From Candidatus Omnitrophota bacterium (GTDB lineage Bacteria > Omnitrophota > Gorgyraeia > Tantalellales > Tantalellaceae): a DNA stretch of 51,956 nucleotides. Shown piece after piece: positions 1 through 51,956 of this stretch. The translations under genes were made by a program, and so were the position numbers. Positions within the stretch are counted from its first letter, which is position 1. Every line of letters begins with the position of its first letter. Where the stretch lies: positions 1-51,956 of the forward strand of contig JBDRBY010000055.1 in assembly GCA_043822245.1 (NCBI GenBank), in the 5' to 3' direction. The notes beneath the pieces are model-generated. The model was not told the origin of the DNA, did not search any database, and saw nothing but the letters and a program-made list of their open reading frames with translations.

Positions 1-272
1 CATTTTCAAAGGGGGGAAAGTTCGGACGCATTTTCAAAGGGGGGAAAGTTCGGACGCATTTTCAAAGGGGGGAAAGTTCGGACGCATTTTCAAAGGGGGG
101 AAAGTTCGGACGCATTTTCAAAGGAGGGAAAGTTCGGACGCATTTTCAAAGGAGGGAAAGTTCGGACGCATTTTCAAAGGAGGGAAAGTTCGGACGCATT
201 TTCAAAGGGGGGAAAGTTCGGACGCATTTTCAAAGGGGGGAAAGTTCGGACGCATTTTCAAAGGGGGGAAAG
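1..272. repeat. 28-bp tandem array (9 full copies + 20-bp partial; probably continues left of the window)
   Basis: Unit CATTTTCAAAGGGGGGAAAGTTCGGACG starts at 1, 29, 57, 85, 113, 141, 169, 197, 225 and 253. Copies 5-7 carry GGAGGG instead of GGGGGG. There are no spacers. Confidence 0.97.
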
Positions 273-281
273 GACTGCTGG

Positions 282-2207
282 TCAGATTTCGCGCAATTGT
301 TTTTCGGCGTCGACTATGTCGCGGTTGATCAGGTAAACGGCTTTTTTGACTTTATCTTTGAAAGAGGGCGGGGCGGGGGAGTCGAGAATTTCGCGCAATA
401 TTTGTAGGCACATTCTAAAGTTTCGTATCACTTCTCCCTCATCTGCATCCGTAAATTTTAATATTTTTTCAAACGGTTCTTGTCGCATCCAGGCTTCAAC
501 GCATGGAGAAAGATGATAGTAGTAATCTTTGCTTAAATCCTGTATCCCGTGTTTCTTTTCTCTTTTATGTATGCCGTAAATTACAGAATCCGTCATTTGC
601 CTTAAATACTTAATGTGCTTATTAACCTTGGGCCTCTCGGCGCCTTTGCGGGGGTCAAATACAAGCGCGGTTATCAGAACACCTAAATCTATTTCAGATA
701 AATGTTCAAGTGTTCCCTGCTCATAAAGTTCAGATAAAGAAAGTTCATATCCATAAACATTACCCGCGAAATATCCTTTTTCTGTGAGGCGGCTGTCTTT
801 AATATATTCCAATTCCTTCAGCAACCGTACCTTGGTACGCATGATCTCAACAGCTCCTTGTTTGTTTTTCTTGTCTTGAAAAAAATGAAACGAACGGGGA
901 TATATGTCATACAAAGAGTCCTGGTATTTATCGTAAAGGTTTAATATCGTGGCATATGAGAGATTAAAACGTGAACGTACTTTTTCCGGCGGGCTGAATA
1001 TAACCCTCTGTAATTCCGACGATGAGATCTGATTGGCATTCACGCGGCTATAAACAAACCCTTCGGAATCTATTCCGCGCCTGCCGGCCCTGCCGGCCAT
1101 TTGGTAAAAATCACGTGTTTTAAGTGTGGCAAAGCCTCTGCCGTAGTATTTTCGCAGTTCATCGAAGATAACGGTGCGTGAGGGCATGTTTATGCCTAAC
1201 GCGAAGGTTTCGGTTGTAAAAATAATTTTTATAAGCCTTGAGGTAAAAAGACGCTCGACTACTTCTTTCAAAGTCGGCAGCATACCCGCGTGATGATAGG
1301 CGATACCTCTTTCAATAAGCGGCCGCATAATAGCCGTGCTTTTTTCGCCTTCTAGATCAAACCGGTTGCATAAGTCGGAATATAACCCGCGAATCTTTTG
1401 TTTTTCTTCAAAAGAAAGAAAATCAAAACCGCGCATTTCTTCGGCCAGAGTTTCACAGCGCCGCCGGCCGAACGCGAAATAAAGACACGGCAGGCGGTCG
1501 TGTTCGGACAAATGCCTTATCAAGGAGCCTAACCTGTTTGGTTTTGTGTTTTTTGATTCATAAAATTTCCTTGCTCGCGGATGCCGCCCTTGCGGTTTAT
1601 CAGTTCTTAAATTATGTATTTTATGGATGTTATCGAAGATTTCTCCCTGATACTGGTAAAAGAAGTGAAGTGGAACAGGCCGTTTTTCTTCTTTAACAAT
1701 TTTGAGTGGGCAATTGTGTATAGAATGTATCCACTCGGCAAACTCGTTAATATTGGGGATAGTCGCGGATAAAGCGAGCATCTTCATGTGAGAAGGAAGA
1801 AAGATTAACGATTCTTCCCAGACAGTGCCGCGTTCGTAGTTATCTAAATAATGTATCTCATCGAATATTATCCACGAGTATTCATCCAGGCTGGAAATTT
1901 CGCTGATGATCTTATTCCTGAATATTTCAGTAGTCATTATGAGTATCGACGCGGTAGCGTTAATGCTGACATCTCCGGTAAGTATCCCAATTTTATCATG
2001 AAATATTCCCTGAAAATCACGGAATTTTTGATTTGACAACGCTTTGATAGGCGCGGTATAAACCGCCTTTTTCGATTTTTCCAGGCAGTCGTTTATAACA
2101 TGTTCCGCGATGGCGGTTTTTCCCGCGCCGGTCGGAGCGGAAACAATCACAGAAAAGTTCTGGTTAATGTAATCGATGGCTTTTTGTTGAAAAGGGTCAT
2201 ATTTCAT
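282..2207 (-). CDS. Ski2/HelY-like DEAD/DEAH-box RNA helicase with DSHCT-like C-terminus
   Basis: SF2 motifs APTGAGKT, PIKALSNQK, TGD, TTE, DEIH, LSAT, HHAG, TETFALGINMP and QMAGRAGRRG; C-terminal DEGEVIR segment typical of the Ski2/Mtr4/HelY family. Confidence 0.93.
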   Translation of the reverse strand: MKYDPFQQKAIDYINQNFSVIVSAPTGAGKTAIAEHVINDCLEKSKKAVYTAPIKALSNQKFRDFQGIFHDKIGILTGDVSINATASILIMTTEIFRNKIISEISSLDEYSWIIFDEIHYLDNYERGTVWEESLIFLPSHMKMLALSATIPNINEFAEWIHSIHNCPLKIVKEEKRPVPLHFFYQYQGEIFDNIHKIHNLRTDKPQGRHPRARKFYESKNTKPNRLGSLIRHLSEHDRLPCLYFAFGRRRCETLAEEMRGFDFLSFEEKQKIRGLYSDLCNRFDLEGEKSTAIMRPLIERGIAYHHAGMLPTLKEVVERLFTSRLIKIIFTTETFALGINMPSRTVIFDELRKYYGRGFATLKTRDFYQMAGRAGRRGIDSEGFVYSRVNANQISSSELQRVIFSPPEKVRSRFNLSYATILNLYDKYQDSLYDIYPRSFHFFQDKKNKQGAVEIMRTKVRLLKELEYIKDSRLTEKGYFAGNVYGYELSLSELYEQGTLEHLSEIDLGVLITALVFDPRKGAERPKVNKHIKYLRQMTDSVIYGIHKREKKHGIQDLSKDYYYHLSPCVEAWMRQEPFEKILKFTDADEGEVIRNFRMCLQILREILDSPAPPSFKDKVKKAVYLINRDIVDAEKQLREI

Positions 2208-2253
2208 GTTAATGATTATACCACATTTGAGGAAATATGATATACTACGTTTT
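2208..2253. promoter_or_regulatory. Back-to-back extended -10 promoters, both probably driving leaderless mRNAs
   Basis: Minus strand: TGgTATAAT (-10 at 2215-2220), 7 nt, then ATG at 2207. Plus strand: TGaTATACT (-10 at 2241-2246), 7 nt, then ATG at 2254. No Shine-Dalgarno fits on either side. Confidence 0.7.
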
Positions 2254-3318
2254 ATGAATAATACGGAACTAATTGATCTAGATAAACTAGCCGATGAGGA
2301 GCTTTTGGCTTTGAGGTTCTGTGACCTGGGGCTTAAAATCCATGGGACACCAATAGAAGAGGGGATTCATCAGCTGTATGACGAATTAGAAGGAAAAGGC
2401 ATTAAGTTCCGGCCGGAAAGTTATTTGGCCGACGAATGGCTGTGTCCTGACGGCGAACCTATTATCGGAATCGCCTTTTTTTTGGCGCATCCCAGATTAA
2501 GAAAACTAGAACAAAAAATGATGCTGGAAGTGGAAGGCGGGGACAAAAACTCGCTGATGAAGCTCCTGCGGCATGAGGCAGGGCATACGATTAATTACGC
2601 TTATTTTCTTTACAAAAGGAAAAAATGGAAAAAACTTTTTGGATCATTTTATAAAGAGTATCCGGAAAAATACAAATACCGTCCTTACAGCAAAAATTTT
2701 GTCCGCCATTTGGAAGAGTGGTACGCTCAATATCATCCCGATGAAGATTTTGCCGAAACTTTCGCGGTTTGGCTCAATCCTGAATCGGATTGGAGGGAAA
2801 AATATAAAGGATGGAAGGCTTTGGGGAAACTCAAATATATTGACGAATTGATGCTGGAAATTTCAGAAAAACCTCCCCAGAAGCCAAATGGCGGTAAATA
2901 CTGGGTTGCCTCAAGGATGAAAACAACTCTAAAAAGGCATTACGAGTTGAGAAGAAAATTATATGCTGAAGATTATTGTGATTTTCATGATTTTTTTCTT
3001 AATACGGTTTTCGCGAAAAGCGGTGAAGTTCCCGGCGCGGAGTCCGGCACAGACGCTTATAAATTGATCGCGCGGCACAACAACGAACTTTTGAGCAATG
3101 TGTCTTTATCCACGGGTGAGAAAAAATTTAGAATTAATCGTCTTTTAAAGAATCTAACCAAGCGGTGTAAAGACTTAAAATTAAAATATCAAATCGACGA
3201 AAACAAAATTATGCTTCAAATATCCGTGTACGTCACCGCTCAGATCATGAATTATCTTTATACAGGCAGATACAAAAAGGAAAAAGATGAAAAATCTAAA
3301 AATACTTGTTCTGTTTGA
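2254..3318 (+). CDS. Putative zinc-binding metallopeptidase (zincin; Peptidase_Mx-like)
   Basis: HEAGH (HExxH) plus a downstream HPDEDFAETFA motif. Start moved from 2206, which overlaps the helicase ATG, to the in-frame ATG at 2254. Confidence 0.8.
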   Translation: MNNTELIDLDKLADEELLALRFCDLGLKIHGTPIEEGIHQLYDELEGKGIKFRPESYLADEWLCPDGEPIIGIAFFLAHPRLRKLEQKMMLEVEGGDKNSLMKLLRHEAGHTINYAYFLYKRKKWKKLFGSFYKEYPEKYKYRPYSKNFVRHLEEWYAQYHPDEDFAETFAVWLNPESDWREKYKGWKALGKLKYIDELMLEISEKPPQKPNGGKYWVASRMKTTLKRHYELRRKLYAEDYCDFHDFFLNTVFAKSGEVPGAESGTDAYKLIARHNNELLSNVSLSTGEKKFRINRLLKNLTKRCKDLKLKYQIDENKIMLQISVYVTAQIMNYLYTGRYKKEKDEKSKNTCSV

Positions 3319-4297
3319 CAGCGCGGGAACCCCGCCCGATGACCAGAATTTCGAGGAAGAGTTTAAACGGGAAGAGTGGCTTACGGAAGCGTTTGTAATA
3401 GAAACGCTGAAAAAAGACGGACATGAAGTAAAGCCGCTTGGTATATATGACGACATAACCCTTTTTATAAAAGCGAAAGGCGAATTTGAGCCAGATGTGG
3501 TTTTTAATTTAACGGAAATTTTTAACGGAAAAGCCTCACAGGATAAAAATATACCGTCATTGTGTGAATTGCTTCAAGTTCCATATACTGGATGCAGTCC
3601 CGTTGGGCTTATGATATGTAATAACAAGGCCTTGACAAAAAAAATACTTACATATCACAGAATAAAGGTGCCGAAATTTCAAATTTTTAGAAAAAACCAA
3701 AAAATTTGGATGCCAAGGAGGCTTAAATTTCCTATTATTGTTAAACCTTTGCAGGAAGAAGCCTCGGTTGGCATAGCACAAGCGTCTTTTGTGGAAAATG
3801 AAAAAGATTTCGCGGAGAGAATTGAATACATCTATGACAAATTCGATATGCCGGCGCTTGCGGAAGAATATATTGAAGGGCGAGAACTATATGCCAGCGT
3901 TTTAGGCAACAAAAAGCTAGATTTTTTTCCACTCAGAGAACTACTCTTCGAGGAGGTTCCGGATGATGCGCCCAAGCTGGCAACATATAAAGCCAAATGG
4001 GACCATGAGTACAGAAAAAAGTGGGGTATTAAGAATGAATATGCTTTACGTCTGCCAAGCGATTTGCCCAAAAAAATCCAAAATATCTGCAAAATTGCCT
4101 ACAAAGCGCTTCAATTGGACGGTTACGCGAGATTTGACCTAAGAGTAACGCCTCAAAACGAGATCTACATAATTGAGGCAAATGCCAATCCAGCCTTAAC
4201 AATTAACGACGAGCTTGCCGAGTCAGCTAAAAAAACCAACGTCACTTATGACAAACTTCTTCAAAAGATTATAAATTTAGGGCTCCAGAGAGGGTAA
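3287..4297 (+). CDS. ATP-grasp ligase, D-Ala-D-Ala-ligase-like but probably not canonical Ddl
   Basis: Motifs VPYTG, NKALTK, FPIIVKP..EEASVGI, EEYIEGRE, GYARFDLR and IEANANP. Lacks the Ddl N-terminal GGxSxE. Overlaps the upstream gene by 32 bp; AAGGA SD. Confidence 0.85.
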   Translation: MKNLKILVLFDSAGTPPDDQNFEEEFKREEWLTEAFVIETLKKDGHEVKPLGIYDDITLFIKAKGEFEPDVVFNLTEIFNGKASQDKNIPSLCELLQVPYTGCSPVGLMICNNKALTKKILTYHRIKVPKFQIFRKNQKIWMPRRLKFPIIVKPLQEEASVGIAQASFVENEKDFAERIEYIYDKFDMPALAEEYIEGRELYASVLGNKKLDFFPLRELLFEEVPDDAPKLATYKAKWDHEYRKKWGIKNEYALRLPSDLPKKIQNICKIAYKALQLDGYARFDLRVTPQNEIYIIEANANPALTINDELAESAKKTNVTYDKLLQKIINLGLQRG

Positions 4298-4302
4298 GAA
4301 AC

Positions 4303-4328
4303 AGAGACGCGATAAATCGCGTCTCTAC
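4303..4328 (-). repeat. GTAG-tagged REP palindrome; possible terminator between convergent genes
   Basis: Minus strand reads GTAGAGACGCGATTTATCGCGTCTCT: perfect 11-bp arms with a GTAG tag, just downstream of the ATP-grasp stop. Confidence 0.75.
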
Positions 4329-4342
4329 TTCAAAACCATCGA

Positions 4343-4370
4343 AGTTAACATAATATATATTATCGGAAGG
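4343..4370 (-). other. dif: XerC/XerD dif recombination site
   Basis: Minus strand reads CCTTCCGATAA TATATA TTATGTTAACT. It has the 11-6-11 layout, and the XerD arm differs by one base from E. coli TTATGTTAAAT. It is intergenic between convergent genes. Confidence 0.85.
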
Positions 4371-4414
4371 CAAAAGGGAGCTAACTAAAGAACGGTAGAG
4401 TAAAACGGTTATTC

Positions 4415-5038
4415 TTAGTATCTTTTTTGCGCCCTATAAGTTTTCGGCGGTGTATATGTTTTGGGAGGATTTACGGACCGGGCTGTCTGCCGAAGGGCTC
4501 TCTGTGTTCTGTTAAGATTGTCAATTTGCCTGAGATTTTTAAGACTTCGCTCAGTTTGCCGCATTTTATTGAAAGACTGAAGCTGTTTTAACTCGCGAAG
4601 CTGTTTTTGTGTTCTGTCAAAATTTTCCAAAGAAAGCTGTTGATTCGCATTTTGAAAAAGCGATGATAACACCGAGTTATCCAAATCTTCCAGTTTTTGT
4701 CCGTTAAACTCATAACTGGTCCCGCCCTGTCCATCCTCAACTTTGTTTAACCCGTTAATTCCGGCAGTGATATTTTGGTGGTACTGAAAAACTTCTTTTA
4801 GGTTCGCAATTATTTCTTCACGGGTTAATTCACCGATCTCAGGCGATTTCTGGGGCACGGCAACGGATTGTTCGGATTTTTCAAGTGGTACATCTTTTTT
4901 TTCTGCTGTTACAGTTACAGTTTCAGTTTCAGTTTTTGTTCTGTCCCAAAATGCTCCATACGCGGAATCAGCGAAAGGAAACGCGAAACAAAAACTTAAT
5001 ATCACAATTGCCAACAAACTAAAAAATTTTCTCATCAT
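4415..5038 (-). CDS. Hypothetical exported protein
   Basis: N-terminal signal peptide (MMRKFFSLLAIVILSFCFAFPFADSAYG), AGGAGA SD, Gln/Arg-rich helical C-terminus ending PPKTYTPPKTY. Confidence 0.8.
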   Translation of the reverse strand: MMRKFFSLLAIVILSFCFAFPFADSAYGAFWDRTKTETETVTVTAEKKDVPLEKSEQSVAVPQKSPEIGELTREEIIANLKEVFQYHQNITAGINGLNKVEDGQGGTSYEFNGQKLEDLDNSVLSSLFQNANQQLSLENFDRTQKQLRELKQLQSFNKMRQTERSLKNLRQIDNLNRTQRALRQTARSVNPPKTYTPPKTYRAQKRY

Positions 5039-5086
5039 TTGTTCTCCTTTTTCGATTTAAAAACTTTGAGCTTTACCGACTTTTTT

Positions 5087-5120
5087 AAATCCCCCCCTGC
5101 CCCCCTTTTTCAAAGGTGGG
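5087..5120 (+). repeat. C-rich/G-rich REP-like hairpin
   Basis: AAATCCCCCCCTGCCCCCCTTTTTCAAAGGTGGG. Its right arm (TTTTCAAAGGxGGG) matches the core of the 28-bp array at 1-272. Confidence 0.55.
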
Positions 5121-5245
5121 TAAGAAACTTTTATCCTTTTTCCCTCTCCCTTTTGTCAAGTATTTACTTGAGTATACTCTACCAGCTGAAATTGGCAACT
5201 AAAAAGCGTTTTATTACAAGATCCCGCGCTATCCTACCCTCTTTC

Positions 5246-8200
5246 TTATACCGACACTGCCGTTTGGATTAACGAGGCAATTTCACGGCTTATCATTTCA
5301 GAAAGATTAAAGCGCGTAATTGGCATTAGGAGAATTTCGGCAAGCGCTCCTATTGTTCTTAAAATTTCATCAGAACATTCAACCGCTACCACATTTGCCT
5401 GTTCAGGGCCAGACTCGTAACGTTTGAGTATGCCCATAAGCGCGATTGCCGGAATCATATTTAAAAGTTCCTTTGATTCCTGTGACTTTTGCCCTACTAT
5501 TACAAAATTAGCGCGTTCTTTTCCGTCGGTCCGCAAATGCGGGATAAACTCTTCCGTCTTACTTTCAGCGGTGACAATCGATATAGCTGACAATGGGAAC
5601 TCATCGGAACGGAGCCTAGATTTCTCCAATAAAAGTTCTCTTGCTATGGCAATAACATCCACCTCCTGCCCTTCAGGGATCGAGACATTTAAGATATTGT
5701 CAGCATCCAAAGCTTCCTGTAAGCGGCCTTGTGGGTCAACCAGGCACATGTACAAATTGGGGTCCTTAGTCGCAAGCCGCTTAACAGCAGGAAGCATGGA
5801 TGAAAAAACACTTTCAGGCATATCACGCAAATCATATATAACCGCTTGGCGCGCGGGGATAAGGTTATTTGCCTGTAATTCGGTTATCTTTTCCACAGCC
5901 TCGTCTTCTACTTTTTGAGCCATGGCCATATTCTCAGCCTCACTCAGTAAATCAGAGGCATAATTACCGGCAAAGGCCGCTTCTATCCTCGCGTCTATCG
6001 TGTTATTTATAAAAGTCTCTTGCTCAAACTCTTTGGTTATCGTAATAATCGCGTTTTTAAGCCGTTCATCCCTCAATTTAGCCACCGAACCCGAGTCTAA
6101 CCCCGCGTAATACGGATATTTTTCAACAAACGCCGCTTTGCGCACGTATTTTACCATGCCATTGATATTGTCTCTCACGTCCTCAGGAGACATGTCGATT
6201 AGGAAGCGTTGGGGTAAGATTTCTCGACTCGGACCAAAGTCCTCGCTCGAAATGACAGAGGGAGCAAACCTTATATCTGGATATGCTTCAGATAGTTTCT
6301 GAAGCATAGTCTCATCAGCACCTTCAATTTGAACCACGGCAATCGGTTCGGCGGGTTTCGCGGGCACTTTTTCAATTGTACCGTAGGGCATGAATTTTTT
6401 CGTAACTTTTATGTTTCTCGTAAACGCGTATAAGTTAACAGCCATATGGATTATGACAGACATAACAAAAAGCCATTGCGGGCTTGTTTTCATTAGGAAA
6501 AGGGAATATGGCAGGAGCAGGTTAAGCCCGGTAATGATTGACGCGGTAAAACGGCTTCCATTATGGCGTTTTATAAAAATACTGCCGGATATAATTTGAC
6601 CAATGGTTATCGTGACTAAAAACGTAACAAGGGAAAGTTCACGGGGTACAAACACAATCATGCCAAGTGATAAAAAGAGCGGCAAGCCGAAATAAATTCC
6701 ACGTTCAACGAATGGAGCCCCCACTAAATGTTTTAAACCATACAATAGCTGTTTGTCTCTAATATCTTTATCGTATTTAATACCAGAAAATTCTTTTTCC
6801 GCGTCTTGGGTCAACTCGTCATAAGGCGCTTCGCGATGCATCGCGTAAAAAGTATGCCACGCGAAAACTTCTTCGTTTTCAGACTTATATAAATAAACTA
6901 GCAGCCTCTGCGCTTTGAGCCGGTAATCCCCTTCAAGACATTTGGTTGAGGATAAAATCGCGGTTTTAAAATCTTTTTTCATACAACCAAGCATGGCTTG
7001 GCAGAAATGTATCGCATCTCGATATCCTTTGTCTATAAAATCGAAATTCCTATTGCGCATCAAAATGATAGAATCTCGAATAGTTTTTAAAAGTTTGCTA
7101 TTTTTTGAGTTAAATTGTATGAAAAATTGTTGTGCGTGCGGCTCGCCATTAAGATATTGATCGAGTTTTTTAAAAAATTGTTCATTGAAAGAAGGAAGAA
7201 TACCGCGAATAAAAATAAGGTCTTTGCCATATTTCGTGCGCGACAGAAGCGCGGAAAGCATAGCGTGTAACGCCCCATCTGACAAAAAGAAAAGGTTTAT
7301 GAGCTCTTTCGCGAGCGCGGTGTCATACGTTTTTTTGGCTATGGGTTTCAGATTCTCTTTTATATTTAACGTTTTATCAAGTAGCTTTTCTTTAAATTTT
7401 TCCTTATTTCTCTGCCAATAGCCAAATAAATCCTTTAGTTCATCGGGGGTTGCTCCTGAGATATTGTTTTCTATTGCCTCGTATTTTTCTTTTTCTTTTG
7501 TCTCTCGAAAATCCTTAATACGTTTTTCTCGAGCTTCTTTCGTTTCTCCTTCCGTTTTCTTTTCTAATTCGGCGATTTCGTCTTTTTTCTCTTGAAGCGT
7601 TTTATTTAACTTTTGGGCTCTGGCGTTTTTATCGTCAAACTCTAAGGCTTTAGTTATCAAAATATCAGCTTTTAAAAATTCGCTTTTCTGCAAAGCATTT
7701 TCAGCTAAGTTTAGGATGAAATTTATTATAGGATTAGATTGTCCGGTCAAGCCGGACAATGACAGAAGTTTGTTTTTTTCTTTCGCACGAGTGACCGCAC
7801 TATTAAGATCATATTCTCGTGTTTTAAGTAATTCCTGTACTTGTTCATTTCTTTTATCGCGTTCTTTTTCTCTTTTTCGTACCGGATCTTTCTCCCACTT
7901 TGCGTGTTCTTCTCTTTCCTTTTGCATATATTCGCGCGCTAAAATATGTTTTTCTTTTGGGCCTAAGAGATTTTCAAAGCTGTCTTCTAAGTTTCTTATT
8001 CGCGCTTCGATCTGCCGCTTTTTACCTTCTCTTAATTCACCCGCATGATCGCTTTTGTAATTTCTCAAATCTTTTAATTGTTTGTCAATTACCGTTTTTT
8101 CTTCCTTAAACTGATCCTGTCTTTCCGTTGCATTAGCATATCGCAGAATCGTGTTATTTACCTTTTTTTCAATCTCGGTAATTTCGGACAGCAGGCGGTC

Positions 8201-11200
8201 AGATTCAGGTCCCTCAACTTGTTTTAGTATAGCCTTTGCATCCGAAAATTGGCCACGTTCGATATATTCTTTAGCGATATCTATTTTATCGGTCTTTTGG
8301 GCAAAATTCGGTTCAACTTTAACAGCATTTTCATAATACTGATCGGCCTCCTTTTTGTTCCCGGACTTTAGCGCCAAGTCTCTTAAGCCCAGCCACGCGA
8401 TCGCGCAGTTTTCGTCAATCAATAGCGCGCGGTATAATTCTTCGCGTGTATTTTCCTCTGTCTCGGTTTCCACGTTATTGATAGCCTGAAACGCTATAAG
8501 TCGGGCTAATATCCACTTGTTCGCATTTTGTCTTCTCTGTTTCATGCCGAAAAATAGTAAGTTTAAATACTCAAGACATATATGCACTGCTTCCCGGTTT
8601 TTCGCGTTTGAAGTAAAACTCGTTGGGCTGAGCTTATATAATTCTTCAAGATAACTGATTCTCCGTTTTAAAAACGTTAAATATTTCTCCTTAGTCTCCG
8701 CGAAAGAACCTGTGTTTCGCGAAATACTCACATAAAGACTTATAAGCTCCTTAATAAAGTCTTCGTCTTTTTCCAGGTCTGGGTTAAGCTCTTTTGCTTT
8801 TTTCATGTAATTTAAGGCATCTAAAAAAAGTTTTTCCACGTTTTCCAGCATATTCCATTTGGACTTTTGTTCAGCAAGTTTTTTGGTAACTATGCCGAAT
8901 TTTTTATAAAAATCAGCGGTTTTATATCCATTTTTTTCCGCTTTTTTAAAGCTGTCATACGCGGACGCGAGTTTTTGGTCTTTTTGATATTCTTTCCCCT
9001 GCTGAAAAAACATTACCCCTTTAGTTTGTTTACTAAGCATCCACCATGCTCTTATTCGTTTCTTTTGAACGCGGTAAATACGATTTAAAAGCGCCATAGC
9101 ATAAACCGTAAAGACTTTTTGTTTACACATTTTTTTTAGTGTCATTACTAAATCATCCACATTCCCCAAATTTGTATCTGAGAGAGTTGTTTCGCGAATC
9201 TGCGCGTACAAAAGTTGTAAGATATGCGCCTTTATATCATCGAAAAGCTTCGGGCTTTTTAATAACGCGTTTAGAAGAGGAACCATACTCTCATCAAAAA
9301 GGAACTTCGCGTCTAAAATAATTGTTAGTAGTTCTTTTGCTTTCGCAGGATTGTTTTCTAAAAGTGGTCGTAGGTTCTCATGCGATAAAAAGTTCAATAT
9401 TTCAGAGGGCCAAGTATTTTTCGCTTTAGTTTGTTCTTTCCATTTTGTAATTGCCTGGATAAAAAGAGAAATTATGTCATTGTCGTATTTGGTATCGTAG
9501 CGTGAATCCATTGTCTGGTAAAGTGTTTGAATGCAGGTTATTAGTAAACCGGTTTCTACCTTGACTTTGTCAAGGGTTGAAACAGGTTCAAGCGTGTTTT
9601 TAACATCTAACAAATAAAAACGCATTTTTTCAGAAACTGTCAGACGATTGAGCACTGGACGGATATCGTTAATAAGGCGCGCAAATTCTTCTTCCGGGCC
9701 TAATAATTCCGCTAACATCAGTTTTACCAGCGCGCTATCATTCGCATTCGTAATTTTTTTGTTTTCAATTACCCAACGCAAAAAACAAATTAAACCGTCT
9801 TTTTCGCCAGGATTATTTTTTACTTGTTCTCGAAGAATGTGGATTGATCTTATGTTGTTAAGGGGTATTCTATCTGTAACTTCTCCTATCTGTATTTGCG
9901 CAAGTTCCGCCTCTATAGTGGCTATCCGTGCCTCAAGTGCTGTTTTCATACCCTTACTTTTTGGTGTTTTGATTTTTTGTTCTTTTTTCTTTTTTTCAGA
10001 CGTTAGTTTGTCTATTTTGCGGGAGAGCATAAATATTTCTTTACAGTTTTTCTGCCTAGCCTGTTCCTGTTTTTTGATATCACTCGATAAATAATACTCC
10101 TCTATAACCGAATCTTTTTTACGCAATAATATGTTTTGTTGTCTTTTGTGGTGTTCGGTTTTAACAGGGTCACGCAGTTCATAATATAAAATCAAATATA
10201 AAATCAAAAGGCCGTGGATTTCGAGTTTTTCATCATCTGAAAGGATGTTTTCTGAAAGCGCTTTTTCCAAATCTTCGATGATTTCCTGTTTGCTTTCCGG
10301 AACCGTTTCGGTGTAATGTTGGAAATCTGACACCTTCTTTTTAATTTGAATTTTGCGATTGTTTGGTTCTATTTCTAGCGCTTTGTCATATGCTTTTTGT
10401 GCTACATATGCTTCGAATAAATCTTTTTCAACAGAAGGCGCGGCTGATTTACCTCTTAAATCCTTCAAAATACGAATAGCCAGATCGATTTTTGTGCCTT
10501 GAGCTATCAAAACTCGAGCATGGCTTAATCTTGCATTGTAGCGATGTTTTTTACGCAAGAATGATGAAATGTTCCACCAGAACCAGGTATGTAATTTCAC
10601 TATTCTTTTATGCGCTTTTTTCTTAAATGATTTTAGAGCTGACTGTTCCCGAATTTTCTCAGTTGAATCAAACATCTTTTCCGCGACCTTTTCCGCGGAA
10701 TCGATTTTTGTAAGCGCGCCTCGCAGACGCTGAATATATTTTGAAGGCGACAATATGAAATCTCTTACTCTCCATTTTAAATCTTTTTGTATGCCCTCTT
10801 TTAGCCCATTTAACGCGGCCATGCTCATTTCATTTAAAAAGCGTTTTGTACGCGCCTCGTCAGTTTTATTGACAATTGCCTCAACTTTTACATTGTCTAT
10901 TGCCCTTTTCGCGTAAGCGCCCGCCTTTTCTTTATCGCCTGCCTCTTTCGCGAAATTTACAGCCTTTCGATATAATTCAATATCTGTCTTATCCTTTTCA
11001 ATTGTTTTGTTGTAATAGGTATAGGCCCGGGTTTTGTAGGTCTTAGGCAGTACAAATATATATTTGTACAAATAATGGCCTATTAAAACCCCGGGAACTA
11101 CTATTATGAGAGTTAGCACAACGTAAGGAAGCGTCGCGAAAACATATCCTTTTACGATATTGAAAACTCCGCTATAAAAGGCTAATTTCGCGCCTGTACA

Positions 11201-14200
11201 GGCTGACAGAAAAATAAGCGCGCCTGATAGCGGCAATATCTTTAGAATAAACGCCTTTCGGCTTGATGCGATTTTATATTTGGCTCCATACCCCTGGGCC
11301 ATGCCCAAAAACGTCTCTTTCGAATTATCTTTCATCTTTTCAGCTTTTTTATAATCAGAGAACGCTTTTTTGACTTCTTGATTCTCGCTTCTAATCTTCG
11401 CGCGGATAAGGCGCGCGCGTAAAACCAAGCTGTCGGTTATTTCCATTGGGATTCTACGTTTTTTTCTAAATGACAGGAATTTTCGTACGCGGGAATAATC
11501 CTGCCAGGTTAGGATTTTGTTGATGTTGTGTAAGATTGCTTCGGGCGCTTCGCGCCCTCGCAATGACACGGCGGGGGCAACTCCTTGCAATGACACGGAG
11601 AGTTCGGCGCGTAACACGTAGGATTCGGCGCGGTGAGGGGCAATGTCTTCCGCGATTTCCAGTGTTTCAAGAGCTTTTTTGAAATTTTCCAAGGCCTTAT
11701 ATTCGTCACGGTTTTCGCGTTCTTTCTCTCCTTTTTTCTTGTATGCTTCTGTAAGCGAAATGTACGCTTTGTAGAGCTTTAATGGATCAGAAAGTATCCT
11801 GTGAATGTCTATAATAAGCCTGTGCGATTCAAAATTAAAGGGGTCTTTTTCAATAGCCGCCCGCGCTTCTTTAAGGGCTTCGTCAAAATGTTTAAGATAA
11901 TGATGCGCTTTAGCAAGCTTGTAATGCGCAGTGCTGTTTTCTGGCGCGATTTCAATAGCTTCTTTGTATTTTGCTATTGCTCTGTGGAATTCCTTGAAAT
12001 CTGTTGTCTTTCTCGCCTTTTGCCAAATGGCATCTGCCTCGTCCATTAGCTCTTGTTCAGGGTGCCGCTCTGGATCATAGGTCTCTATTTCCACTGTCAT
12101 TCCCGCACCACCTGTCATTCCCGCGAAAGCGGGAATCTGTGATACCAAAAATAAACGCTTTTTCTTACCATTCATCTTATGCCACGCGTCACAATTTGCT
12201 TCTTTCATTGCCGATAATAACTCTGAAATGAACTCAGCCTTTGTTTTATTTTCTGGGGCGATCTTAGCTATAACATCTTTCAACGCGGAATCAATTTTAA
12301 TGTTGCTCAGTAATTCGAACTTTACCGTTATGCCAGTTATGCCAGTATTTTTACCGGACAAATCCACCCTATCCAAATGCCTGGCTTTTAAAATTTCGTA
12401 AACTGATTCCAAAACACTCAGTGCGTTTGTTAATAGAACGTGCTTTTCATTTTTCCAGGCTTCTTTTCCCTCCTTTGGTAACTTTTTCCAATCGTAAAAT
12501 ATTGACAAAGCATTGACTGCTTTGCCGCGGAAAAGAGTTTCAGCGTCTTGCATTTCCGCGATTTTGGGGAGTTTAAACACTTTTTGTAAAACTTCACGAA
12601 AGAACTTATCAAAACTTGGTAATTCTTTGTCTTTGCGGGTTGACAGGTTTAGTTGTTCATAGATAAGGTCAATGAAATCGGAAAGGGCAATTACGCGTAA
12701 AAGACGCGGCGTGGCAGTATCCGCATAAATCGTCAGCAAAAACCATGCCAATTTGGATGTTTTATTACTCTGTTTGTATTGATCCTGAATATATTCAAAG
12801 ACTTCAATGGCGGTAAACGATACTCTGCCAATGGTAACATTTTCTTGGTTACTATTTTGGAGAAACGTCCTCGTTATTATCAAAAGGCCAAAAGCGCTTT
12901 CCGCGAGCTCTAAACGAAGTTTTCTAAGCCGCTTTTCAAGTTCGTAACGCTTTTTTCTATTTGGCTCGGTATATTTTATTCTATTGAGCCGTTCATTGAT
13001 TATTTTTATAAGTTCGGGAAATCTGTCTGGGTTATGATATACATACGCGATTAACTTTTCTTTTGTATCTTTCAGAGTTTTTTGGCCCTCTTTTTTTGAC
13101 TCATCAGGTAATTCGATTGCGTCAAGGTATTTGTTTAAGGCGTTGTTTATTATAGATCCCGGGTCTCGGGCTTCGCCCTCGCCCGGGATGACAATCGAAG
13201 CAGCTTCGGCTGTTTCCGGGATGACAATCGGAGCGGCTTCGGCTGTTCCCGGGATGACAGGAGGGGTGAGGCCTTTTTTTCGATCGTTTTTCTTTTTTTC
13301 TGCTTTTTTGGTGTCTTTCTCCTGGTTTTCTAAAGATTTTTTTATTGTTTTTAATCTTTCTTGCTGTGCTTTTAAATTTGCTTCGATTTTATTTAGAGAT
13401 TCCCCTTTTTCCGATATTTCGCTTTTAGTTTTTTTGCCTTTTCTTGCTAATTCATCCCATTCGGTATTATACTCACTTCCGGCTTTTCGCATTTCATCTA
13501 TTCGTATTTCAGATGTCCGAAGTTCAATGCGGAACTCTTTAATTTCTTCTTCTAAATCTGATTTTTGTTTGTTAAGTTTATCGATGCGGTTTTCTATTTG
13601 CTTTTTCTCTTTTTCTATTCTCTGTTTAAGTTCATATTGCTTGGTATAATCCTGTAACGCGTCGATATAGTCGCTGACTAAGGCGTCCGCGTATTGTTTC
13701 CTTACTTCAGGGTCGTCCGGTTTTGCTTTAATTGTGTTTTCCAGAGATTTGATATAGGCTTCCCATGCCTTACCATGTTCAGTCACAACTGTCTGCTGGG
13801 GATGTAAAGCGATCCATTTATTTGCTTTTCCTGTGAATAATTCAGACTGGGCTGTATTTCCTACATTGGCATAAATCCTTGCTATGGCCTTATACGCGGT
13901 AATTATCCTGTTATTTAACGAAATTAGTCGTTCCACTGTGACTTTCACTTCAGGGTCTTCTACTTCTTCTTTAAAAAGCTCGATAATTTTTTCATATTCT
14001 TTTATGGTATCCTCTCCCTTTTCTTCCGCTTCAAATATCGCGGCCTGCAGTAGATACTCTTTGTATTCCCATTCTTTCGCGTCCCAGAGTTTTTGCTGGG
14101 CTTCTTTTTTACGGTTTTGTTTTAGGGGTTTTAGATGATCTTTATACAGATTAAGTACTGACATAGGTAAAACGATGTCCTTATCTTCTGTATAGGCGAT

Positions 14201-17200
14201 GCTTGAGAGAAGGTTTGTAATTGAGATAATGAGGTTTTCTTTGATGATTTTGTCTTTTTCTGTTGTTGGTGATGGCGCATTGATTTTTGACAGCATAGTC
14301 TCAGCAAAATCATGAATGACGTTAACTAATCGTATCTTTACGGAAAGGTCTAAGTTGTTAAGTAAGTTTGCGAATTTTTCTATATCTTCAAAACACCGGT
14401 TCAAAATAATTTCATCGATTATCTGTTTAATTATGCCGGTATCTTCTTTATAAATGGTTTCAATATTGAGGATCTCTCTGGTTTTCCCTAAAACATCCTT
14501 AAAACTAAACTGTGTTTCATCTTCTCCGATGTTTTCTTTAAGCTTGCCCATTATGTTAATAATAATTTTGGCAGACACGTTTTGCCCGCGTTGCAGTTCT
14601 TGTCTAAAAAGCCCGTTAAGTAATAGTTTCGATGTGTTTATTCTTACATCCCCTAAAATCTTTTTTATTATTCCGGCCCTTTCGTTTGTGTCTGAAAAAT
14701 ATCTTTCAATCACACTGATAATTTTTTCATAGTACAGTCCTTTGCTGTACAACGCTATCAGTTCTTCAAGTTGTTTAAAATCATTCATCTCGAATTTTTC
14801 TACCTTGTCTATTTCTTTGTCTAATCTTTTTAAAAGTGTTTGCTCCTCAAATAGAATTTTGAGTTTGAGGAGGAAGGTGTTATCGGGATCTATAGATTCC
14901 TGCGTTCGCAAATATTTAAGGCCTCCATCTATAAGAACCTTGTAATCAACCTTTGGATTGCTTATAAGTGTTTTAACAATTTTAAGCACTGCATCTTGAA
15001 TCTCGTCACTCTTATTATTTATAGAATCCTTAATTAAATCGTTTAAAAAGCCTTCCAGACTTTTGTTTATTCCTTGTACGCGTTTATTGTACTCATCGTC
15101 TGTTTCGTTAGCACGCCGGGCTAAGTGTGAGGGAATAGTCCTTTCCAGCCACTGGAGCCATATAAGGTCAATACAATTCTTTGTTTCGACATTTCCACTA
15201 AAAGAAAACCGGTGTTTAAATAATTCCCGGTTGAGTTTCAAATCCACCTCGAAAAAATTCACAAGAAGCGGCTGGATTATGTTCTTTATAATCATCTTTC
15301 GCGCGTCAGGCTTATCAACATCTTTTAGTTGGAAATTTAACTGTTTATTAATTAAACTTTTTAGAGTCTCTTTTAACTTGTCTAACTCTTCCATTTTTCC
15401 TCTGTTAGTTAATTCGTTTACTATTTTATTTAAACCTGATATTTTCATTCTATGCCGCGTCGTAGTCTTTTCCATGGACAATGTACCAATAAGCGCTGCT
15501 TTTAATCCTGCTAAAGATTTATCAATTTCTTCGTGTTTTTTGATCCAATCTAAATGGTTTCCAATAAATTTACGCCTCTTTGTTCTTGGCCACGGGGCGC
15601 GTACGTTATAATTTTTGCGCATAAAAAGCACGTCAAACAATTGATTCAGACTTTGAATCGCTGTTGACATTTCTTTTTTTAAACCATCTTTATCCTTAAG
15701 AAGATTCTCGATATCTTTTTCTACAGCTTCGATTAGTCCATGCAAATGCGCTTCTCTGCCCAATCGAATATGCTTCACAATAGTATTTTTTCTCAGTTTT
15801 ATTTCAATAAGATGCCGATGGATCTTATCTAAAAGATTTTTGTCATCATTACTGAGCGGATTTCGTTCGGTTTCGTTTATCAGATAGACCCTGCTTGAGT
15901 AACGCAATACCGGGCGCCTAAAAATCGTGTTAATCACGCTTGCTATAAAATTCGGGTCAGTGGTTAAATAGCGCCAGAAGCTCTTGAAGCGCGATTGTGG
16001 TGTTTTTTGTAAAAGAGCGTTTTGGGCTTTGTAGTAATAGAATTCAGCAAGATTTTTTTTGTCATCTTCGGGTGTTTTGAATTTTTCCTTATACAATTCG
16101 GCAAGGTCAAAATAGAGTTGCGCGGGGTTTTGTTTTTCTTTTTTCAGTTCTTCTTTTTTGTCAAGTATCTTTCGATCAATTGACTTTTCTCTTTTAGAGG
16201 TCTCTTTTGGCAAAGGAATTGGGGTAATCGCTTTAGGTGTGTCTTTGTCCAAGTCTTTTTCTGCTTCTTTTAGATTGTCCAACTCTTTTTGTGCTTCATC
16301 TTTATTTTGAGCAAGCTCTTTAGCTATTTTGGACAGTTTTTGCAGTTTCGCGGTGTTGAGTTTTTGTTCGAATTGCCATTCGAAGTATTTTTTTGTTATA
16401 GATCCCGGATATTCGCCTTCGGCGAATTCCGGGATGACAGTGGTGGTGACTTCGGTGCTCTCGCTCGGGATGACAGTGGTGGTGACTTCGGTGCTCTCGC
16501 TCGGGATGACAGTGGTGGTGACTTCGGTGCTCTCGCTCGGGATGACAGTGGTGGTGACTTCGGTGCTCTCGCTCGGGATGACAGTGGTGGTGCCTTCGGT
16601 GCTCTCGCTCGGGATGACAGTGGTGATGGCGACTTCGGATGTGATAGTAGGGACAGGCCCCTGTGCCTGTCCGATTTTCTTATACACATTTTTGAGCAAG
16701 TCTCGCCAATTATCCGGGCGGCTATCCGGTGGAATCGCGAGGAGCGCTTCAACGATGATAAACTGATCTTCCTCACTTTTCCCTTCGATTTTAAAATCTT
16801 CATCATCAAGCGAACCAAGGATAACGTTTATTTCTTCCTGGGACGCGCCATTAACCTTTAAAAATCGTAAAAGTGTAAACTGTATGTTAAGCCATTGCTT
16901 CTCATCTTTCCATTTTATCGTTAATATCCTCTTTTTATTACGTTCTGTATTGAATTTTGCGGCTATTTCTTCAGCCTTAGCAAGATGTTTCTTTTTATTC
17001 TCATTTTTCTCTGTTTCACACAAATCAAGATAATGCTGAATCAAGTTTGCATCGTTTTCAAAATTAGGAGGTTTGAAATATAGTTTGACGGCTCTTACCG
17101 AAAAATAGACAACGGCAAAACTAAGCACTAAATTTATTGAAATAAACGCGGGCGTAAAAAACGGATAATTCAGTATGAACGGTAAGACTGATAAAACTTT

Positions 17201-20200
17201 AAGCCTGCCGGGAATCCACAGAAAAAAATTCGTATAGGACACCGCGGCAATAAACGCGCCCTGAATAAACAAAAGAAAACCGGCCGCAAACGCCATGGGT
17301 TTGCCGATTACCTGCCCTTTTTTCTCCCGCATTGTCAAAGGTCGTATTTTTTCACCGGCATTTTGTAAGCTTACTTTTAAAAAGGCGTTTTTTTCGTCTT
17401 CTGCCATTTTCAGAAAACGCTCTCTTTCTATCTTAGCTTTTATCACCCGTAGTGACGGTAAAATAATAAACTTGGTTATTATCGCGAGCGCTATAATTGC
17501 CGCGGCTATCCAAAATACGCTTATCCCGAATATCTTTGGAGTAAGAATCGTGCGCGTGATGTCAGCCGTGTATTGCGCGACTGCCGCGACGGCTTTAGCT
17601 TTCCTCGATGATCCAAATTTATTTAACACAAAAGCTGACACGCCTGTACCAAAATTACGCTTAAAAACATAACCTAAAGTTAAAACAACCGGCCATGCGT
17701 ATTTAAGAACGGATTTTATCTTTGGGAACCATTTACTTTCCGCTTTTTTGTTAAGGCTTTCAGCTAAGTTTTCGGCGTTTATGGCGAATTCGTTGTGTAG
17801 TTTGTGTTTGTCGGGGTTACTGGAAAAAATTTTATTGATGTATTTAAGGGCGGCTTGCCCGTCTTTGTCTTCTATCGCGAATTTTGCCAGAATTATCCGC
17901 ATTTCGTCGAGTTCTTTTGAAGTCGGCGGTTTCGCGAAAATTTTAAACCAAATCCGTTTAAAGACGTTTTGATTTTCGCCAAGCGCTTCTTTCGCCGCTT
18001 CTTTTGTTTCCTGTCTTAAATCTTTTTTTCCGCTTGTGAACGCGGCCATAGAATCAGTTTTTTTGTCTTTAATACCAAATCGTTTTTTATGATCGATTAT
18101 TTTTTTACCTGTTTTAGCAATATTTAAACTTAGTACTCTCTTTTCCTTTTTGCGCTGTTTTTTGTCATATTCGAGCGGTATGTGTCTATAAAGACGCAGG
18201 GCCATTTCGTAGTCTTTTAAGACTTGTTTCGGATCTTTTCCGTCTGAATCAAGAAGGGCATCTGCTGCTTTTTTCCGAATTTGTTCCGCGGTTTCTCCTG
18301 TAAAGCCTAAAATTTCTCGGGAAATGGCTTTTGAACGCTCTTTTTCAGGTTCAACAATTTTGTCTATTCTTTCGCGGAGAACGCGCCTGAGCCAGGGGAA
18401 TGCTTTTTTCTTGGGATGAACTAAATTTATCAGATTCGGGCCGAGTAGTGAAGAGCCTATCATCATTACCGGGAATAAGCGTTTGCCTAAGAGCTTGAAA
18501 CTCGCCTTTGACGTCCATCCTGAGTTGAAAATATTGGCTACGGCTGAAATCAGACTTATTTTATAAAAAATAAAAATCGTAAAAACAGCCAGAATAGCCG
18601 CGGTTGTGATTACAACGCCTTTCATAAATCTGGGATGTTTTGACTCTTCGGCTTTTGACCAGGCCTTTTTCCACAAAAGCAAGACTCCCGCGCCAACAAT
18701 AAAATTCGACGCGATTATCCCGCATTTTGTCATAAACGGGAAAGCTGAAAAACCTAAAATACCTACACCTACGAGGTATGGAAGTCCTACAAAAAGCGCT
18801 ATAATCACGCACGCTGAAACAACAAAGCGGCAAGTATTAGGATTTGGAGATAATTCAATCCATACCATTAAAGGTTCTAAAAACCTGTTTAACAAAAAGC
18901 GAAGCCGGTTGCCCTGATGCAAAGGTTTATGTACGGGCAATTCTGAAATCTTGCCGTTAATGTAATTTTCAGTAAATTTTGCGCAATTGCCTATTTTTAA
19001 GATTGCTTGTACCCCGCCGTCATTGCGAGGCCTCGAAGTGGCCGAAGCAATCTTTATTTCGTCAGGCGGAATATCGTTTAAAGTAAAAACATCGCCAAAT
19101 ATCGGGTCATTCTGTATTCCTTGGCCCTTTTTGCCACTTAATAACTCCGTCAAATCCATCATTGAAGGGTCGAATGTGCCGTGAACCCGCGCCTTTTCTT
19201 TTCCAAGAATATACGCGTACAACATAAAGTCTTTAGAGAATTCGCCCGGGCCAATGTCTTCCATAACGAGAAGATTGTCGGTTTTGTTGGCGATTAGTCT
19301 GCGGGAATTCCTATTAAATGCCAGGATGTTTGTTTTGTTAGACGTATTGGTTAGTTTTTCTGAGAGTTCTTTGTCATCAATGTCAGGATTTATCCGTTTC
19401 GCGGTAAACGCGACAGATTTCGCGGCTTTAAAACCGTCTTTAACCGAGATTATTTTAATGCCGTTAATTTCGACTTTATTAGTTTCCGCGTTAAAATGCG
19501 CGCTATTTACAGCAATAACTGTTTTTTTTTCGACTTTTGCCTGGGCGGCTTCATTTATTAAATCCTGCATAAGCGCGTCAAGATTGCCCGTAGTATCATC
19601 TCCGACAAGCAAGACCGTTTTGCCTTCTGGCGCTTCATATCCTGCCCTCCACAAGTCGCCTTCAATAAAAGGATCATCCTTAGTTTTTTTGCCAATATAG
19701 CGGACAACTATAACCCCGTCCCGCTCATAAACAAGTTTCGCTTTTGTAATTATTATTCGTGTCGTAATATTGCCATGTTCATCCTTCTCGCTCTGCGTGT
19801 CAAAGTCATCGATGATAACGGCTACCCCCCCGTCATCCTGAGCGAAGCGAAGGATCTCTTTTTCTTTTTTCACAAGCTCATCAATCGCCGCGAAATATTC
19901 CCTCTTATCCTCTTCTTCAGGTTTTTTGCCATAAACTGTAAGACTGCACACTACACCCTTAGGTTGGGGAATTGGCGGCACAGGAACCGGTACAGGTACT
20001 CCAGGCGCAGGTATCGACATACCACTCGCCGCTAATGCCGCCCCTGTCACCACGCTACTCATCGCGGCAGACATCTTTGCATCGCTTTCAATAGCGCTTT
20101 CTGTCTTTTTAAGAGCGTCCTTTTCTGCCTTTTTAATCTGCTCTTGCGTCTTTCTTTCTTCAACAGTAGCTCTATTATCAGGCTGGTATGCGCTTTCCGC

Positions 20201-23200
20201 GGAATAAGGCGTCTCATTAAATGTGTCCTTTTTTTCCCATACTGAATGTTTCCAACCTTGTTTGGAAGTAACGCTTTTTTCTAAAATACCTGTCGATATT
20301 ACAGTCCCAACTTCTACAGGCTTACTTCTTATAGGGCTTTCTTTTTTTTCATGATTTCCGCGCACTCTTTGCCACTTCGCGCTAAAATAATAAAAAATTT
20401 TGTCAAATACGCGCGTAATCTTCCCGCCAACCTTTGTTTTCTTAAACCATTTTAGCCACTTGCCCTGTTTGGAAATTTCTTTTAAAGCCTGGCTTTGAGA
20501 AGCCATCAACATATCTCCTGCTTCGTGTTTTTTTAGTAGTTCCGGTGTTTTTTTTGACTCATCATGCCAGTTTTCTTTGAGCACTTTCTCGTAAAAGGCT
20601 TCTGCAAATTTATCCCTGTATTTGTTGCCAAAAAGTTTTTTGGTTTGTTTATCAACAAATTTGGTATAGGTATAAAGCCTCTGTGGAATGTTATGATTGT
20701 GAGTCTTTGCCAGTGTTTTTGCCTGCTTTTTATTTAATATGGAGAGCAAGCCTGAAATTAATTTGCCCTCTGTCCAGTGAAGCATTTCAAAATCGAAAAT
20801 TCTTGTGCCCGCGAAATCCTTTTTAATCTGGCCATTTAATTTTTTCAGAACAGATTTAAACGATTTTTTGTTTTTTACGGCCAAATCTTCCAATAAAGCT
20901 GTTTTGCCGTTACCATTTTTGGCAGTAAACTTTTTCGCCAGAGAAAAGGCTATTCTTTGTTTATCTATTTCAAAGAATTCAAGGTGTTCTCTTAACTCCT
21001 TTATATTCTTCATGATTATTTCCTTTTGTTTTTCAGTGGTATTTTCTTTTTGTTTAGATAACGCTTTCAGATCCTTTTTGATTTCCGCGATTGCGCGCTC
21101 AAAGATCAGATCTATAATCTTTTCCGCTAAAAGCGGCGAAGCTGTTCCATTCTTTATTTCTCCATCTATATAGCGTTCTTCGATTACTTCGCTATACAGA
21201 ATTTTTTGCTTGAATGTTTCCTCATTCAGTTTTTCCCTTTCTTTGCGTTTTTTATCATCCAAACGGGCGAAATACGAACGTCTTATTCGTTCCTCTGAAT
21301 CCATCTTGTCCGCCTGTAGATACGCGAAACTTGCGAATATTTCCAGTTTTTTTTGTATTAAGACCAGAGCTTTCCTCTCCTCTTCATTGAGTGAATTCTT
21401 ACGAAGTTTTTTCTTCAATGTAATCCACTCATTCCTCGCGTCGTTATACGCAGTGCAGATTTTGTCACGCATTGTGCCGTAAGTGATTCGTCTTAATGTC
21501 GGGATTTTTTCCCACCAGGAAAGATGGAGTTCAACATTATGAAGGGCTTTGTCAATTACGTCACTGACTGTGCCTTCCTCTGACGGGTTGCGCCTGTCGA
21601 GGCTATAATTCTCATCCACATCCATAAGTGTATGCTCTGTAATTGAACCGGGATCTGTCCATCTGGCGGCCCTGCCTGCGGTCTGTGAACCGCGCCGCGC
21701 AGAGCTCATTTTGATATATGACTCCTGAAGGCCGTTAACTGCCTTTGTCATAATAATCTGAAAGGCATTCAGGAGTCTTTGTGGTTGTTTTTCCAAAGAA
21801 TTATCAAATGTTTTTAGCTTTTCCTTTGCCTTTTGCACAGCTTTTACTTCGGCATCCACGTTTTTTTTGCCAGCGCCGCGCGCGTTTTTAAGATTTACCT
21901 CCGCCTCAAAAACCGCTTTAAGATGTTCGCTTCCGGAAAACCCTGAGCCTGCCAGTTGTTCCATCCACACCCTGGCCCTTATTACATCCTCAATTTCAGC
22001 CTTCACTTTTGACTTTTTCAGAATTGACTTGGCATTATTCAAAGTGTCCGAATCTATGCTCAGCTTTAAGTCGTTCCGCACTTTTACACTTATAATCTCG
22101 TTTATTAAGTCTTCATCTCGGGCTAACTCATTTTTTTTAATCGCGGATTTTAGCGCCTTTTCTTTTTTTGCAAGATTAGTTTCAGCGGTTTGTCTCTCGT
22201 CATGCGCGGTTTTTAAGGCGTTATTATCGTTCCCTGCAAGCTGTTTTACCAGCTCTCTCAACGTTTCTTCAAGCTCTTCCTTGAGTTCCATCATTTCGAT
22301 GGAATCTGCTTTTGTACAGGTCCTTTCTCGAATTTGAGGATCAGTTACTAATTGCGCGCAAATCTTTTTGATATTGTCTAATAACGTTGTTGCAGTCGTA
22401 TTATTGTCACTTTCCGAAATAAAACTAATAATACTGTCAAAAATCTCTATGCCGTCTTCAATTTTCATAGGGCTCATGTTTATTGCCCTGCCTACAAGAT
22501 TACTGCCAATTAGAACATGCCCTGGCCTGGCTCCGTATTTTTCCGCTTTTGGCACGTCTTTGTTAACTGATATGAGATCTATGTTTCCATCAGGGATATC
22601 AAGCGCTTCTCTGATCTTGTGGTATATTTCCCTTGCCATGTCTCCCTTAGGAGCGATTATTGCTATTGGCGGGGAGTCAAATTTTTCCCGCAGGTCTTTT
22701 ATTTTCTTCGCGGTGTCTTCACAGAATTTTTCAATCCCTTCATCAAACTCGCCTGGAAGTTCAATGACAACCCTTTCATGCCTTCTGGGAAACTCAAGAA
22801 GATCGTCCTCATTTTTGTGAAATATAATGGATACTTCTCCCTTTGTCAGAGCCTTTGGCATGGTGCCGGAAGCCCCTGCTAAGTGCTCAGCTTTTACACT
22901 GTCAGTAACATTAACTCCATTTACCCAGCTTTTGATCTCATTATCCTCGTTTATTGTTACATTAGCTTCCGCGTCATCGCGCGGAATAGTGTGTTTTGCT
23001 TCAATAAACATGCCTAACTCAGAAAGCCTTTGGTCAGTGACAGGCCCGTTTGGAGAAATCAGACCAATCCTATGATAAAAACCCCGTTCACTTATTTTTT
23101 CTGACAGTTTTTCTTTTGCGTCTGATACTGATAAATCCGCTATTACGTAATCCTTTCCCAAAACATACGCGATTTCTACGGTAAGCGCCCTTCGAAAATA

Positions 23201-26200
23201 TTCTTCAAATTCTTCATATTCCATTTCATAACCGCTTATTCTGCCGTTTGCCTTTTCATGAAGCGCTTTGACCATTTTTTTGCCGAATTTTGTGAGCCAC
23301 ACATTATGGATATTCACACCTGTCCTGTCCACGACACAAATAGAGGTGTCCAATTCTTCGTTTACATCGGAAAATAATGTTATTGTTTTTTTTCCTAAAC
23401 GTGCTACATCTGTTTTTAGGTTGTTTTTTAAGCAATACGCGATTATGGCTAAGTTTTGATGAAAAACCTTTAACGGTTCTTTTACCGGCCCGCCAAATTC
23501 CGCGATTTGAAAGCTTGTAAGAAATTGATCAAGTAAAATATCATCTATCTCGTCGAAATTCACAAAATACAATTCTATATCTCGTGTCTGGCTGTTATAA
23601 CCTTTGCCAAAAATTTTCTTTTTGCTTTGTTCGTCCCGCTGTGTTAAAAACGCCATTTCAGGGAACGCGATGTAAGTAACTCCAGGGGTGGTAAAAGCCG
23701 CTGTAAGTTCTGCTTCTGTGCTTTCATTGCTTACCACTCGTACCGACTTTTTAAATCTGGCGCTTTGCAAAAACCGCCTGTAAACCCCGCCCATGCCGTC
23801 ACCTTCTTTTTCGTCCCTGGCATTACGTTGAGCGAGTTCTTTGTCTTTCTCATAAGAAATAACAGGCCTGCCTGTGTTCTCATTTTCCGTTCCAAATCCT
23901 TCAAAATTAAGGGCCCTTAGAATATTACCAAAAGTCGCGCCGGAACCTTTGCCCTCACCGGTAGGGAATTGAATAATCTTTCCCTGGGAGAGTTTTATAC
24001 CCTCAAGGAGTCGCAGATCCTGAGTTTCCATTGTATAGCCTTTTTCCATGATAAGAGCCAATAAAAACATGCCTGATGCAATCTTTATAAATTCAGCGTG
24101 GGCTGTGCCTGAACGTTCGGGATAATAAATATTTTCACCGTGTTCCTTAACCAATTCTTCTACGCTTCCCAGCCCTTCTACTAACTTGTTATTTATCGCA
24201 TTGCCAAACACATTAAGTTTGCCATAAATATTGCCACCTTCATAAAAATGCTTCTGGCGCAGATGAAGACAGTTGTTTTCTATTTCTTTTGGCGTCGAGC
24301 TTATTTCACGAAGCCATTCATTTACCTGATCCTCAGCGTTCTTTTGAACCATAGCGCCTTCTTTTGTATGCGCCGCTTGTTCCTGATTCGTGTCATATTC
24401 CGAAGCCGCTTGTTTTAACCGAAATCCGTATTCAAGCCTTTCATCTATGTCTTTTTTTGTAAACCGGGATTGCAGATATTTTTCAATGTTGAACCCTCCG
24501 TTTGTAACCTGTTTGGCAAAGATCATATAGTCTTTTTCAGCTTGTTTCGCGGCTTTATCCGCGTTGTCCGCGGCAATTCGACATATAGCGTCCGCGTTTT
24601 TGTTCATCCTATCGCTTTTGTTTTTGCCCACCGCAAGATATTTCTCTTTATGTATTTCATGTCCTTCTTGCAGTGTTGTAAACTTGTTATACATTATTTT
24701 GAACTTTTCAATCGCCTTATCCGGGCTTAATTTGGCGTTCTGGCGGGCTTCTTTTTGGATGGCTTTTATGTCTTCTCTTTTTAAAGAAACAAGTTCACCT
24801 TCTAATTTATCAATTTCGATTGTTAATTTCTCATTCTGAGGCCCCTTCGGGGCCTCAGAATGACGGAGGAGTTTTTCCCTTGCAAGGTTTATTTCTGTTT
24901 CTAACTCTCTAATTTTGTCATTAAGTTCTGCCTTTAATTTATTGGCTTCTTTTTTTGAAAGATTTAAATCTGAAAATTTAACCCGCAATTCATCAGGCTT
25001 AGACTTTATTTCCCAAACCGTTTTTTGAGCTTTTTGGATGTGGTGTTCTATTTGCTGAATATTTTCTTTTTTCTTCTTTTCCAGGATTTCGTTGGCTTTT
25101 TGTTTAAAAAGGTTCGAAACTCGCACACGTGCCATCGTTAAAATCAGATTATGCATAGTACGATCTTCGAGAATCAACTCCTTTAACGCCGGAATATCCA
25201 TATTCTGTAATTCCATCAGAGAATAAGCATTTAACCCAGAAATCTCTCCATTGGTATCTTTTTGGCCATATCGTTGCAACTGTTCACTGCCGGCAATAAT
25301 ATGAGCGGCGCGAGAAATAGGAATTTTATTTTTAGCTAAAATTTTCCACTTTTTAGTTTTCCTATTATTTTTTAGTTCAGCTTCAATTGTTTTTACCCAA
25401 AAATGTTCCCGTTGTTCATGAAATATAGCTTCTTCTATTACCCGGTCATATTGATCACCCATCATGTCATTAAATTCGTTACTGTAGTTTGTTACAATGA
25501 CTAAGACTTTTTTACTGTTAATTGTGGTTTCAAACCGGTAAGAAGCGGCAACCTTGCCAAGATTCTCTTTTATTACCCTCACCTCATCTACAAAATTTCC
25601 CACAATTGACGTATCTTTCAGAATTGTAGTGAAATTAGTTCCGGCTGTTTTTTTATAAGCTTTTATTTTTTTATCTGTAAAAAAGTCGCGTACAACCTGG
25701 CCTGTTTTTTGGTCAGTGCCAATGCGTTTAAGGGAAAAGCCGTAAGAAAAAGCAGTGATGTTGTATGTCGTAAAAAGGCTAAGCGCTTTTTGAAAAAACG
25801 AGGTTAGGCGGTCTTTGAGGGTGGGGGTAAAGATTGCTTCGGGCACTTCGTGCCCTCGCAATAACACAGTGGTGTCCTCTGCCCCTCGCGATGACACGGG
25901 AGATGTGGTTAGATCCTTCGACTCGGCCATTTGGGCCTCGCCCGGTATGACGCTGGTGGTAAGTTGGGTGACGGTTAATTGGGGGGTGGTGGTTTCTTCG
26001 TCTTGAGTTAGGGTTACTTCGAACTGGCCGAAATTGCCGCATTTAAAGGTGACTTTATCTTTTTGGGTAGATACTGAAATATCTAAATTTGTTTTGAGTC
26101 GCTCAATAAACTCTTTAGCGGTGTCGTAATCACTCTGGCCCGCTTTTTTTTCTAAGAGGCTGTCCAAATATGTGTCTTTAACATTGGTATCTTTATTGCG

Positions 26201-27919
26201 CAAGATTGACGCGCCTAATATTGGCACAATCAGCTCATAGAGGCGTTCAAAAAGCTGTTCTTTTGTTATCCCCACGCCTTTAAGAATGGTTTCATCAATG
26301 GAAAGCACTGACCAAAGCGCGAGGTAGTCGCCGGATTTGACGTATTTTTCGTATTCCGCGGCTTTGTTTGTCAGGATTGTTACGTATGGTCTTTTGCCGG
26401 TTTTTGTGTTGAAACGAGGCAAAAGGATCAAATAGGACACGTTATCCGACTTTAAAATGTCTGTTATGCCTCTTGTATGAAAACCGCCTGTTACAACTGC
26501 CGCGACATCCACGTTTTCTTTTCGCATTTGTTCTATGGTGTTCTCGACCATTTTTTGGTTGCGCTCTGTGGCGGCTTTGTAGAAGGTTATGGCGTTGGGG
26601 AGGGTGTTAAAAATAACAATAGATTCCCGCCTGTGCCCGTCAGGGTACTTTCGCGGGAATGACAGAGAATCTGGGAATGACAGAGAGTATTTTTTGTGCG
26701 ACTCGTCCAGAAATTTGTAAAATAATGTTTCGCTAAATTCGCCAATGTTTGTCATCAGGTATTTAAGCTGGCCGCTGGTTAGGCGGATGTTGTATAAATC
26801 GTGAAGGATTTCGGTTTTTTTTAACAGGTCGGTAAGGGTCTTTTCTTCTTCATTTCTGTAAAGCTTCTCTCGTATTCGACATTCGTAGTTGTCGATCTCG
26901 TCCATAAGCTGGGCGATGTCGATTGATTCGTAGAGCGTTACATAGTCGCAAAATTTTTCTAGGTTTAAGTAGTGGTGAGCCAACCCTTCGGCCTTTGCCA
27001 GTATCAACAGATATGTATAAAACTGGCTCTTTGAGATTTTGCCTAACTTAAACGACAGACTCTTGAGAACAAGCTCTTCTAAGGTGTTTCTGCCCACTCT
27101 ATCGGTAAGCAAATTAAGAAGTTCGTCTCTTTCCGTGTTAACCGCGATGTAATCTATTGTTTTTTCCGCCTGAACTGCCTGTTCTAAGGCTGTGATATTT
27201 TGACAATCTTCCGTCGCTATCCCGTGTTTTAAGCCGATCACTTTGACAAAATCCCATCTTTTTGTAAAGCGTGTGCCATTGTTTCCATTTAACACGGAAT
27301 TCCGGTTAAGCAGTTTCAGATCTTCTGAAAAAACATAATCCTCTAAAGCGTATAGCGCTTCGCGTAAAGAGTTGATCTCTTTCAGATTCTCTTCTTTTTT
27401 CTCTAAAAGGCTTAAAAACGCGTAATAGTTTTTGAGATATAATTGGCTGTCATCTATACCGTATAATTTAACAGGCGTCTTAGAAAGCGCGGCAAAAAAC
27501 TCACCCGCTGAAATTTTGCCTTCACGCATAAGATAATCAGCACCGATACGCTTTGCCTCTTCATCTTCAAAGGCTGAAATTACGCTTGTGTCTATATAAC
27601 CCTCAGAGCCTTCTATGCCCACAAAACGCACGTCATAATTAACTAAAAGGTTATCTAATACGTCAACAATTGACTTTTGAGTACCGTAATTATCATGAAT
27701 ATCTTTGATATTGATTATAAGCTTTTCGCTGTCAGTTTTATTGATATACTTGGTTATCGCGATATCACTCGGGATTGAGAATTGATTTATATTGAGTTCG
27801 TGACGGGGCACTTCTTGAACAGCAGACGGACGTGCTCCAACCTCGGCAAACCCTGTCTGCTCAATACAAAAAATAAGCGCCACAATGAGCGCTATTATGC
27901 GTTTATGTGCCTTTTTCAT
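5246..27919 (-). CDS. Giant 7,557-aa membrane/exported protein: signal peptide, Tiki/TraB/ChaN/EreA-like domain, degenerate SecA ATPase, TM blocks, TPRs, coiled coils
   Basis: 22.7-kb uninterrupted ORF. Signal peptide MKKAHKRIIALIVALIFC. DIH/GIEG/YGID/RN/GGFH motifs at about 26400-27730. SecA motifs at about 21600-24030. Hydrophobic helices at about 18450-18880, 17080-17700, 11050-11260 and 6410-6720. TPRs at about 11640-12050 and 8300-9000. Confidence 0.9.
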   Translation of the reverse strand: MKKAHKRIIALIVALIFCIEQTGFAEVGARPSAVQEVPRHELNINQFSIPSDIAITKYINKTDSEKLIINIKDIHDNYGTQKSIVDVLDNLLVNYDVRFVGIEGSEGYIDTSVISAFEDEEAKRIGADYLMREGKISAGEFFAALSKTPVKLYGIDDSQLYLKNYYAFLSLLEKKEENLKEINSLREALYALEDYVFSEDLKLLNRNSVLNGNNGTRFTKRWDFVKVIGLKHGIATEDCQNITALEQAVQAEKTIDYIAVNTERDELLNLLTDRVGRNTLEELVLKSLSFKLGKISKSQFYTYLLILAKAEGLAHHYLNLEKFCDYVTLYESIDIAQLMDEIDNYECRIREKLYRNEEEKTLTDLLKKTEILHDLYNIRLTSGQLKYLMTNIGEFSETLFYKFLDESHKKYSLSFPDSLSFPRKYPDGHRRESIVIFNTLPNAITFYKAATERNQKMVENTIEQMRKENVDVAAVVTGGFHTRGITDILKSDNVSYLILLPRFNTKTGKRPYVTILTNKAAEYEKYVKSGDYLALWSVLSIDETILKGVGITKEQLFERLYELIVPILGASILRNKDTNVKDTYLDSLLEKKAGQSDYDTAKEFIERLKTNLDISVSTQKDKVTFKCGNFGQFEVTLTQDEETTTPQLTVTQLTTSVIPGEAQMAESKDLTTSPVSSRGAEDTTVLLRGHEVPEAIFTPTLKDRLTSFFQKALSLFTTYNITAFSYGFSLKRIGTDQKTGQVVRDFFTDKKIKAYKKTAGTNFTTILKDTSIVGNFVDEVRVIKENLGKVAASYRFETTINSKKVLVIVTNYSNEFNDMMGDQYDRVIEEAIFHEQREHFWVKTIEAELKNNRKTKKWKILAKNKIPISRAAHIIAGSEQLQRYGQKDTNGEISGLNAYSLMELQNMDIPALKELILEDRTMHNLILTMARVRVSNLFKQKANEILEKKKKENIQQIEHHIQKAQKTVWEIKSKPDELRVKFSDLNLSKKEANKLKAELNDKIRELETEINLAREKLLRHSEAPKGPQNEKLTIEIDKLEGELVSLKREDIKAIQKEARQNAKLSPDKAIEKFKIMYNKFTTLQEGHEIHKEKYLAVGKNKSDRMNKNADAICRIAADNADKAAKQAEKDYMIFAKQVTNGGFNIEKYLQSRFTKKDIDERLEYGFRLKQAASEYDTNQEQAAHTKEGAMVQKNAEDQVNEWLREISSTPKEIENNCLHLRQKHFYEGGNIYGKLNVFGNAINNKLVEGLGSVEELVKEHGENIYYPERSGTAHAEFIKIASGMFLLALIMEKGYTMETQDLRLLEGIKLSQGKIIQFPTGEGKGSGATFGNILRALNFEGFGTENENTGRPVISYEKDKELAQRNARDEKEGDGMGGVYRRFLQSARFKKSVRVVSNESTEAELTAAFTTPGVTYIAFPEMAFLTQRDEQSKKKIFGKGYNSQTRDIELYFVNFDEIDDILLDQFLTSFQIAEFGGPVKEPLKVFHQNLAIIAYCLKNNLKTDVARLGKKTITLFSDVNEELDTSICVVDRTGVNIHNVWLTKFGKKMVKALHEKANGRISGYEMEYEEFEEYFRRALTVEIAYVLGKDYVIADLSVSDAKEKLSEKISERGFYHRIGLISPNGPVTDQRLSELGMFIEAKHTIPRDDAEANVTINEDNEIKSWVNGVNVTDSVKAEHLAGASGTMPKALTKGEVSIIFHKNEDDLLEFPRRHERVVIELPGEFDEGIEKFCEDTAKKIKDLREKFDSPPIAIIAPKGDMAREIYHKIREALDIPDGNIDLISVNKDVPKAEKYGARPGHVLIGSNLVGRAINMSPMKIEDGIEIFDSIISFISESDNNTTATTLLDNIKKICAQLVTDPQIRERTCTKADSIEMMELKEELEETLRELVKQLAGNDNNALKTAHDERQTAETNLAKKEKALKSAIKKNELARDEDLINEIISVKVRNDLKLSIDSDTLNNAKSILKKSKVKAEIEDVIRARVWMEQLAGSGFSGSEHLKAVFEAEVNLKNARGAGKKNVDAEVKAVQKAKEKLKTFDNSLEKQPQRLLNAFQIIMTKAVNGLQESYIKMSSARRGSQTAGRAARWTDPGSITEHTLMDVDENYSLDRRNPSEEGTVSDVIDKALHNVELHLSWWEKIPTLRRITYGTMRDKICTAYNDARNEWITLKKKLRKNSLNEEERKALVLIQKKLEIFASFAYLQADKMDSEERIRRSYFARLDDKKRKEREKLNEETFKQKILYSEVIEERYIDGEIKNGTASPLLAEKIIDLIFERAIAEIKKDLKALSKQKENTTEKQKEIIMKNIKELREHLEFFEIDKQRIAFSLAKKFTAKNGNGKTALLEDLAVKNKKSFKSVLKKLNGQIKKDFAGTRIFDFEMLHWTEGKLISGLLSILNKKQAKTLAKTHNHNIPQRLYTYTKFVDKQTKKLFGNKYRDKFAEAFYEKVLKENWHDESKKTPELLKKHEAGDMLMASQSQALKEISKQGKWLKWFKKTKVGGKITRVFDKIFYYFSAKWQRVRGNHEKKESPIRSKPVEVGTVISTGILEKSVTSKQGWKHSVWEKKDTFNETPYSAESAYQPDNRATVEERKTQEQIKKAEKDALKKTESAIESDAKMSAAMSSVVTGAALAASGMSIPAPGVPVPVPVPPIPQPKGVVCSLTVYGKKPEEEDKREYFAAIDELVKKEKEILRFAQDDGGVAVIIDDFDTQSEKDEHGNITTRIIITKAKLVYERDGVIVVRYIGKKTKDDPFIEGDLWRAGYEAPEGKTVLLVGDDTTGNLDALMQDLINEAAQAKVEKKTVIAVNSAHFNAETNKVEINGIKIISVKDGFKAAKSVAFTAKRINPDIDDKELSEKLTNTSNKTNILAFNRNSRRLIANKTDNLLVMEDIGPGEFSKDFMLYAYILGKEKARVHGTFDPSMMDLTELLSGKKGQGIQNDPIFGDVFTLNDIPPDEIKIASATSRPRNDGGVQAILKIGNCAKFTENYINGKISELPVHKPLHQGNRLRFLLNRFLEPLMVWIELSPNPNTCRFVVSACVIIALFVGLPYLVGVGILGFSAFPFMTKCGIIASNFIVGAGVLLLWKKAWSKAEESKHPRFMKGVVITTAAILAVFTIFIFYKISLISAVANIFNSGWTSKASFKLLGKRLFPVMMIGSSLLGPNLINLVHPKKKAFPWLRRVLRERIDKIVEPEKERSKAISREILGFTGETAEQIRKKAADALLDSDGKDPKQVLKDYEMALRLYRHIPLEYDKKQRKKEKRVLSLNIAKTGKKIIDHKKRFGIKDKKTDSMAAFTSGKKDLRQETKEAAKEALGENQNVFKRIWFKIFAKPPTSKELDEMRIILAKFAIEDKDGQAALKYINKIFSSNPDKHKLHNEFAINAENLAESLNKKAESKWFPKIKSVLKYAWPVVLTLGYVFKRNFGTGVSAFVLNKFGSSRKAKAVAAVAQYTADITRTILTPKIFGISVFWIAAAIIALAIITKFIILPSLRVIKAKIERERFLKMAEDEKNAFLKVSLQNAGEKIRPLTMREKKGQVIGKPMAFAAGFLLFIQGAFIAAVSYTNFFLWIPGRLKVLSVLPFILNYPFFTPAFISINLVLSFAVVYFSVRAVKLYFKPPNFENDANLIQHYLDLCETEKNENKKKHLAKAEEIAAKFNTERNKKRILTIKWKDEKQWLNIQFTLLRFLKVNGASQEEINVILGSLDDEDFKIEGKSEEDQFIIVEALLAIPPDSRPDNWRDLLKNVYKKIGQAQGPVPTITSEVAITTVIPSESTEGTTTVIPSESTEVTTTVIPSESTEVTTTVIPSESTEVTTTVIPSESTEVTTTVIPEFAEGEYPGSITKKYFEWQFEQKLNTAKLQKLSKIAKELAQNKDEAQKELDNLKEAEKDLDKDTPKAITPIPLPKETSKREKSIDRKILDKKEELKKEKQNPAQLYFDLAELYKEKFKTPEDDKKNLAEFYYYKAQNALLQKTPQSRFKSFWRYLTTDPNFIASVINTIFRRPVLRYSSRVYLINETERNPLSNDDKNLLDKIHRHLIEIKLRKNTIVKHIRLGREAHLHGLIEAVEKDIENLLKDKDGLKKEMSTAIQSLNQLFDVLFMRKNYNVRAPWPRTKRRKFIGNHLDWIKKHEEIDKSLAGLKAALIGTLSMEKTTTRHRMKISGLNKIVNELTNRGKMEELDKLKETLKSLINKQLNFQLKDVDKPDARKMIIKNIIQPLLVNFFEVDLKLNRELFKHRFSFSGNVETKNCIDLIWLQWLERTIPSHLARRANETDDEYNKRVQGINKSLEGFLNDLIKDSINNKSDEIQDAVLKIVKTLISNPKVDYKVLIDGGLKYLRTQESIDPDNTFLLKLKILFEEQTLLKRLDKEIDKVEKFEMNDFKQLEELIALYSKGLYYEKIISVIERYFSDTNERAGIIKKILGDVRINTSKLLLNGLFRQELQRGQNVSAKIIINIMGKLKENIGEDETQFSFKDVLGKTREILNIETIYKEDTGIIKQIIDEIILNRCFEDIEKFANLLNNLDLSVKIRLVNVIHDFAETMLSKINAPSPTTEKDKIIKENLIISITNLLSSIAYTEDKDIVLPMSVLNLYKDHLKPLKQNRKKEAQQKLWDAKEWEYKEYLLQAAIFEAEEKGEDTIKEYEKIIELFKEEVEDPEVKVTVERLISLNNRIITAYKAIARIYANVGNTAQSELFTGKANKWIALHPQQTVVTEHGKAWEAYIKSLENTIKAKPDDPEVRKQYADALVSDYIDALQDYTKQYELKQRIEKEKKQIENRIDKLNKQKSDLEEEIKEFRIELRTSEIRIDEMRKAGSEYNTEWDELARKGKKTKSEISEKGESLNKIEANLKAQQERLKTIKKSLENQEKDTKKAEKKKNDRKKGLTPPVIPGTAEAAPIVIPETAEAASIVIPGEGEARDPGSIINNALNKYLDAIELPDESKKEGQKTLKDTKEKLIAYVYHNPDRFPELIKIINERLNRIKYTEPNRKKRYELEKRLRKLRLELAESAFGLLIITRTFLQNSNQENVTIGRVSFTAIEVFEYIQDQYKQSNKTSKLAWFLLTIYADTATPRLLRVIALSDFIDLIYEQLNLSTRKDKELPSFDKFFREVLQKVFKLPKIAEMQDAETLFRGKAVNALSIFYDWKKLPKEGKEAWKNEKHVLLTNALSVLESVYEILKARHLDRVDLSGKNTGITGITVKFELLSNIKIDSALKDVIAKIAPENKTKAEFISELLSAMKEANCDAWHKMNGKKKRLFLVSQIPAFAGMTGGAGMTVEIETYDPERHPEQELMDEADAIWQKARKTTDFKEFHRAIAKYKEAIEIAPENSTAHYKLAKAHHYLKHFDEALKEARAAIEKDPFNFESHRLIIDIHRILSDPLKLYKAYISLTEAYKKKGEKERENRDEYKALENFKKALETLEIAEDIAPHRAESYVLRAELSVSLQGVAPAVSLRGREAPEAILHNINKILTWQDYSRVRKFLSFRKKRRIPMEITDSLVLRARLIRAKIRSENQEVKKAFSDYKKAEKMKDNSKETFLGMAQGYGAKYKIASSRKAFILKILPLSGALIFLSACTGAKLAFYSGVFNIVKGYVFATLPYVVLTLIIVVPGVLIGHYLYKYIFVLPKTYKTRAYTYYNKTIEKDKTDIELYRKAVNFAKEAGDKEKAGAYAKRAIDNVKVEAIVNKTDEARTKRFLNEMSMAALNGLKEGIQKDLKWRVRDFILSPSKYIQRLRGALTKIDSAEKVAEKMFDSTEKIREQSALKSFKKKAHKRIVKLHTWFWWNISSFLRKKHRYNARLSHARVLIAQGTKIDLAIRILKDLRGKSAAPSVEKDLFEAYVAQKAYDKALEIEPNNRKIQIKKKVSDFQHYTETVPESKQEIIEDLEKALSENILSDDEKLEIHGLLILYLILYYELRDPVKTEHHKRQQNILLRKKDSVIEEYYLSSDIKKQEQARQKNCKEIFMLSRKIDKLTSEKKKKEQKIKTPKSKGMKTALEARIATIEAELAQIQIGEVTDRIPLNNIRSIHILREQVKNNPGEKDGLICFLRWVIENKKITNANDSALVKLMLAELLGPEEEFARLINDIRPVLNRLTVSEKMRFYLLDVKNTLEPVSTLDKVKVETGLLITCIQTLYQTMDSRYDTKYDNDIISLFIQAITKWKEQTKAKNTWPSEILNFLSHENLRPLLENNPAKAKELLTIILDAKFLFDESMVPLLNALLKSPKLFDDIKAHILQLLYAQIRETTLSDTNLGNVDDLVMTLKKMCKQKVFTVYAMALLNRIYRVQKKRIRAWWMLSKQTKGVMFFQQGKEYQKDQKLASAYDSFKKAEKNGYKTADFYKKFGIVTKKLAEQKSKWNMLENVEKLFLDALNYMKKAKELNPDLEKDEDFIKELISLYVSISRNTGSFAETKEKYLTFLKRRISYLEELYKLSPTSFTSNAKNREAVHICLEYLNLLFFGMKQRRQNANKWILARLIAFQAINNVETETEENTREELYRALLIDENCAIAWLGLRDLALKSGNKKEADQYYENAVKVEPNFAQKTDKIDIAKEYIERGQFSDAKAILKQVEGPESDRLLSEITEIEKKVNNTILRYANATERQDQFKEEKTVIDKQLKDLRNYKSDHAGELREGKKRQIEARIRNLEDSFENLLGPKEKHILAREYMQKEREEHAKWEKDPVRKREKERDKRNEQVQELLKTREYDLNSAVTRAKEKNKLLSLSGLTGQSNPIINFILNLAENALQKSEFLKADILITKALEFDDKNARAQKLNKTLQEKKDEIAELEKKTEGETKEAREKRIKDFRETKEKEKYEAIENNISGATPDELKDLFGYWQRNKEKFKEKLLDKTLNIKENLKPIAKKTYDTALAKELINLFFLSDGALHAMLSALLSRTKYGKDLIFIRGILPSFNEQFFKKLDQYLNGEPHAQQFFIQFNSKNSKLLKTIRDSIILMRNRNFDFIDKGYRDAIHFCQAMLGCMKKDFKTAILSSTKCLEGDYRLKAQRLLVYLYKSENEEVFAWHTFYAMHREAPYDELTQDAEKEFSGIKYDKDIRDKQLLYGLKHLVGAPFVERGIYFGLPLFLSLGMIVFVPRELSLVTFLVTITIGQIISGSIFIKRHNGSRFTASIITGLNLLLPYSLFLMKTSPQWLFVMSVIIHMAVNLYAFTRNIKVTKKFMPYGTIEKVPAKPAEPIAVVQIEGADETMLQKLSEAYPDIRFAPSVISSEDFGPSREILPQRFLIDMSPEDVRDNINGMVKYVRKAAFVEKYPYYAGLDSGSVAKLRDERLKNAIITITKEFEQETFINNTIDARIEAAFAGNYASDLLSEAENMAMAQKVEDEAVEKITELQANNLIPARQAVIYDLRDMPESVFSSMLPAVKRLATKDPNLYMCLVDPQGRLQEALDADNILNVSIPEGQEVDVIAIARELLLEKSRLRSDEFPLSAISIVTAESKTEEFIPHLRTDGKERANFVIVGQKSQESKELLNMIPAIALMGILKRYESGPEQANVVAVECSDEILRTIGALAEILLMPITRFNLSEMISREIASLIQTAVSV
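6217..6257 (-). repeat. In-frame GTCAT-tagged palindromic element (family C-like)
   Basis: + strand AGATTTCTCGACTCGGACCAAAGTCCTCGCTCGAAATGACA; translated VISSEDFGPSREI. Confidence 0.7.
7736..7764 (-). repeat. In-frame GTCAT-tagged palindromic element (family E)
   Basis: + strand AGATTGTCCGG-TCAAG-CCGGACAATGACA, perfect 9-bp stem; translated SLSGLTGQS. Confidence 0.8.
11533..11598 (-). repeat. In-frame palindromic element (family B) plus 27-bp arm duplication
   Basis: AGATTGCTTCGGGCGCTTCGCGCCCTCGCAATGACA; GCAATGACACGG at 11560 and 11587; translated VSLQGVAPAVSLRGREAPEAI. Confidence 0.85.
12094..12138 (+). repeat. In-frame palindromic element (family A, dRS3-like) plus 18-bp arm duplication
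   Basis: CTGTCATTCCCGC at 12094 and 12112; the second continues GAAAGCGGGAATCT. Translated IPAFAGMTGGAGMT. Confidence 0.85.
13154..13259 (-). repeat. In-frame palindromic element (family D) plus 33-bp tandem duplications
   Basis: AGATCCCGGG..GGGCTTCGCCC..CCCGGGATGACA; CCGGGATGACA at 13183, 13216 and 13249; translated VIPGTAEAAPIVIPETAEAASIVIPGEGEARDPGS. Confidence 0.9.
16400..16638 (-). repeat. In-frame palindromic element (family D) plus 36-bp tandem array (5 full units + partial)
   Basis: Hairpin at 16400-16439; CGGGATGACAGTGGTG at 16430, 16466, 16502, 16538, 16574 and 16610; encodes (TTVIPSESTEVT)n. Confidence 0.95.
16647..16672 (+). repeat. In-frame GTAG-tagged REP
   Basis: GTAG-GGACAGGC-CCCTGT-GCCTGTCC, perfect 8-bp stem, next to the 36-bp array; translated GQAQGPVPT. 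Confidence 0.75.
19018..19053 (+). repeat. In-frame palindromic element (family B, opposite orientation)
   Basis: CGTCATTGCGAGGCCTCGAAGTGGCCGAAGCAATCT; translated IASATSRPRND. Confidence 0.85.
19831..19857 (+). repeat. In-frame palindromic element (family C, opposite orientation)
   Basis: CGTCATCCTGAGCGAAGCGAAGGATCT; translated ILRFAQDD. Confidence 0.85.
25831..25951 (-). repeat. Cluster: family B element, 30-bp arm duplication and a family C/D-like element, all in frame
   Basis: AGATTGCTTCGGGCACTTCGTGCCCTCGCAATAACA (25831-25866); CCCTCGC at 25853 and 25883; AGATCCTTCGACTCGGCC..GGCCTCGCCCGGTATGAC (25911-25951). Confidence 0.8.
26621..26686 (-). repeat. In-frame family A element with expanded loop plus 18-bp arm duplication
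   Basis: AGATTCCCGC-[22 nt]-GCGGGAATGACAGAG; GGGAATGACAGAG at 26655 and 26673; translated SLSFPDSLSFPRKYPDGHRRES. Confidence 0.8.
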
Positions 27920-28033
27920 TACTTTTGACCCCTACGTTGACCCCACATTACTATTAAAGTATACCCTATTTTTCATCCTCAAGAGCGAGAAAAATCTACC
28001 TTTTTCATTTTTAACGTAGCCGCTTTTGTCTCT

Positions 28034-28438
28034 TCACATTATGTTAATTCCTGCTTGTCTAAATCCCTTATCAAAGGAAAATGCCATATCTATCCCTATA
28101 TCTTCCATTATGCAAAAACATGAAACATCTGTAAAACTAAATTGTTTATCACGATACTTTTGATAACATTCCCATGCCCTTTGAAAATAATCCGGAAAGA
28201 CGTTTACAATTTTAACTATTTTGCTCTCTAATATCGCCGTCCCAGCTAAAACCGATTCTCGGTGACTTCCGCGCACCATTATGGTTGTTATGGTTTCATC
28301 TACAACATAATCCGATGTATAAATTTGAATCTTGCCTCTTTTAATCTCGTTGTATAGGCGTACCGACTTTTCATTATTGATATCATTCCGTACAAAAAGC
28401 GCTACCCATCCGCTTGTGTCAACAAAAACGTTTTCCAT
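28034..28438 (-). CDS. vapC: VapC-family PIN-domain ribonuclease toxin
   Basis: VFVDTS, DYVVDET, SFTD and FSFDKGF acidic PIN motifs; 134 aa; AGGAG SD; directly downstream of a small RHH gene. Confidence 0.9.
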   Translation of the reverse strand: MENVFVDTSGWVALFVRNDINNEKSVRLYNEIKRGKIQIYTSDYVVDETITTIMVRGSHRESVLAGTAILESKIVKIVNVFPDYFQRAWECYQKYRDKQFSFTDVSCFCIMEDIGIDMAFSFDKGFRQAGINIM

Positions 28439-28453
28439 ATTTTTTTCTCCTCT

Positions 28454-28696
28454 CTACTCGTATAAGTAGCGATCATGCTTAACTGACGCATCATCAACAT
28501 TAAGCTTTATCTTACCGATTGCCTTAGACAGGACATCATTGTCCCAATTGACTTTCTTCTCTTTCAATTTTAGAAAACGGTCAATGGCATTTCGTATTAG
28601 CTCTGATACTGCTAAATGTTCCCTTATCGCTTCAAGTTTAAGCCTCTTGAGCTGTGCTTCTTCAATATAAACCTGAGTTCTGTGCAAACTGCTCAT
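28454..28696 (-). CDS. Ribbon-helix-helix (CopG-like) antitoxin, VapB-type
   Basis: HRTQVYI beta strand, then helices with SELIRNAIDRFL; 80 aa; AGGAGG SD; 15 bp upstream of the PIN gene. Confidence 0.85.
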   Translation of the reverse strand: MSSLHRTQVYIEEAQLKRLKLEAIREHLAVSELIRNAIDRFLKLKEKKVNWDNDVLSKAIGKIKLNVDDASVKHDRYLYE

Positions 28697-28740
28697 GATT
28701 TCCTCCTTTCAGTTTTTTCTTAAGAATTCCACACTCGCTT

Positions 28741-28781
28741 TATACATTATACACTATACACCATAACCCTTGCGTTGTCAA
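28741..28781 (-). promoter_or_regulatory. Sigma70 promoter of the TA operon with an overlapping putative operator
   Basis: TTGACA (28776-28781), 17-bp spacer, TATAGT (28753-28758). TATACA is repeated at 28741, 28748 and 28755. Confidence 0.75.
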
Positions 28782-28786
28782 GACTT

Positions 28787-28880
28787 GAATAATAGGGACA
28801 GCGACCTATTTTTCTTCCCTTCCTTAAACGAAAAAAATAGGTCGCTGTCCCTATTATTCCCTATTATTCCCTATTATTCC
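28787..28880. repeat. Perfect 27-bp inverted repeat (MITE-like or terminator) followed by a 10-bp tandem repeat
   Basis: GAATAATAGGGACAGCGACCTATTTTT (28787-28813) and its exact reverse complement (28833-28859) with a 19-nt loop; CCTATTATTC x3 at 28850, 28860 and 28870, abutting the giant-gene stop codon. Confidence 0.9.
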
Positions 28881-31800
28881 TAAAACGCGGTTTCTGCTTC
28901 TAAATCGCCGAACAGGTATTCGTCAATTCTTGAGTTGGCTTCTTCGCTTGCCGCGCCTGGAATTGAGGTAACTGTTGTATTTCCATTGACACTACTCTTT
29001 TGTACTTTTTCCATGGCGTTTCTTAACCTTTCTACCGCGAGCGGCGTAAACCAGCCCCTCTTTTCTATCGCGATCGAACTCACGGTCATAAGCATTGCTT
29101 CATTAAACGTGCGCGCGACGATTATTCGAACGCGCATATTGCTATTAATCAATAATTTTGCCAACAGACTATTTTCATTCTGCACAATTCCAGTTATTCT
29201 TACTTCGCCTGTTGTTCGACTCATGGCAGAATACATCCCATTAATTTTTTCCGTCACTTTGCCAAAAGAAGTAAATTCAACAGTTTTTTGATATTCCACA
29301 GGCAATAACACTTTAATGCTTCTAATATCTCTTTTACTGCCTGCCACAAGAATCTTAATACGTGCTTTTTCTCTCCGCCTAACCGCACCATTATTTATCA
29401 TATGCATTTGTTTCACAAAAGTTTTATACCCTTGCGTATCTTTGTTAATAAAAGAGGCAGGTAAAACGCGGATATCACTGCCGGCTAATAACAAATTCCC
29501 ATCTTTGAGCAGTCTCAAAACAGTTCCACCGGCTTGAGCCGCGCGTTCCAGAAGATTTGTCACTTTGTCTATCTGCTGAAAACCAGTTTCAAGAAGTCTC
29601 TTCGCATCCATTATATCTTGCACTACCACAAGGGCTCTTTGTGGTTCCAGAAATAACATAGCATTATCCATCCCTGCTATAACATGGACCTGGCCTACTC
29701 TATCGATAGCTTGAGCAATTATTTTTTTAGTCTCAGGACTTAACATAAAGCCTTGCTTTTCATACATAACCGCTTTGACAACAACCTTGATTAGGGTATC
29801 TATATCCGCATCCATAATATCAAATTTATCCGACAATGTAAGTATTTTTGTATTAAAATCTTGCTTGGCTAATGCCGGAACGCGAATCTCAAACTTGCCC
29901 GCTTCAGTCCTTACCAGAACTACTTTATCTATTGTAAAAAATTCTTCACTTGTTCCGTAATAATCAGCAGGAACTTCACTCCTGTTTAATATTTGCCATA
30001 TCGCGCGGTCAACAACAGGAAGCTGGATTTCAACATCCGTTATTTCACTAAGCAACTTTTTCAGGGTTTCAGGAACATCTTTGTCTTCTAAGGATATTAT
30101 TAACGCTTTTCCGTCTTTTTCAGTTTGTAATTCGTTGATAAAACTACTTATAAAGCCCAGAATTTGTTCATAAAAAACTGTTATCTGACGCAATAATAAC
30201 GTGTCCCCAATAAGGATCTTTTCGGCGGGAACACGAGTTCGAATTTCATCGCCGCGGACAACGGCCTGTTCAGGAACTAAGGCTGCCGCTTTTTTCTTCT
30301 CATACAAAATATGGTTTACAGTTAATTCAGCCGTGTTATTCCCAAAAGGAATTAGCGACACAGTCGCTTCTTTGCCGCCCAGGGACAATGTAATAAGCTG
30401 TCCGTCCGAAACAACGCCAGGCATTACGGACGGCACTACGGCAGTTTGGGCACGTCTAATCATGGAGCCAAGATCGACATTTCCAAACATAGCGTCAAAT
30501 TCGGCAACATTTTCAAACTTTCCACTCTCAGGATTTAACCTCAAAAGAACAGGTGCAATCGTTCCATCAGCAGATTTTCTGGCAAATAACAATTTAGTTT
30601 CGCCAACTGTTTGTTCCTTCTCCCCGCGTTCATAAATACGCATTGGTGCCATCACATCTAATTCAGAACCGACAAATTCGGCCTTCTCCACGAAAGCCAG
30701 AATATCCGCCAAGTATTCTCTGACATCTGTGGTAATATGCGGATGTGTGTGGTATTGAAACACGACCTTGTCACTTCTTTTAACAATATCAGTTTCTCCC
30801 ATTGACAGTATTTCACCAGTGTCTGAAATTTTAAGTACGGCCCGGATAGACTGACGGTATTCAAACGTGCCGTCCTCTTGCCTGAGGATAGTTCCGCCGA
30901 CTTCATACGGCAGAATGCCTTTGAAATCTTTTGTCATTTCCGAGACCATGTTGTTTGAAATACCAAATTTTTCTACCATTACGGCTATTAACTGATCCCC
31001 AGAGTATTCGTTGCCATGAATTACTCCTATTTGTTCCCCTCTTTCGTTATTAACCACGAAATCCATGTTATCCCGGATTATGCCTTTACTGCCATCAAAT
31101 CTAGCCTCAACAATTTCTCTCACCATATTATCCGGCACTTTTTCCGCGAGTTCCTTTGACTGACTCCAGAGATCCTCTCTTACATTCTGTTCAATTATTT
31201 TCAGGATTTCAGGGTCTCGGTTGTCATAACTCTTCGCGCCTACTTTCTTAACCCTTGCTACTGCCGTTATAACTCCCTGAAGGTCATACGCTTTTACTAA
31301 CGAGGTATCAGCCTTTGTAACAATTTCACTAAAACCGCTATCCAGGTTTGTTATCTTTAGCGTGTTCTCTCTTATGTCTGTCCTTAACTCTACTCGTACA
31401 TTTTCACTTCCCGCAACTATACGGGTTGAGTGGAGGGTATAACCATTTTCAAACGCGTGTTTCATCAGGGCCGCGTTAAACGCGTCGTAAGATACATCGG
31501 ATGATACGTTGACATTAGCCATTTTCTGCATAATATCTGACATGAGAGATCGCTTCGTCCCCTTCGCTTCGCTCAGGCTCCTCGCAATGACAGATGGAGC
31601 ACTAAAGCTCGCGGCTACAAGCCCGTTGTCAATGGTAATTACATTATCTGTCAGATTCCAATCGATCTTATGATCTTTGGCTTCATGCTTGACGGTTATA
31701 TGAAGTGTCTTGCCTTGAATCGCTGATTTATCTACTAAAGCGGATAATGTGTTGATTTTTTCAAAAACCTCATTTGTGTTTGCCGCATCAAATTCCTTTT

Positions 31801-34800
31801 GGTCTATAGAGCTTACAAGGACGTCAATATAATTTGTGACAATAAAGTTAAAAGCGCGTTTTTTCTCGGCCAGGAACAGTCCTGATTCGGTTTTTTGTGC
31901 TATTGTAGAGACGCGATTTATCGCGTCTCCACGATCGCAAACGATACAAAGCGCGTTGAACATCTCTTCGCCTAAAATCATTTTTCCGACAAAGCGTGTA
32001 ATAGTATTCGAAGCAAGGGTTAAGAGGCCTATGTTGGCAATTCCGTGGGCGAGCCATTTGGGCAGAGACTCATGCACGATTACTCTAACTTTCGCGTCAG
32101 CGTCTAATTCGCTGAATTTTTCGTGTGTCCAGCCGGTTGAATACGCAACTTCTTCTCCGCTTTTAAAGCCTATAATAGTTTCGCCGAATCTTTTGCCGGC
32201 TTTATAAGCGACACCTGCGACAGCGGCGCAAACGGCGCCTATGCCGAAGGCGGATAAAACCGCGCCTGTTATAACAGCAAAAGCTGTTATCCCGATTCCC
32301 GCGATTCCCGCGGTAATTGCCGTAATTTTCGCCGCGGTTCGTATTGCTTTAACTTCGGATACGTCAAGCGCGTGGTCTTTGTCTTTTTTCTTCACTTCAC
32401 CTGTTTTCCTTATTGACTCGGCGCTGGATAACAAGTCAAAATAATCTACAACTTTTTTGTCATATTTACGCTCGACATACGTTTTTCCTATCTCTCCCGA
32501 ATTAAATATCAACCGCGCTGTTTCCATTCCCCTTAGGCCTACTAACCTGGCAGATGCCTCAAACATCGGGATGTCAGCTTCTTCAAATTTTGTTTTTTCA
32601 GCTACTTTATATTTTTCCCCCCGCATACACGCGGCGAATAATTCAACGACTTTTGTATCAGTTTCTGTTGAGCCAAAAAGCGTTTCTGACATATTACTCA
32701 TTTTTGTTTTAGTTGGCGTAATTTTGCTAACCGTTTTTATAAAAGTTTCTCTTACATCTTTCGGGGCGGACTCCATAATCACATTCATCGCGCCGTCACG
32801 CGCGTAATTCTGGCGTATAAACGCGATCGGAGACATTGTTTTTTCAACACCTGCTTTTCGCATCAGATACAAAATCTTTTCTTCGCCAAAAATGTTGCAA
32901 ACACCGGAAAGCATGTTGAAGTCAACCAGACTAATCGTATCATTAAACAGACTCAAAACCATGTTCTGAACCATAAGACTTTGGCCCTGTATAGCATTTG
33001 AGAGCGCCATTAAATCGCCAATCACTGAAGTATTCCACTTATACCCGTCTTCGGATTTTTTATTAGTCAAATTTTGTATTATTTCACGGGCTTTATGAAG
33101 CTCTCCGCCTGTAAGAAGTTTATTATTGCTAACCTCGGCGAAACTCTGCATTGTCTCGTCCATATCAAACGCGGCGAGAAATATGCGGCGTTCTTTGTAG
33201 TTTAAATGCTCATTACTATAAATCATTTCTTCGTTCTTACTCTCTGAACTCTTTACAAAATTCAAACTCGGATCTGCCATAAAAACATTATCCGGCGTCA
33301 TGCCAAAATTGAAATCGCTGGCAGATTCCCATACTATCCTGACCGTTTCCTGTGACCTCTGGCGATCAATCATATCATTGTGACGTTCCATATATTCCCA
33401 AGCTTTATCTATCACATCGCCGTCCCCAAGCTTACCACTAACTACCTTTTTTCCATTCATCTTACTATGTAGTTCGCCTCTTTCGTCAAACGTGCATAAG
33501 AGCTTTTCCGTGTCACAGACTGTTGTAATTTTTGCCGGCAACCTGCGGGTAACCATTAATCCGGTCTGGCTAGGATGTTCTACTGAGGTACTCCAACGGC
33601 AGGCCTGTTGTATAGCGCCAGAACTTGTAAGATTGCCAACAGCAGTCACTTGGAACCTGGTAAATTCCGTGTCTTTAACAAATGCAGGATTCACCAAATC
33701 ATCAACACATTTGGCTATATTAGAACCAGTGACAAGCGGGCCCACAACATGCATGATTCTGCCCCAAGCATTTAACATGTTCTCTTTTATAGCTATATTA
33801 AGAGCGTCGCTCAGATCATTTGGATTAGTAAACACTAAAATGCCATAGCTCTGTACTTCATTTGCCACGCTCTTAAGAAAACTCTTAAAACCTTCAATAT
33901 CACTATACGTATGTAAGCCTTTATATCCCGTATTTGGCTCGCCCTTTTGGTCGTGGCACATCTCATTCAGCCAATTGCCAACCTCATGGGCGTAACTTTC
34001 CGCGGATGTTGGAAAAATATGAATGTTTCCTTTATGAGCATCATTAAAAGCAGAGCCATTAATTTTATCCGTCATAAAAGAGTCTTTAGCGTTTTCAACT
34101 ACTTTTTTAACCGCTCCTTCACCTTGCACAAGCACAATATCCTGCATCTTTATTTTATCTGAAGCACCTAAATCGTAAACACGGAAATTTAACTGTTTTA
34201 ACATCTCCCTGCATCCTTCGGCAGTAGCGCCAAGGCCTGTGATAATATTTGTCACTCCGAAAGAATGCCAATAATTATGCGTGTTCAAATATGTAAGTAC
34301 ATCTGAAATGCTTACGCCTTTTTGTGATGAAACAGAGAAATTACCGTAAATATCAGACTCAGTAACTTTCGCGCCGTCTATTATTGCTGCATGAAGCAGA
34401 ACAGCCATAGCAGAAATTGGATCTTTAAACTTCATTGATTCTAAATTATGGCCTGCCGTGTCTGATAGTCCATAATTTTTGAATATTTTAGCGCTATTCT
34501 TGTCTGTCTCAAACTTTATTTCCGGGTTGCCACTAGCGCCATCAAACTGCCCAAGATAAACTCCTATACCCCTGGGGCCTGCAAACGCGTATAGTAACTC
34601 TTGCGCCGCGCTATTGCCAAGTATCTTCATAAATGACTCGTTTTCATTCTTTGTAAGAAACTCTGATATCAGATTCTCAAGCGGTCCTTTAAAATACTGT
34701 AGCCTGAGAGATGGAAGATCACGGTCAATAGTACTTCCATCCTGCTTAAGGTCTTTCTGCGACTCAACAAACGTCCGAAAGAGATTGTATATGGCGTTTA

Positions 34801-37800
34801 CATAGGACATCATAGCCTTATCTGCTGAGTTATAAAGCGCCTGAATATCCTCGTGATTGGCAATAACAAGCGCCGGCATCTGCAGGGTTTGTTCTATTTC
34901 GTCAAAACCAACATATATAAATTTATTGAATAGCGCTGGATTTTTATGAAAAAGTTTCAAAGCCTCTGAAGTTTCCATAACATAAAGACCGCTTTTGTTT
35001 GCTGTTAGGTTTTGTTCCAACAAAGTACTGAAAATATCCAGCCCGCGGCCTTTAAAATAATTCTCCACAGTATTGTAGGCCTGGTTATCTTTAGGATCTA
35101 CAAATTGTGTCACTAATTCAGGACCAGGCAAAAGAAGAAGATATTTAATAGTGTTCGTTGTTTTGCTATCAATCTTTCCGGCTTCAATCAAATATTTATC
35201 AAGAACTTCGAACTGTGTAATGTCAACCCATGTTTTTCCTTCGCTGCATTCAAGTAGTATTGCTGCGTTACCTGCATCTCCTTTTGCCGAGCCAATGTTT
35301 ATCAACTGCTGGTGCACAGCAGAAACCAGGGCCTCTGTCTGAAGCTTGCTTGGATAGAAATATTCTGTTCCTGTACTCTTATGGTGATCATTATTAATTT
35401 GCAACATAACTTCAACGCATATTTCGATCAAGCGATTATTATGTGTTATTGTAATATCATCCCTGCCATTATTAGCAATCGTACGTGCAGTTTCGGCTTG
35501 TTGCGCCAAAGGCTCGCCATGACCACTTATGCCCTGATTTAGAGCCACTATAACTGTTTTCAAATCATTTATCCTATTTCCTATAGAGCTATCCTCATTA
35601 AATTCTAAGATTAACTTATTTAAGGCTTTCTCGGCAACATTCTTCATATCTTGCAAAAATCCTTCAGGTTGATTCCCAATTTTAGCCAAAAATTCTTTAA
35701 ATACTGCTTGTGCGATGTCATGTATTTGTTTTGATTCAACATCAAGCACATTATTAAAAGGCGTTCTTTGTTTTTCCGCCATAACTATAACAGGGTCCTT
35801 GAACTCGGCCGTCGGGCCTGAACTATCAGCAAACATCATGGAAAAGGTTTTACCATAAGCAGAAATTCCTGCGCGGTCCAATGCCATGTCAACAATCTTG
35901 TTATCAATTTTTAATGCTTGCGCTAATGTCCTAATAGCCAATGCCTTTACCAATCCAATCTTTTCAGTTTTTACAACTTCTGCAATAGTGTCATTATTTT
36001 GAATCTTATCGATTTCGTTTTTGACAAACTTTGTTTCTGTTACACTAACAAGCTTATTTATGGTGTTTTCAATAACGTTATCCTTAGCCCAGTTTTGCAG
36101 GCTGTTATTTATGTGATACGATATGCTCCAGGACGCGGGTTTTATGAAGAGGAAGACCCAGCTTAACAGCCCTACTTCCCATCGGCTGAAACCGGTCTTC
36201 GCGATATTTTCGTGCTTGGCAAAGGCTTCGAGGGTTCTGTTTATGCCGGTTACTGTTATGACCATTTCCATTTCCTGCCAGATAAATGCGGCCCCATGAA
36301 CGATTTGAAAGAATTTTTCTTGTATAACACTTAAGCCCGCTGTGGAAGCCGCGTTTGGCACAAGAACTTGTGCCGCGACTCTTTCTGAGACAGCGTCAAG
36401 AGTCAAGAGATTTCCTGAGGCATCCTTCGCGGGATGCGCGAAAATGCTTACTAATGGCCCCATCCAAAGACCTTTTGTCACGCCGCTTAAGGCTGAAGTC
36501 GCGATAATACCCCAGCCGGTTGTCCAATTTATGGGCTGTTTTAAGTTCACGTTACCGTCAGCGCCTCTTTGCTTAAGCTGAAAATGAAAACCCTGCCCCA
36601 TTACCGCTGAAATGGTTCCGTCAAGAAGCGCGCCGAAAACCGTGAACATGGGTGATATAAACACCCACCGCTTCGCGCCGACAATGCTTGCCTGGGCAAC
36701 CGCGTTGTATTTAAACATAACGTCCAGCATGTTTGTCACGTTATATTTTTCAACAAGCAGAAGCGAGGCTTTTTCTTTTGCCGCCGCGTTATAAGCGGAA
36801 CCTGTGAGGTGTTCTATCCCTGTGGGCGACAACGCGTACGCTATCGCGACACCCCAAATCGCGCCGCGCGCGAGGCTGTTTATGGTTTCTCTGGTTGTCA
36901 TTTTGCCGTTTGCTTTGATATAACCTACCGTATAAAAAGTAGCTGTACTGGCCGCTACTATAACGATTCGGCTTGTCCATCCTATGCCTTTACCAATCGC
37001 GCTTTTTATTAAATTGCCAAACGGTGAACCAACCGCGTGGAACATAGTTGAGAATATCGCGTGAAACGCGAGGCCCTCGCCAAATCCCAATATTATCTTT
37101 GCGGCAAAGGCTTTATCGTCGAATTTCGCGCCCGTAAACGCGGCCTGCGCCGCGTAAACACCCGCGTTCGCTGACGCCCAAATAGCGCCGGTTCCCATAA
37201 AGCGCGCGAGCCCAGCGGAAGTTTTTAATTGCGCCAACCCGCCCGGGATAATGCCTCCCATAACCATGCCCACTGCCGCGCCGCGCAGGCCCCATAGCAT
37301 TGCCTCTGAAGTCGTAAATGTCTCTTCAAACCGTTTATTAGTAAAAATTGTCTGGCTTATAGCGCCTGTTGTGTAAATGCCGATGCCAAGAGCCAATCCC
37401 TTTTTAACAGCGGCCTGGCTGAATGAACTTGAAGAGCTGAAGCCGGCAAACCCTGCGTATGTCAAAGCAGTGGCAAGGCCAATAACGTCTTCATAGGTAT
37501 ATTTATAGAGAAATCCGTCTGACCCAAGCCGTGTTTTAAGAACGCTGGATCCATGCACTCGAAAAGCGCCGCCAAGATTAGACAATCCAAACGAAGTAAC
37601 GGAAATCACAACCGCGGCAACATTGGATAATTCAAAAAGAAATTTGTCATCTCCTTTTGCCATGGCATCTTGTAGTTTGTGGGTTGAGCTGAATTCATAT
37701 ATGTAGTATTCCAAGTTTTTATTTTGTCTATTATAAAACAATAGAGTCTCTGCCGCGATAATAAGCCCTGTACCAAAACCAGCTAAGCCGCCTATGACCA

Positions 37801-40800
37801 AGCCTGGGAAACCACCGCATGGAAGGCCTATAAGAGTTCCTGCTGTGGTTCCCATGCTTGTCCATGTACCTATAGTCGCTAACGCGCCCTGGTCAGTTAT
37901 ACCTTTGGCGTACAGTTTACCTTTAATCCAGTCGCCCGTGTCGTTGTTAATCATAACCCTGCCGGTGCCTGCAAAACTTCCGACTATGCCATGTCCGATA
38001 AGGTCATCAACAAACGCTTTTTTGACATTTGCGAAGAATTTTTCATTACGGCCTGTGCTCGCCATATCCATAATGCTTTCGGCAAAGTTCGCGGCAAAAT
38101 AAACCGGCATTTTTACACCAGATATTCCAACACCTTGTGACCGTGACTCTGCCCAATATTTTGCTTCCTGAGCCGCGCCTGTTTCTCTGCCGGTTGCGGG
38201 GTCTATCCTGATCGTTTCAACGATTTGCCATACCTGGTTGCCGTCTTTGTCTGTGTAATTGCCATAGACCGGGACCTCTATGCCCGGGTAGAGGCGTGTG
38301 GCTTCGTGGAGTGTGCTTATTTTGTTTGACACGTCCGCGGCAAAGTCTCCAATCCATGAATTTTTTATAAAACCCTTAAATCCATTCCATGTTTTGCCGG
38401 CAAAGACACCAACATCCTCCGCCATGTCAGAGAAGAATATACCTGCTGAACTTTGGGTAAATTTAGTAAACATTTTACTCGCCCGAGATTTAATGGTGTC
38501 CCAATTTCGAACAATTTCTGATACAGATAAAGCCTCAACGGCAAACTGCAGCCTGCCTATTGCAGATTCGCCAAAATAGTATTTTGCCCATTTCCATACC
38601 TCGGCTTTATTCCAAACTGCGGATAGACCTTTTCCTATCCCCCTCAAGGCAAAACCTCCAATACCGGAAACATCAAGAATGCCGACTGTCAGGCCGATTA
38701 TTCCACCTGCCAATGCACCGATTGCGGTTCCAACCCCGGGTAAAGGAATAAAAATTGAACCCAGGACTGCTCCTGATGTTGCGCCGATTGCGGTATTTCC
38801 ATATAGCCTGCCGGATATTGTGGAGTACCAATTCCCTATTCCTTGGATGAGGTTTTCAACAGTGGAGGTGTGTTTAGATGTTGCAGGGATTGCTTCGTCG
38901 GCGACTTCGGCACCTCCTCGCAATGACACGGTTGGGACAGACTCTTTCGATGACGAAGAAAGATTCTTCGCTTCGCTCAGAATGACGGATCGGAACTTTT
39001 GTCCCGGTGTGGCTAACCATTGCGGCATTTTAGCTTCGGTATTAAACCACAAATCCAATCCAACTGTGCAGGCGCCAATAATCATTCCAAGAATTGTGCC
39101 ATAAAACGGAACGAACATACTGCCAGCCACGCCTCCAAGAGCAGCGCCGCTAACAACCTTAGCTATTGTTCCCTTTTCTGTCTTAATATCTTCATACATC
39201 AATGAACCTGCTGTAACCTTTGCTTTTTGTTTTGGGTTCCAAGGGTATGGTTCGCCGTTTTCGTTGAAACGCAGGCTGAAGTCTGCCGCTACAGGGGTGC
39301 GGTAAAACGTGATAACCGTGTCGGTTAGATTGTTAAGTTGGGCGCCGGGGCGGCAGACTCTAAAGTCGCTGTCTATGATCTCCCATGTGCCCTGGAGCCT
39401 AAATACCTTGCCGTTTTCGCTAATACCTGTGATATTAAGGTTTGTTTTTGCTTCTTTTGGTTTTTCGCCGGAAGCGCCTGCCATTGCGGCCGCTTTTGGA
39501 TCGTGTTTAATAGTCGCGGGCTCGCGCACCGCGATATCGGCAGCCTGGATAACTCCGTTTATAACATATTTGCCTTTATCGTATGAAAGTTTCAACCTGT
39601 TGGCATAATTTCTGCCTTCGCCGATAGTAATGTCGTCCATGTCTCGTTCCAGCCATACATAATTCAACGTGGTATTTTTTAACTGCCCGTTTTTCATCTT
39701 GGTCCAGTTACTTGACGCGACCACTGTCATGCCTTCATTAGTCGTTGTTGTGAATAAATATCTTGCCTCGGTCCCATCAACCGCCCTAAATTCTTTGTGG
39801 CCTTCAGACTTCATGCTTGGCATATACTTAAATTTGATTCTGTCCTCTCCCTGTCCAAAGGCAAACTGTAAATCACCAAATCTGCGGAGAGAACTACCTT
39901 TTCGTAAGAGATACGCTGTCTCAGCTTCTACGTTACTCGCGCGGAGTGCCCCATCTTTATCTATTCCGACTTTCGCTCCTTTTTTGAATAAAAGTCCGTT
40001 TATTTCAGCATCACACTCGCATCGTATTACATTCGCGCCGGAATCGTCTCCTGGCGCGAAAGCGAGGCTCTGGCTGTTTTTATATTCAATGTGCCCGTCT
40101 ATGAGATACACATCGCCTGTTTGCGCTTTGATGGCAAAATCTCTTTCTTTTGTTATTAGCGGCATGCCTCCGGAACCGGAACCTGAAACACCTTCTGTCA
40201 GGATATCAGGCCGCTTATCCTGGCGTAAGCTCCCCTCAACACGGCCTGAAAACACCATGGTTCCGTTCTCAAGCGCGTATAAACCGCTGTTCGCGACTGC
40301 TCCGGCATCTTTCACCATTGCTAACAATGAAATATTCCGCGGTTCATATTGACTTGTCACAATCGCGCCATTCAGACCTATAAAACCTCCCGCTTCTTTA
40401 TCCAGTTCCAACTTAAATGTTGTAAAGCCTGCGTTCGTTTTGTCTTTATCTTCTATCAAAGTAAAATCAATCTGGCGCTCATGAACATCTAATCGTTGTA
40501 TGAATTTTTTATCCAGCTCAAAACCATCTGAACGGATGAATGTGCCTTTTTTATCAGCCTCTGTCCATTGAGTAACAACAAGCGCTCCCATAAAAGTTCC
40601 GTTTTCAGCGGGGCACGCGATAACGCCTTGCATATGCGTAAGTTTGCCATTTCGGTCATGTTTGGTTGTGCCATGGTAATAGCCGTCAGTGTCAGGTTGC
40701 GGCTGGATTCCCGCTTTCGCGGGAATGACAGAGGAGAGTAAGGGAAAGTCTCCGTTATGCAGGCGAGAAATAGTAACTTCCCGTCCTATAAGTTCATTGT

Positions 40801-43800
40801 ATTTGTCATACGCCGCGATAGTTGTAACATTGCTTGTGTTACCGATTTTTTTGCCGTCAATGTGAGCGTTCATTAAAAAGCTTCCGCCGTAATCCTCAAA
40901 CATAAAATTCAGTTTACCGCCCGTAAGATACCCGCCTTCCGTAAAAAGAAATCCTTCTAAAAATGCCGCGTCGTTTATCTCTGATTCCATAAACGTTGCT
41001 TTAAAGATCTCCAAACTCGCGCGAAGAGACGCGGCATCTGTTACACTAACCCATCCTGAAGCTCTAATACCTTTTTCGTTTTCCCATGAAACCCGCGTTT
41101 CTACTTCACCGGGGCGATTTACACTAAAATGTTCGGTTACAGGGCCTTTATTGAATGATGCTTGAATTGTAAAGAAAGCTTCCGGGTTATATTCGTTATA
41201 CTCGAATTGTTTCATAAAATTCATCCACTCTTCAGGGTTAGAAAATTCCGCTTCTTGAACCATGCTTTTGAATAGTTCGCTATTAGGCATAACTGACATT
41301 TGGCCGTCCATGTTACAGCTTATCCAGCCTTGAACAAGCGTTCCGTCTTTGCTTATTTGCGCGACAAAGCGGGTGAGCCTTGTGTTTGTGCCTACGCGGA
41401 AAAGGCCTTTGTCCCCGTTTGCGAGGTTAAATTCCGTTTGAACGCTGAACACATTATCAGAATAGTCAAATAAAGACTCAAACTGACTCATAAAATCAGC
41501 GCAATTGCCGATTGTTGAGAGGTCAGATAGTTTCGCAATGTTTTTAAACACTTCGGACATGTCAAACAACGCGCCGGCCATGCCATTCATATCAATCGTG
41601 CGCCTGTACCCGGACTTAAGGTCAACTCGAGCGGTTGAAAACGCGAAATTCCCATTCATATCCTGCGCTATTATTTTAAGGGTCATAAATTGGGAATTGA
41701 TTGTAACATCCTCTATTGTCCGGCCTGTGAAGTCGGTTAATACTATGGCAAAATCTGTGTACTTGCCAAAGGCAGACGATTTTTCGTTCATAAATGTAAT
41801 CAAGTTATGTGTTACTGAAAGTTTTTGCGGGTTGATTTCATTTGTAAGTTTATCTGTAGTCTTCGCGAGTCTGTCGGCTAAGTTTATACCGGTTTCTCCT
41901 TGCATACGGCTTACAGCAATATAACCTTGCGCCGTAATGCCCGTGCCTTGATCTCGCACAAAATAGTTTTCGGTTAGATGGCCCGCGCTCATACTGCCTG
42001 ACCAGACATAGCCTCCAGTTTTTGTTTCGATATTTGCCTGGATAGTTACGTTACTCGCTATCTTAGGTTTTATGCCGTCAGTTACAAATGAATCGTCGCC
42101 AATCAAGGAGGCGAGGAGGGTGTATAAATTTTTATTATAGTCTTCCGCGTTCGCGGAAAGGACAGAGGATATAACCGCCATGAATTGCTGTGCTTGGCGG
42201 AATGTTTGCTCCAGCATTTCTTTTGATGTTAATCCGTCTGTATCTCGCACTGCCGTTGTTTGAAAACGTACAATATTACCGTTGTTCAAATTAACTGTTG
42301 TCCTTCTCTCTGTCACCGCATTGGCGGATACTCTTCTATTCCATTTAAAGCTATTATCTATTCCTGAAACACTAATATCTATCTCCGTTCCAAAGGCCAA
42401 TCTCGTGTTCATCCAATCGGCAAGGATATCATCGCTTTCTTTTCTTGTCCCAAAATTCGACACGGCTGATATTTCACGGCCAAACGCTGTCGATTTTGTA
42501 AACACTTCGTTTACCATTTGTATCGGAGTTAATATCGCGTCGCCATGTCCGCTGGGCACGGTAATTTCGTATGTTGTTATTGTCTGCTTTTGCTTGTCCA
42601 TTACAGATTTTACGAGGCTTATGTTTTCTTTTGACAGGCTCACGTCCCATAGGTGTTTGCCTTTGTCATTGTAGGCGCTTATGTCTATGCTGGCGTTTGG
42701 GCCGAGGTTGGTTATGCAGGCGGCGAGGGCGTGGATTCCCGCTTCCGCGGGAATGACAGAGGAAGACGCGGGAATGACAGAAGAAGTCGCGGGAATGACA
42801 GACTCAAGAGAGGATAACCTTGAGACTAAGAGATCTCCTGTTTCTCCCGGCAGGCGGCTCACGTTTATTTGACCAGTAAGGGTAAAACCGGTTTTTTTGT
42901 CTCTTAAAGAAAAGTTTTGAGATAATCCGTGGCTCGCTATTGTGCCTTGCCACAAATCGTTACCATTACAGTCACGCATATTCACTTCAAGGGTTATGTT
43001 AGAGCTCAACCGTGATGTGCTGAATGACGGCCCAAGCCATCCGTACTGCGATAATGACGCGCTGAAAATATCATCCCCAACCCAGTCAGCTAACAAATTA
43101 TGCCATTCTTGTTTATTCGAAAAATCTTTGCCGATATTTACGTCTTTTCTGAATTCTTCAAGATTAAACGCGGCAGAAACTAACATCTTCAGATAGCCCA
43201 ACTGTACACTGCCCACGCCGCGTTGCACGCTCGCGTTCACTCTCATCACATTTGCTGAAGCGTCTTTTATTGTTGCAATCTCTGTTACCCTGCTCGTTGA
43301 TATGCTCCCAGTCCATCTATGTTCACCTGAAAGCATAAAGGCACTGCCTCTAAGTTCGGTATAAGCGTCTAAGTTTTGTTTAGCCCAATCTGCCAAGAAG
43401 TAATTACGGGTGATTATTGTGCTAAAGTCTGCTGTCTTTTTTACCGCTGATTCAAAAGACGCGGAATTCAAAAAAACCTTTTCTATCATTTTTAAATCAC
43501 TCAAAGCCGCGCCGTCTTCACCCTTTCTAACCACAATCTGATAATTCACCTCACAAAACTTAAGTGAATCCATTACTTTTGTATTTTTGCTTACAGTTTT
43601 CCCTGCCAGGCTCACTGTCCATAAATGGTTTCCTTTCGCGCCGTAAGCGTTAATATCTAATTCTGCGTTCGCACCAAGTAGGGAATACTCTTTTGCCAAA
43701 AAGATGTTACGGGCATTTTCATCCAGAAGGTTTACATTTTCAACACGTTGTCTGAAACCTTCCGCTTTCAAAGACATCCTTTCTATCATTTGAAGGCCGG

Positions 43801-46800
43801 TTTCACCAGGTAAGCGGACTATATTTAACGCGCCTGTTGCTACTATCCCTGTGTTACCGATTCTGACAGAAAATTGTTCTGTCGCGGAATTCGCGCTTAT
43901 GGCGCCGGAGAAAAGGTCATTGCCTTTGGCGTCGTATAGAGTTACCTGCAGGCTTACATTGTTGTCAAGGCGGCCTGGGGTATGGATTCCCGCTTGCGCG
44001 GGAAGGACGAAGAGCGCGGGAAGGACGAAGGGGCGGGCATCGTCTCCTATGTAATTTGCTAATAACGCGTGAATTTCAGTCTCATTTGACAGAGTTGTTG
44101 TTTTTTTTATGTCTTTTCCAAAACTTGATAACTGAGATGATGCCTCTTCCAGCATCGTTTTGAAGTCGAGCGCGGCTAAACCTTCGCCCCATTCCACACG
44201 CGCTTCTACCTGCGCGATGTCCCCATTCGTATTTCTAAACATGCTTGGCTCTGTCACTAAATTCGGCGAAATGCTTCCCGTATAAATGTGTTCACCCGAT
44301 AGCGTATAAACGTTTGTTCTAATTTCCGTCCCCTGTTCAAGATTTTTAGCATAGTCTGACAGAAAATCCATAAACTGTTCTTTATTCGCGAAAGAAGCTT
44401 TCGCTACAGCGGTTTTAAAACTCGCTACTTCATGAGACGCGGCGCTAATCATTTCTGAATCCATGGTTATCGTAAACGCTCCAAGATGTGTCTTAACAAC
44501 TTCGATATTTACAATACAGTTCTTATCAAGATTCATACTGCTATCTCTTTTGCTTACGGCTGTTCTCTGCGAAACTCCTCTATCTAAAACTTTGCCGGCT
44601 GCGTCATACACGCTGATATCAATGCTTTCGCCAAGTATAAGCCTTGCGTTCTGAGCGGTTAAGAAGTCCTCTATCGTTTGCGCGCTCGTTAACTTCGCTT
44701 TAGCCGCGCTTTCTTTAAACACATTAGTAACCCATTCCAAGCGTTTTGCCATATCACCGCCGGCTTCGTCAGCAAGACGATTTACTGTTATACTCGCCGC
44801 GATTAGCGAGTGAGTGTCATGTTCTCTTACCGCGACGTCTTCTGTCATAGTGTTAGAAGTCAAAGAACCTGACATGAGCGAATCGCCTTTCGCGCCATAC
44901 ACTTCTATTCGCATAAACGTGTTATAGCCCAAACAAGCGTCCGCCCAGGAACTTAAAAAGTCCTTTCTTTCAGTGTCATCCGCGAAATTGACGCGTTTGG
45001 CTTTTACATCGCGTTCGAATTTCGCCTGAATCGTGTCCAACGCGTCTAACATCATATATATACTCACCGCTGAGTTATCGCTTCCGCGCGGTATAGTTAC
45101 CGGTGTATTTATAACATTTCCAAACTCGTCTTTAAACATTCTTGTGCCTGTCACAAAACTCGGCGAGATACTGCCTGTCCATTTATGCTCGCCGGACACC
45201 GTATCCACACTGATTCCCAATTCCATGCCGAAATTCGCGTTCGCGGCCATCCAGTCCGCTAAGTGCCGGTTTCTATTGTCAGCGTTTTCAAAGTTTAAAA
45301 AATCAGCGACTTTTGTCTTTCCTTTCAAAGACGCTTCAAATTCCGCTGATTTCATAAATAGCATACTAATTACCTGCTCGTTAGTTAACGCGGCGCTGTC
45401 TTCCATATTTCTGATTATTATCTCGTAATTCACTCTGCATCTTCCGATTGAATCCATTACTGAATTATTGATAGTGGCGCTTGTTGCGGCCAAACCTATT
45501 GTCCATAAATTCCTGCCATAGGCGTCTTGCGCGTTTATACGAATACTGGTTTGCATATCAAGTGAAGACTTTACACTTGTCAAAAAGATATTCCTGTCAT
45601 TTTCATTAAGGAATTTCGCTCGTTTTGCCAATGTCTCGAAATTAGACGCTGATAAAGACACTCTTTCCGCCATTTCACAGCCGTTTTCGTCGGACGTACG
45701 GCGGGTTGATGTTATACTGCCTGTTAGTAACGCGCCGTTATTCTCATTTCGTACCGTGAAGTTTTGCGTTATAGCGTTGTGTGAAACGCTTCCTGACCAT
45801 ACATAATCCCCGTTCGCGCGGTTATACGCGCTTAGCTGTATCGTCGCGTTATACTCAAGTCCCGTGTCCGCCAAAGAGCCTAAGAGGTTTGTTCTATCCT
45901 GTTCGTTCGCGAAATTGATTATGCCTTTTTCAAAATTCGCCTGCAGTCTTCCCGCCGCTTCCAGCATAACGTAATAGCTTAATTTAGCTTCGTCTTTACC
46001 CCGTGGCACAGCTACCTGGCTCATTCTCTCATTCTCAAACTTATCGTTTACCGGCCTTGTGTCAAGTAAAGATGCCGTAGTAATAGTGTATGAACCCTTA
46101 TACTTGCCTTCCCGGCTATACACATTTAGTATCAATTCAATATGAGAATTATCGTTATCTTTCATCCATTCAGCCAGAATCAGGTTTTTGATCTCTTCCG
46201 GTTCAAGATCAGTGAACCCGGGAAGCGCGGTTTTGCTTCTTAAAAATCCTTCAAAATTATCCGCTTTGAGAGACAGCATATCTATCGCCTGTTTGGGAGT
46301 TAATTCAGCGCCTTCCGCCAGGTCATTGATACTAAGCCGGTAATTTAGGTTACAGGTTCCGACAGAAACCATGGCCGAAACATTAGTATTCGAATTATCC
46401 GATGTTAAACCTTTTGTCCATAAATAATTTCCCTGCTTGTCATACGCGCTTATGCTAAGAGCGGTGTTTATATCAAGATTTGTTTTTACATCAGCCAAAA
46501 AGCGGCCGCTTTCCGTTTTATCAAGCAGGTTAACTCCCGCGGCTTTTGCTTTTACATCAGTTGATAATTGATGTAGGCGTTCTACCATTGCCTTGCCGCC
46601 CGCGCCGGGCAAACGGCTTTCAGAGTATTGAGACATTAATGTCACACCGCCCTCTTGTATGACACAATTCTCCGTAATGTTGTTTGAAGAAATGTTTCCT
46701 TGCCATACGTAGCCGCCTTTTGTATCGAAAACTTCACTATGGATCAGGATATTACCTTTTATTTGTGACGCGTTCCAATCCGGCGACAGGAAAAGCTCTC

Positions 46801-49800
46801 GGTTCGCTCCAAAGAAAGGCAGAGCGCTCGCGGGATCCTCGCCGATCCAAGATGCTGAAATCTTGTCCCATGATTCGCGGCTCGTAGCGGTTTCTGTGGC
46901 GGGCTTAAAATTTTTAAAGTCTGTTTCACGCGATACCGCCTCGAGAAATGCCTTCTCCATCATTTGTTCAAAACTTTCGCCAGGTTCACGAGTTTTGCTC
47001 ACCGTGTCGTTAGATAGTAACCCTGCTTCAGCGTTCGTTGCCGAATACATTATGGTCACATTTCTCAAAGAAGCGGTTATCTCTTTTCCCTCTAAAAGCC
47101 CTCTTACAAAAACATTTCCGGCGTCGTAATTAGTCTCGCTTCTTAAACTTTCTAACATACTTTTCGCGTCAAGAGAGTCACTAAACAAATTTGTTGTACA
47201 CACACCTGTCTTTTTACCTTCAACGTTATAACCAAATACCGCGCCATAACCTTTAAATGAACCGTTTAGGGTTATATCTGCCGGTAATAGGCCTGTGTCT
47301 TTTTGAATATTTTCGCGTGCCTCGTCAACTTCATGCTCCTCGGTAACCGCGCCGATAAAAAACGTGCCATAAAATTTATTTGTCTCGGTATTTACACTGT
47401 AAGAAGCTTTATGGCCTCCTATGCTTGTCAAAACTGAAATATTCCCAACCATTTTTCCCGTACGATTGCTAAAGAAATTGATAAGGTTGTCAACGTCTTC
47501 TTTTGTTGCCCAATCATTTTTGTCTTCAATATTCAGCGTAAGCAGTTTGTTACTAAGCCCGAATTGGCCCTTTATGCCGTACAAAGTTGCTATAAGGTAC
47601 ACCTGACTCGGCGCGAGTCCAAATTTTGCTGAAATATCTGTTCTTTTCTGCTCCAACTCCTCTGTATTTTTAACATAACCGACATCAATATTCGAAATGC
47701 TGACAGGCTCGCTGAGAAGCTTTTCACCGTCAAACTTAAACGTAAAATTCCCTTTTTCTCCTTTAAACATTCCGGATACGCTCACATAACCTGACGCGGC
47801 CATTTGCATGGCTGTTGTCAAAATCGTCATTTCAGCTCCGGCAACTTTATCTTTTATAGTGTCCATTACACCTTGAACCTTATCTAATGATACGCCGGAT
47901 AATCTTTTCTGAAGACTATTTAACGCGGCTTTGTTAAGACTGCCATCTTCGTCAAACACGGCGTTCGTCGAAGCCGAAGAATTCGCGCGCGCCTGCATGC
48001 CGAGCGAAGCAAGCAGAACACCGATATCCAGGTTACCGCACTTAATGCCTAAGGTTTTATTAAAATACTTGGTAAAATTATTCAAACCTTCGCTTTCCTC
48101 GCCTATTGATTTGAACATATTATCGAGCACAGTTGTATCTTCTTTTTCTTTCGCGCTTTGAATAAGGCTCGCGAGCCCTGTCAGCGTGTCTATGCCGGTA
48201 GTGCCTCTCGATTTTATTATGTCCCCAATTGCTGATTTCATATCACCGCAGTTTGACTTTGTAATCAGATTCATGGCTATAAGCATACGGGAGGCGGTAT
48301 TTTCTTCGTCATTTGACATAAGGGCAGACACCAACGCGTCAAAACGCATAATCTTAGCGCAATATTCAAGCGCAGGTAATAGTTTTACCGGATCGGTTTC
48401 CGCTTTCAAAGTGTTTTCCGAAGCTAATACGGCAAAAATATCATTCCTATTTTCTTTTTCCGCGAATTTACGGACAACTTCCATAAACGTTGGGTTCGGG
48501 CCGAGAGAGCCGAATAAAGACGGGAGCATGCCGTTTTTTGATAGAATGTCAGTAAATTTGTCGCCCGCTTTTTCTCCTTTTGATAATTTTATAAACACAG
48601 GCGCGGCTCTTGCCCATATTTCGACCTCGCCGTCCTGGCCCATCCTTATAGCGTCTAATAACGCGTTATTTAGAACCTTGTCTTTTATAACAGTCATTTT
48701 GCCGTCCAAAATAATACCGGTTGAAGAATCGCCTAATGATTTTGCGTTTAGTTTGGTTCCGCCGATTTTTTGGGATTTACCGGAGGCTTTGAATTCGTCG
48801 GTGACTATAACAATTTGATTTTCGGCGTCAAATAGGCTGTTGTTTTGGATGGTGATGTCTCCGGTCATGAAATCTTCGTCAATTTTAAACACCATTGTTT
48901 TGCCGGCGCTGTCAGCTCCGGCTCCGGGAGACGCGGAACCGCCAACGTTGTTTATGATATAAGTGCCTGAGCTCAGGTGAACTTCAGCTTTGGCATTGGC
49001 AATGTTGAGAGCGCCTTTTTTGAATTCAATGATTCCGCCTTTTTGTATTTTTATCCATTCATCTGTTCCCCTACTTGTTAAGGATAGATCATCTTTGAGT
49101 TTTTCGCCGAAAAGGCCTAAAGAGAGCTCTACCGTGCCGGTTAATTCAAATTTCTGTTTACCTCCTTTTAAACGCACGGTTATCGCGTTATTGCTATCCG
49201 CTGTCAATAACGCGGTAACTTCGCCGGTATTATTATTCATGCTCACGTTTTCATACCCATTATCCCGCCAGTATTTTATTATTTCATTTGCGGGCCTGTA
49301 GCCGCTCTTTGCCGAGAACGGCCATATGAGCGCGCCGTTTTTATTAACTTCACATATCACATATGGACGCGTGCTATCTCTAAAAAACGCGAGTTTTCCC
49401 ACAAGGGTTTCTTCTGTGCCATCAATAAAGACATCGAACATGCGCTCTTCCGCGCCATATACAGGTTTTATATAGACAATATCTTGTGGATTAATCCCCA
49501 ATTGTTTTCGTACTGAGTCAGTGAACCAGGCCTCGAGTTTCGCGTTGCCTTGGACGGAGAAGCGGGAGATTGCTTCGGCCGCTTCGGGGCGGGTGGCGGG
49601 CGCCATTACCAGTGTTGGGGTTGTTAAGGGTTGGGGCGCAAGAGAGCTGTCAATCGATATTCCATAGTCCACAGTTTGTGGCGAATCTTGTTGGCCTACA
49701 TACTCAGCTCCTTGGAAATCGGTTACAATTACCGGGCTCCAATAAGGCATCGTAGGGCTCCAGAAAGATTGAGACGCGAGTGAAATGGGCGGCGCGTATA

Positions 49801-51955
49801 GTGAAAATGGGTTTTCACGCGAGAAGACCATTGAACCATCCGGCAGGATAGAAGCTACGCCTGGGCCGCCTTGTTCCCATAAAATGTTTTCAAGATAAAA
49901 TGACGTTTTGTTTTCGTAGTCGTGGGATAACATGTCCTGGCTTTTGTCCCAGCTAAGTTGGCCTATATAGTAGCAACCACACTTATTAGAGATGTATGTG
50001 GCAAAATCTTCTAATGAAACGGCTTCGCTATTTTCAAACACGGCATTGTCAAACCATGAATATTTTCCGTCTTTTTTAAACGCGCAAATCGCGTGGTCTT
50101 CCTGCGCGGTACGTACTACTAATATCACCGGTTCATATCCCAACTGCTGCAGGGTGATATAATTTCGAAACGCAAACCCTTCACAGTCGTCTTCGATTGG
50201 CCCTGTTGTCTTAAACATCCATCTGTCCCATCCCTCGGGATCTGGTACGTATTTACTATTTCCCAACACCCAGCCTATGTACTCTTCGAGAGAGTAGAAA
50301 CCGGCGCCGGTTATGCTATCGGCGCGGTTTTGGTATGGATCGAGAGAGGAGATTGCTTCGGCCGCTTCGTGGCCTCGCAATGACACAGGAGTGGGGCTTT
50401 GCAATGATGCGGGGGTAGTGGGGGCGGCGGAGTATTTATAGTTGATGCCGTCGGTGCTGGTGAAGGGGATTAGGTCTATGTCTATTATAGATTCCTGCTT
50501 TCGCAGGAATGACAAAGAAGGCAAGGATGCCATTAACGCGTCCCTATCGTCTTCGGTGATGTTCAAGAGTTCGCAGATGGCATTGAAATTTTTAACTAAC
50601 GCTTTCGCGTCGATTTTGAGTGTTATTGTTATGGTTACACTGAGCAGGTTTTCCTCATTTAGGTGATAATTCAGGGCAATTGTGTAATTATCTTTGCCTA
50701 TTAGTTTATTCAATTCGCCTGAAGTCTTTAAAAGCGGTTTTAATATTTCGTTAATCTTTGTGAGTTTTTCTTTAAGATTTTTGATGTCAGTCTCATCCCC
50801 TGCTGTTTTTTGGAACAGAGCGTCTATGACAGCCTGAGTCATCTCGGGGCATACCTCGACAGTGTATGACCTGAGAAGAGACTTATATTCGTTTATTACG
50901 GCAATTGTCTTCGCCTTATCCGCGGAAGAATCAACTAAAGCCTCCAGAATCACTGACGCCGAAGCGACAGCCATTGCTTTTTTCGTCTGGTCAAAATTCT
51001 GTGCCATTCGTATCATATTCAGGGCGGCATCAAGGCAGTTGGCGTTTTCCAGCATCTTGCCCGCGTCAATTGTATTGTCGTTTTCCATGGCTGTTACTAA
51101 ACTCGAAACCACTCTTGCCATGTTTACCATATTCGCCAAGATCACGTCCTGTCCGCCTTTTTTCGCGGTAATTTTCGCGATATTGTCAGCGCCGCCAAGC
51201 TCCGACATCGCGGAAAGAGAACACGTAATAAGCTTTAAAATCTCGTCTTTCTTGTCGCCGAACTTGTCAAGATTTTCCACGAGAGCTGTATTTACGTCAC
51301 CTCGTTCCTGAAGCGCGGCTAAAATAATTTCCGCTGGTTTACCGGTTTCAGACACGTTCAATATATTCGCCACGTTATCCGCGGTTAAAAAGTCATTCTG
51401 GGATAGGACAACACTCTCTAGCATATCCATCGCGCGTTTTGTGAATGAATCCACGCCGAATTTCGCGTCAGCGGCGGTTATTTTGTCAAATCCTTCAATT
51501 AACGAGCGGACAGCATCACTGCGGCCCGAAAAAACCGTTTTAATAAAATCAACTATCGCGCTTTCATCTATACCTTCTGAAAACAGCAAACTCACATTAT
51601 CCACGGTTAGGACGGCATTCATAGTCGTAAAAGAATTCTCAAGCATCTTCATCGCGCGATCCGCGAACTGGTATCCTGCCTCTACAAAGTTGCTAAAATT
51701 TACCATTATTGATTTTGCCATTACACACAAACTGTTGAACGCGGCTTGTATAACCTCGAGGCCACCTTCGGCCCCAAGCAGATCTTTTATGCTCTCAATC
51801 GTCAAAAGACGGCTAACCGTGTCAAACGAATTCTCTATCAGTTTCATCGCCCTATCCGCGAACTTTCCGAAATTCTTGAAGTTTACCGCGAGTGAATCCA
51901 CCATTTTGCATAAACTGTTGAACGCGGCTTGTATAACCTCGAGGCCGCCTTCGGT
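28880..51955 (-). CDS. Giant membrane protein of more than 7,690 aa (5'-truncated by the window): helical repeats, transglutaminase-like domain, ~310-aa super-repeats, glycine-zipper/TM block, degenerate SecA-like ATPase, JAB-like domain
   Basis: The frame stays open from 51904 to the window edge (TEGGLEVIQAAFNSLCK-M), so ATG 51904 is internal. Motifs: DDCEGFA..HA..FDN (about 50020-50300), ECSEGKT and GFDEIEQTL (about 33500-35370), EVGG..YHTHP (about 30680-30920). Confidence 0.9.
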   Translation of the reverse strand, partial: TEGGLEVIQAAFNSLCKMVDSLAVNFKNFGKFADRAMKLIENSFDTVSRLLTIESIKDLLGAEGGLEVIQAAFNSLCVMAKSIMVNFSNFVEAGYQFADRAMKMLENSFTTMNAVLTVDNVSLLFSEGIDESAIVDFIKTVFSGRSDAVRSLIEGFDKITAADAKFGVDSFTKRAMDMLESVVLSQNDFLTADNVANILNVSETGKPAEIILAALQERGDVNTALVENLDKFGDKKDEILKLITCSLSAMSELGGADNIAKITAKKGGQDVILANMVNMARVVSSLVTAMENDNTIDAGKMLENANCLDAALNMIRMAQNFDQTKKAMAVASASVILEALVDSSADKAKTIAVINEYKSLLRSYTVEVCPEMTQAVIDALFQKTAGDETDIKNLKEKLTKINEILKPLLKTSGELNKLIGKDNYTIALNYHLNEENLLSVTITITLKIDAKALVKNFNAICELLNITEDDRDALMASLPSLSFLRKQESIIDIDLIPFTSTDGINYKYSAAPTTPASLQSPTPVSLRGHEAAEAISSLDPYQNRADSITGAGFYSLEEYIGWVLGNSKYVPDPEGWDRWMFKTTGPIEDDCEGFAFRNYITLQQLGYEPVILVVRTAQEDHAICAFKKDGKYSWFDNAVFENSEAVSLEDFATYISNKCGCYYIGQLSWDKSQDMLSHDYENKTSFYLENILWEQGGPGVASILPDGSMVFSRENPFSLYAPPISLASQSFWSPTMPYWSPVIVTDFQGAEYVGQQDSPQTVDYGISIDSSLAPQPLTTPTLVMAPATRPEAAEAISRFSVQGNAKLEAWFTDSVRKQLGINPQDIVYIKPVYGAEERMFDVFIDGTEETLVGKLAFFRDSTRPYVICEVNKNGALIWPFSAKSGYRPANEIIKYWRDNGYENVSMNNNTGEVTALLTADSNNAITVRLKGGKQKFELTGTVELSLGLFGEKLKDDLSLTSRGTDEWIKIQKGGIIEFKKGALNIANAKAEVHLSSGTYIINNVGGSASPGAGADSAGKTMVFKIDEDFMTGDITIQNNSLFDAENQIVIVTDEFKASGKSQKIGGTKLNAKSLGDSSTGIILDGKMTVIKDKVLNNALLDAIRMGQDGEVEIWARAAPVFIKLSKGEKAGDKFTDILSKNGMLPSLFGSLGPNPTFMEVVRKFAEKENRNDIFAVLASENTLKAETDPVKLLPALEYCAKIMRFDALVSALMSNDEENTASRMLIAMNLITKSNCGDMKSAIGDIIKSRGTTGIDTLTGLASLIQSAKEKEDTTVLDNMFKSIGEESEGLNNFTKYFNKTLGIKCGNLDIGVLLASLGMQARANSSASTNAVFDEDGSLNKAALNSLQKRLSGVSLDKVQGVMDTIKDKVAGAEMTILTTAMQMAASGYVSVSGMFKGEKGNFTFKFDGEKLLSEPVSISNIDVGYVKNTEELEQKRTDISAKFGLAPSQVYLIATLYGIKGQFGLSNKLLTLNIEDKNDWATKEDVDNLINFFSNRTGKMVGNISVLTSIGGHKASYSVNTETNKFYGTFFIGAVTEEHEVDEARENIQKDTGLLPADITLNGSFKGYGAVFGYNVEGKKTGVCTTNLFSDSLDAKSMLESLRSETNYDAGNVFVRGLLEGKEITASLRNVTIMYSATNAEAGLLSNDTVSKTREPGESFEQMMEKAFLEAVSRETDFKNFKPATETATSRESWDKISASWIGEDPASALPFFGANRELFLSPDWNASQIKGNILIHSEVFDTKGGYVWQGNISSNNITENCVIQEGGVTLMSQYSESRLPGAGGKAMVERLHQLSTDVKAKAAGVNLLDKTESGRFLADVKTNLDINTALSISAYDKQGNYLWTKGLTSDNSNTNVSAMVSVGTCNLNYRLSINDLAEGAELTPKQAIDMLSLKADNFEGFLRSKTALPGFTDLEPEEIKNLILAEWMKDNDNSHIELILNVYSREGKYKGSYTITTASLLDTRPVNDKFENERMSQVAVPRGKDEAKLSYYVMLEAAGRLQANFEKGIINFANEQDRTNLLGSLADTGLEYNATIQLSAYNRANGDYVWSGSVSHNAITQNFTVRNENNGALLTGSITSTRRTSDENGCEMAERVSLSASNFETLAKRAKFLNENDRNIFLTSVKSSLDMQTSIRINAQDAYGRNLWTIGLAATSATINNSVMDSIGRCRVNYEIIIRNMEDSAALTNEQVISMLFMKSAEFEASLKGKTKVADFLNFENADNRNRHLADWMAANANFGMELGISVDTVSGEHKWTGSISPSFVTGTRMFKDEFGNVINTPVTIPRGSDNSAVSIYMMLDALDTIQAKFERDVKAKRVNFADDTERKDFLSSWADACLGYNTFMRIEVYGAKGDSLMSGSLTSNTMTEDVAVREHDTHSLIAASITVNRLADEAGGDMAKRLEWVTNVFKESAAKAKLTSAQTIEDFLTAQNARLILGESIDISVYDAAGKVLDRGVSQRTAVSKRDSSMNLDKNCIVNIEVVKTHLGAFTITMDSEMISAASHEVASFKTAVAKASFANKEQFMDFLSDYAKNLEQGTEIRTNVYTLSGEHIYTGSISPNLVTEPSMFRNTNGDIAQVEARVEWGEGLAALDFKTMLEEASSQLSSFGKDIKKTTTLSNETEIHALLANYIGDDARPFVLPALFVLPAQAGIHTPGRLDNNVSLQVTLYDAKGNDLFSGAISANSATEQFSVRIGNTGIVATGALNIVRLPGETGLQMIERMSLKAEGFRQRVENVNLLDENARNIFLAKEYSLLGANAELDINAYGAKGNHLWTVSLAGKTVSKNTKVMDSLKFCEVNYQIVVRKGEDGAALSDLKMIEKVFLNSASFESAVKKTADFSTIITRNYFLADWAKQNLDAYTELRGSAFMLSGEHRWTGSISTSRVTEIATIKDASANVMRVNASVQRGVGSVQLGYLKMLVSAAFNLEEFRKDVNIGKDFSNKQEWHNLLADWVGDDIFSASLSQYGWLGPSFSTSRLSSNITLEVNMRDCNGNDLWQGTIASHGLSQNFSLRDKKTGFTLTGQINVSRLPGETGDLLVSRLSSLESVIPATSSVIPASSSVIPAEAGIHALAACITNLGPNASIDISAYNDKGKHLWDVSLSKENISLVKSVMDKQKQTITTYEITVPSGHGDAILTPIQMVNEVFTKSTAFGREISAVSNFGTRKESDDILADWMNTRLAFGTEIDISVSGIDNSFKWNRRVSANAVTERRTTVNLNNGNIVRFQTTAVRDTDGLTSKEMLEQTFRQAQQFMAVISSVLSANAEDYNKNLYTLLASLIGDDSFVTDGIKPKIASNVTIQANIETKTGGYVWSGSMSAGHLTENYFVRDQGTGITAQGYIAVSRMQGETGINLADRLAKTTDKLTNEINPQKLSVTHNLITFMNEKSSAFGKYTDFAIVLTDFTGRTIEDVTINSQFMTLKIIAQDMNGNFAFSTARVDLKSGYRRTIDMNGMAGALFDMSEVFKNIAKLSDLSTIGNCADFMSQFESLFDYSDNVFSVQTEFNLANGDKGLFRVGTNTRLTRFVAQISKDGTLVQGWISCNMDGQMSVMPNSELFKSMVQEAEFSNPEEWMNFMKQFEYNEYNPEAFFTIQASFNKGPVTEHFSVNRPGEVETRVSWENEKGIRASGWVSVTDAASLRASLEIFKATFMESEINDAAFLEGFLFTEGGYLTGGKLNFMFEDYGGSFLMNAHIDGKKIGNTSNVTTIAAYDKYNELIGREVTISRLHNGDFPLLSSVIPAKAGIQPQPDTDGYYHGTTKHDRNGKLTHMQGVIACPAENGTFMGALVVTQWTEADKKGTFIRSDGFELDKKFIQRLDVHERQIDFTLIEDKDKTNAGFTTFKLELDKEAGGFIGLNGAIVTSQYEPRNISLLAMVKDAGAVANSGLYALENGTMVFSGRVEGSLRQDKRPDILTEGVSGSGSGGMPLITKERDFAIKAQTGDVYLIDGHIEYKNSQSLAFAPGDDSGANVIRCECDAEINGLLFKKGAKVGIDKDGALRASNVEAETAYLLRKGSSLRRFGDLQFAFGQGEDRIKFKYMPSMKSEGHKEFRAVDGTEARYLFTTTTNEGMTVVASSNWTKMKNGQLKNTTLNYVWLERDMDDITIGEGRNYANRLKLSYDKGKYVINGVIQAADIAVREPATIKHDPKAAAMAGASGEKPKEAKTNLNITGISENGKVFRLQGTWEIIDSDFRVCRPGAQLNNLTDTVITFYRTPVAADFSLRFNENGEPYPWNPKQKAKVTAGSLMYEDIKTEKGTIAKVVSGAALGGVAGSMFVPFYGTILGMIIGACTVGLDLWFNTEAKMPQWLATPGQKFRSVILSEAKNLSSSSKESVPTVSLRGGAEVADEAIPATSKHTSTVENLIQGIGNWYSTISGRLYGNTAIGATSGAVLGSIFIPLPGVGTAIGALAGGIIGLTVGILDVSGIGGFALRGIGKGLSAVWNKAEVWKWAKYYFGESAIGRLQFAVEALSVSEIVRNWDTIKSRASKMFTKFTQSSAGIFFSDMAEDVGVFAGKTWNGFKGFIKNSWIGDFAADVSNKISTLHEATRLYPGIEVPVYGNYTDKDGNQVWQIVETIRIDPATGRETGAAQEAKYWAESRSQGVGISGVKMPVYFAANFAESIMDMASTGRNEKFFANVKKAFVDDLIGHGIVGSFAGTGRVMINNDTGDWIKGKLYAKGITDQGALATIGTWTSMGTTAGTLIGLPCGGFPGLVIGGLAGFGTGLIIAAETLLFYNRQNKNLEYYIYEFSSTHKLQDAMAKGDDKFLFELSNVAAVVISVTSFGLSNLGGAFRVHGSSVLKTRLGSDGFLYKYTYEDVIGLATALTYAGFAGFSSSSSFSQAAVKKGLALGIGIYTTGAISQTIFTNKRFEETFTTSEAMLWGLRGAAVGMVMGGIIPGGLAQLKTSAGLARFMGTGAIWASANAGVYAAQAAFTGAKFDDKAFAAKIILGFGEGLAFHAIFSTMFHAVGSPFGNLIKSAIGKGIGWTSRIVIVAASTATFYTVGYIKANGKMTTRETINSLARGAIWGVAIAYALSPTGIEHLTGSAYNAAAKEKASLLLVEKYNVTNMLDVMFKYNAVAQASIVGAKRWVFISPMFTVFGALLDGTISAVMGQGFHFQLKQRGADGNVNLKQPINWTTGWGIIATSALSGVTKGLWMGPLVSIFAHPAKDASGNLLTLDAVSERVAAQVLVPNAASTAGLSVIQEKFFQIVHGAAFIWQEMEMVITVTGINRTLEAFAKHENIAKTGFSRWEVGLLSWVFLFIKPASWSISYHINNSLQNWAKDNVIENTINKLVSVTETKFVKNEIDKIQNNDTIAEVVKTEKIGLVKALAIRTLAQALKIDNKIVDMALDRAGISAYGKTFSMMFADSSGPTAEFKDPVIVMAEKQRTPFNNVLDVESKQIHDIAQAVFKEFLAKIGNQPEGFLQDMKNVAEKALNKLILEFNEDSSIGNRINDLKTVIVALNQGISGHGEPLAQQAETARTIANNGRDDITITHNNRLIEICVEVMLQINNDHHKSTGTEYFYPSKLQTEALVSAVHQQLINIGSAKGDAGNAAILLECSEGKTWVDITQFEVLDKYLIEAGKIDSKTTNTIKYLLLLPGPELVTQFVDPKDNQAYNTVENYFKGRGLDIFSTLLEQNLTANKSGLYVMETSEALKLFHKNPALFNKFIYVGFDEIEQTLQMPALVIANHEDIQALYNSADKAMMSYVNAIYNLFRTFVESQKDLKQDGSTIDRDLPSLRLQYFKGPLENLISEFLTKNENESFMKILGNSAAQELLYAFAGPRGIGVYLGQFDGASGNPEIKFETDKNSAKIFKNYGLSDTAGHNLESMKFKDPISAMAVLLHAAIIDGAKVTESDIYGNFSVSSQKGVSISDVLTYLNTHNYWHSFGVTNIITGLGATAEGCREMLKQLNFRVYDLGASDKIKMQDIVLVQGEGAVKKVVENAKDSFMTDKINGSAFNDAHKGNIHIFPTSAESYAHEVGNWLNEMCHDQKGEPNTGYKGLHTYSDIEGFKSFLKSVANEVQSYGILVFTNPNDLSDALNIAIKENMLNAWGRIMHVVGPLVTGSNIAKCVDDLVNPAFVKDTEFTRFQVTAVGNLTSSGAIQQACRWSTSVEHPSQTGLMVTRRLPAKITTVCDTEKLLCTFDERGELHSKMNGKKVVSGKLGDGDVIDKAWEYMERHNDMIDRQRSQETVRIVWESASDFNFGMTPDNVFMADPSLNFVKSSESKNEEMIYSNEHLNYKERRIFLAAFDMDETMQSFAEVSNNKLLTGGELHKAREIIQNLTNKKSEDGYKWNTSVIGDLMALSNAIQGQSLMVQNMVLSLFNDTISLVDFNMLSGVCNIFGEEKILYLMRKAGVEKTMSPIAFIRQNYARDGAMNVIMESAPKDVRETFIKTVSKITPTKTKMSNMSETLFGSTETDTKVVELFAACMRGEKYKVAEKTKFEEADIPMFEASARLVGLRGMETARLIFNSGEIGKTYVERKYDKKVVDYFDLLSSAESIRKTGEVKKKDKDHALDVSEVKAIRTAAKITAITAGIAGIGITAFAVITGAVLSAFGIGAVCAAVAGVAYKAGKRFGETIIGFKSGEEVAYSTGWTHEKFSELDADAKVRVIVHESLPKWLAHGIANIGLLTLASNTITRFVGKMILGEEMFNALCIVCDRGDAINRVSTIAQKTESGLFLAEKKRAFNFIVTNYIDVLVSSIDQKEFDAANTNEVFEKINTLSALVDKSAIQGKTLHITVKHEAKDHKIDWNLTDNVITIDNGLVAASFSAPSVIARSLSEAKGTKRSLMSDIMQKMANVNVSSDVSYDAFNAALMKHAFENGYTLHSTRIVAGSENVRVELRTDIRENTLKITNLDSGFSEIVTKADTSLVKAYDLQGVITAVARVKKVGAKSYDNRDPEILKIIEQNVREDLWSQSKELAEKVPDNMVREIVEARFDGSKGIIRDNMDFVVNNERGEQIGVIHGNEYSGDQLIAVMVEKFGISNNMVSEMTKDFKGILPYEVGGTILRQEDGTFEYRQSIRAVLKISDTGEILSMGETDIVKRSDKVVFQYHTHPHITTDVREYLADILAFVEKAEFVGSELDVMAPMRIYERGEKEQTVGETKLLFARKSADGTIAPVLLRLNPESGKFENVAEFDAMFGNVDLGSMIRRAQTAVVPSVMPGVVSDGQLITLSLGGKEATVSLIPFGNNTAELTVNHILYEKKKAAALVPEQAVVRGDEIRTRVPAEKILIGDTLLLRQITVFYEQILGFISSFINELQTEKDGKALIISLEDKDVPETLKKLLSEITDVEIQLPVVDRAIWQILNRSEVPADYYGTSEEFFTIDKVVLVRTEAGKFEIRVPALAKQDFNTKILTLSDKFDIMDADIDTLIKVVVKAVMYEKQGFMLSPETKKIIAQAIDRVGQVHVIAGMDNAMLFLEPQRALVVVQDIMDAKRLLETGFQQIDKVTNLLERAAQAGGTVLRLLKDGNLLLAGSDIRVLPASFINKDTQGYKTFVKQMHMINNGAVRRREKARIKILVAGSKRDIRSIKVLLPVEYQKTVEFTSFGKVTEKINGMYSAMSRTTGEVRITGIVQNENSLLAKLLINSNMRVRIIVARTFNEAMLMTVSSIAIEKRGWFTPLAVERLRNAMEKVQKSSVNGNTTVTSIPGAASEEANSRIDEYLFGDLEAETAF
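31547..31592 (-). repeat. In-frame nested element (family C core inside a family B stem)
   Basis: AGATCGCTTCGTCC-CCTTCGCTTCGCTCAGG-CTCCTCGCAATGACA; translated VIARSLSEAKGTKRS. Confidence 0.8.
38887..38986 (-). repeat. Pair of in-frame elements (family B 38887-38928; family C 38961-38986)
   Basis: GGATTGCTTCGTCGG..CTCCTCGCAATGACA and AGATTCTTCGCTTCGCTCAGAATGAC; translated VILSEAKNL..VSLRGGAEVADEAI. Confidence 0.85.
40704..40730 (-). repeat. In-frame family A element
   Basis: TGGATTCCCGCTTTCGCGGGAATGACA; translated VIPAKAGIQ. Confidence 0.9.
42732..42802 (-). repeat. In-frame family A element plus two 21-bp arm duplications
   Basis: CGCGGGAATGACAGA at 42746, 42767 and 42788; translated SVIPATSSVIPASSSVIPAEAGIH. 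Confidence 0.9.
43983..44030 (-). repeat. In-frame family A element plus 18-bp arm duplication
   Basis: GCGCGGGAAGGACGAAG at 43996 and 44014; translated FVLPALFVLPAQAGIH. Confidence 0.85.
49565..49586 (-). repeat. Half family B element, identical to 50348-50369
   Basis: GGAGATTGCTTCGGCCGCTTCG; translated EAAEAIS. Confidence 0.8.
50348..50532 (-). repeat. Cluster: family B element (50350-50385) and family A element (50489-50514), each with a degenerate arm duplication
   Basis: GCAATGA at 50377 and 50401 (24 bp). AGATTCCTGCTTTCGCAGGAATGACA with GCAGGAATGACA at 50503 and GCAAGGATGCCA at 50521 (18 bp). Confidence 0.8.
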
Positions 51956-51956
51956 C
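51729..51956. repeat. Near-identical direct repeat within the N-terminal helical repeats of giant gene 2
   Basis: AAACTGTTGAACGCGGCTTGTATAACCTCGAGGCC at 51729 and 51912 (183 bp = 61 codons), encoding part of EGGLEVIQAAFNSLC. Confidence 0.85.

Follow-up and report, generated by a model that had tools for sequence, protein, structure and literature searches.

What are the GTCAT-tagged hairpins that recur in frame throughout two giant genes of a Candidatus Omnitrophota bacterium, where did they come from, and why do they persist in coding DNA? The window, i.e. the whole stretch of 51,956 nucleotides that was analysed (contig JBDRBY010000055.1 of assembly GCA_043822245.1), contains both genes (Table 1). 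The gene 1 protein is nearly devoid of Pfam domains, with weak SecA_DEAD and TPR matches, and that of gene 2 matches almost nothing in Pfam either and includes internal paralogous modules of ~320 aa. As a first-pass annotation of this DNA had claimed, no element breaks an open reading frame: both frames are uninterrupted at every hairpin, and our scan likewise found the window's smaller genes to be free of copies. We put at roughly 0.62 the probability of the following reading: the hairpins are SRM repeats belonging with a small nuclease, Ssn, encoded in the same genome, and copies within genes have been kept through open reading frames and loop tolerance, at a higher density in giant genes than in other genes.

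All 20 sites listed by the first-pass annotation have the layout of GTCAT (or a one-base variant), an AT...AT palindrome and a C. Its count of nine copies in gene 2 stands, as does its description of the site at 49566 as a half element, while its count of 11 in gene 1 does not: one copy at 24831-24864 had been overlooked, and the gene 1 total is therefore 12 loci. Ahead of several elements stand tandem partial units, each made up of the 5′ arm and a spacer and repeating with periods of 18, 21, 33 and 36 nt; in 20 of 23 arrays these units are on the 5′ side. At 18 of the 21 window loci the tag lies on the mRNA-like strand, the antisense copies being those at 12096, 19019 and 19832.

Table 1 Giant genes and palindromic elements of the window (z, DNA folding energy relative to the element's own shuffles).
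Feature	Coordinates	Strand	Product, peptide or fold
Giant gene 1	5246..27919	-	7,557 aa; 12 SRM loci
SRM, ATTTCGAGCGAGG... family	6218..6256	-	VISSEDFGPSREI; weak DNA fold, z -0.65
SRM, 9-bp stem	7737..7763	-	LSLSGLTGQS; z -5.1
SRM, complete hairpin 11534-11567 + one 5′ partial unit	11534..11594	-	VSLQGVAPAVSLRGREAPEAI
SRM antisense to gene, partial unit + complete hairpin 12114-12137	12096..12137	+	QIPAFAGMTGGAGMT
SRM, complete hairpin 13155-13192 + two 33-nt partial units	13155..13258	-	VIPG/VIPE repeats
SRM, complete hairpin 16401-16438 + five 36-nt partial units	16401..16618	-	VIPSESTEVTTT x5
SRM antisense to gene	19019..19052	+	KIASATSRPRND; z -2.25
Short SRM antisense to gene, GCGAAGC-type core	19832..19856	+	EILRFAQDD; weak in nearest-neighbour energy model
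SRM overlooked in first-pass annotation, perfect 13-bp stem, then G not C	24831..24864	-	RHSEAPKGPQNE; z -8.7
SRM, mutated tag GTTAT, + partial unit	25832..25895	-	VSSRGAEDTTVLLRGHEVPEAI
Decayed SRM, outer arms unpaired	25912..25951	-	VIPGEAQMAESKDL
SRM, enlarged loop, + partial unit	26622..26681	-	LSFPDSLSFPRKYPDGHRRES
Giant gene 2, 5′-open, off contig end	28880..51955	-	at least 7,691 aa; 9 SRM loci + 1 GTAG palindrome
Decayed SRM, no stable fold	31548..31591	-	VIARSLSEAKGTKRS
Non-SRM palindrome, GTAG-type family GTAGAGACGCGAT..., in frame; absent from first-pass list	31898..31939	.	CDRGDAINRVSTIA
SRM, ATTGCGAGGAGG... family, weak fold	38888..38927	-	VSLRGGAEVADEAI
Short SRM	38962..38986	-	VILSEAKNL
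SRM, canonical NTS-like sequence	40706..40729	-	VIPAKAGI
SRM, complete hairpin + two 21-nt partial units	42734..42799	-	VIPATSSVIPASSSVIPAEAGI
SRM, mutated tag GTCCT, + partial units	43985..44040	-	...FVLPALFVLPAQAGI
Half element, 3′ arm + ATC only	49566..49600	-	PATRPEAAEAIS
SRM + decayed partial unit	50351..50400	-	QSPTPVSLRGHEAAEAI
SRM	50490..50513	-	LSFLRKQES; z -6.0

The observation of GTCAT-hairpin-ATC elements was confirmed against shuffled sequence. The GTCAT pentamer alone occurs 112 times in the window (mean 73.6, maximum 95 in 100 shuffles), and a strict definition (GTCAT, at least five perfect outer base pairs, a folding energy of at most −8 with RNA parameters, then C) returned 15 elements, whereas 100 dinucleotide shuffles averaged 0.07 and never yielded more than 1. 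When folded as DNA, 12 of 20 elements clearly beat their own shuffles (z ≤ −2.9), those at 19019 and 50351 (z −1.5) were intermediate, and six (6218, 19832, 25912, 31548, 38888 and 38962) folded no better than shuffles. The latter six belong to G·A-rich stem families or are decayed copies, and are recognised by sequence family, not by energy.

Ssn proteins are small single-domain GIY-YIG nucleases whose single-stranded DNA targets, the NTS/SRM hairpins, were first described in Neisseria, and the available text of that study reports that Ssn binds the oriented hairpin and cuts just upstream of it, on one strand of ssDNA, with biochemistry from the Neisseria and Wolbachia enzymes only (Chenal et al. 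2025, PMC11893778). The same text lists Rickettsia among SRM-rich taxa. Judged by their sequence, the hairpins in the window are NTS/SRM repeats and predicted Ssn targets, instead of the REP-like, RAYT-type elements that had been proposed. Save for its first base, the short family, TGTCATTCCCGCGAAAGCGGGAATCYR, is identical to the published NTS consensus, and the hairpin at 12114-12137 also agrees with the published NTS/SRM consensus. The published pattern, HGTCWYN(0-2)YYVSBRHN(0-5)WNVSBRGN(0-2)RNCYNB, matches 2 sites in the window and 40 across the genome, all in the short family, compared to 0-1 in shuffles; the long-stem families (34-47 nt) lie outside this pattern, yet flank ssn genes. Across 107 genomic copies the flanks are oriented and conserved (T at −1 in 85%, T-R-T-A-A after ATC), and the profile has the arrangement by which SRMs are defined, an oriented 5′ tag (H)GTC(W)(Y), a hairpin of 20-50 nt and then R-N-C-Y. 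On the tagged strand, and on that strand alone, the apical loops are of GNRA or CGAAG type.

The genome carries a single ssn gene (contig C82:33229-33516), encoding a 96-aa GIY-YIG protein and bordered on both sides by inverted hairpins (C82:33181-33611), of which the plus-strand one (33181-33218) ends 10 nt before the ATG and the minus-strand one (33588-33611) lies 70 nt past the stop. The protein matches PF01541 (55 bits) with no second domain and is close in length to the Ssn family (cd10448, ~94 aa); NCBIfam returned only a weak group I intron endonuclease match and the PDB search weak UPF0213 matches. By tblastn it is 52-54% identical (coverage 93-98%, E 3e-29) to an unannotated N. gonorrhoeae locus with 7 NTS copies within 1.1 kb, a context from which we infer that the locus is ssnA. 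Among five SRM-rich Omnitrophota, 8 of 21 small GIY-YIG genes have inverted hairpins on both sides, compared to 0 of 7 larger GIY-YIG genes, such that the hairpin-flanked GIY-YIG gene suggested as a check by the first-pass annotation was found both here and in relatives. Hairpins are patchy in the phylum (64 of 201 genomes, 0 to 103 copies apiece). Over these 201 genomes they co-occurred with Ssn (E ≤ 1e-20; cell counts 36/21/28/116) at an odds ratio of 7.1, a value that overstates the association because related genomes are not independent, and 5 of the 18 genomes with at least 10 copies showed no Ssn orthologue.

REP repeats are extragenic, short, oriented, high-copy hairpins that are recognised strand-specifically as ssDNA, with the gene for their enzyme lying between inverted copies. 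Apart from being extragenic, these are features that REP/REPIN-RAYT systems share with the system described here. Seven Y1_Tnp matches above the Pfam cut-off in the genome and a tagged strand that tends to be the locally G-rich one (117 versus 58 loci), as expected for ssDNA-linked biology, could point to REPs mobilised by a Y1 HUH transposase. That reading is largely refuted and keeps very little probability, since no GTCAT hairpin comes within 1 kb of any of 16 Y1 loci, of which 7 belong to this genome and 9 to SRM-rich relatives, a genome with 91 copies (G104, 87% complete) showed no Y1_Tnp, and the only repeat-embedded Y1 gene sits among GTAG palindromes, not GTCAT hairpins. The RAYT/Y1 genes flanked by hairpins that the first-pass annotation had looked to were thus not among these loci, and the enzymes differ in fold, HUH in RAYT and GIY-YIG here. 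Two other mobilisers were rejected: the single IS110-family gene lies ~1 kb from one copy, and a TnpB zinc-ribbon match is absent from the genome.

We also assessed how the hairpins are distributed across the genome, where they form a dispersed repeat, as had been supposed, of 239 tagged arms in 175 loci and at least nine stem families coexisting with the single ssn gene. According to heuristic gene calls made for this analysis, not those of a standard gene finder, 99 of the 175 loci (57%) lie inside CDS, all in frame, and densities per 10 kb are 4.66 loci in intergenic DNA, 2.37 in CDS of at least 1,500 aa and 0.45-0.59 in other CDS. Copies in coding DNA are real insertions: a 24-aa insert in a linker of CTP synthase is missing in 33 of 33 orthologues and a 13-aa insert in AlaRS in 29 of 29. 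At least 10 housekeeping enzymes carry copies, and Pfam domains lie on both sides of the copy in DinB, MiaB/RimO, GcvT, LpxB, PabB, a GltD-like protein and a Memo-AMMECR1 fusion. These empty orthologues, together with identical DNA between genes and in five reading frames, refute for the family as a whole the notion that the peptides are ancestral coding sequence, palindromic by chance; no close orthologue of the giant genes was found, and single copies there could individually be ancestral. The 125 arms in CDS are spread over the five stop-free frames (29, 29, 16, 15 and 36) and never use the frame containing TGA, which bears out the claim of selection for an open frame, not a specific peptide. 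The accompanying claim that the hairpins supply new linker peptide keeps the status of a proposal.

Long CDS (at least 1,500 aa) are 4.8 times denser in copies than other CDS (binomial p = 1e-10), and still 3.8-fold denser when the two window genes are left out, in agreement with the expectation of the first-pass annotation. The hairpins are nonetheless no peculiarity of giant genes: between genes they are twice as dense, housekeeping enzymes are hit, and 4 of 12 giant ORFs contain no copy. Orientation relative to the host gene is unbiased in ordinary CDS (30 same, 37 opposite), while 22 of the 32 loci in giant genes have their tag on the coding strand. Genes are avoided by two other palindrome families that are abundant in this genome, with 0.15 and 0 loci per 10 kb in giant genes. 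One of these two families, its frames read off the sequence by eye, is also stop-free in five frames.

Under our preferred reading, the repeats would have multiplied through the genome by an Ssn-dependent event on ssDNA, like REP/RAYT or IS200-type elements. Genic copies would survive only if they added a multiple of three bases, were read in a frame that contains no stop (five of the six) and fell in a loop or linker able to tolerate 8-70 extra residues. The roughly fivefold excess of copies per kb in giant over ordinary genes would arise because the products of the giant genes are long, evolve fast and have almost no recognisable domains, and even so the copy density of these genes is about half that of intergenic DNA. 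Peptides such as VIPAKAGIQ, SFPRKRES, CHSRESGN, DSRFRGND and IPAFAGMT would then be by-products of a DNA element. The near-exclusion of two other palindrome families from giant genes is left unexplained by tolerance alone. The empty giant ORFs, the coding-strand bias confined to giant genes, the copy-rich genomes lacking an Ssn orthologue and the six of 20 window elements that fold like shuffles also count against this reading.

Homologues and paralogues of the giant genes offer a view of individual copies. A 1,667-aa piece of gene 2 compared with 40 relatives had its sole homologue in one genome, G007, at 31% identity, and pieces of genes 1 and 2 found no relative in two metagenome scans. The G007 homologue has no SRM at the site equivalent to 40706; a decayed copy was rejected there, the site having a small unrelated palindrome. 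The copy at 43985 sits in a loop missing from two paralogous modules, and both absences count against an ancestral origin of the peptides. The array at 42734 occupies the place of a segment conserved in paralogous modules. The SRM at 26622 and an independent SRM in a paralogue on contig C34 occupy the same aligned loop in different frames, which could point to a preferred insertion site instead of passive filtering. When contigs from four public runs were mapped to 36500-51900, the organism had a depth of only ~2-4, hairpin positions showed pile-ups of up to ~1,700 from copies of other organisms, and joints ran only between repeat copies; at this depth no allele with an empty site was observed.

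These observations bear on whether giant-gene SRMs are kept for a function, as Ssn cut sites that control recombination or uptake, or that promote module rearrangement of surface or predation proteins. The arrangement resembles the NTS-gene-NTS configuration at Neisseria host-interaction genes, and the available text of the 2025 paper describes NTS clusters around genes for membrane proteins and host interaction, and a lowering of transformation by these clusters (PMC11893778). Selection would also accommodate an enrichment limited to the SRM family and absent from the two other palindrome families, the preference for the coding strand (22 versus 10), the replacement of a conserved module segment by the 42734 array, a further array in a hypervariable loop and the independent copies in the same loop of two paralogues. 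We nevertheless consider it unlikely: many copies are decayed, including the six that fold poorly and two with mutated tags, the reading frames look arbitrary, a third of the giant ORFs (4 of 12) do without copies, and such a role is implausible for copies in housekeeping enzymes. Somewhat more doubtful still is a bolder version, in which Ssn and SRMs would be more than a parasite that the cell tolerates and would generate in-frame loops and linkers throughout the proteome, with giant-gene copies maintained as Ssn cut sites segmenting 23-kb genes for controlled recombination, module replacement and growth.

A role in RNA is highly improbable. GNRA-capped stem-loops in giant mRNAs might serve as processing, stabilising or ribosome-pause sites between domains, consistent with GNRA-type loops on the tagged strand and with that strand being mRNA-like at most window loci (18 of 21). 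Against this, copies in ordinary CDS show no bias in orientation, intergenic copies around ssn occur in both orientations, the antisense copies of the window are retained equally, and the published enzyme does not bind RNA according to the available text (PMC11893778).

As far as the available text of the 2025 paper describes it, the NTS/SRM-Ssn system shares with ours the tag and core of the short family, an oriented hairpin, the hairpin-ssn-hairpin layout and a patchy high copy number, and the C82 nuclease is 52-54% identical to the Neisseria locus. The present system differs in having at least nine stem families per ssn gene, long stems beyond the published pattern and tandem partial units on the 5′ side, and in N. 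meningitidis 2% of NTS lie inside genes (PMC11893778), compared to 57% of loci in called CDS here. The Neisseria dRS3/NIME repeats have an ATTCCC-N8-GGGAAT core identical to that of our short family, whereas the definition of dRS3 includes no oriented GTCAT tag, and dRS3 is intergenic in that text (PMC11893778). Our literature searches found no work joining Omnitrophota with palindromic repeats of this kind, and two preprints on Omnitrophota giant genes make no mention of palindromes, hairpins, inverted repeats or MITEs. Searching by peptide and DNA motif returned only a Neisseria paper, GIY-YIG appeared together neither with "repetitive extragenic palindromic" nor with Rickettsia palindromic element, and SsnA with GIY-YIG led to the 2025 paper alone. 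The repeat family is already known. We found no published account of it colonising coding DNA in frame on such a scale, with the caveat that the supplementary tables of the 2025 paper may already list Omnitrophota or the proportion of copies within CDS.

The closest parallel in behaviour comes from Rickettsia. Ogata and colleagues are said to have reported in 2000 palindromic elements lying in frame in protein genes, conserved ones included, and translated as extra loops. These Rickettsia elements behave like those described here, with in-frame insertion in conserved genes whose orthologues are empty, as in CTP synthase and AlaRS. The likeness is one of behaviour, not sequence, and the units here measure 24-47 bp, compared to reportedly ~100-150 bp in Rickettsia.

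These results place an Ssn system in a distant, host-dependent phylum, the Omnitrophota, and its hairpins are written into proteins that include CTP synthase, AlaRS, DinB and two of ~7,600 aa, SRM entry into genes being far above that of other palindromic repeats of the same cell. They extend the old Rickettsia observation that new protein segments can come from mobile palindromes, and VIPAKAGIQ, SFPRKRES and DSRFRGND in metagenomic proteins become readable as footprints of the element. The description of Ssn nucleases and their hairpins dates only from 2025, and this genome is a natural data set for the insertion mechanism, with clues in the exact insert boundaries, the strand bias and the polar arrays of partial units on the side that the enzyme cuts. 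If the giant-gene copies do act as segmenting sites, a mobile hairpin and a 96-aa nuclease would help build and diversify the largest bacterial proteins.

At all 20 coordinates where the first-pass annotation had placed GTCAT-tagged, REP-like hairpins in the two giant genes, we found the GTCAT-hairpin layout, and each of the 20 is translated through in frame without breaking its ORF. The GTCAT pentamer was over-represented in the window (112 matches vs. a shuffle mean of 73.6), and 15 elements passed a strict filter that required GTCAT, five or more perfect outer pairs, energy ≤ −8 and a following C (RNA parameters in all hairpin scans), compared to a mean of 0.07 in 100 dinucleotide shuffles. 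Folding the 20 sites with DNA parameters gave 12 that were far better than shuffles, 2 that were moderately better and 6 that were not, these six being G.A-rich stem families or decayed copies. The tag is mutated in two of the 20 copies, one is a half element, and one further hairpin had been overlooked. Tandem partial units, each made of tag, 5′ arm and spacer, accompany several elements and repeat every 18, 21, 33 or 36 nt.

The window is a complete contig (C55, 51,956 bp) of a 1.64-Mb host genome in 82 contigs with 41% G+C, and giant genes 1 and 2 occupy most of it. The closest matches to the CTP synthase gene of this genome come from Candidatus Omnitrophota MAGs. Pfam returned almost nothing for either protein (a weak SecA_DEAD match, TPR and DUF4873), and close relatives were absent from the collections searched. 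The N-terminus of gene 1 has a free-standing paralogue on contig C34 (25% identity), for which no Pfam family was matched. An inverted repeat in the 1-kb gap between the giant genes adjoins two small ORFs.

Coordinates of features in the window and elsewhere in the host genome (G000)
Feature	Location	Strand	Description
Giant gene 1	5246-27919	minus	7,557-aa ORF
Gene 1 N-terminus	25820-27919		first ~560 residues
Giant gene 2	28880-51955	minus	ORF of at least 7,691 aa, open at contig end
Overlooked hairpin	24831-24864		perfect 13-bp stem
Inverted repeat	28787-28859		perfect 27-nt repeat, 19-nt spacer
Small ORFs	28034-28438; 28454-28696		
GTAG-type palindrome	4328		intergenic
GTAG-type palindrome	31898-31939		in gene 2; another family, not SRM
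Pile-up regions	40612-41125; 38556-39069; 42668-43181		metagenome contigs on hairpins
Gene 1 paralogue	C34:16751-18694		648 aa
ssn gene	C82:33229-33516		96 aa
Memo-AMMECR1 fusion	C53:2713-4302		locus L014
IS110-family gene	C51:21371-22522		

The repeat is a Ssn-related motif (SRM). In Chenal et al. (2025, PMC11893778), the Neisseria NTS is defined as CGTCATTCCCGCGMAVGCGGGAATCYRG and generalised to Ssn-related motifs, and SsnA, a 94-aa single-domain GIY-YIG protein, binds the motif on one ssDNA strand only and cuts upstream. The short hairpin family here fits the published consensus and search pattern; the long-stem families do not fit that pattern. The SRM family and its nuclease are already published (PMC11893778); our literature search found nothing on SRM hairpins in Omnitrophota, on in-frame SRM hairpins in giant genes and housekeeping enzymes, or on the contrast between SRM and other palindromes, points on which the supplements of the 2025 paper may bear.

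The host genome holds an SRM-flanked ssn gene, one of four GIY-YIG matches. One hairpin ends 10 nt upstream of the start codon and another, inverted, lies beyond the stop, with GTCAT tags facing outward, and the protein is 52–54% identical to that of an N. gonorrhoeae locus with seven NTS copies around it. When five hairpin-rich Omnitrophota genomes were examined, inverted hairpins stood on both sides of 8 of their 21 small GIY-YIG genes, at near-constant distances and each with its own stem family; such flanking was found at 0 of 7 larger GIY-YIG genes and at 0 of the 16 Y1 loci of the host genome and its SRM-rich relatives. The proposed search for hairpin-flanked genes succeeded for GIY-YIG and failed for REP-type Y1 (RAYT) genes. 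The seven Y1-like genes of the host genome, none flanked by GTCAT hairpins, were rejected as partners, and no TnpB was found in it. Neisseria dRS3 sites are targets of IS110-type integrases; the only IS110-family gene here lies ~1 kb from an SRM within an SPL-like gene.

Where SRM forms tandem arrays, the sole complete hairpin is the 3′-most unit in 20 of 23, so that partial units pile up 5′, on the side where the published enzyme cuts. At 117 of 175 loci, the G-rich strand of the local sequence is the tagged one (reading GTCAT), a count confounded with gene orientation. Both features fit ssDNA biology, and Ssn would participate in SRM copying.

The short hairpin occurred in 64 of 201 sampled Omnitrophota genomes (0–103 copies each; reversed-pattern control 0) and co-occurred with an Ssn orthologue (odds ratio 7.1, related genomes not being independent), which was present in 13 of the 18 genomes with at least 10 copies. 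Five further Omnitrophota genomes were sampled for 30 distinct short-family copies, and 5 of these sit in reading frames without a stop for 60 codons or more to either side. Copies within genes are thus not confined to the host genome, which seems to rank high in them. Beyond the phylum, a Nitrospirales record has GTCATTTCGAGTGGAAGGAGAAATC-type tagged hairpin arrays at ~180-nt spacing downstream of pyrG (locus L059). Over hairpins of the window, contigs from biofilm and groundwater metagenomes (runs X1, X2, X5) reach summed depths as high as ~1,700, compared to 1–4 across the rest of the gene; many other organisms in these samples carry the same hairpins in abundance.

SRM copies entered genes, and only stop-free frames survive. 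Copies lie deep within ORFs for CTP synthase, AlaRS, DinB, MiaB/RimO, PabB, GcvT, LpxB, a Memo-AMMECR1 fusion, a GltD-like protein and an SPL-like radical SAM protein, with Pfam domains flanking or surrounding them. Four units add 24 residues to the interdomain linker of CTP synthase that are absent from 33 of 33 aligned orthologues (35 ORFs extracted, 2 other genes dropped; same-family genomes at 76–81% identity included), and a 13-residue insert in AlaRS is absent from 29 of 29. Evidence of insertion is weaker within gene 2, where copy 43985 sits in a loop missing from two internal modules and array 42734 replaces a segment conserved in other modules; its only homologue found (genome G007, 31% identity) lacks a copy at the 40706 site. 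Gene 1 and its C34 paralogue each carry one SRM in the same aligned loop, and since the frames differ these are independent events. The 125 arms (single tagged units) within called CDS use the five stop-free frames 29, 29, 16, 15 and 36 times and the frame reading ATGAC as TGA never, bearing out the earlier proposal that an open frame is the filter. In-frame palindromes have a precedent in Rickettsia. At L014, Memo-like and AMMECR1 domains are joined in one ORF by an all-SRM linker (DSRFRGND, then four RDMGND units), and SRM may have fused the two genes.

Genome-wide, the hairpin scan gave 292 candidates; 140 reached energy ≤ −8, C follows in 119 of these, and 107 copies were left once nested calls were removed. 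Flanks are conserved and oriented: GTCAT is preceded by a pyrimidine-rich run and T (85%), ATC is followed by T-R-T-A-A, and apical loops on the tagged strand are GAAA, GCAA, GGAA, GTAA or CGAAG. In six copies of a variant with loop GCAAAC (contigs C40, C66, C76, C27 and others), the 14 nt on either side are the same in every copy, and these copies probably belong to a longer repeat.

The genome has 239 arms in 175 loci, assigned with our own codon-usage gene calls (1,510 genes, 90% coding), on which all CDS and intergenic counts rest. Density was 4.66 loci per 10 kb in intergenic DNA (76 loci), 0.59 in CDS under 300 aa (25), 0.45 in CDS of 300–1,499 aa (42) and 2.37 in CDS of 1,500 aa or more (32), placing giant genes above ordinary genes and below spacers. 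Giant genes are thus enriched relative to other CDS (4.8×, p = 1e-10; 3.8× without the two window genes), but density is half the intergenic value, and housekeeping enzymes are also hit; 4 of 12 giant ORFs have no SRM.

Two control families were largely intergenic. GTAG-type palindromes, GTAGAGACGCGAT(T/A)(T/A)ATCGCGTCTCTAC, form the genome's most repeated 12-mer set (up to 270 copies) and occupy 124 loci, 84% intergenic, with 0.15 loci per 10 kb in giant genes; in-frame copies also separate domains of MetH (three), and a Y1 transposase-like gene on C20 contains three more. C-rich, CCCCCCTTTGAAAAAGGGGG-like palindromes occupy about 87 loci, 82% intergenic, with none in giant genes or the window. 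This near absence of other families from giant genes, the coincidence of tagged and coding strands there (22 vs. 10) and the parallel insertions in gene 1 and C34 make a site preference or selected role of SRM in giant genes conceivable, which we nevertheless consider unlikely. The giant-gene excess probably reflects, for the most part, that long proteins under little constraint tolerate insertions.

What the first reader, a model, noticed from the sequence alone, without database searches (positions are those of the whole stretch)
11533..50532. Hairpins seed polar tandem duplications: always on the GTCAT side, always a multiple of 3 within genes
Seen: the tagged arm plus flank is reiterated with periods of 27 (11560), 18 (12094), 33 (13183), 36 (16430), 30 (25853), 18 (26655), 21 (42746), 18 (43996), 24 (50377) and 18 (50503) bp. 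When the element is flipped (12112) the duplication flips to the left too. At 43996 both copies share the same tag mutation (GGAAGGAC for GGAATGAC). The intergenic arm-derived arrays have periods of 28 (1-272) and 10 (28850), which are not multiples of 3. Inference: a directional mechanism, such as a nick at the tag with re-priming or hairpin-induced slippage, generates amino-acid repeats, and frame selection filters the outcome. This also argues that the giant ORFs are really translated.
Basis: partly seen in the sequence, partly recalled or inferred. Interest (0 to 1): 0.88.

Follow-up and report, generated by a model that had tools for sequence, protein, structure and literature searches.

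The report
One-sided repeat arrays beside tagged hairpins
Small tagged DNA hairpins that sit inside two giant genes of an Omnitrophota bacterium carry short tandem repeats on only one side, with a unit about as long as the hairpin, and only frame-preserving unit lengths are found inside genes.

Summary
The hairpins match the known CGTC/TGTC-tagged REP superfamily (Di Nocera 2013): stem starting AT, 4-nt loop, GAC(A) on one side.

- **One-sidedness.** Of 99 clear copies in the genome, 27 repeat the tag-side arm plus tag downstream and 1 repeats the other junction. In 53 related genomes, tag-side patterns gave 66 and 32 matches; the mirror patterns gave 0.
- **Follows the element.** The repeat side tracks the element's orientation, not the gene strand or GC skew.
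- **Frame.** All 25 arrays inside genes have 3n periods. Outside genes, 21 of 39 do.
- **New rule.** Unit length tracks hairpin length: 22 of 27 within 4 nt here, 29 of 32 in relatives.
- **ORF1 is real.** It has an 8305-aa orthologue that lacks these inserts.

Corrections:
- The arrays at 50377 and 50503 are at chance level.
- The 28-bp array at 1-272 belongs to another hairpin family.
- The 10-bp array at 28848 comes from an untagged hairpin.

The mechanism is open. My best guess is a replication back-slip of about one hairpin length, made one-sided by the tag.

The parts
5246..27919 (-). Giant ORF1 (7557 aa), host of 8 of the hairpin/array sites
   Evidence: ORF list. It aligns from residue 3 to 7557 with an 8305-aa open frame in G003 at 25-56% identity. 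Pfam finds only TPR and a weak SecA_DEAD match.
28880..51904 (-). Giant ORF2 (7674 aa), host of the sites at 40707, 42735, 43986, 50352 and 50491
   Evidence: ORF list. It has internal paralogous segments (38% identity) but no orthologue was found in 53 family genomes with one 800-aa piece.
11535..11598 (+). 30-nt tagged hairpin (11535-11564), tag GAC, and tag-side array 11556-11598 with period 27, 1.6 copies
   Evidence: It is a gap against the G003 orthologue.
12094..12136 (-). Flipped 20-nt hairpin (12117-12136), tag at 12114-12116, array 12094-12124 with period 18, 1.7 copies. The array lies on the tag side, which is to the left on the + strand.
13156..13259 (+). 34-nt hairpin (13156-13189) and array 13183-13259 with period 33, 2.3-2.4 copies. 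Each unit keeps a small inner hairpin with a TTCG loop.
   Evidence: It is a gap against the orthologue.
16402..16647 (+). 34-nt hairpin (16402-16435) and array 16430-16625 with period 36, 5.4 copies at 99% identity, plus a diverged last unit reaching 16647. It encodes VIPSESTEVTTT repeats.
   Evidence: The site falls between orthologue alignment blocks that end at residue 3749 and restart at 3832.
25833..25897 (+). 30-nt hairpin (25833-25862) whose own tag reads AAC, with a second arm-plus-tag copy 30 nt downstream (25883-25897)
   Evidence: 13 of 15 letters alike at distance 30.
26623..26686 (+). 38-nt hairpin (a 20-nt type with 18 extra nt in the loop) and array 26655-26686 with period 18, 1.8 copies
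   Evidence: It is a partial gap against the orthologue.
42735..42802 (+). 20-nt hairpin (42735-42754) and array 42746-42802 with period 21, 2.7 copies
43986..44030 (+). 20-nt hairpin whose 3' arm ends AAG, and array 43996-44030 with period 18, 1.9 copies. Both copies carry the same GGAAGGAC variant.
   Evidence: 17 of 18 letters alike
50352..50410 (+). 30-nt hairpin (50352-50381) with a doubtful second copy 24 nt downstream
   Evidence: 10 of 15 letters alike, not above background
50491..50534 (+). 20-nt hairpin (50491-50510) with a doubtful second copy 18 nt downstream
   Evidence: 9 of 14 letters alike, not above background
40707..40729 (+). 20-nt tagged hairpin without a clear array
19019..19051 (-). 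30-nt tagged hairpin, flipped, without an array. It is an 8-residue gap against the orthologue.
7738..7763 (+). 23-nt tagged hairpin without an array
6219..6256 (+). 35-nt tagged hairpin without an array
24833..24864 (+). 29-nt hairpin with a 13-bp stem and GACG tag. Its left flank is not the usual AG. No array.

Best explanation
**What the elements are.** They are TGTC/CGTC-tagged REP-type hairpins that have landed in frame in tolerant stretches of real genes, the two giant ones included.

**What sits beside them.** On the tag side only, each can carry an array of the form (A-B)n-A. A is the last 6 or more nt of the tag-side arm plus GACA and a few more nt. B is a short spacer.

**Proposed mechanism.**
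1. The founding event is replication-linked. The strand that reads hairpin-then-GACA is being made, and the new hairpin folds out.
2. The growing end re-engages about one hairpin length back. A window running from inside the hairpin to 4-30 nt past the tag is therefore copied twice.
3. Ordinary slipped-strand gain and loss then changes the copy number.
4. Selection removes arrays that break the reading frame.
5. Something tied to the tag makes only one of the two strands do this. It could be the tag sequence itself or a factor that binds it.

**Shown:** the family, the one-sidedness, the length rule, the frame filter, local templating, and that the inserts are lineage-specific.

**Inferred:** the back-slip itself and the cause of the strand asymmetry. 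I put the odds of this specific mechanism at about 0.4.
For: **Length rule.**
- Period and hairpin length differ by at most 4 nt in 22 of 27 arrays. None of 100,000 shuffles reached that count.
- Hairpins of 20-23 nt give periods 18 (x12), 19 and 21 (x2). Hairpins of 34 nt give 33 (x5), 36 and 25 (Fisher p = 5.9e-6).
- Within the 34-nt class the left boundary runs from -6 to -19 while the right boundary runs from +30 to +14, so the sum stays at 33-36. A shift by one hairpin length would give exactly this.
- It replicates in other genera. For 20-nt hairpins, single-step periods of units without a second 5' arm (excluding gaps that span a diverged middle copy) are 15-23, although 12-49 was allowed.

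**Local copying.** The repeated arm carries the variant of its own hairpin: GGAAGGAC at 43996, and the AGGGAT, GGAGGAT and GCAAT types on C80, C81 and at 11535.

**Copy number changes between species.** Two species of one genus differ by one 17-nt unit at the same locus (L060 versus L049).

**Frame filter.** Outside genes the periods are not confined to 3n: 19, 25, 34 and 32/33 here; 15, 17 and 19-23 in relatives. Inside genes 25 of 25 are 3n.
Against: - **One-sidedness is unexplained.** A symmetric hairpin should give duplications on both sides, because both new strands pass through it. The score is 27 to 1 here. The mirror patterns gave 0 matches in 54 genomes. Arrays stay on the tag side whichever way the element faces the GC skew, 10 versus 17.
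- **Strand stability does not rescue it.** With DNA folding parameters the two strands differ by only 0.2 kcal/mol on average, and the other strand is the more stable one (61 versus 20 elements).
- **Little homology for re-pairing.** I saw little or no short homology at the unit boundaries by eye.
- **No clean two-copy arrays.** The 15 arrays with fewer than two copies have 1.5-1.9 copies, not 2.0. The second copy matches only over arm plus tag plus a few nt. A clean duplication would then need later divergence of the spacer while arm and tag are kept.
- **The share of hairpins with arrays differs strongly between genomes that carry the identical 20-nt hairpin.** It is 30 of 73 in three genomes and 1 of 48 in three others. 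I chose those groups after seeing the data. This hints at a lineage-specific factor.
- **Five of 27 arrays break the length rule** (hairpin/period): 38/18, 40/18, 38/24, 46/34 and 34/25.
Confidence: 0.4

Rival explanations
1. Tag-directed enzyme. A strand-specific nuclease or transposase recognises hairpin plus tag and nicks beside it. It could be one of the seven RAYT-like Y1 (HUH) proteins or an unknown REP enzyme. A short stretch is re-synthesised and the displaced strand is rejoined, adding one unit on the 3' side of the nick.
For: - Strict one-sidedness that follows the tag in both orientations.
- Every unit keeps the same core of arm end plus GACA.
- Unit boundaries need no short homology.
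- The genome holds 7 Y1_Tnp matches in intact frames of 162-239 aa. One scores 72.8 bits on the REP-associated tyrosine transposase model, below its cut-off of 80.
- The share of hairpins with arrays differs between genomes that carry the same hairpin.
- The identical 18-nt unit occurs at two loci on different contigs, C45 and C56.
Against: - Nothing in this model makes the unit as long as the hairpin, nor makes the two boundaries compensate.
- None of the seven Y1 genes is flanked by these hairpins. Within 1.5 kb, three have one or two tag matches (one of them inside the ORF itself) and four have none. One Y1 gene on C20 sits among GTAG-type hairpins instead.
- Di Nocera 2013 also reports that CGTC repeats are not associated with transposase genes (passages read).
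- Y1 genes are in 48 of 54 family genomes, so their presence does not separate genomes with and without arrays.
Confidence: 0.25
2. Inherited architecture. The second arm-plus-tag copy is part of a composite mobile unit (hairpin, spacer, half hairpin) that spread as a whole. One-sidedness and period then reflect a few founding events, and local slippage only changes copy number.
For: - In G034 nearly the same 21-nt unit follows the hairpin at about 10 loci. In G017 one unit recurs on at least 7 contigs.
- In G044 the spacers of 12 loci share a purine-rich pattern.
- The flank after GACA is purine-rich out to about +14 even in copies without arrays.
Against: - At least seven stem subfamilies here each have tag-side arrays, and the repeated arm matches its own hairpin. 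Many independent founding events, all on the same side, would be needed.
- In this genome the spacers differ from locus to locus.
- In the 34-nt class the boundaries differ from locus to locus while the period stays at 33-36.
- G017 is a fragmented assembly with 8% contamination, so its repeated contigs may not be independent.
Confidence: 0.15
3. Ordinary repeat instability with no role for the hairpin. Arrays arise by generic slippage in low-complexity, tolerant linkers, and the hairpins merely land in the same places.
For: - Array sites fall in poorly conserved stretches of ORF1.
- 3n periods inside genes are expected for any coding repeat.
Against: - The repeated unit always contains the arm end and the tag.
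- The side is 27 to 1.
- The period tracks hairpin length.
- The same structures occur outside genes and in 12 + 7 other genomes.
Confidence: 0.04
4. Assembly artefact. Short-read assemblers created or mis-sized the arrays.
For: - This is a metagenome-assembled genome.
- Public contigs from four runs all break at the 16430 array and none spans it, so its copy number of 5.4 is unverified.
Against: - Most arrays are shorter than 60 nt, well within a read.
- The same architecture appears in 20 independent assemblies.
- In-gene arrays keep frames of 400 to 7,500 codons open.
Confidence: 0.02

Closest known systems
CGTC-tagged REPs (families CGTC-1 to -4; Di Nocera, De Gregorio and Rocco 2013, PMC3733652). 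According to that paper they include Neisseria dRS3 and Rickettsia RPE-4/RPE-6.
   Same: - A tag next to one end of the stem that does not pair; the paper says it is often TGTC.
- Stems of 8-9 bp that begin with complementary A-T residues.
- 4-5-nt loops and a short tail at the other end.
- Copies inside coding regions that add residues.
- No linked transposase gene.
(Passages read; features seen here.)
   Different: - The paper calls grouped CGTC elements rare. In the passages I read it describes no arrays made of the tag-side arm alone. The words 'duplicat', 'half' and 'slippage' do not occur in it.
- Many copies here are longer compound hairpins of 30-47 nt.
- The host is an Omnitrophota bacterium, a phylum not among the five the paper lists for CGTC repeats.
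REP clusters, BIMEs and REPINs with RAYT transposases (GTAG-tagged REPs)
   Same: - Tagged hairpins at high copy number.
[quoted passage not shown]
- RAYT-like genes are present in this genome.
   Different: - In those clusters whole hairpins or dimers are repeated. Here the unit lacks the other arm and lies on one side only.
- The tag is TGTC, not GTAG.
- The RAYT-like genes are not flanked by these hairpins.
Rickettsia palindromic elements inserted in frame in protein genes
   Same: Selfish palindromic DNA tolerated inside open reading frames, adding peptide segments.
   Different: As I recall, RPEs are about 100-150 bp and were not reported to seed one-sided tandem arrays.
Coding minisatellites made by slipped-strand mispairing
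   Same: Head-to-tail units, copy number that varies between relatives (L060 versus L049), and 3n periods inside genes.
   Different: Ordinary slippage has no preferred side relative to a neighbouring hairpin and no unit length set by that hairpin.
Polar arrays built by enzymes at hairpin-forming repeats (CRISPR repeat duplication at the leader end; integron cassette arrays at folded attC sites). Recalled, as analogies only.
   Same: One-sided growth of arrays next to a structured repeat.
   Different: Units here are 15-40 nt with no acquired spacers or cassettes. I did not search for cas or integron integrase genes.

Membership tests
CGTC/TGTC-tagged REP superfamily (Di Nocera 2013) | Unpaired tetranucleotide tag CGTC (often TGTC) abutting one end of the stem | tested here: met
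   Read on the other strand, GAC(A/G) directly follows the 3' arm. Of 161 hairpins, 115 have GACA (= TGTC) and 26 have GACG (= CGTC).
CGTC/TGTC-tagged REP superfamily (Di Nocera 2013) | Stem of 8-9 bp whose first two positions are complementary A-T residues; loop of 4-5 nt | tested here: met
   This holds for the 20-23-nt class only: 8-9-bp stems starting AT and 4-5-nt loops, with the 4-nt loop of the 20-nt copies being TTNC in 40 of 43. The 30-47-nt copies keep the AT start and the tag but have compound stems, which goes beyond the published description.
CGTC/TGTC-tagged REP superfamily (Di Nocera 2013) | Short unpaired tail at the other end (consensus CCA) | tested here: inconclusive
   Read on the tag strand, the other flank is mostly CTA(TA) here: AG precedes the stem in 90 of 161 and GG in 13. 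Many copies in relatives have CCA.
CGTC/TGTC-tagged REP superfamily (Di Nocera 2013) | No dedicated transposase gene flanked by the repeats | tested here: met
   None of the 7 Y1 genes is flanked by these hairpins within 1.5 kb.
REP/REPIN-RAYT system | GTAG tag 5' of the hairpin | tested here: not met
   The tag is TGTC/CGTC. A separate GTAG-type family does exist in the genome.
REP/REPIN-RAYT system | RAYT gene flanked by its REPs | tested here: not met
REP/REPIN-RAYT system | Mobile unit is an inverted doublet of REPs | not tested
   Some inverted pairs were seen (C45 21892/21945, C76 35882/35916) but not counted.
Slipped-strand coding minisatellite | Head-to-tail units, variable copy number, 3n periods in genes | tested here: met
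Slipped-strand coding minisatellite | No dependence on a neighbouring structured element | tested here: not met
   Side is 27 to 1, and the period tracks hairpin length.
IS200/IS605-type single-strand transposition | Y1 transposase cleaves at fixed sites set by the end hairpins; element bounded by two different ends | not testable with these tools
   Y1 genes are present, but cleavage cannot be tested by computation. The elements have a single hairpin.

The most novel reading that the evidence does not exclude
CGTC/TGTC-tagged REPs have no known transposase. The most novel reading is that a strand-specific machine processes them: it reads the tag and copies about one hairpin length at a time on the tag side. 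The one-sided arrays would be the footprint of that machine, and so a first handle on how this widespread repeat superfamily multiplies. In Omnitrophota it would also act as a built-in generator of in-frame peptide repeats in giant proteins.
Probability: 0.25. Interest if true: 0.85.

Novelty: new variant of a known kind. Interest (0 to 1): 0.62.

Why it matters
- **REP biology.** Tagged REP hairpins are among the commonest repeats in bacteria, and for the CGTC/TGTC branch nobody knows how they move. A strict side preference plus a unit length equal to the hairpin length are two quantitative rules that any mechanism must explain. Both can be tested on a plasmid.
- **Protein evolution.** The arrays show how selfish hairpins add peptide repeats of 6 to 12 residues to real proteins, including proteins of more than 7,000 residues.
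- **Annotation.** The contrast between 3n-only periods inside genes and mixed periods outside gives a sequence-only check that a doubtful long ORF is under frame selection.

Tried and rejected
- **Orthologous DNA comparison.** With 1.5 kb around 16402 as query, 30 relatives matched only over the hairpin itself, so ancestral states could not be read at DNA level. The protein-level orthologue in G003 worked.
- **Reads.** One search found 3 runs holding parts of 15900-17100. When I laid 4 runs, their contigs stopped at the array edge (16439-16442) and none bridged it. This says nothing about copy number or heterogeneity.
- **Y1 transposase presence as a discriminator.** It is found in 48 of 54 family genomes, so it is uninformative.
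- **Strand stability as the cause of one-sidedness.** The difference is 0.2 kcal/mol and points the wrong way.
- **Replication or transcription direction as the cause.** Rejected, because arrays sit on the tag side in both orientations.
- **Models weighed on paper and set aside:**
  - Ligation of a hairpin-protected flap, and nick plus displacement with rejoining at the hairpin foot, both predict in-register duplication of the whole hairpin.
  - Cruciform cutting with fill-in predicts a centred duplication.
  - A purine triplex between tail and stem fails for the 34-nt class.
  - Loss of one arm from whole-hairpin tandem dimers does not explain the compensating boundaries.
- **Stop-to-stop ORFs as a proxy for 'in a gene'.** This mislabelled 3 of the 27 arrays (C68, C4, C82-34453) and one further TRF array on C73. 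All four lie upstream of the true start codons, and I reclassified them. C31 remains ambiguous.
- **TRF background.** 'Other' arrays in ORFs of 300 aa or more are 3n in only 52 of 93. Many of these are two imperfect copies of 9-15 nt, so I did not use them as a null.
- **Literature.**
  - Searches for REPIN/RAYT/tandem (13 papers), for extragenic palindrome + tandem duplication + hairpin + slippage (0 papers), for dRS3 + tandem (16 papers), and for palindromic element/in-frame/tandem duplication/stem-loop (29 papers) gave no description of one-sided half-hairpin arrays in the listings.
  - Of the papers listed in the REP searches, I read passages only of PMC3733652.
  - I also read passages of two Omnitrophota giant-gene preprints, which do not contain the words palindrome or hairpin.
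Full report
**Setting.** The window is the whole of contig C55 of a 1.64-Mb, 82-contig genome with 41% G+C. Its relatives, at 70% identity or less on a helicase, are titled Candidatus Omnitrophota. Two open frames of 7557 and 7674 codons fill most of the minus strand.

ORF1 is a real, conserved gene. It aligns from residue 3 to its last residue with an 8305-codon open frame in another genus (G003) at 25-56% identity. For ORF2, one 800-residue piece found only internal paralogues and no orthologue in 53 family genomes. Giant genes are already described for this phylum. The two preprints I read passages of do not contain the words palindrome or hairpin.

**The elements.** The window and genome are dotted with hairpins of one design. 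The left flank usually ends AG, often as TATAG. The stem begins AT and ends AT, and GAC(A/G) follows directly.
- The commonest form is 20 nt: an 8-bp stem and a 4-nt loop. Others are compound hairpins of 23-47 nt.
- Loops of the 20-nt form read TTNC in 40 of 43 copies, which is GNAA on the strand that carries TGTC 5' of the stem.
- These features match the CGTC/TGTC-tagged REP superfamily of Di Nocera et al. 2013: an unpaired tag often changed to TGTC, 8-9-bp stems starting with A-T, 4-5-nt loops, a short tail, copies inside genes, and no linked transposase (passages read). So the hairpins themselves are a known kind.
- The genome has seven RAYT-like Y1 genes, but none is flanked by these hairpins. 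One of them sits among a second, GTAG-type hairpin family.
- In ORF1 the hairpins and their arrays coincide with gaps or unaligned stretches against the orthologue. The 76 kb fetched from G003, orthologue included, holds none of these hairpins. They are therefore lineage-specific inserts that kept the frame.

**Check of the observation.** Eight of the ten listed arrays are solid and two (50377, 50503) are at background level. The flipped element at 12117-12136 has its array on its own tag side. Both copies at 43996 share the GGAAGGAC variant.

The two 'intergenic arm-derived' arrays are not from this family:
- 1-272 belongs to a separate family of about 50 arrays built on another small hairpin, with periods mostly 27-32 and often at contig ends.
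- 28848-28880 repeats the end of one arm of an untagged hairpin with a 26-bp stem, right after the ORF2 stop.

**One-sidedness.** I defined 99 clear elements genome-wide and applied the same test to both junctions.
- The 10-mer spanning arm and tag recurs 8-60 nt downstream with at most 2 mismatches in 29 of them. Two of these, with period 8, I dropped as spurious.
- The same 10-mer recurs upstream of the hairpin in 0 of 99.
- The 10-mer spanning the other junction recurs upstream in 1 of 99, and its control also gave 1 of 99. The binomial p for 27 versus 1 is 2e-7.
- With perfect runs of 12 nt or more, the score is 22 to 0.
- Elements lie 66 to 33 with the tag strand on the C-rich, anti-gene strand. 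Array-bearing elements are found in both orientations, 17 and 10, and in both senses relative to host ORFs, 10 opposite and 9 same. The side therefore follows the element, not replication or transcription.
- In 53 other genomes of the family, the tag-side pattern for the 20-nt hairpin gave 66 matches in 12 genomes. Some of these overlap, and about 14 are tandem whole hairpins. The mirror pattern gave none in any of the 54 genomes.
- For the 34-nt class there were 32 matches in 7 other genomes against none for the mirror.

**Frame.** Stop-to-stop frames misled me at first. Three of the 27 arrays (C68, C4, C82-34453) and one further TRF array on C73 sit just upstream of true start codons. After that correction:
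- 15 arrays in this genome lie well inside genes, and all have 3n periods: 18 (x9), 21 (x2), 24, 27, 33 and 36.
- One (C31) is ambiguous.
- 11 lie outside genes, with periods 18 (x4), 33 (x4, one of them followed by 32-nt units), 19, 25 and 34.
- In relatives, 10 of 10 arrays inside long frames are 3n, against 13 of 28 outside.
- Together that is 25 of 25 against 21 of 39 (p = 2.6e-5).

**A new rule: unit length tracks hairpin length.**
- In this genome, 22 of 27 arrays have a period within 4 nt of the hairpin length. None of 100,000 shuffles reached that count.
- In the 34-nt class the part of the hairpin kept in the unit varies from 6 to 19 nt and the flank part from 30 to 14 nt, yet the sum is 33 (x5) or 36.
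- In relatives, hairpins of 31 to 38 nt have periods of 31 to 42 that move with them: 29 of 32 within 4 nt, with the search open to 18-48 (counted by hand).
- For 20-nt hairpins, single-step periods are 15-23, with 12-49 allowed.
- At one extreme (G045) the unit is almost a whole hairpin with only its first few letters replaced by the tag. At the other it keeps only 6 nt of the arm.

**Shape of the arrays.** None of the 27 arrays ends on a whole number of units: 25 have 0.3 to 0.9 of a unit beyond a whole number, the other two 0.1. The 15 shortest have 1.5-1.9 copies. They are best written (A-B)n-A, where A is the arm end plus GACA plus a few nt. The arm in A carries the variant of its own hairpin, so copying is local. 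Two species of one genus differ by one 17-nt unit at one locus.

**Mechanism.** No single simple model fits.
- A back-slip of the growing strand by one extruded hairpin gives the length rule and the compensating boundaries. It does not give the strict one-sidedness or the lack of homology at the boundaries.
- A tag-directed nick gives the one-sidedness but not the length rule, and no linked enzyme is evident.
- Inheritance of a composite element fits some relatives, where one unit recurs at many loci. It does not fit the many subfamilies and locus-specific boundaries here.

I rank them 0.40, 0.25 and 0.15 and treat the founding step as unresolved. Later copy-number change by ordinary slippage, and removal of frame-breaking arrays, are the well-supported parts.

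**Novelty.** The hairpin family, its presence inside genes, and tandem reiteration of whole REPs with flanking DNA are all in print. I did not find one-sided arrays of the tag-side arm, or their hairpin-length period, in four searches or in the passages I read. Supplements could not be seen. I therefore file this as a new variant of a known kind.

Noticed in passing
window 1-272; also about 50 arrays genome-wide, e.g. C58 6132-6341, C54 16783-17415, C76 31115-31414: A separate family of perfect tandem arrays, with periods mostly 27-32. Each unit holds a small C-rich/G-rich hairpin plus a locus-specific spacer. Many sit at contig ends, so they probably break the assembly.
   Followed up: partly
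genome contigs C20, C12, C44, C74, C77, C82 and others (26 arrays): A GTAG-type REP family forming arrays with periods of 32-165 nt. On C20 three copies lie inside a RAYT-like Y1 ORF (9084-9776), where they encode a thrice-repeated peptide.
   Followed up: partly
window 28780-28880: An untagged hairpin with a 26-bp stem directly after the ORF2 stop codon. The last 10 nt of one arm are repeated 3.3 times. This looks like a terminator whose arm end has also been reiterated.
   Followed up: no
window 26623-26660; also C4 12525-12562, C81 48140-48177, C82 10209-10246: 20-nt hairpins that carry an extra 18 nt inside the loop. In three of the four the extra piece is itself a small hairpin, which suggests nested insertion into loops.
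   Followed up: no
C27 ~9995, C40 ~22869 and ~39580, C66 ~148 and ~13767, C76 ~35007: Six copies of a longer repeat (at least 80 nt) that contains one 20-nt tagged hairpin with conserved flanks on both sides. Several lie near contig ends. It may be the end of a larger mobile element or a repeated promoter region.
   Followed up: no
window 41546-46939 (ORF2): ORF2 contains several internal paralogous segments of 130-300 residues at 27-38% identity, so part of its length comes from old internal duplications.
   Followed up: no
L060 (G038:C135) versus L049 (G039:C3): The same locus in two species of one genus carries a tandem pair of whole hairpins (period 44-45) followed by 17-nt half units: two in one species, one in the other.
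   Followed up: partly
C45 21892-21970, C76 35882-35940, C1 20851-20920: Pairs of tagged hairpins in inverted orientation 30-50 nt apart, resembling the dimers described for REPs.
   Followed up: no
whole genome: GC skew and gene-strand bias are tightly linked across the 41 contigs of 15 kb or more (Spearman 0.85). The tagged hairpins prefer the C-rich strand two to one.
   Followed up: partly

Follow-up and report, generated by a model that had tools for sequence, protein, structure and literature searches.

Introduction

How bacteria with genomes of 1–2 Mb produce, insert and export proteins that range from thousands to more than 100,000 residues is an open question, and the main published clue to the handling of such giants is the presence of built-in SecA-like modules. 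West-Roberts et al. 2023 (bioRxiv 10.1101/2023.11.21.568195) described divergent SecA DEAD and preprotein-binding domains without scaffold/wing in giant proteins of Omnitrophota, proposed that these proteins export themselves, and linked them to predation. The window studied here, a 51,956-nucleotide stretch of contig JBDRBY010000055.1 from a Candidatus Omnitrophota bacterium, carries two giant open reading frames (ORFs) on the minus strand, P0001 (7,557 aa, 5246..27919) and P0002 (7,674 aa, 28880..51904). A complete but degenerate SecA motor had been proposed within P0001, together with a self-threading mechanism that is the self-export hypothesis of West-Roberts et al. Here, we ask whether the SecA-like part of P0001 is a genuine SecA homologue, and whether it can be expected to work as a motor. 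All coordinates refer to the window, and all features given with coordinates lie on its minus strand.

Results

The locus

The reading of P0001 as a stop read-through artefact was rejected, as the frame contains no internal stops in translation table 11. Besides P0002, the window encodes a DEAD/DSHCT helicase, a Peptidase_Mx protein, an ATP-grasp ligase, an unassigned 207-aa ORF and a PIN/RHH pair as neighbours of P0001; type I secretion-related neighbours were not seen in the window. The genome (1.64 Mb) contains one SecY and, on contig C70, a housekeeping SecA (412.7 bits). The N-terminal ~530 residues of P0001 (26324..27901) form a module that recurs in six more large ORFs of this genome (28–38% identity, E 1e-37 to 6e-84 in blastp). 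A Pfam search with this N-terminal module gave no match, and the Atlas clusters nearest to it were labelled 'commonest Candidatus Omnitrophota'.

P0001 contains a diverged SecA core

The SecA-derived module covers residues 1270–2135 of P0001 (21515..24112). It consists of NBD1 and NBD2, with one insert at the PPXD position and a helical insert in NBD2. In a 951-aa piece, Pfam SecA_DEAD (PF07517) scored 30.0 bits (E 3.9e-7, cut-off 24.6), whereas in a 4,000-aa piece it reached 24.5 bits, slightly below the cut-off. The former score, together with the PDB match and the hhalign comparison given below, led us to reject the idea that the motifs had arisen by chance. SecA_DEAD was the only Pfam family matched: the SecA profile search suggested with the original prediction was thus positive for this family and negative for SecA_PP_bind, and P-loop_SecA gave no match to the module either. 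The NCBIfam SecA models matched weakly (17.1 bits vs a cut-off of 862), and the single match in a PDB sequence search at E ≤ 1 was the SecA of T. thermophilus (2ipc_A, E 5.2e-5).

A five-row family alignment without canonical SecA aligned in hhalign with an alignment of 15 canonical SecAs across 429 columns that span Walker A to motif V (probability 99.6, E 4.9e-24). The family HMM found the genome's own SecA in three collinear pieces (E 5.4e-13), and an HMM built from the 15 canonical SecAs matched 25 of the 30 searched sequences, with scores from 765 bits down to 25.9 for the module. Two intermediate sequences, L008 and L007, bridge the gap, matching the module at 1.4e-8 and 5.3e-9 and canonical SecA at 210 and 149 bits, respectively. 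In a 38-row alignment that includes the 15 canonical SecA rows, the module is 20–23% identical to the SecA rows.

With this 38-row alignment as input, AF2 modelled the module with a mean pLDDT of 81.4 and a pTM of 0.77; the model obtained from the five-row family alignment was uninformative (pLDDT 44.4, pTM 0.25) and was left out of the fold search. Among the Foldseek matches listed for the 38-row model, ranks 1–34 were all SecA or SecA2, the latter including 6t4h, 6sxh and 4uaq, so that the anticipated structural resemblance to SecA was confirmed with a model built with canonical SecA rows. As 15 of the 38 rows in the AF2 input were such rows, the fold match and the sequence homology are not independent lines of evidence. 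The target-normalised TM-score was 0.67 against the isolated DEAD motor 3bxz and 0.58 against SecA-N68 (5k9t), but the query-normalised scores of the matches reached only 0.29 to 0.43. DinG and XPD were the next folds, at E ≥ 3.7e-4, and DEAD-box and RecQ helicases also appeared. These helicase matches would be expected if the module were a superfamily 2 nucleic-acid helicase unrelated to SecA, but this identity is disfavoured by the SecA/SecA2 matches at the top, by the sole Pfam family, SecA_DEAD, and by the alignment of SecA-specific stretches (the PPXD stem and the region ahead of motif V) in both hhalign and the 38-row alignment; we regard it as highly improbable. We conclude that residues ~1270–2135 are almost certainly a true SecA homologue.

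Motifs and parts of the module

All nine strings quoted in the original prediction were located in P0001, between residues 1313 and 2092 and in the SecA order given there. Motif I (Walker A), GKIIQFPTGEGKG, occupies aa 1313–1325 (23945..23983) and has kept its lysine, while the threonine is replaced by glycine at aa 1325. It is followed by LAQRNA (aa 1362–1367), by TYIAFPEMAFLTQRD (aa 1415–1429) and by motif II (DExD), FDEIDDILLD (aa 1455–1464, 23528..23557), whose acidic residues are conserved across the 38 rows, without exception at E188 and D190 and nearly so at D187. The ~205-aa insert at the PPXD position (aa 1475–1679, 22883..23506) separates motif II from motif III; it is mixed alpha/beta and corresponds to the elements between E200-205 and E411-415 of the AF2 model. 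Its stem motifs, KDYVI (aa 1589–1593) and FIEAKH (aa 1638–1643), align to the PPXD region of SecA in hhalign and in the 38-row alignment. Motif III, LAGASGT (aa 1680–1686, 22862..22882), leads into the first half of NBD2 (22475..22861), which runs through motif V, VLIGSNLVGRAINM (aa 1802–1815), with R542 nearly invariant in the 38 rows; this part, too, aligns with SecA by both methods. All three of NBD1, a PPXD-like part and NBD2, as originally proposed, are therefore represented by position, but the PPXD insert is unmatched by SecA_PP_bind.

The second half of NBD2 is separated from the first by a helical insert of ~240 aa (aa 1820–2062, 21734..22462; H551-H793 in the AF2 model), which bears out the long helical insert read from the sequence. 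It is also present, in variable form, in the relatives P0004 and P0005, and the canonical SecA rows are gapped there. Motif VI, SARRGSQTAGRAARWTDPGS (aa 2073–2092, 21644..21703), follows with its GRxxR arginines kept; R806, R814 and A816 are invariant in the family alignment, and motif VI of the family HMM aligns to motif VI of the genome's own SecA (8.4 bits); in the 38-row alignment, too, it lines up with SecA. Motifs I, II, III, V and VI are conserved across the small family, and relatives at 29–35% identity keep the motifs of the module in both alignments.

Loss of the Walker A threonine and of the scaffold/wing

The Walker A sequence of P0001 reads GEGKG at aa 1321–1325. In the 38 rows, G54, K55 and T56 are nearly invariant (≥90%), and among the family rows shown P0001 alone has glycine for the threonine. 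The replacement is real in the assembly, as had been read from the sequence, and a contig from the public run X1, which may be the source sample, covers positions 23797–24100 with no differences; across four DNA runs, contig coverage of the module is partial. In P-loop NTPases, the Walker A hydroxyl binds Mg, and with glycine in its place in this copy alone, slow or no ATP hydrolysis would be expected. Judged from the sequence, we consider it somewhat probable that ATP hydrolysis is impaired in the P0001 module.

The module is also not the 'complete' SecA that had been claimed. The scaffold/wing family SecA_SW (PF07516) has no Pfam match in P0001, and its sole match in the entire genome is the housekeeping SecA on contig C70. 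The SecA C-terminal tail is not detectable in the module. In canonical SecA, the two-helix finger sits in the scaffold/wing part, and with no scaffold/wing signal and an hhalign alignment to SecA that ends at motif V, the finger part is not detectable.

These losses weigh against a fully active cis-acting motor that would use ATP to thread the remainder of the giant protein, or an effector part, through either SecYEG or the protein's own transmembrane (TM) bundle. Such a motor accords with the hypothesis stated by West-Roberts et al. 2023 and with the conservation of both motor lobes, the PPXD-position insert, the motif I lysine, DExD and the arginines of motifs V and VI. The housekeeping SecA encoded separately would leave the P0001 copy free for a special task, and the order of the module, ~900 aa and a TM cluster recurs in the relatives P0004 and P0005. 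Given the glycine in Walker A, the missing scaffold/wing and a topology for which the evidence points both ways (see below), we find an active motor rather unlikely.

Membrane segments and topology

P0001 starts with the basic sequence MKKAHKR followed by a hydrophobic core that by eye resembles a signal or anchor segment (aa 8–26, 27842..27898). A Kyte-Doolittle scan at a threshold of 1.8 found no segment in aa 27–3031; the first TM cluster (aa 3032–3605, 17105..18826) contains five segments of at least 1.8. Of the 'about eight TM helices' expected downstream, five were thus found at this threshold and more could be seen by eye at lower stringency, but they are not adjacent to the module, since the cluster starts ~940 residues past motif VI.

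Since the N-terminus is signal-like and the first strong TM segment after it comes at aa 3032, the module could sit outside the cytoplasm, in a setting devoid of ATP. The module might then be exported as part of the N-terminal 3,000 residues and act outside the producer, for example in or on a prey or host cell, with the ATP of the target or with none. The predation link of giant Omnitrophota proteins (West-Roberts et al. 2023) and the SecA-like helicase-related domains among Amoebophilus effector domains are in line with such a role. Three observations speak for the opposite side of the membrane: basic residues lie next to the first TM cluster on its module side (by eye), which fits a cytoplasmic location; a conserved segment of weak hydrophobicity around aa 705–730 (mean Kyte-Doolittle ~0.9, hand calculation) could bring the chain back into the cytoplasm; and the relative P0003 starts with Met and has no signal-like N-terminus ahead of the same module. 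We therefore consider export of the module to be distinctly unlikely.

Relatives and a possible second copy in P0002

Few relatives of the module were found. An exhaustive search returned four among 1.84 billion representatives, one word-index protein search returned only the protein itself (1 of 2,616 candidates), another returned none of 8,000 candidates, and no relatives of the module were found in genome contigs. SecA_DEAD matches above the cut-off inside open frames of at least 1,500 aa occur in 15 of the 81 genomes of the class, in frames of up to 45,379 aa, and the P0001 module is among the weakest of the class (29.8 bits vs up to 276.7 in other giant frames). Low score, rarity and the lost Walker A threonine are what one would expect of a decaying relic that serves as a structural spacer and has no nucleotide-dependent role. 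A relic fits poorly with motifs that are still recognisable and collinear in relatives at 29–35% identity, with invariant motif VI arginines in the family alignment, and with invariant DExD acidic residues in the 38 rows, and we think it improbable.

P0002 may carry a still more degenerate SecA-like copy at aa 5450–6200 (33305..35557). In the Atlas feature search, the best matches of this region were all SecA clusters (0.91, 188 of 256 shared), and its own alignment shows invariant motifs; hhalign of this alignment against the 38-row alignment gave E 7.5e-4 with a probability of 25%. Pfam and PDB sequence searches gave no support for SecA in this region, single-sequence and profile comparisons with the five-row and 38-row alignments returned nothing, and its profile found in the PDB only a P-loop match, XPB/Rad25 (E 0.047).

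Discussion

The P0001 module very probably belongs to the published class of SecA-like modules in Omnitrophota giant proteins: it is an unusually diverged new instance of a kind already in print. Like the giants of West-Roberts et al. 2023, P0001 is a giant multi-TM protein with a diverged SecA_DEAD and PPXD-type module from which scaffold/wing is missing, in a genome that encodes a normal SecA elsewhere. It differs in size, with 7,557 aa as compared to the proteins of more than 30,000 aa that are the focus of that study, and in architecture, as its module precedes the first TM cluster, whereas the SecA-related domains follow C-terminal TM anchors in some of the types described there. Neither the ~240-aa insert in NBD2 nor the Walker A Thr-to-Gly change is mentioned in the main text of that paper (the word 'Walker' occurs 0 times). 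Nielsen & Lui 2026 (bioRxiv 10.64898/2026.06.07.730766) describe a PF07517 architecture cluster of 20 proteins. Secondary SecA_DEAD proteins that lack SecA_SW and occur beside canonical SecA are also known from Planctomycetes, Verrucomicrobia and others (Kamneva et al. 2015, PMC4452313), and P0001 shares this constellation; those proteins are described as free-standing and encoded at a conserved locus together with genes for type I secretion, neighbours not seen in the window, whereas the P0001 module is embedded in a giant.

As in canonical SecA, NBD1, the PPXD position and NBD2 follow in order, with motifs I (Lys), II, III, V and VI collinear. In contrast to it, the module has neither scaffold/wing nor a C-terminal zinc tail, contains a large insert in NBD2 and a GKG Walker A, and is embedded in a membrane protein. 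SecA2 is likewise a second SecA-type ATPase in one genome, but SecA2 proteins are soluble and SecA-sized and have kept the scaffold domain and an intact Walker A, whereas the P0001 module has no scaffold, a GKG Walker A and a place inside a giant membrane protein.

Two points argue against a processive motor: the loss of the Walker A hydroxyl, and the signal-like N-terminus, followed by no strong TM segment until aa 3032, which could place the module outside the cytoplasm. The module may instead act as a nucleotide-binding clamp or regulatory part. On the cytoplasmic side, with the TM helices of P0001 itself as a tether in place of scaffold/wing, it would be a nucleotide-controlled polypeptide clamp that aids the insertion or export of parts of the same giant chain or of client proteins. 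We propose this cytoplasmic clamp role tentatively; for the account as a whole, in which a descendant of the SecA core of the published class serves as a cytoplasmic clamp without processive motor action, we see an even chance. A further possibility, which we judge unlikely, is that these modules are private, scaffold-less SecA motors acting in cis, in which the PPXD clamp would close on downstream segments of its own chain and feed them across the membrane. The P0001 copy would then be a hydrolysis-dead clamp and the P0002 copy a more decayed one, placing stages from motor to pseudoenzyme in one locus.

The case of P0001 leaves the published picture unchanged. Its module is a small and tractable example, with ~870 residues and all motor motifs mapped, in which the loss of the Walker A hydroxyl is lineage-specific and stands next to relatives that have kept it. 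The GKT-bearing relatives, P0001 and the possible copy in P0002 thus form a natural series for asking whether ATP hydrolysis is needed for what these modules do.

Homology of the P0001 module to SecA

The giant open reading frame P0001 (5246..27919, minus strand, 7,557 aa) had been predicted to contain a series of SecA motifs. This observation was confirmed: all nine quoted SecA-like strings are present in P0001 in the claimed order, at residues 1313-2092 (21644-23983), within a diverged SecA-derived core that we refer to as the module (residues 1270-2135, 21515..24112, minus strand). SecA_DEAD was the sole Pfam family found in residues 1-4,000 of P0001, with 24.5 bits just below its cut-off of 24.6, and reached 30.0 bits (E 3.9e-7) when a 951-aa piece was searched. 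A PDB sequence search of the module gave a single match, Thermus thermophilus SecA (2ipc_A, residues 77-250, E 5.2e-5), and the NCBIfam SecA models matched P0001 weakly (17.1 bits; cut-off 862). When 1.84 billion representatives were searched exhaustively with HMMER, the module had four relatives (P0003-P0006, 30-35% identity). The profile of this family matched the SecA of its own genome with E 5.4e-13 in three collinear pieces: one over NBD1, one leading back from the PPXD up to and including motif V, and one over motif VI. We then compared the five-row family alignment, which contains no SecA, with an alignment of 15 full-length canonical SecAs from the same class using hhalign; the two aligned over 429 columns, from slightly before Walker A to motif V (probability 99.6, E 4.9e-24). 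These sequence comparisons indicate that the likeness to SecA exceeds chance, and they demonstrate homology, with domain order and motifs conserved.

An HMM built from the same 15 canonical SecAs was used to search 30 sequences, including SecA-like stretches of giant open frames in related genomes. It matched 25 of them, with scores of up to 765 bits. The P0001 module, at 25.9 bits, ranked 24th among the 25; a piece of the neighbouring giant protein P0002 was unmatched in this search. The two extremes are linked by the loci L008 and L007, which matched both the P0001 module (1.4e-8 and 5.3e-9, respectively) and canonical SecA (210 and 149 bits).

SecA_DEAD was present in 79 of the 81 sampled genomes of the class. 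By our own count from the table, 15 of the 81 had an above-cut-off match in an open frame of at least 1,500 aa, with frames of up to 45,379 aa. The P0001 module subfamily is narrow, occurring in five of the 301 genomes of the phylum sample (its own included), with three of 16 genomes of the same family and one of 15 of one other family. Some genomes have two SecA-like modules in a single giant frame. A 4,934-aa frame (L010, G053:C13:64600-75000) contains two well-preserved copies (276.7 and 227.1 bits), and the two copies in the 45,379-aa frame of G141:C1, at 1,197,128 and 1,265,408, are ~68 kb apart.

Motifs and predicted fold

In a 38-row alignment that includes the 15 canonical SecAs, the correspondences to SecA can be followed column by column. 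P0001 has GEGKG for GEGKT in Walker A, DEIDD for DEVDS in motif II, KDYVI for DVDYVV and FIEAKH for QAIEAKE in the PPXD stem, GASGT for GMTGT in motif III, VGRAINM for AGRGTDI in motif V and, aligned to the canonical rows over 12 letters, AGRAARWTDPGS in motif VI. The predicted replacement of the Walker A Thr by Gly is thus seen in the alignment. G54, K55 and T56 are nearly invariant (at least 90% of the 38 rows), and all family rows displayed from this alignment have the Thr, unlike P0001; GKT is carried, for example, by the relatives at G053:C68 and G171:C30. The Walker A codons are covered without differences by a contig of the public sequencing run X1, which may itself be the source sample. 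The hydroxyl that follows the Lys in P-loop NTPases binds Mg; since this residue is Gly here, ATP hydrolysis is expected to be impaired, in the P0001 copy alone. P0001 retains the Walker A Lys, the acidic residues of DExD and the arginines of motifs V (one) and VI (two). The substitution and the retained residues have to be weighed in two rival explanations, that the module is an active cis-motor, as originally predicted, and that it is a functionless relic.

An AlphaFold2 model of residues 1270-2135 from the family-only alignment was poor (pLDDT 44.4); the model from the 38-row alignment had a mean pLDDT of 81.4 and a pTM of 0.77. Foldseek found 37 PDB matches to the latter at E<=0.001, and the matches listed, down to rank 34, were all SecA or SecA2 (E 4.5e-19 to 3e-7), although, with the 15 canonical SecA rows in the alignment, the match in fold does not count as evidence separate from the sequence homology. 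The helicases DinG and XPD came next (E>=3.7e-4), and a nucleic-acid helicase is disfavoured as an explanation of the module. The query-normalised TM-scores were modest (0.29-0.43), as expected given the size of the insert and the mobility of the lobes; target-normalised, 3bxz (the isolated DEAD motor) scored 0.67 and 5k9t (SecA-N68) 0.58. Between motifs II and III of the model, where SecA has its PPXD, is an alpha/beta insert (residues 1475-1679); the model also contains a second RecA-like lobe and, between motifs V and VI (residues 1820-2062), an all-helical insert of ~240 residues. This helical insert is also present, in variable form, in P0004 and P0005, and the canonical SecA rows are gapped there.

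The module had been described as a complete SecA, and this did not hold. A Pfam search of P0001 gave no match to the scaffold and wing domain SecA_SW, which across the whole genome was found in the housekeeping SecA only. As the displayed hhalign alignment stops at motif V, we conclude that the module consists of a motor core and a PPXD-like part.

Genomic context

The window is contig C55 of a genome (1.64 Mb, 82 contigs, 98% complete) that encodes a normal SecA on contig C70 (412.7 bits) and one SecY on C4. The third SecA_DEAD-like match of this genome (C26:18357-19100, plus strand, 44.4 bits) belongs to an open frame that runs off the contig end, spans at least 2,413 aa and starts with an N-terminal module of the P0001 type; the canonical SecA HMM matched it with 62.1 bits from NBD1 to motif V. 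This N-terminal module of ~530 aa (P0001 residues 7-532, 26324-27901, minus strand) has a signal-like start, gave no match in a Pfam search and recurs at the N-terminus of six further large open frames of the genome (C51, C54, C31, C8, C26 and C82; 28-38% identity). Its nearest Atlas clusters are hypothetical proteins of 540-669 aa, most commonly from Candidatus Omnitrophota (0.95). Besides SecA_DEAD, TPR_19 alone exceeded its Pfam cut-off in P0001 (residues 5310-5368, 11816-11992, minus strand, E 5.1e-8).

P0001, which carries the SecA-like module, and P0002 (28880..51904, minus strand, 7,674 aa) are arranged head to tail. Between them (28034-28696, minus strand) are genes for an 80-aa ribbon-helix-helix protein (RHH_1, E 2.7e-5) and a 134-aa PIN-domain protein (E 1.3e-11), which look like a VapBC-type toxin-antitoxin pair. 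A 207-aa open frame directly downstream of P0001 (4415-5038) had no Pfam match. It is followed by genes for a D-Ala-D-Ala-ligase-type ATP-grasp enzyme (3287-4297, plus strand), a Peptidase_Mx-like protein (2206-3318, plus strand) and a Ski2-like DEAD/DSHCT helicase (282-2207, minus strand); just past the 3' end of the helicase gene, the contig end (1-272) is a 28-nt tandem repeat (9.7 copies, 99% match). Both giant frames contain GC-rich, short palindrome-like repeats (families D3, D5-D7 and D9; 11532-11574, 25830-25872, 26638-26669, 40704-40735, 42732-42763, 50349-50391 and others) that leave the frame unbroken and encode strings such as SLRGHEVPEAI and VIPAKAGIQ, with a similar string in P0005. 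P0001 also has in-frame tandem repeats of 36 nt (six copies, 12-aa unit TTVIPSESTEV) and 33 nt (16394-16664 and 13171-13275, minus strand).

P0002 contains a look-alike series in SecA order at residues 5450-6200 (33305-35557, minus strand): ECSEGKT, FDEIEQT, GLGATAEG, GPLVTGSNIAKC and AIQQACRWS. The best matches of this region in an Atlas feature search were all SecA clusters (0.91); it had no Pfam match and no PDB sequence support. Five other genomes among the 301 searched have relatives, in which CGEGKT, IDExE..Q, GGTIEG, VTGSN and IQQAxRW are invariant, and hhalign of their alignment against the SecA-type alignment was weak (E 7.5e-4, probability 25%).

Membrane side and possible role of the module

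P0001 starts with MKKAHKR and a hydrophobic core (residues 8-26), resembling a Sec signal or anchor, and residues 27-3031 contain no Kyte-Doolittle segment of at least 1.8. Taken at face value, this places the module outside the cytoplasm, in line with a rival explanation in which it is exported and acts on prey. Three observations favour a cytoplasmic module: by eye, Lys and Arg are abundant ahead of the first transmembrane cluster and in the loops that follow helices 2 and 4 of the cluster; P0003 has a Met start and no signal-like N-terminus ahead of its module; and near residues 705-730 a second transmembrane helix could be formed by a weakly hydrophobic segment (Kyte-Doolittle mean ~0.9 by hand calculation), whose hydrophobicity is higher in P0005. 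On balance, we infer that the cytoplasm is the somewhat more probable location. Its role is best read as that of a polypeptide clamp, tethered to the membrane and gated by nucleotide, which would help parts of the giant chain to be inserted or exported; in the P0001 copy, hydrolysis would be impaired.

SecA-related domains of Omnitrophota giant proteins are described as lacking the scaffold and wing, as occurring alongside a normal SecA and as possibly serving export of the giant protein itself (West-Roberts et al. 2023, bioRxiv 10.1101/2023.11.21.568195); the word 'Walker' is absent from the main text of that study, supplements not counted. A PF07517 architecture cluster comprises 20 of 916 long proteins (Nielsen & Lui 2026, bioRxiv 10.64898/2026.06.07.730766), and SecA-like helicase-related domains are among the Amoebophilus effector domains (Zhang et al. 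2012). Secondary SecA_DEAD proteins without SecA_SW adjoin type I secretion genes (Kamneva et al. 2015, PMC4452313), whereas this window contains no such neighbours. The original prediction is partly supported: its motif series stands, and its self-export mechanism is the proposal of West-Roberts et al., already published as a hypothesis. To this described class of SecA-type giant proteins, the P0001 module adds one unusually diverged example.
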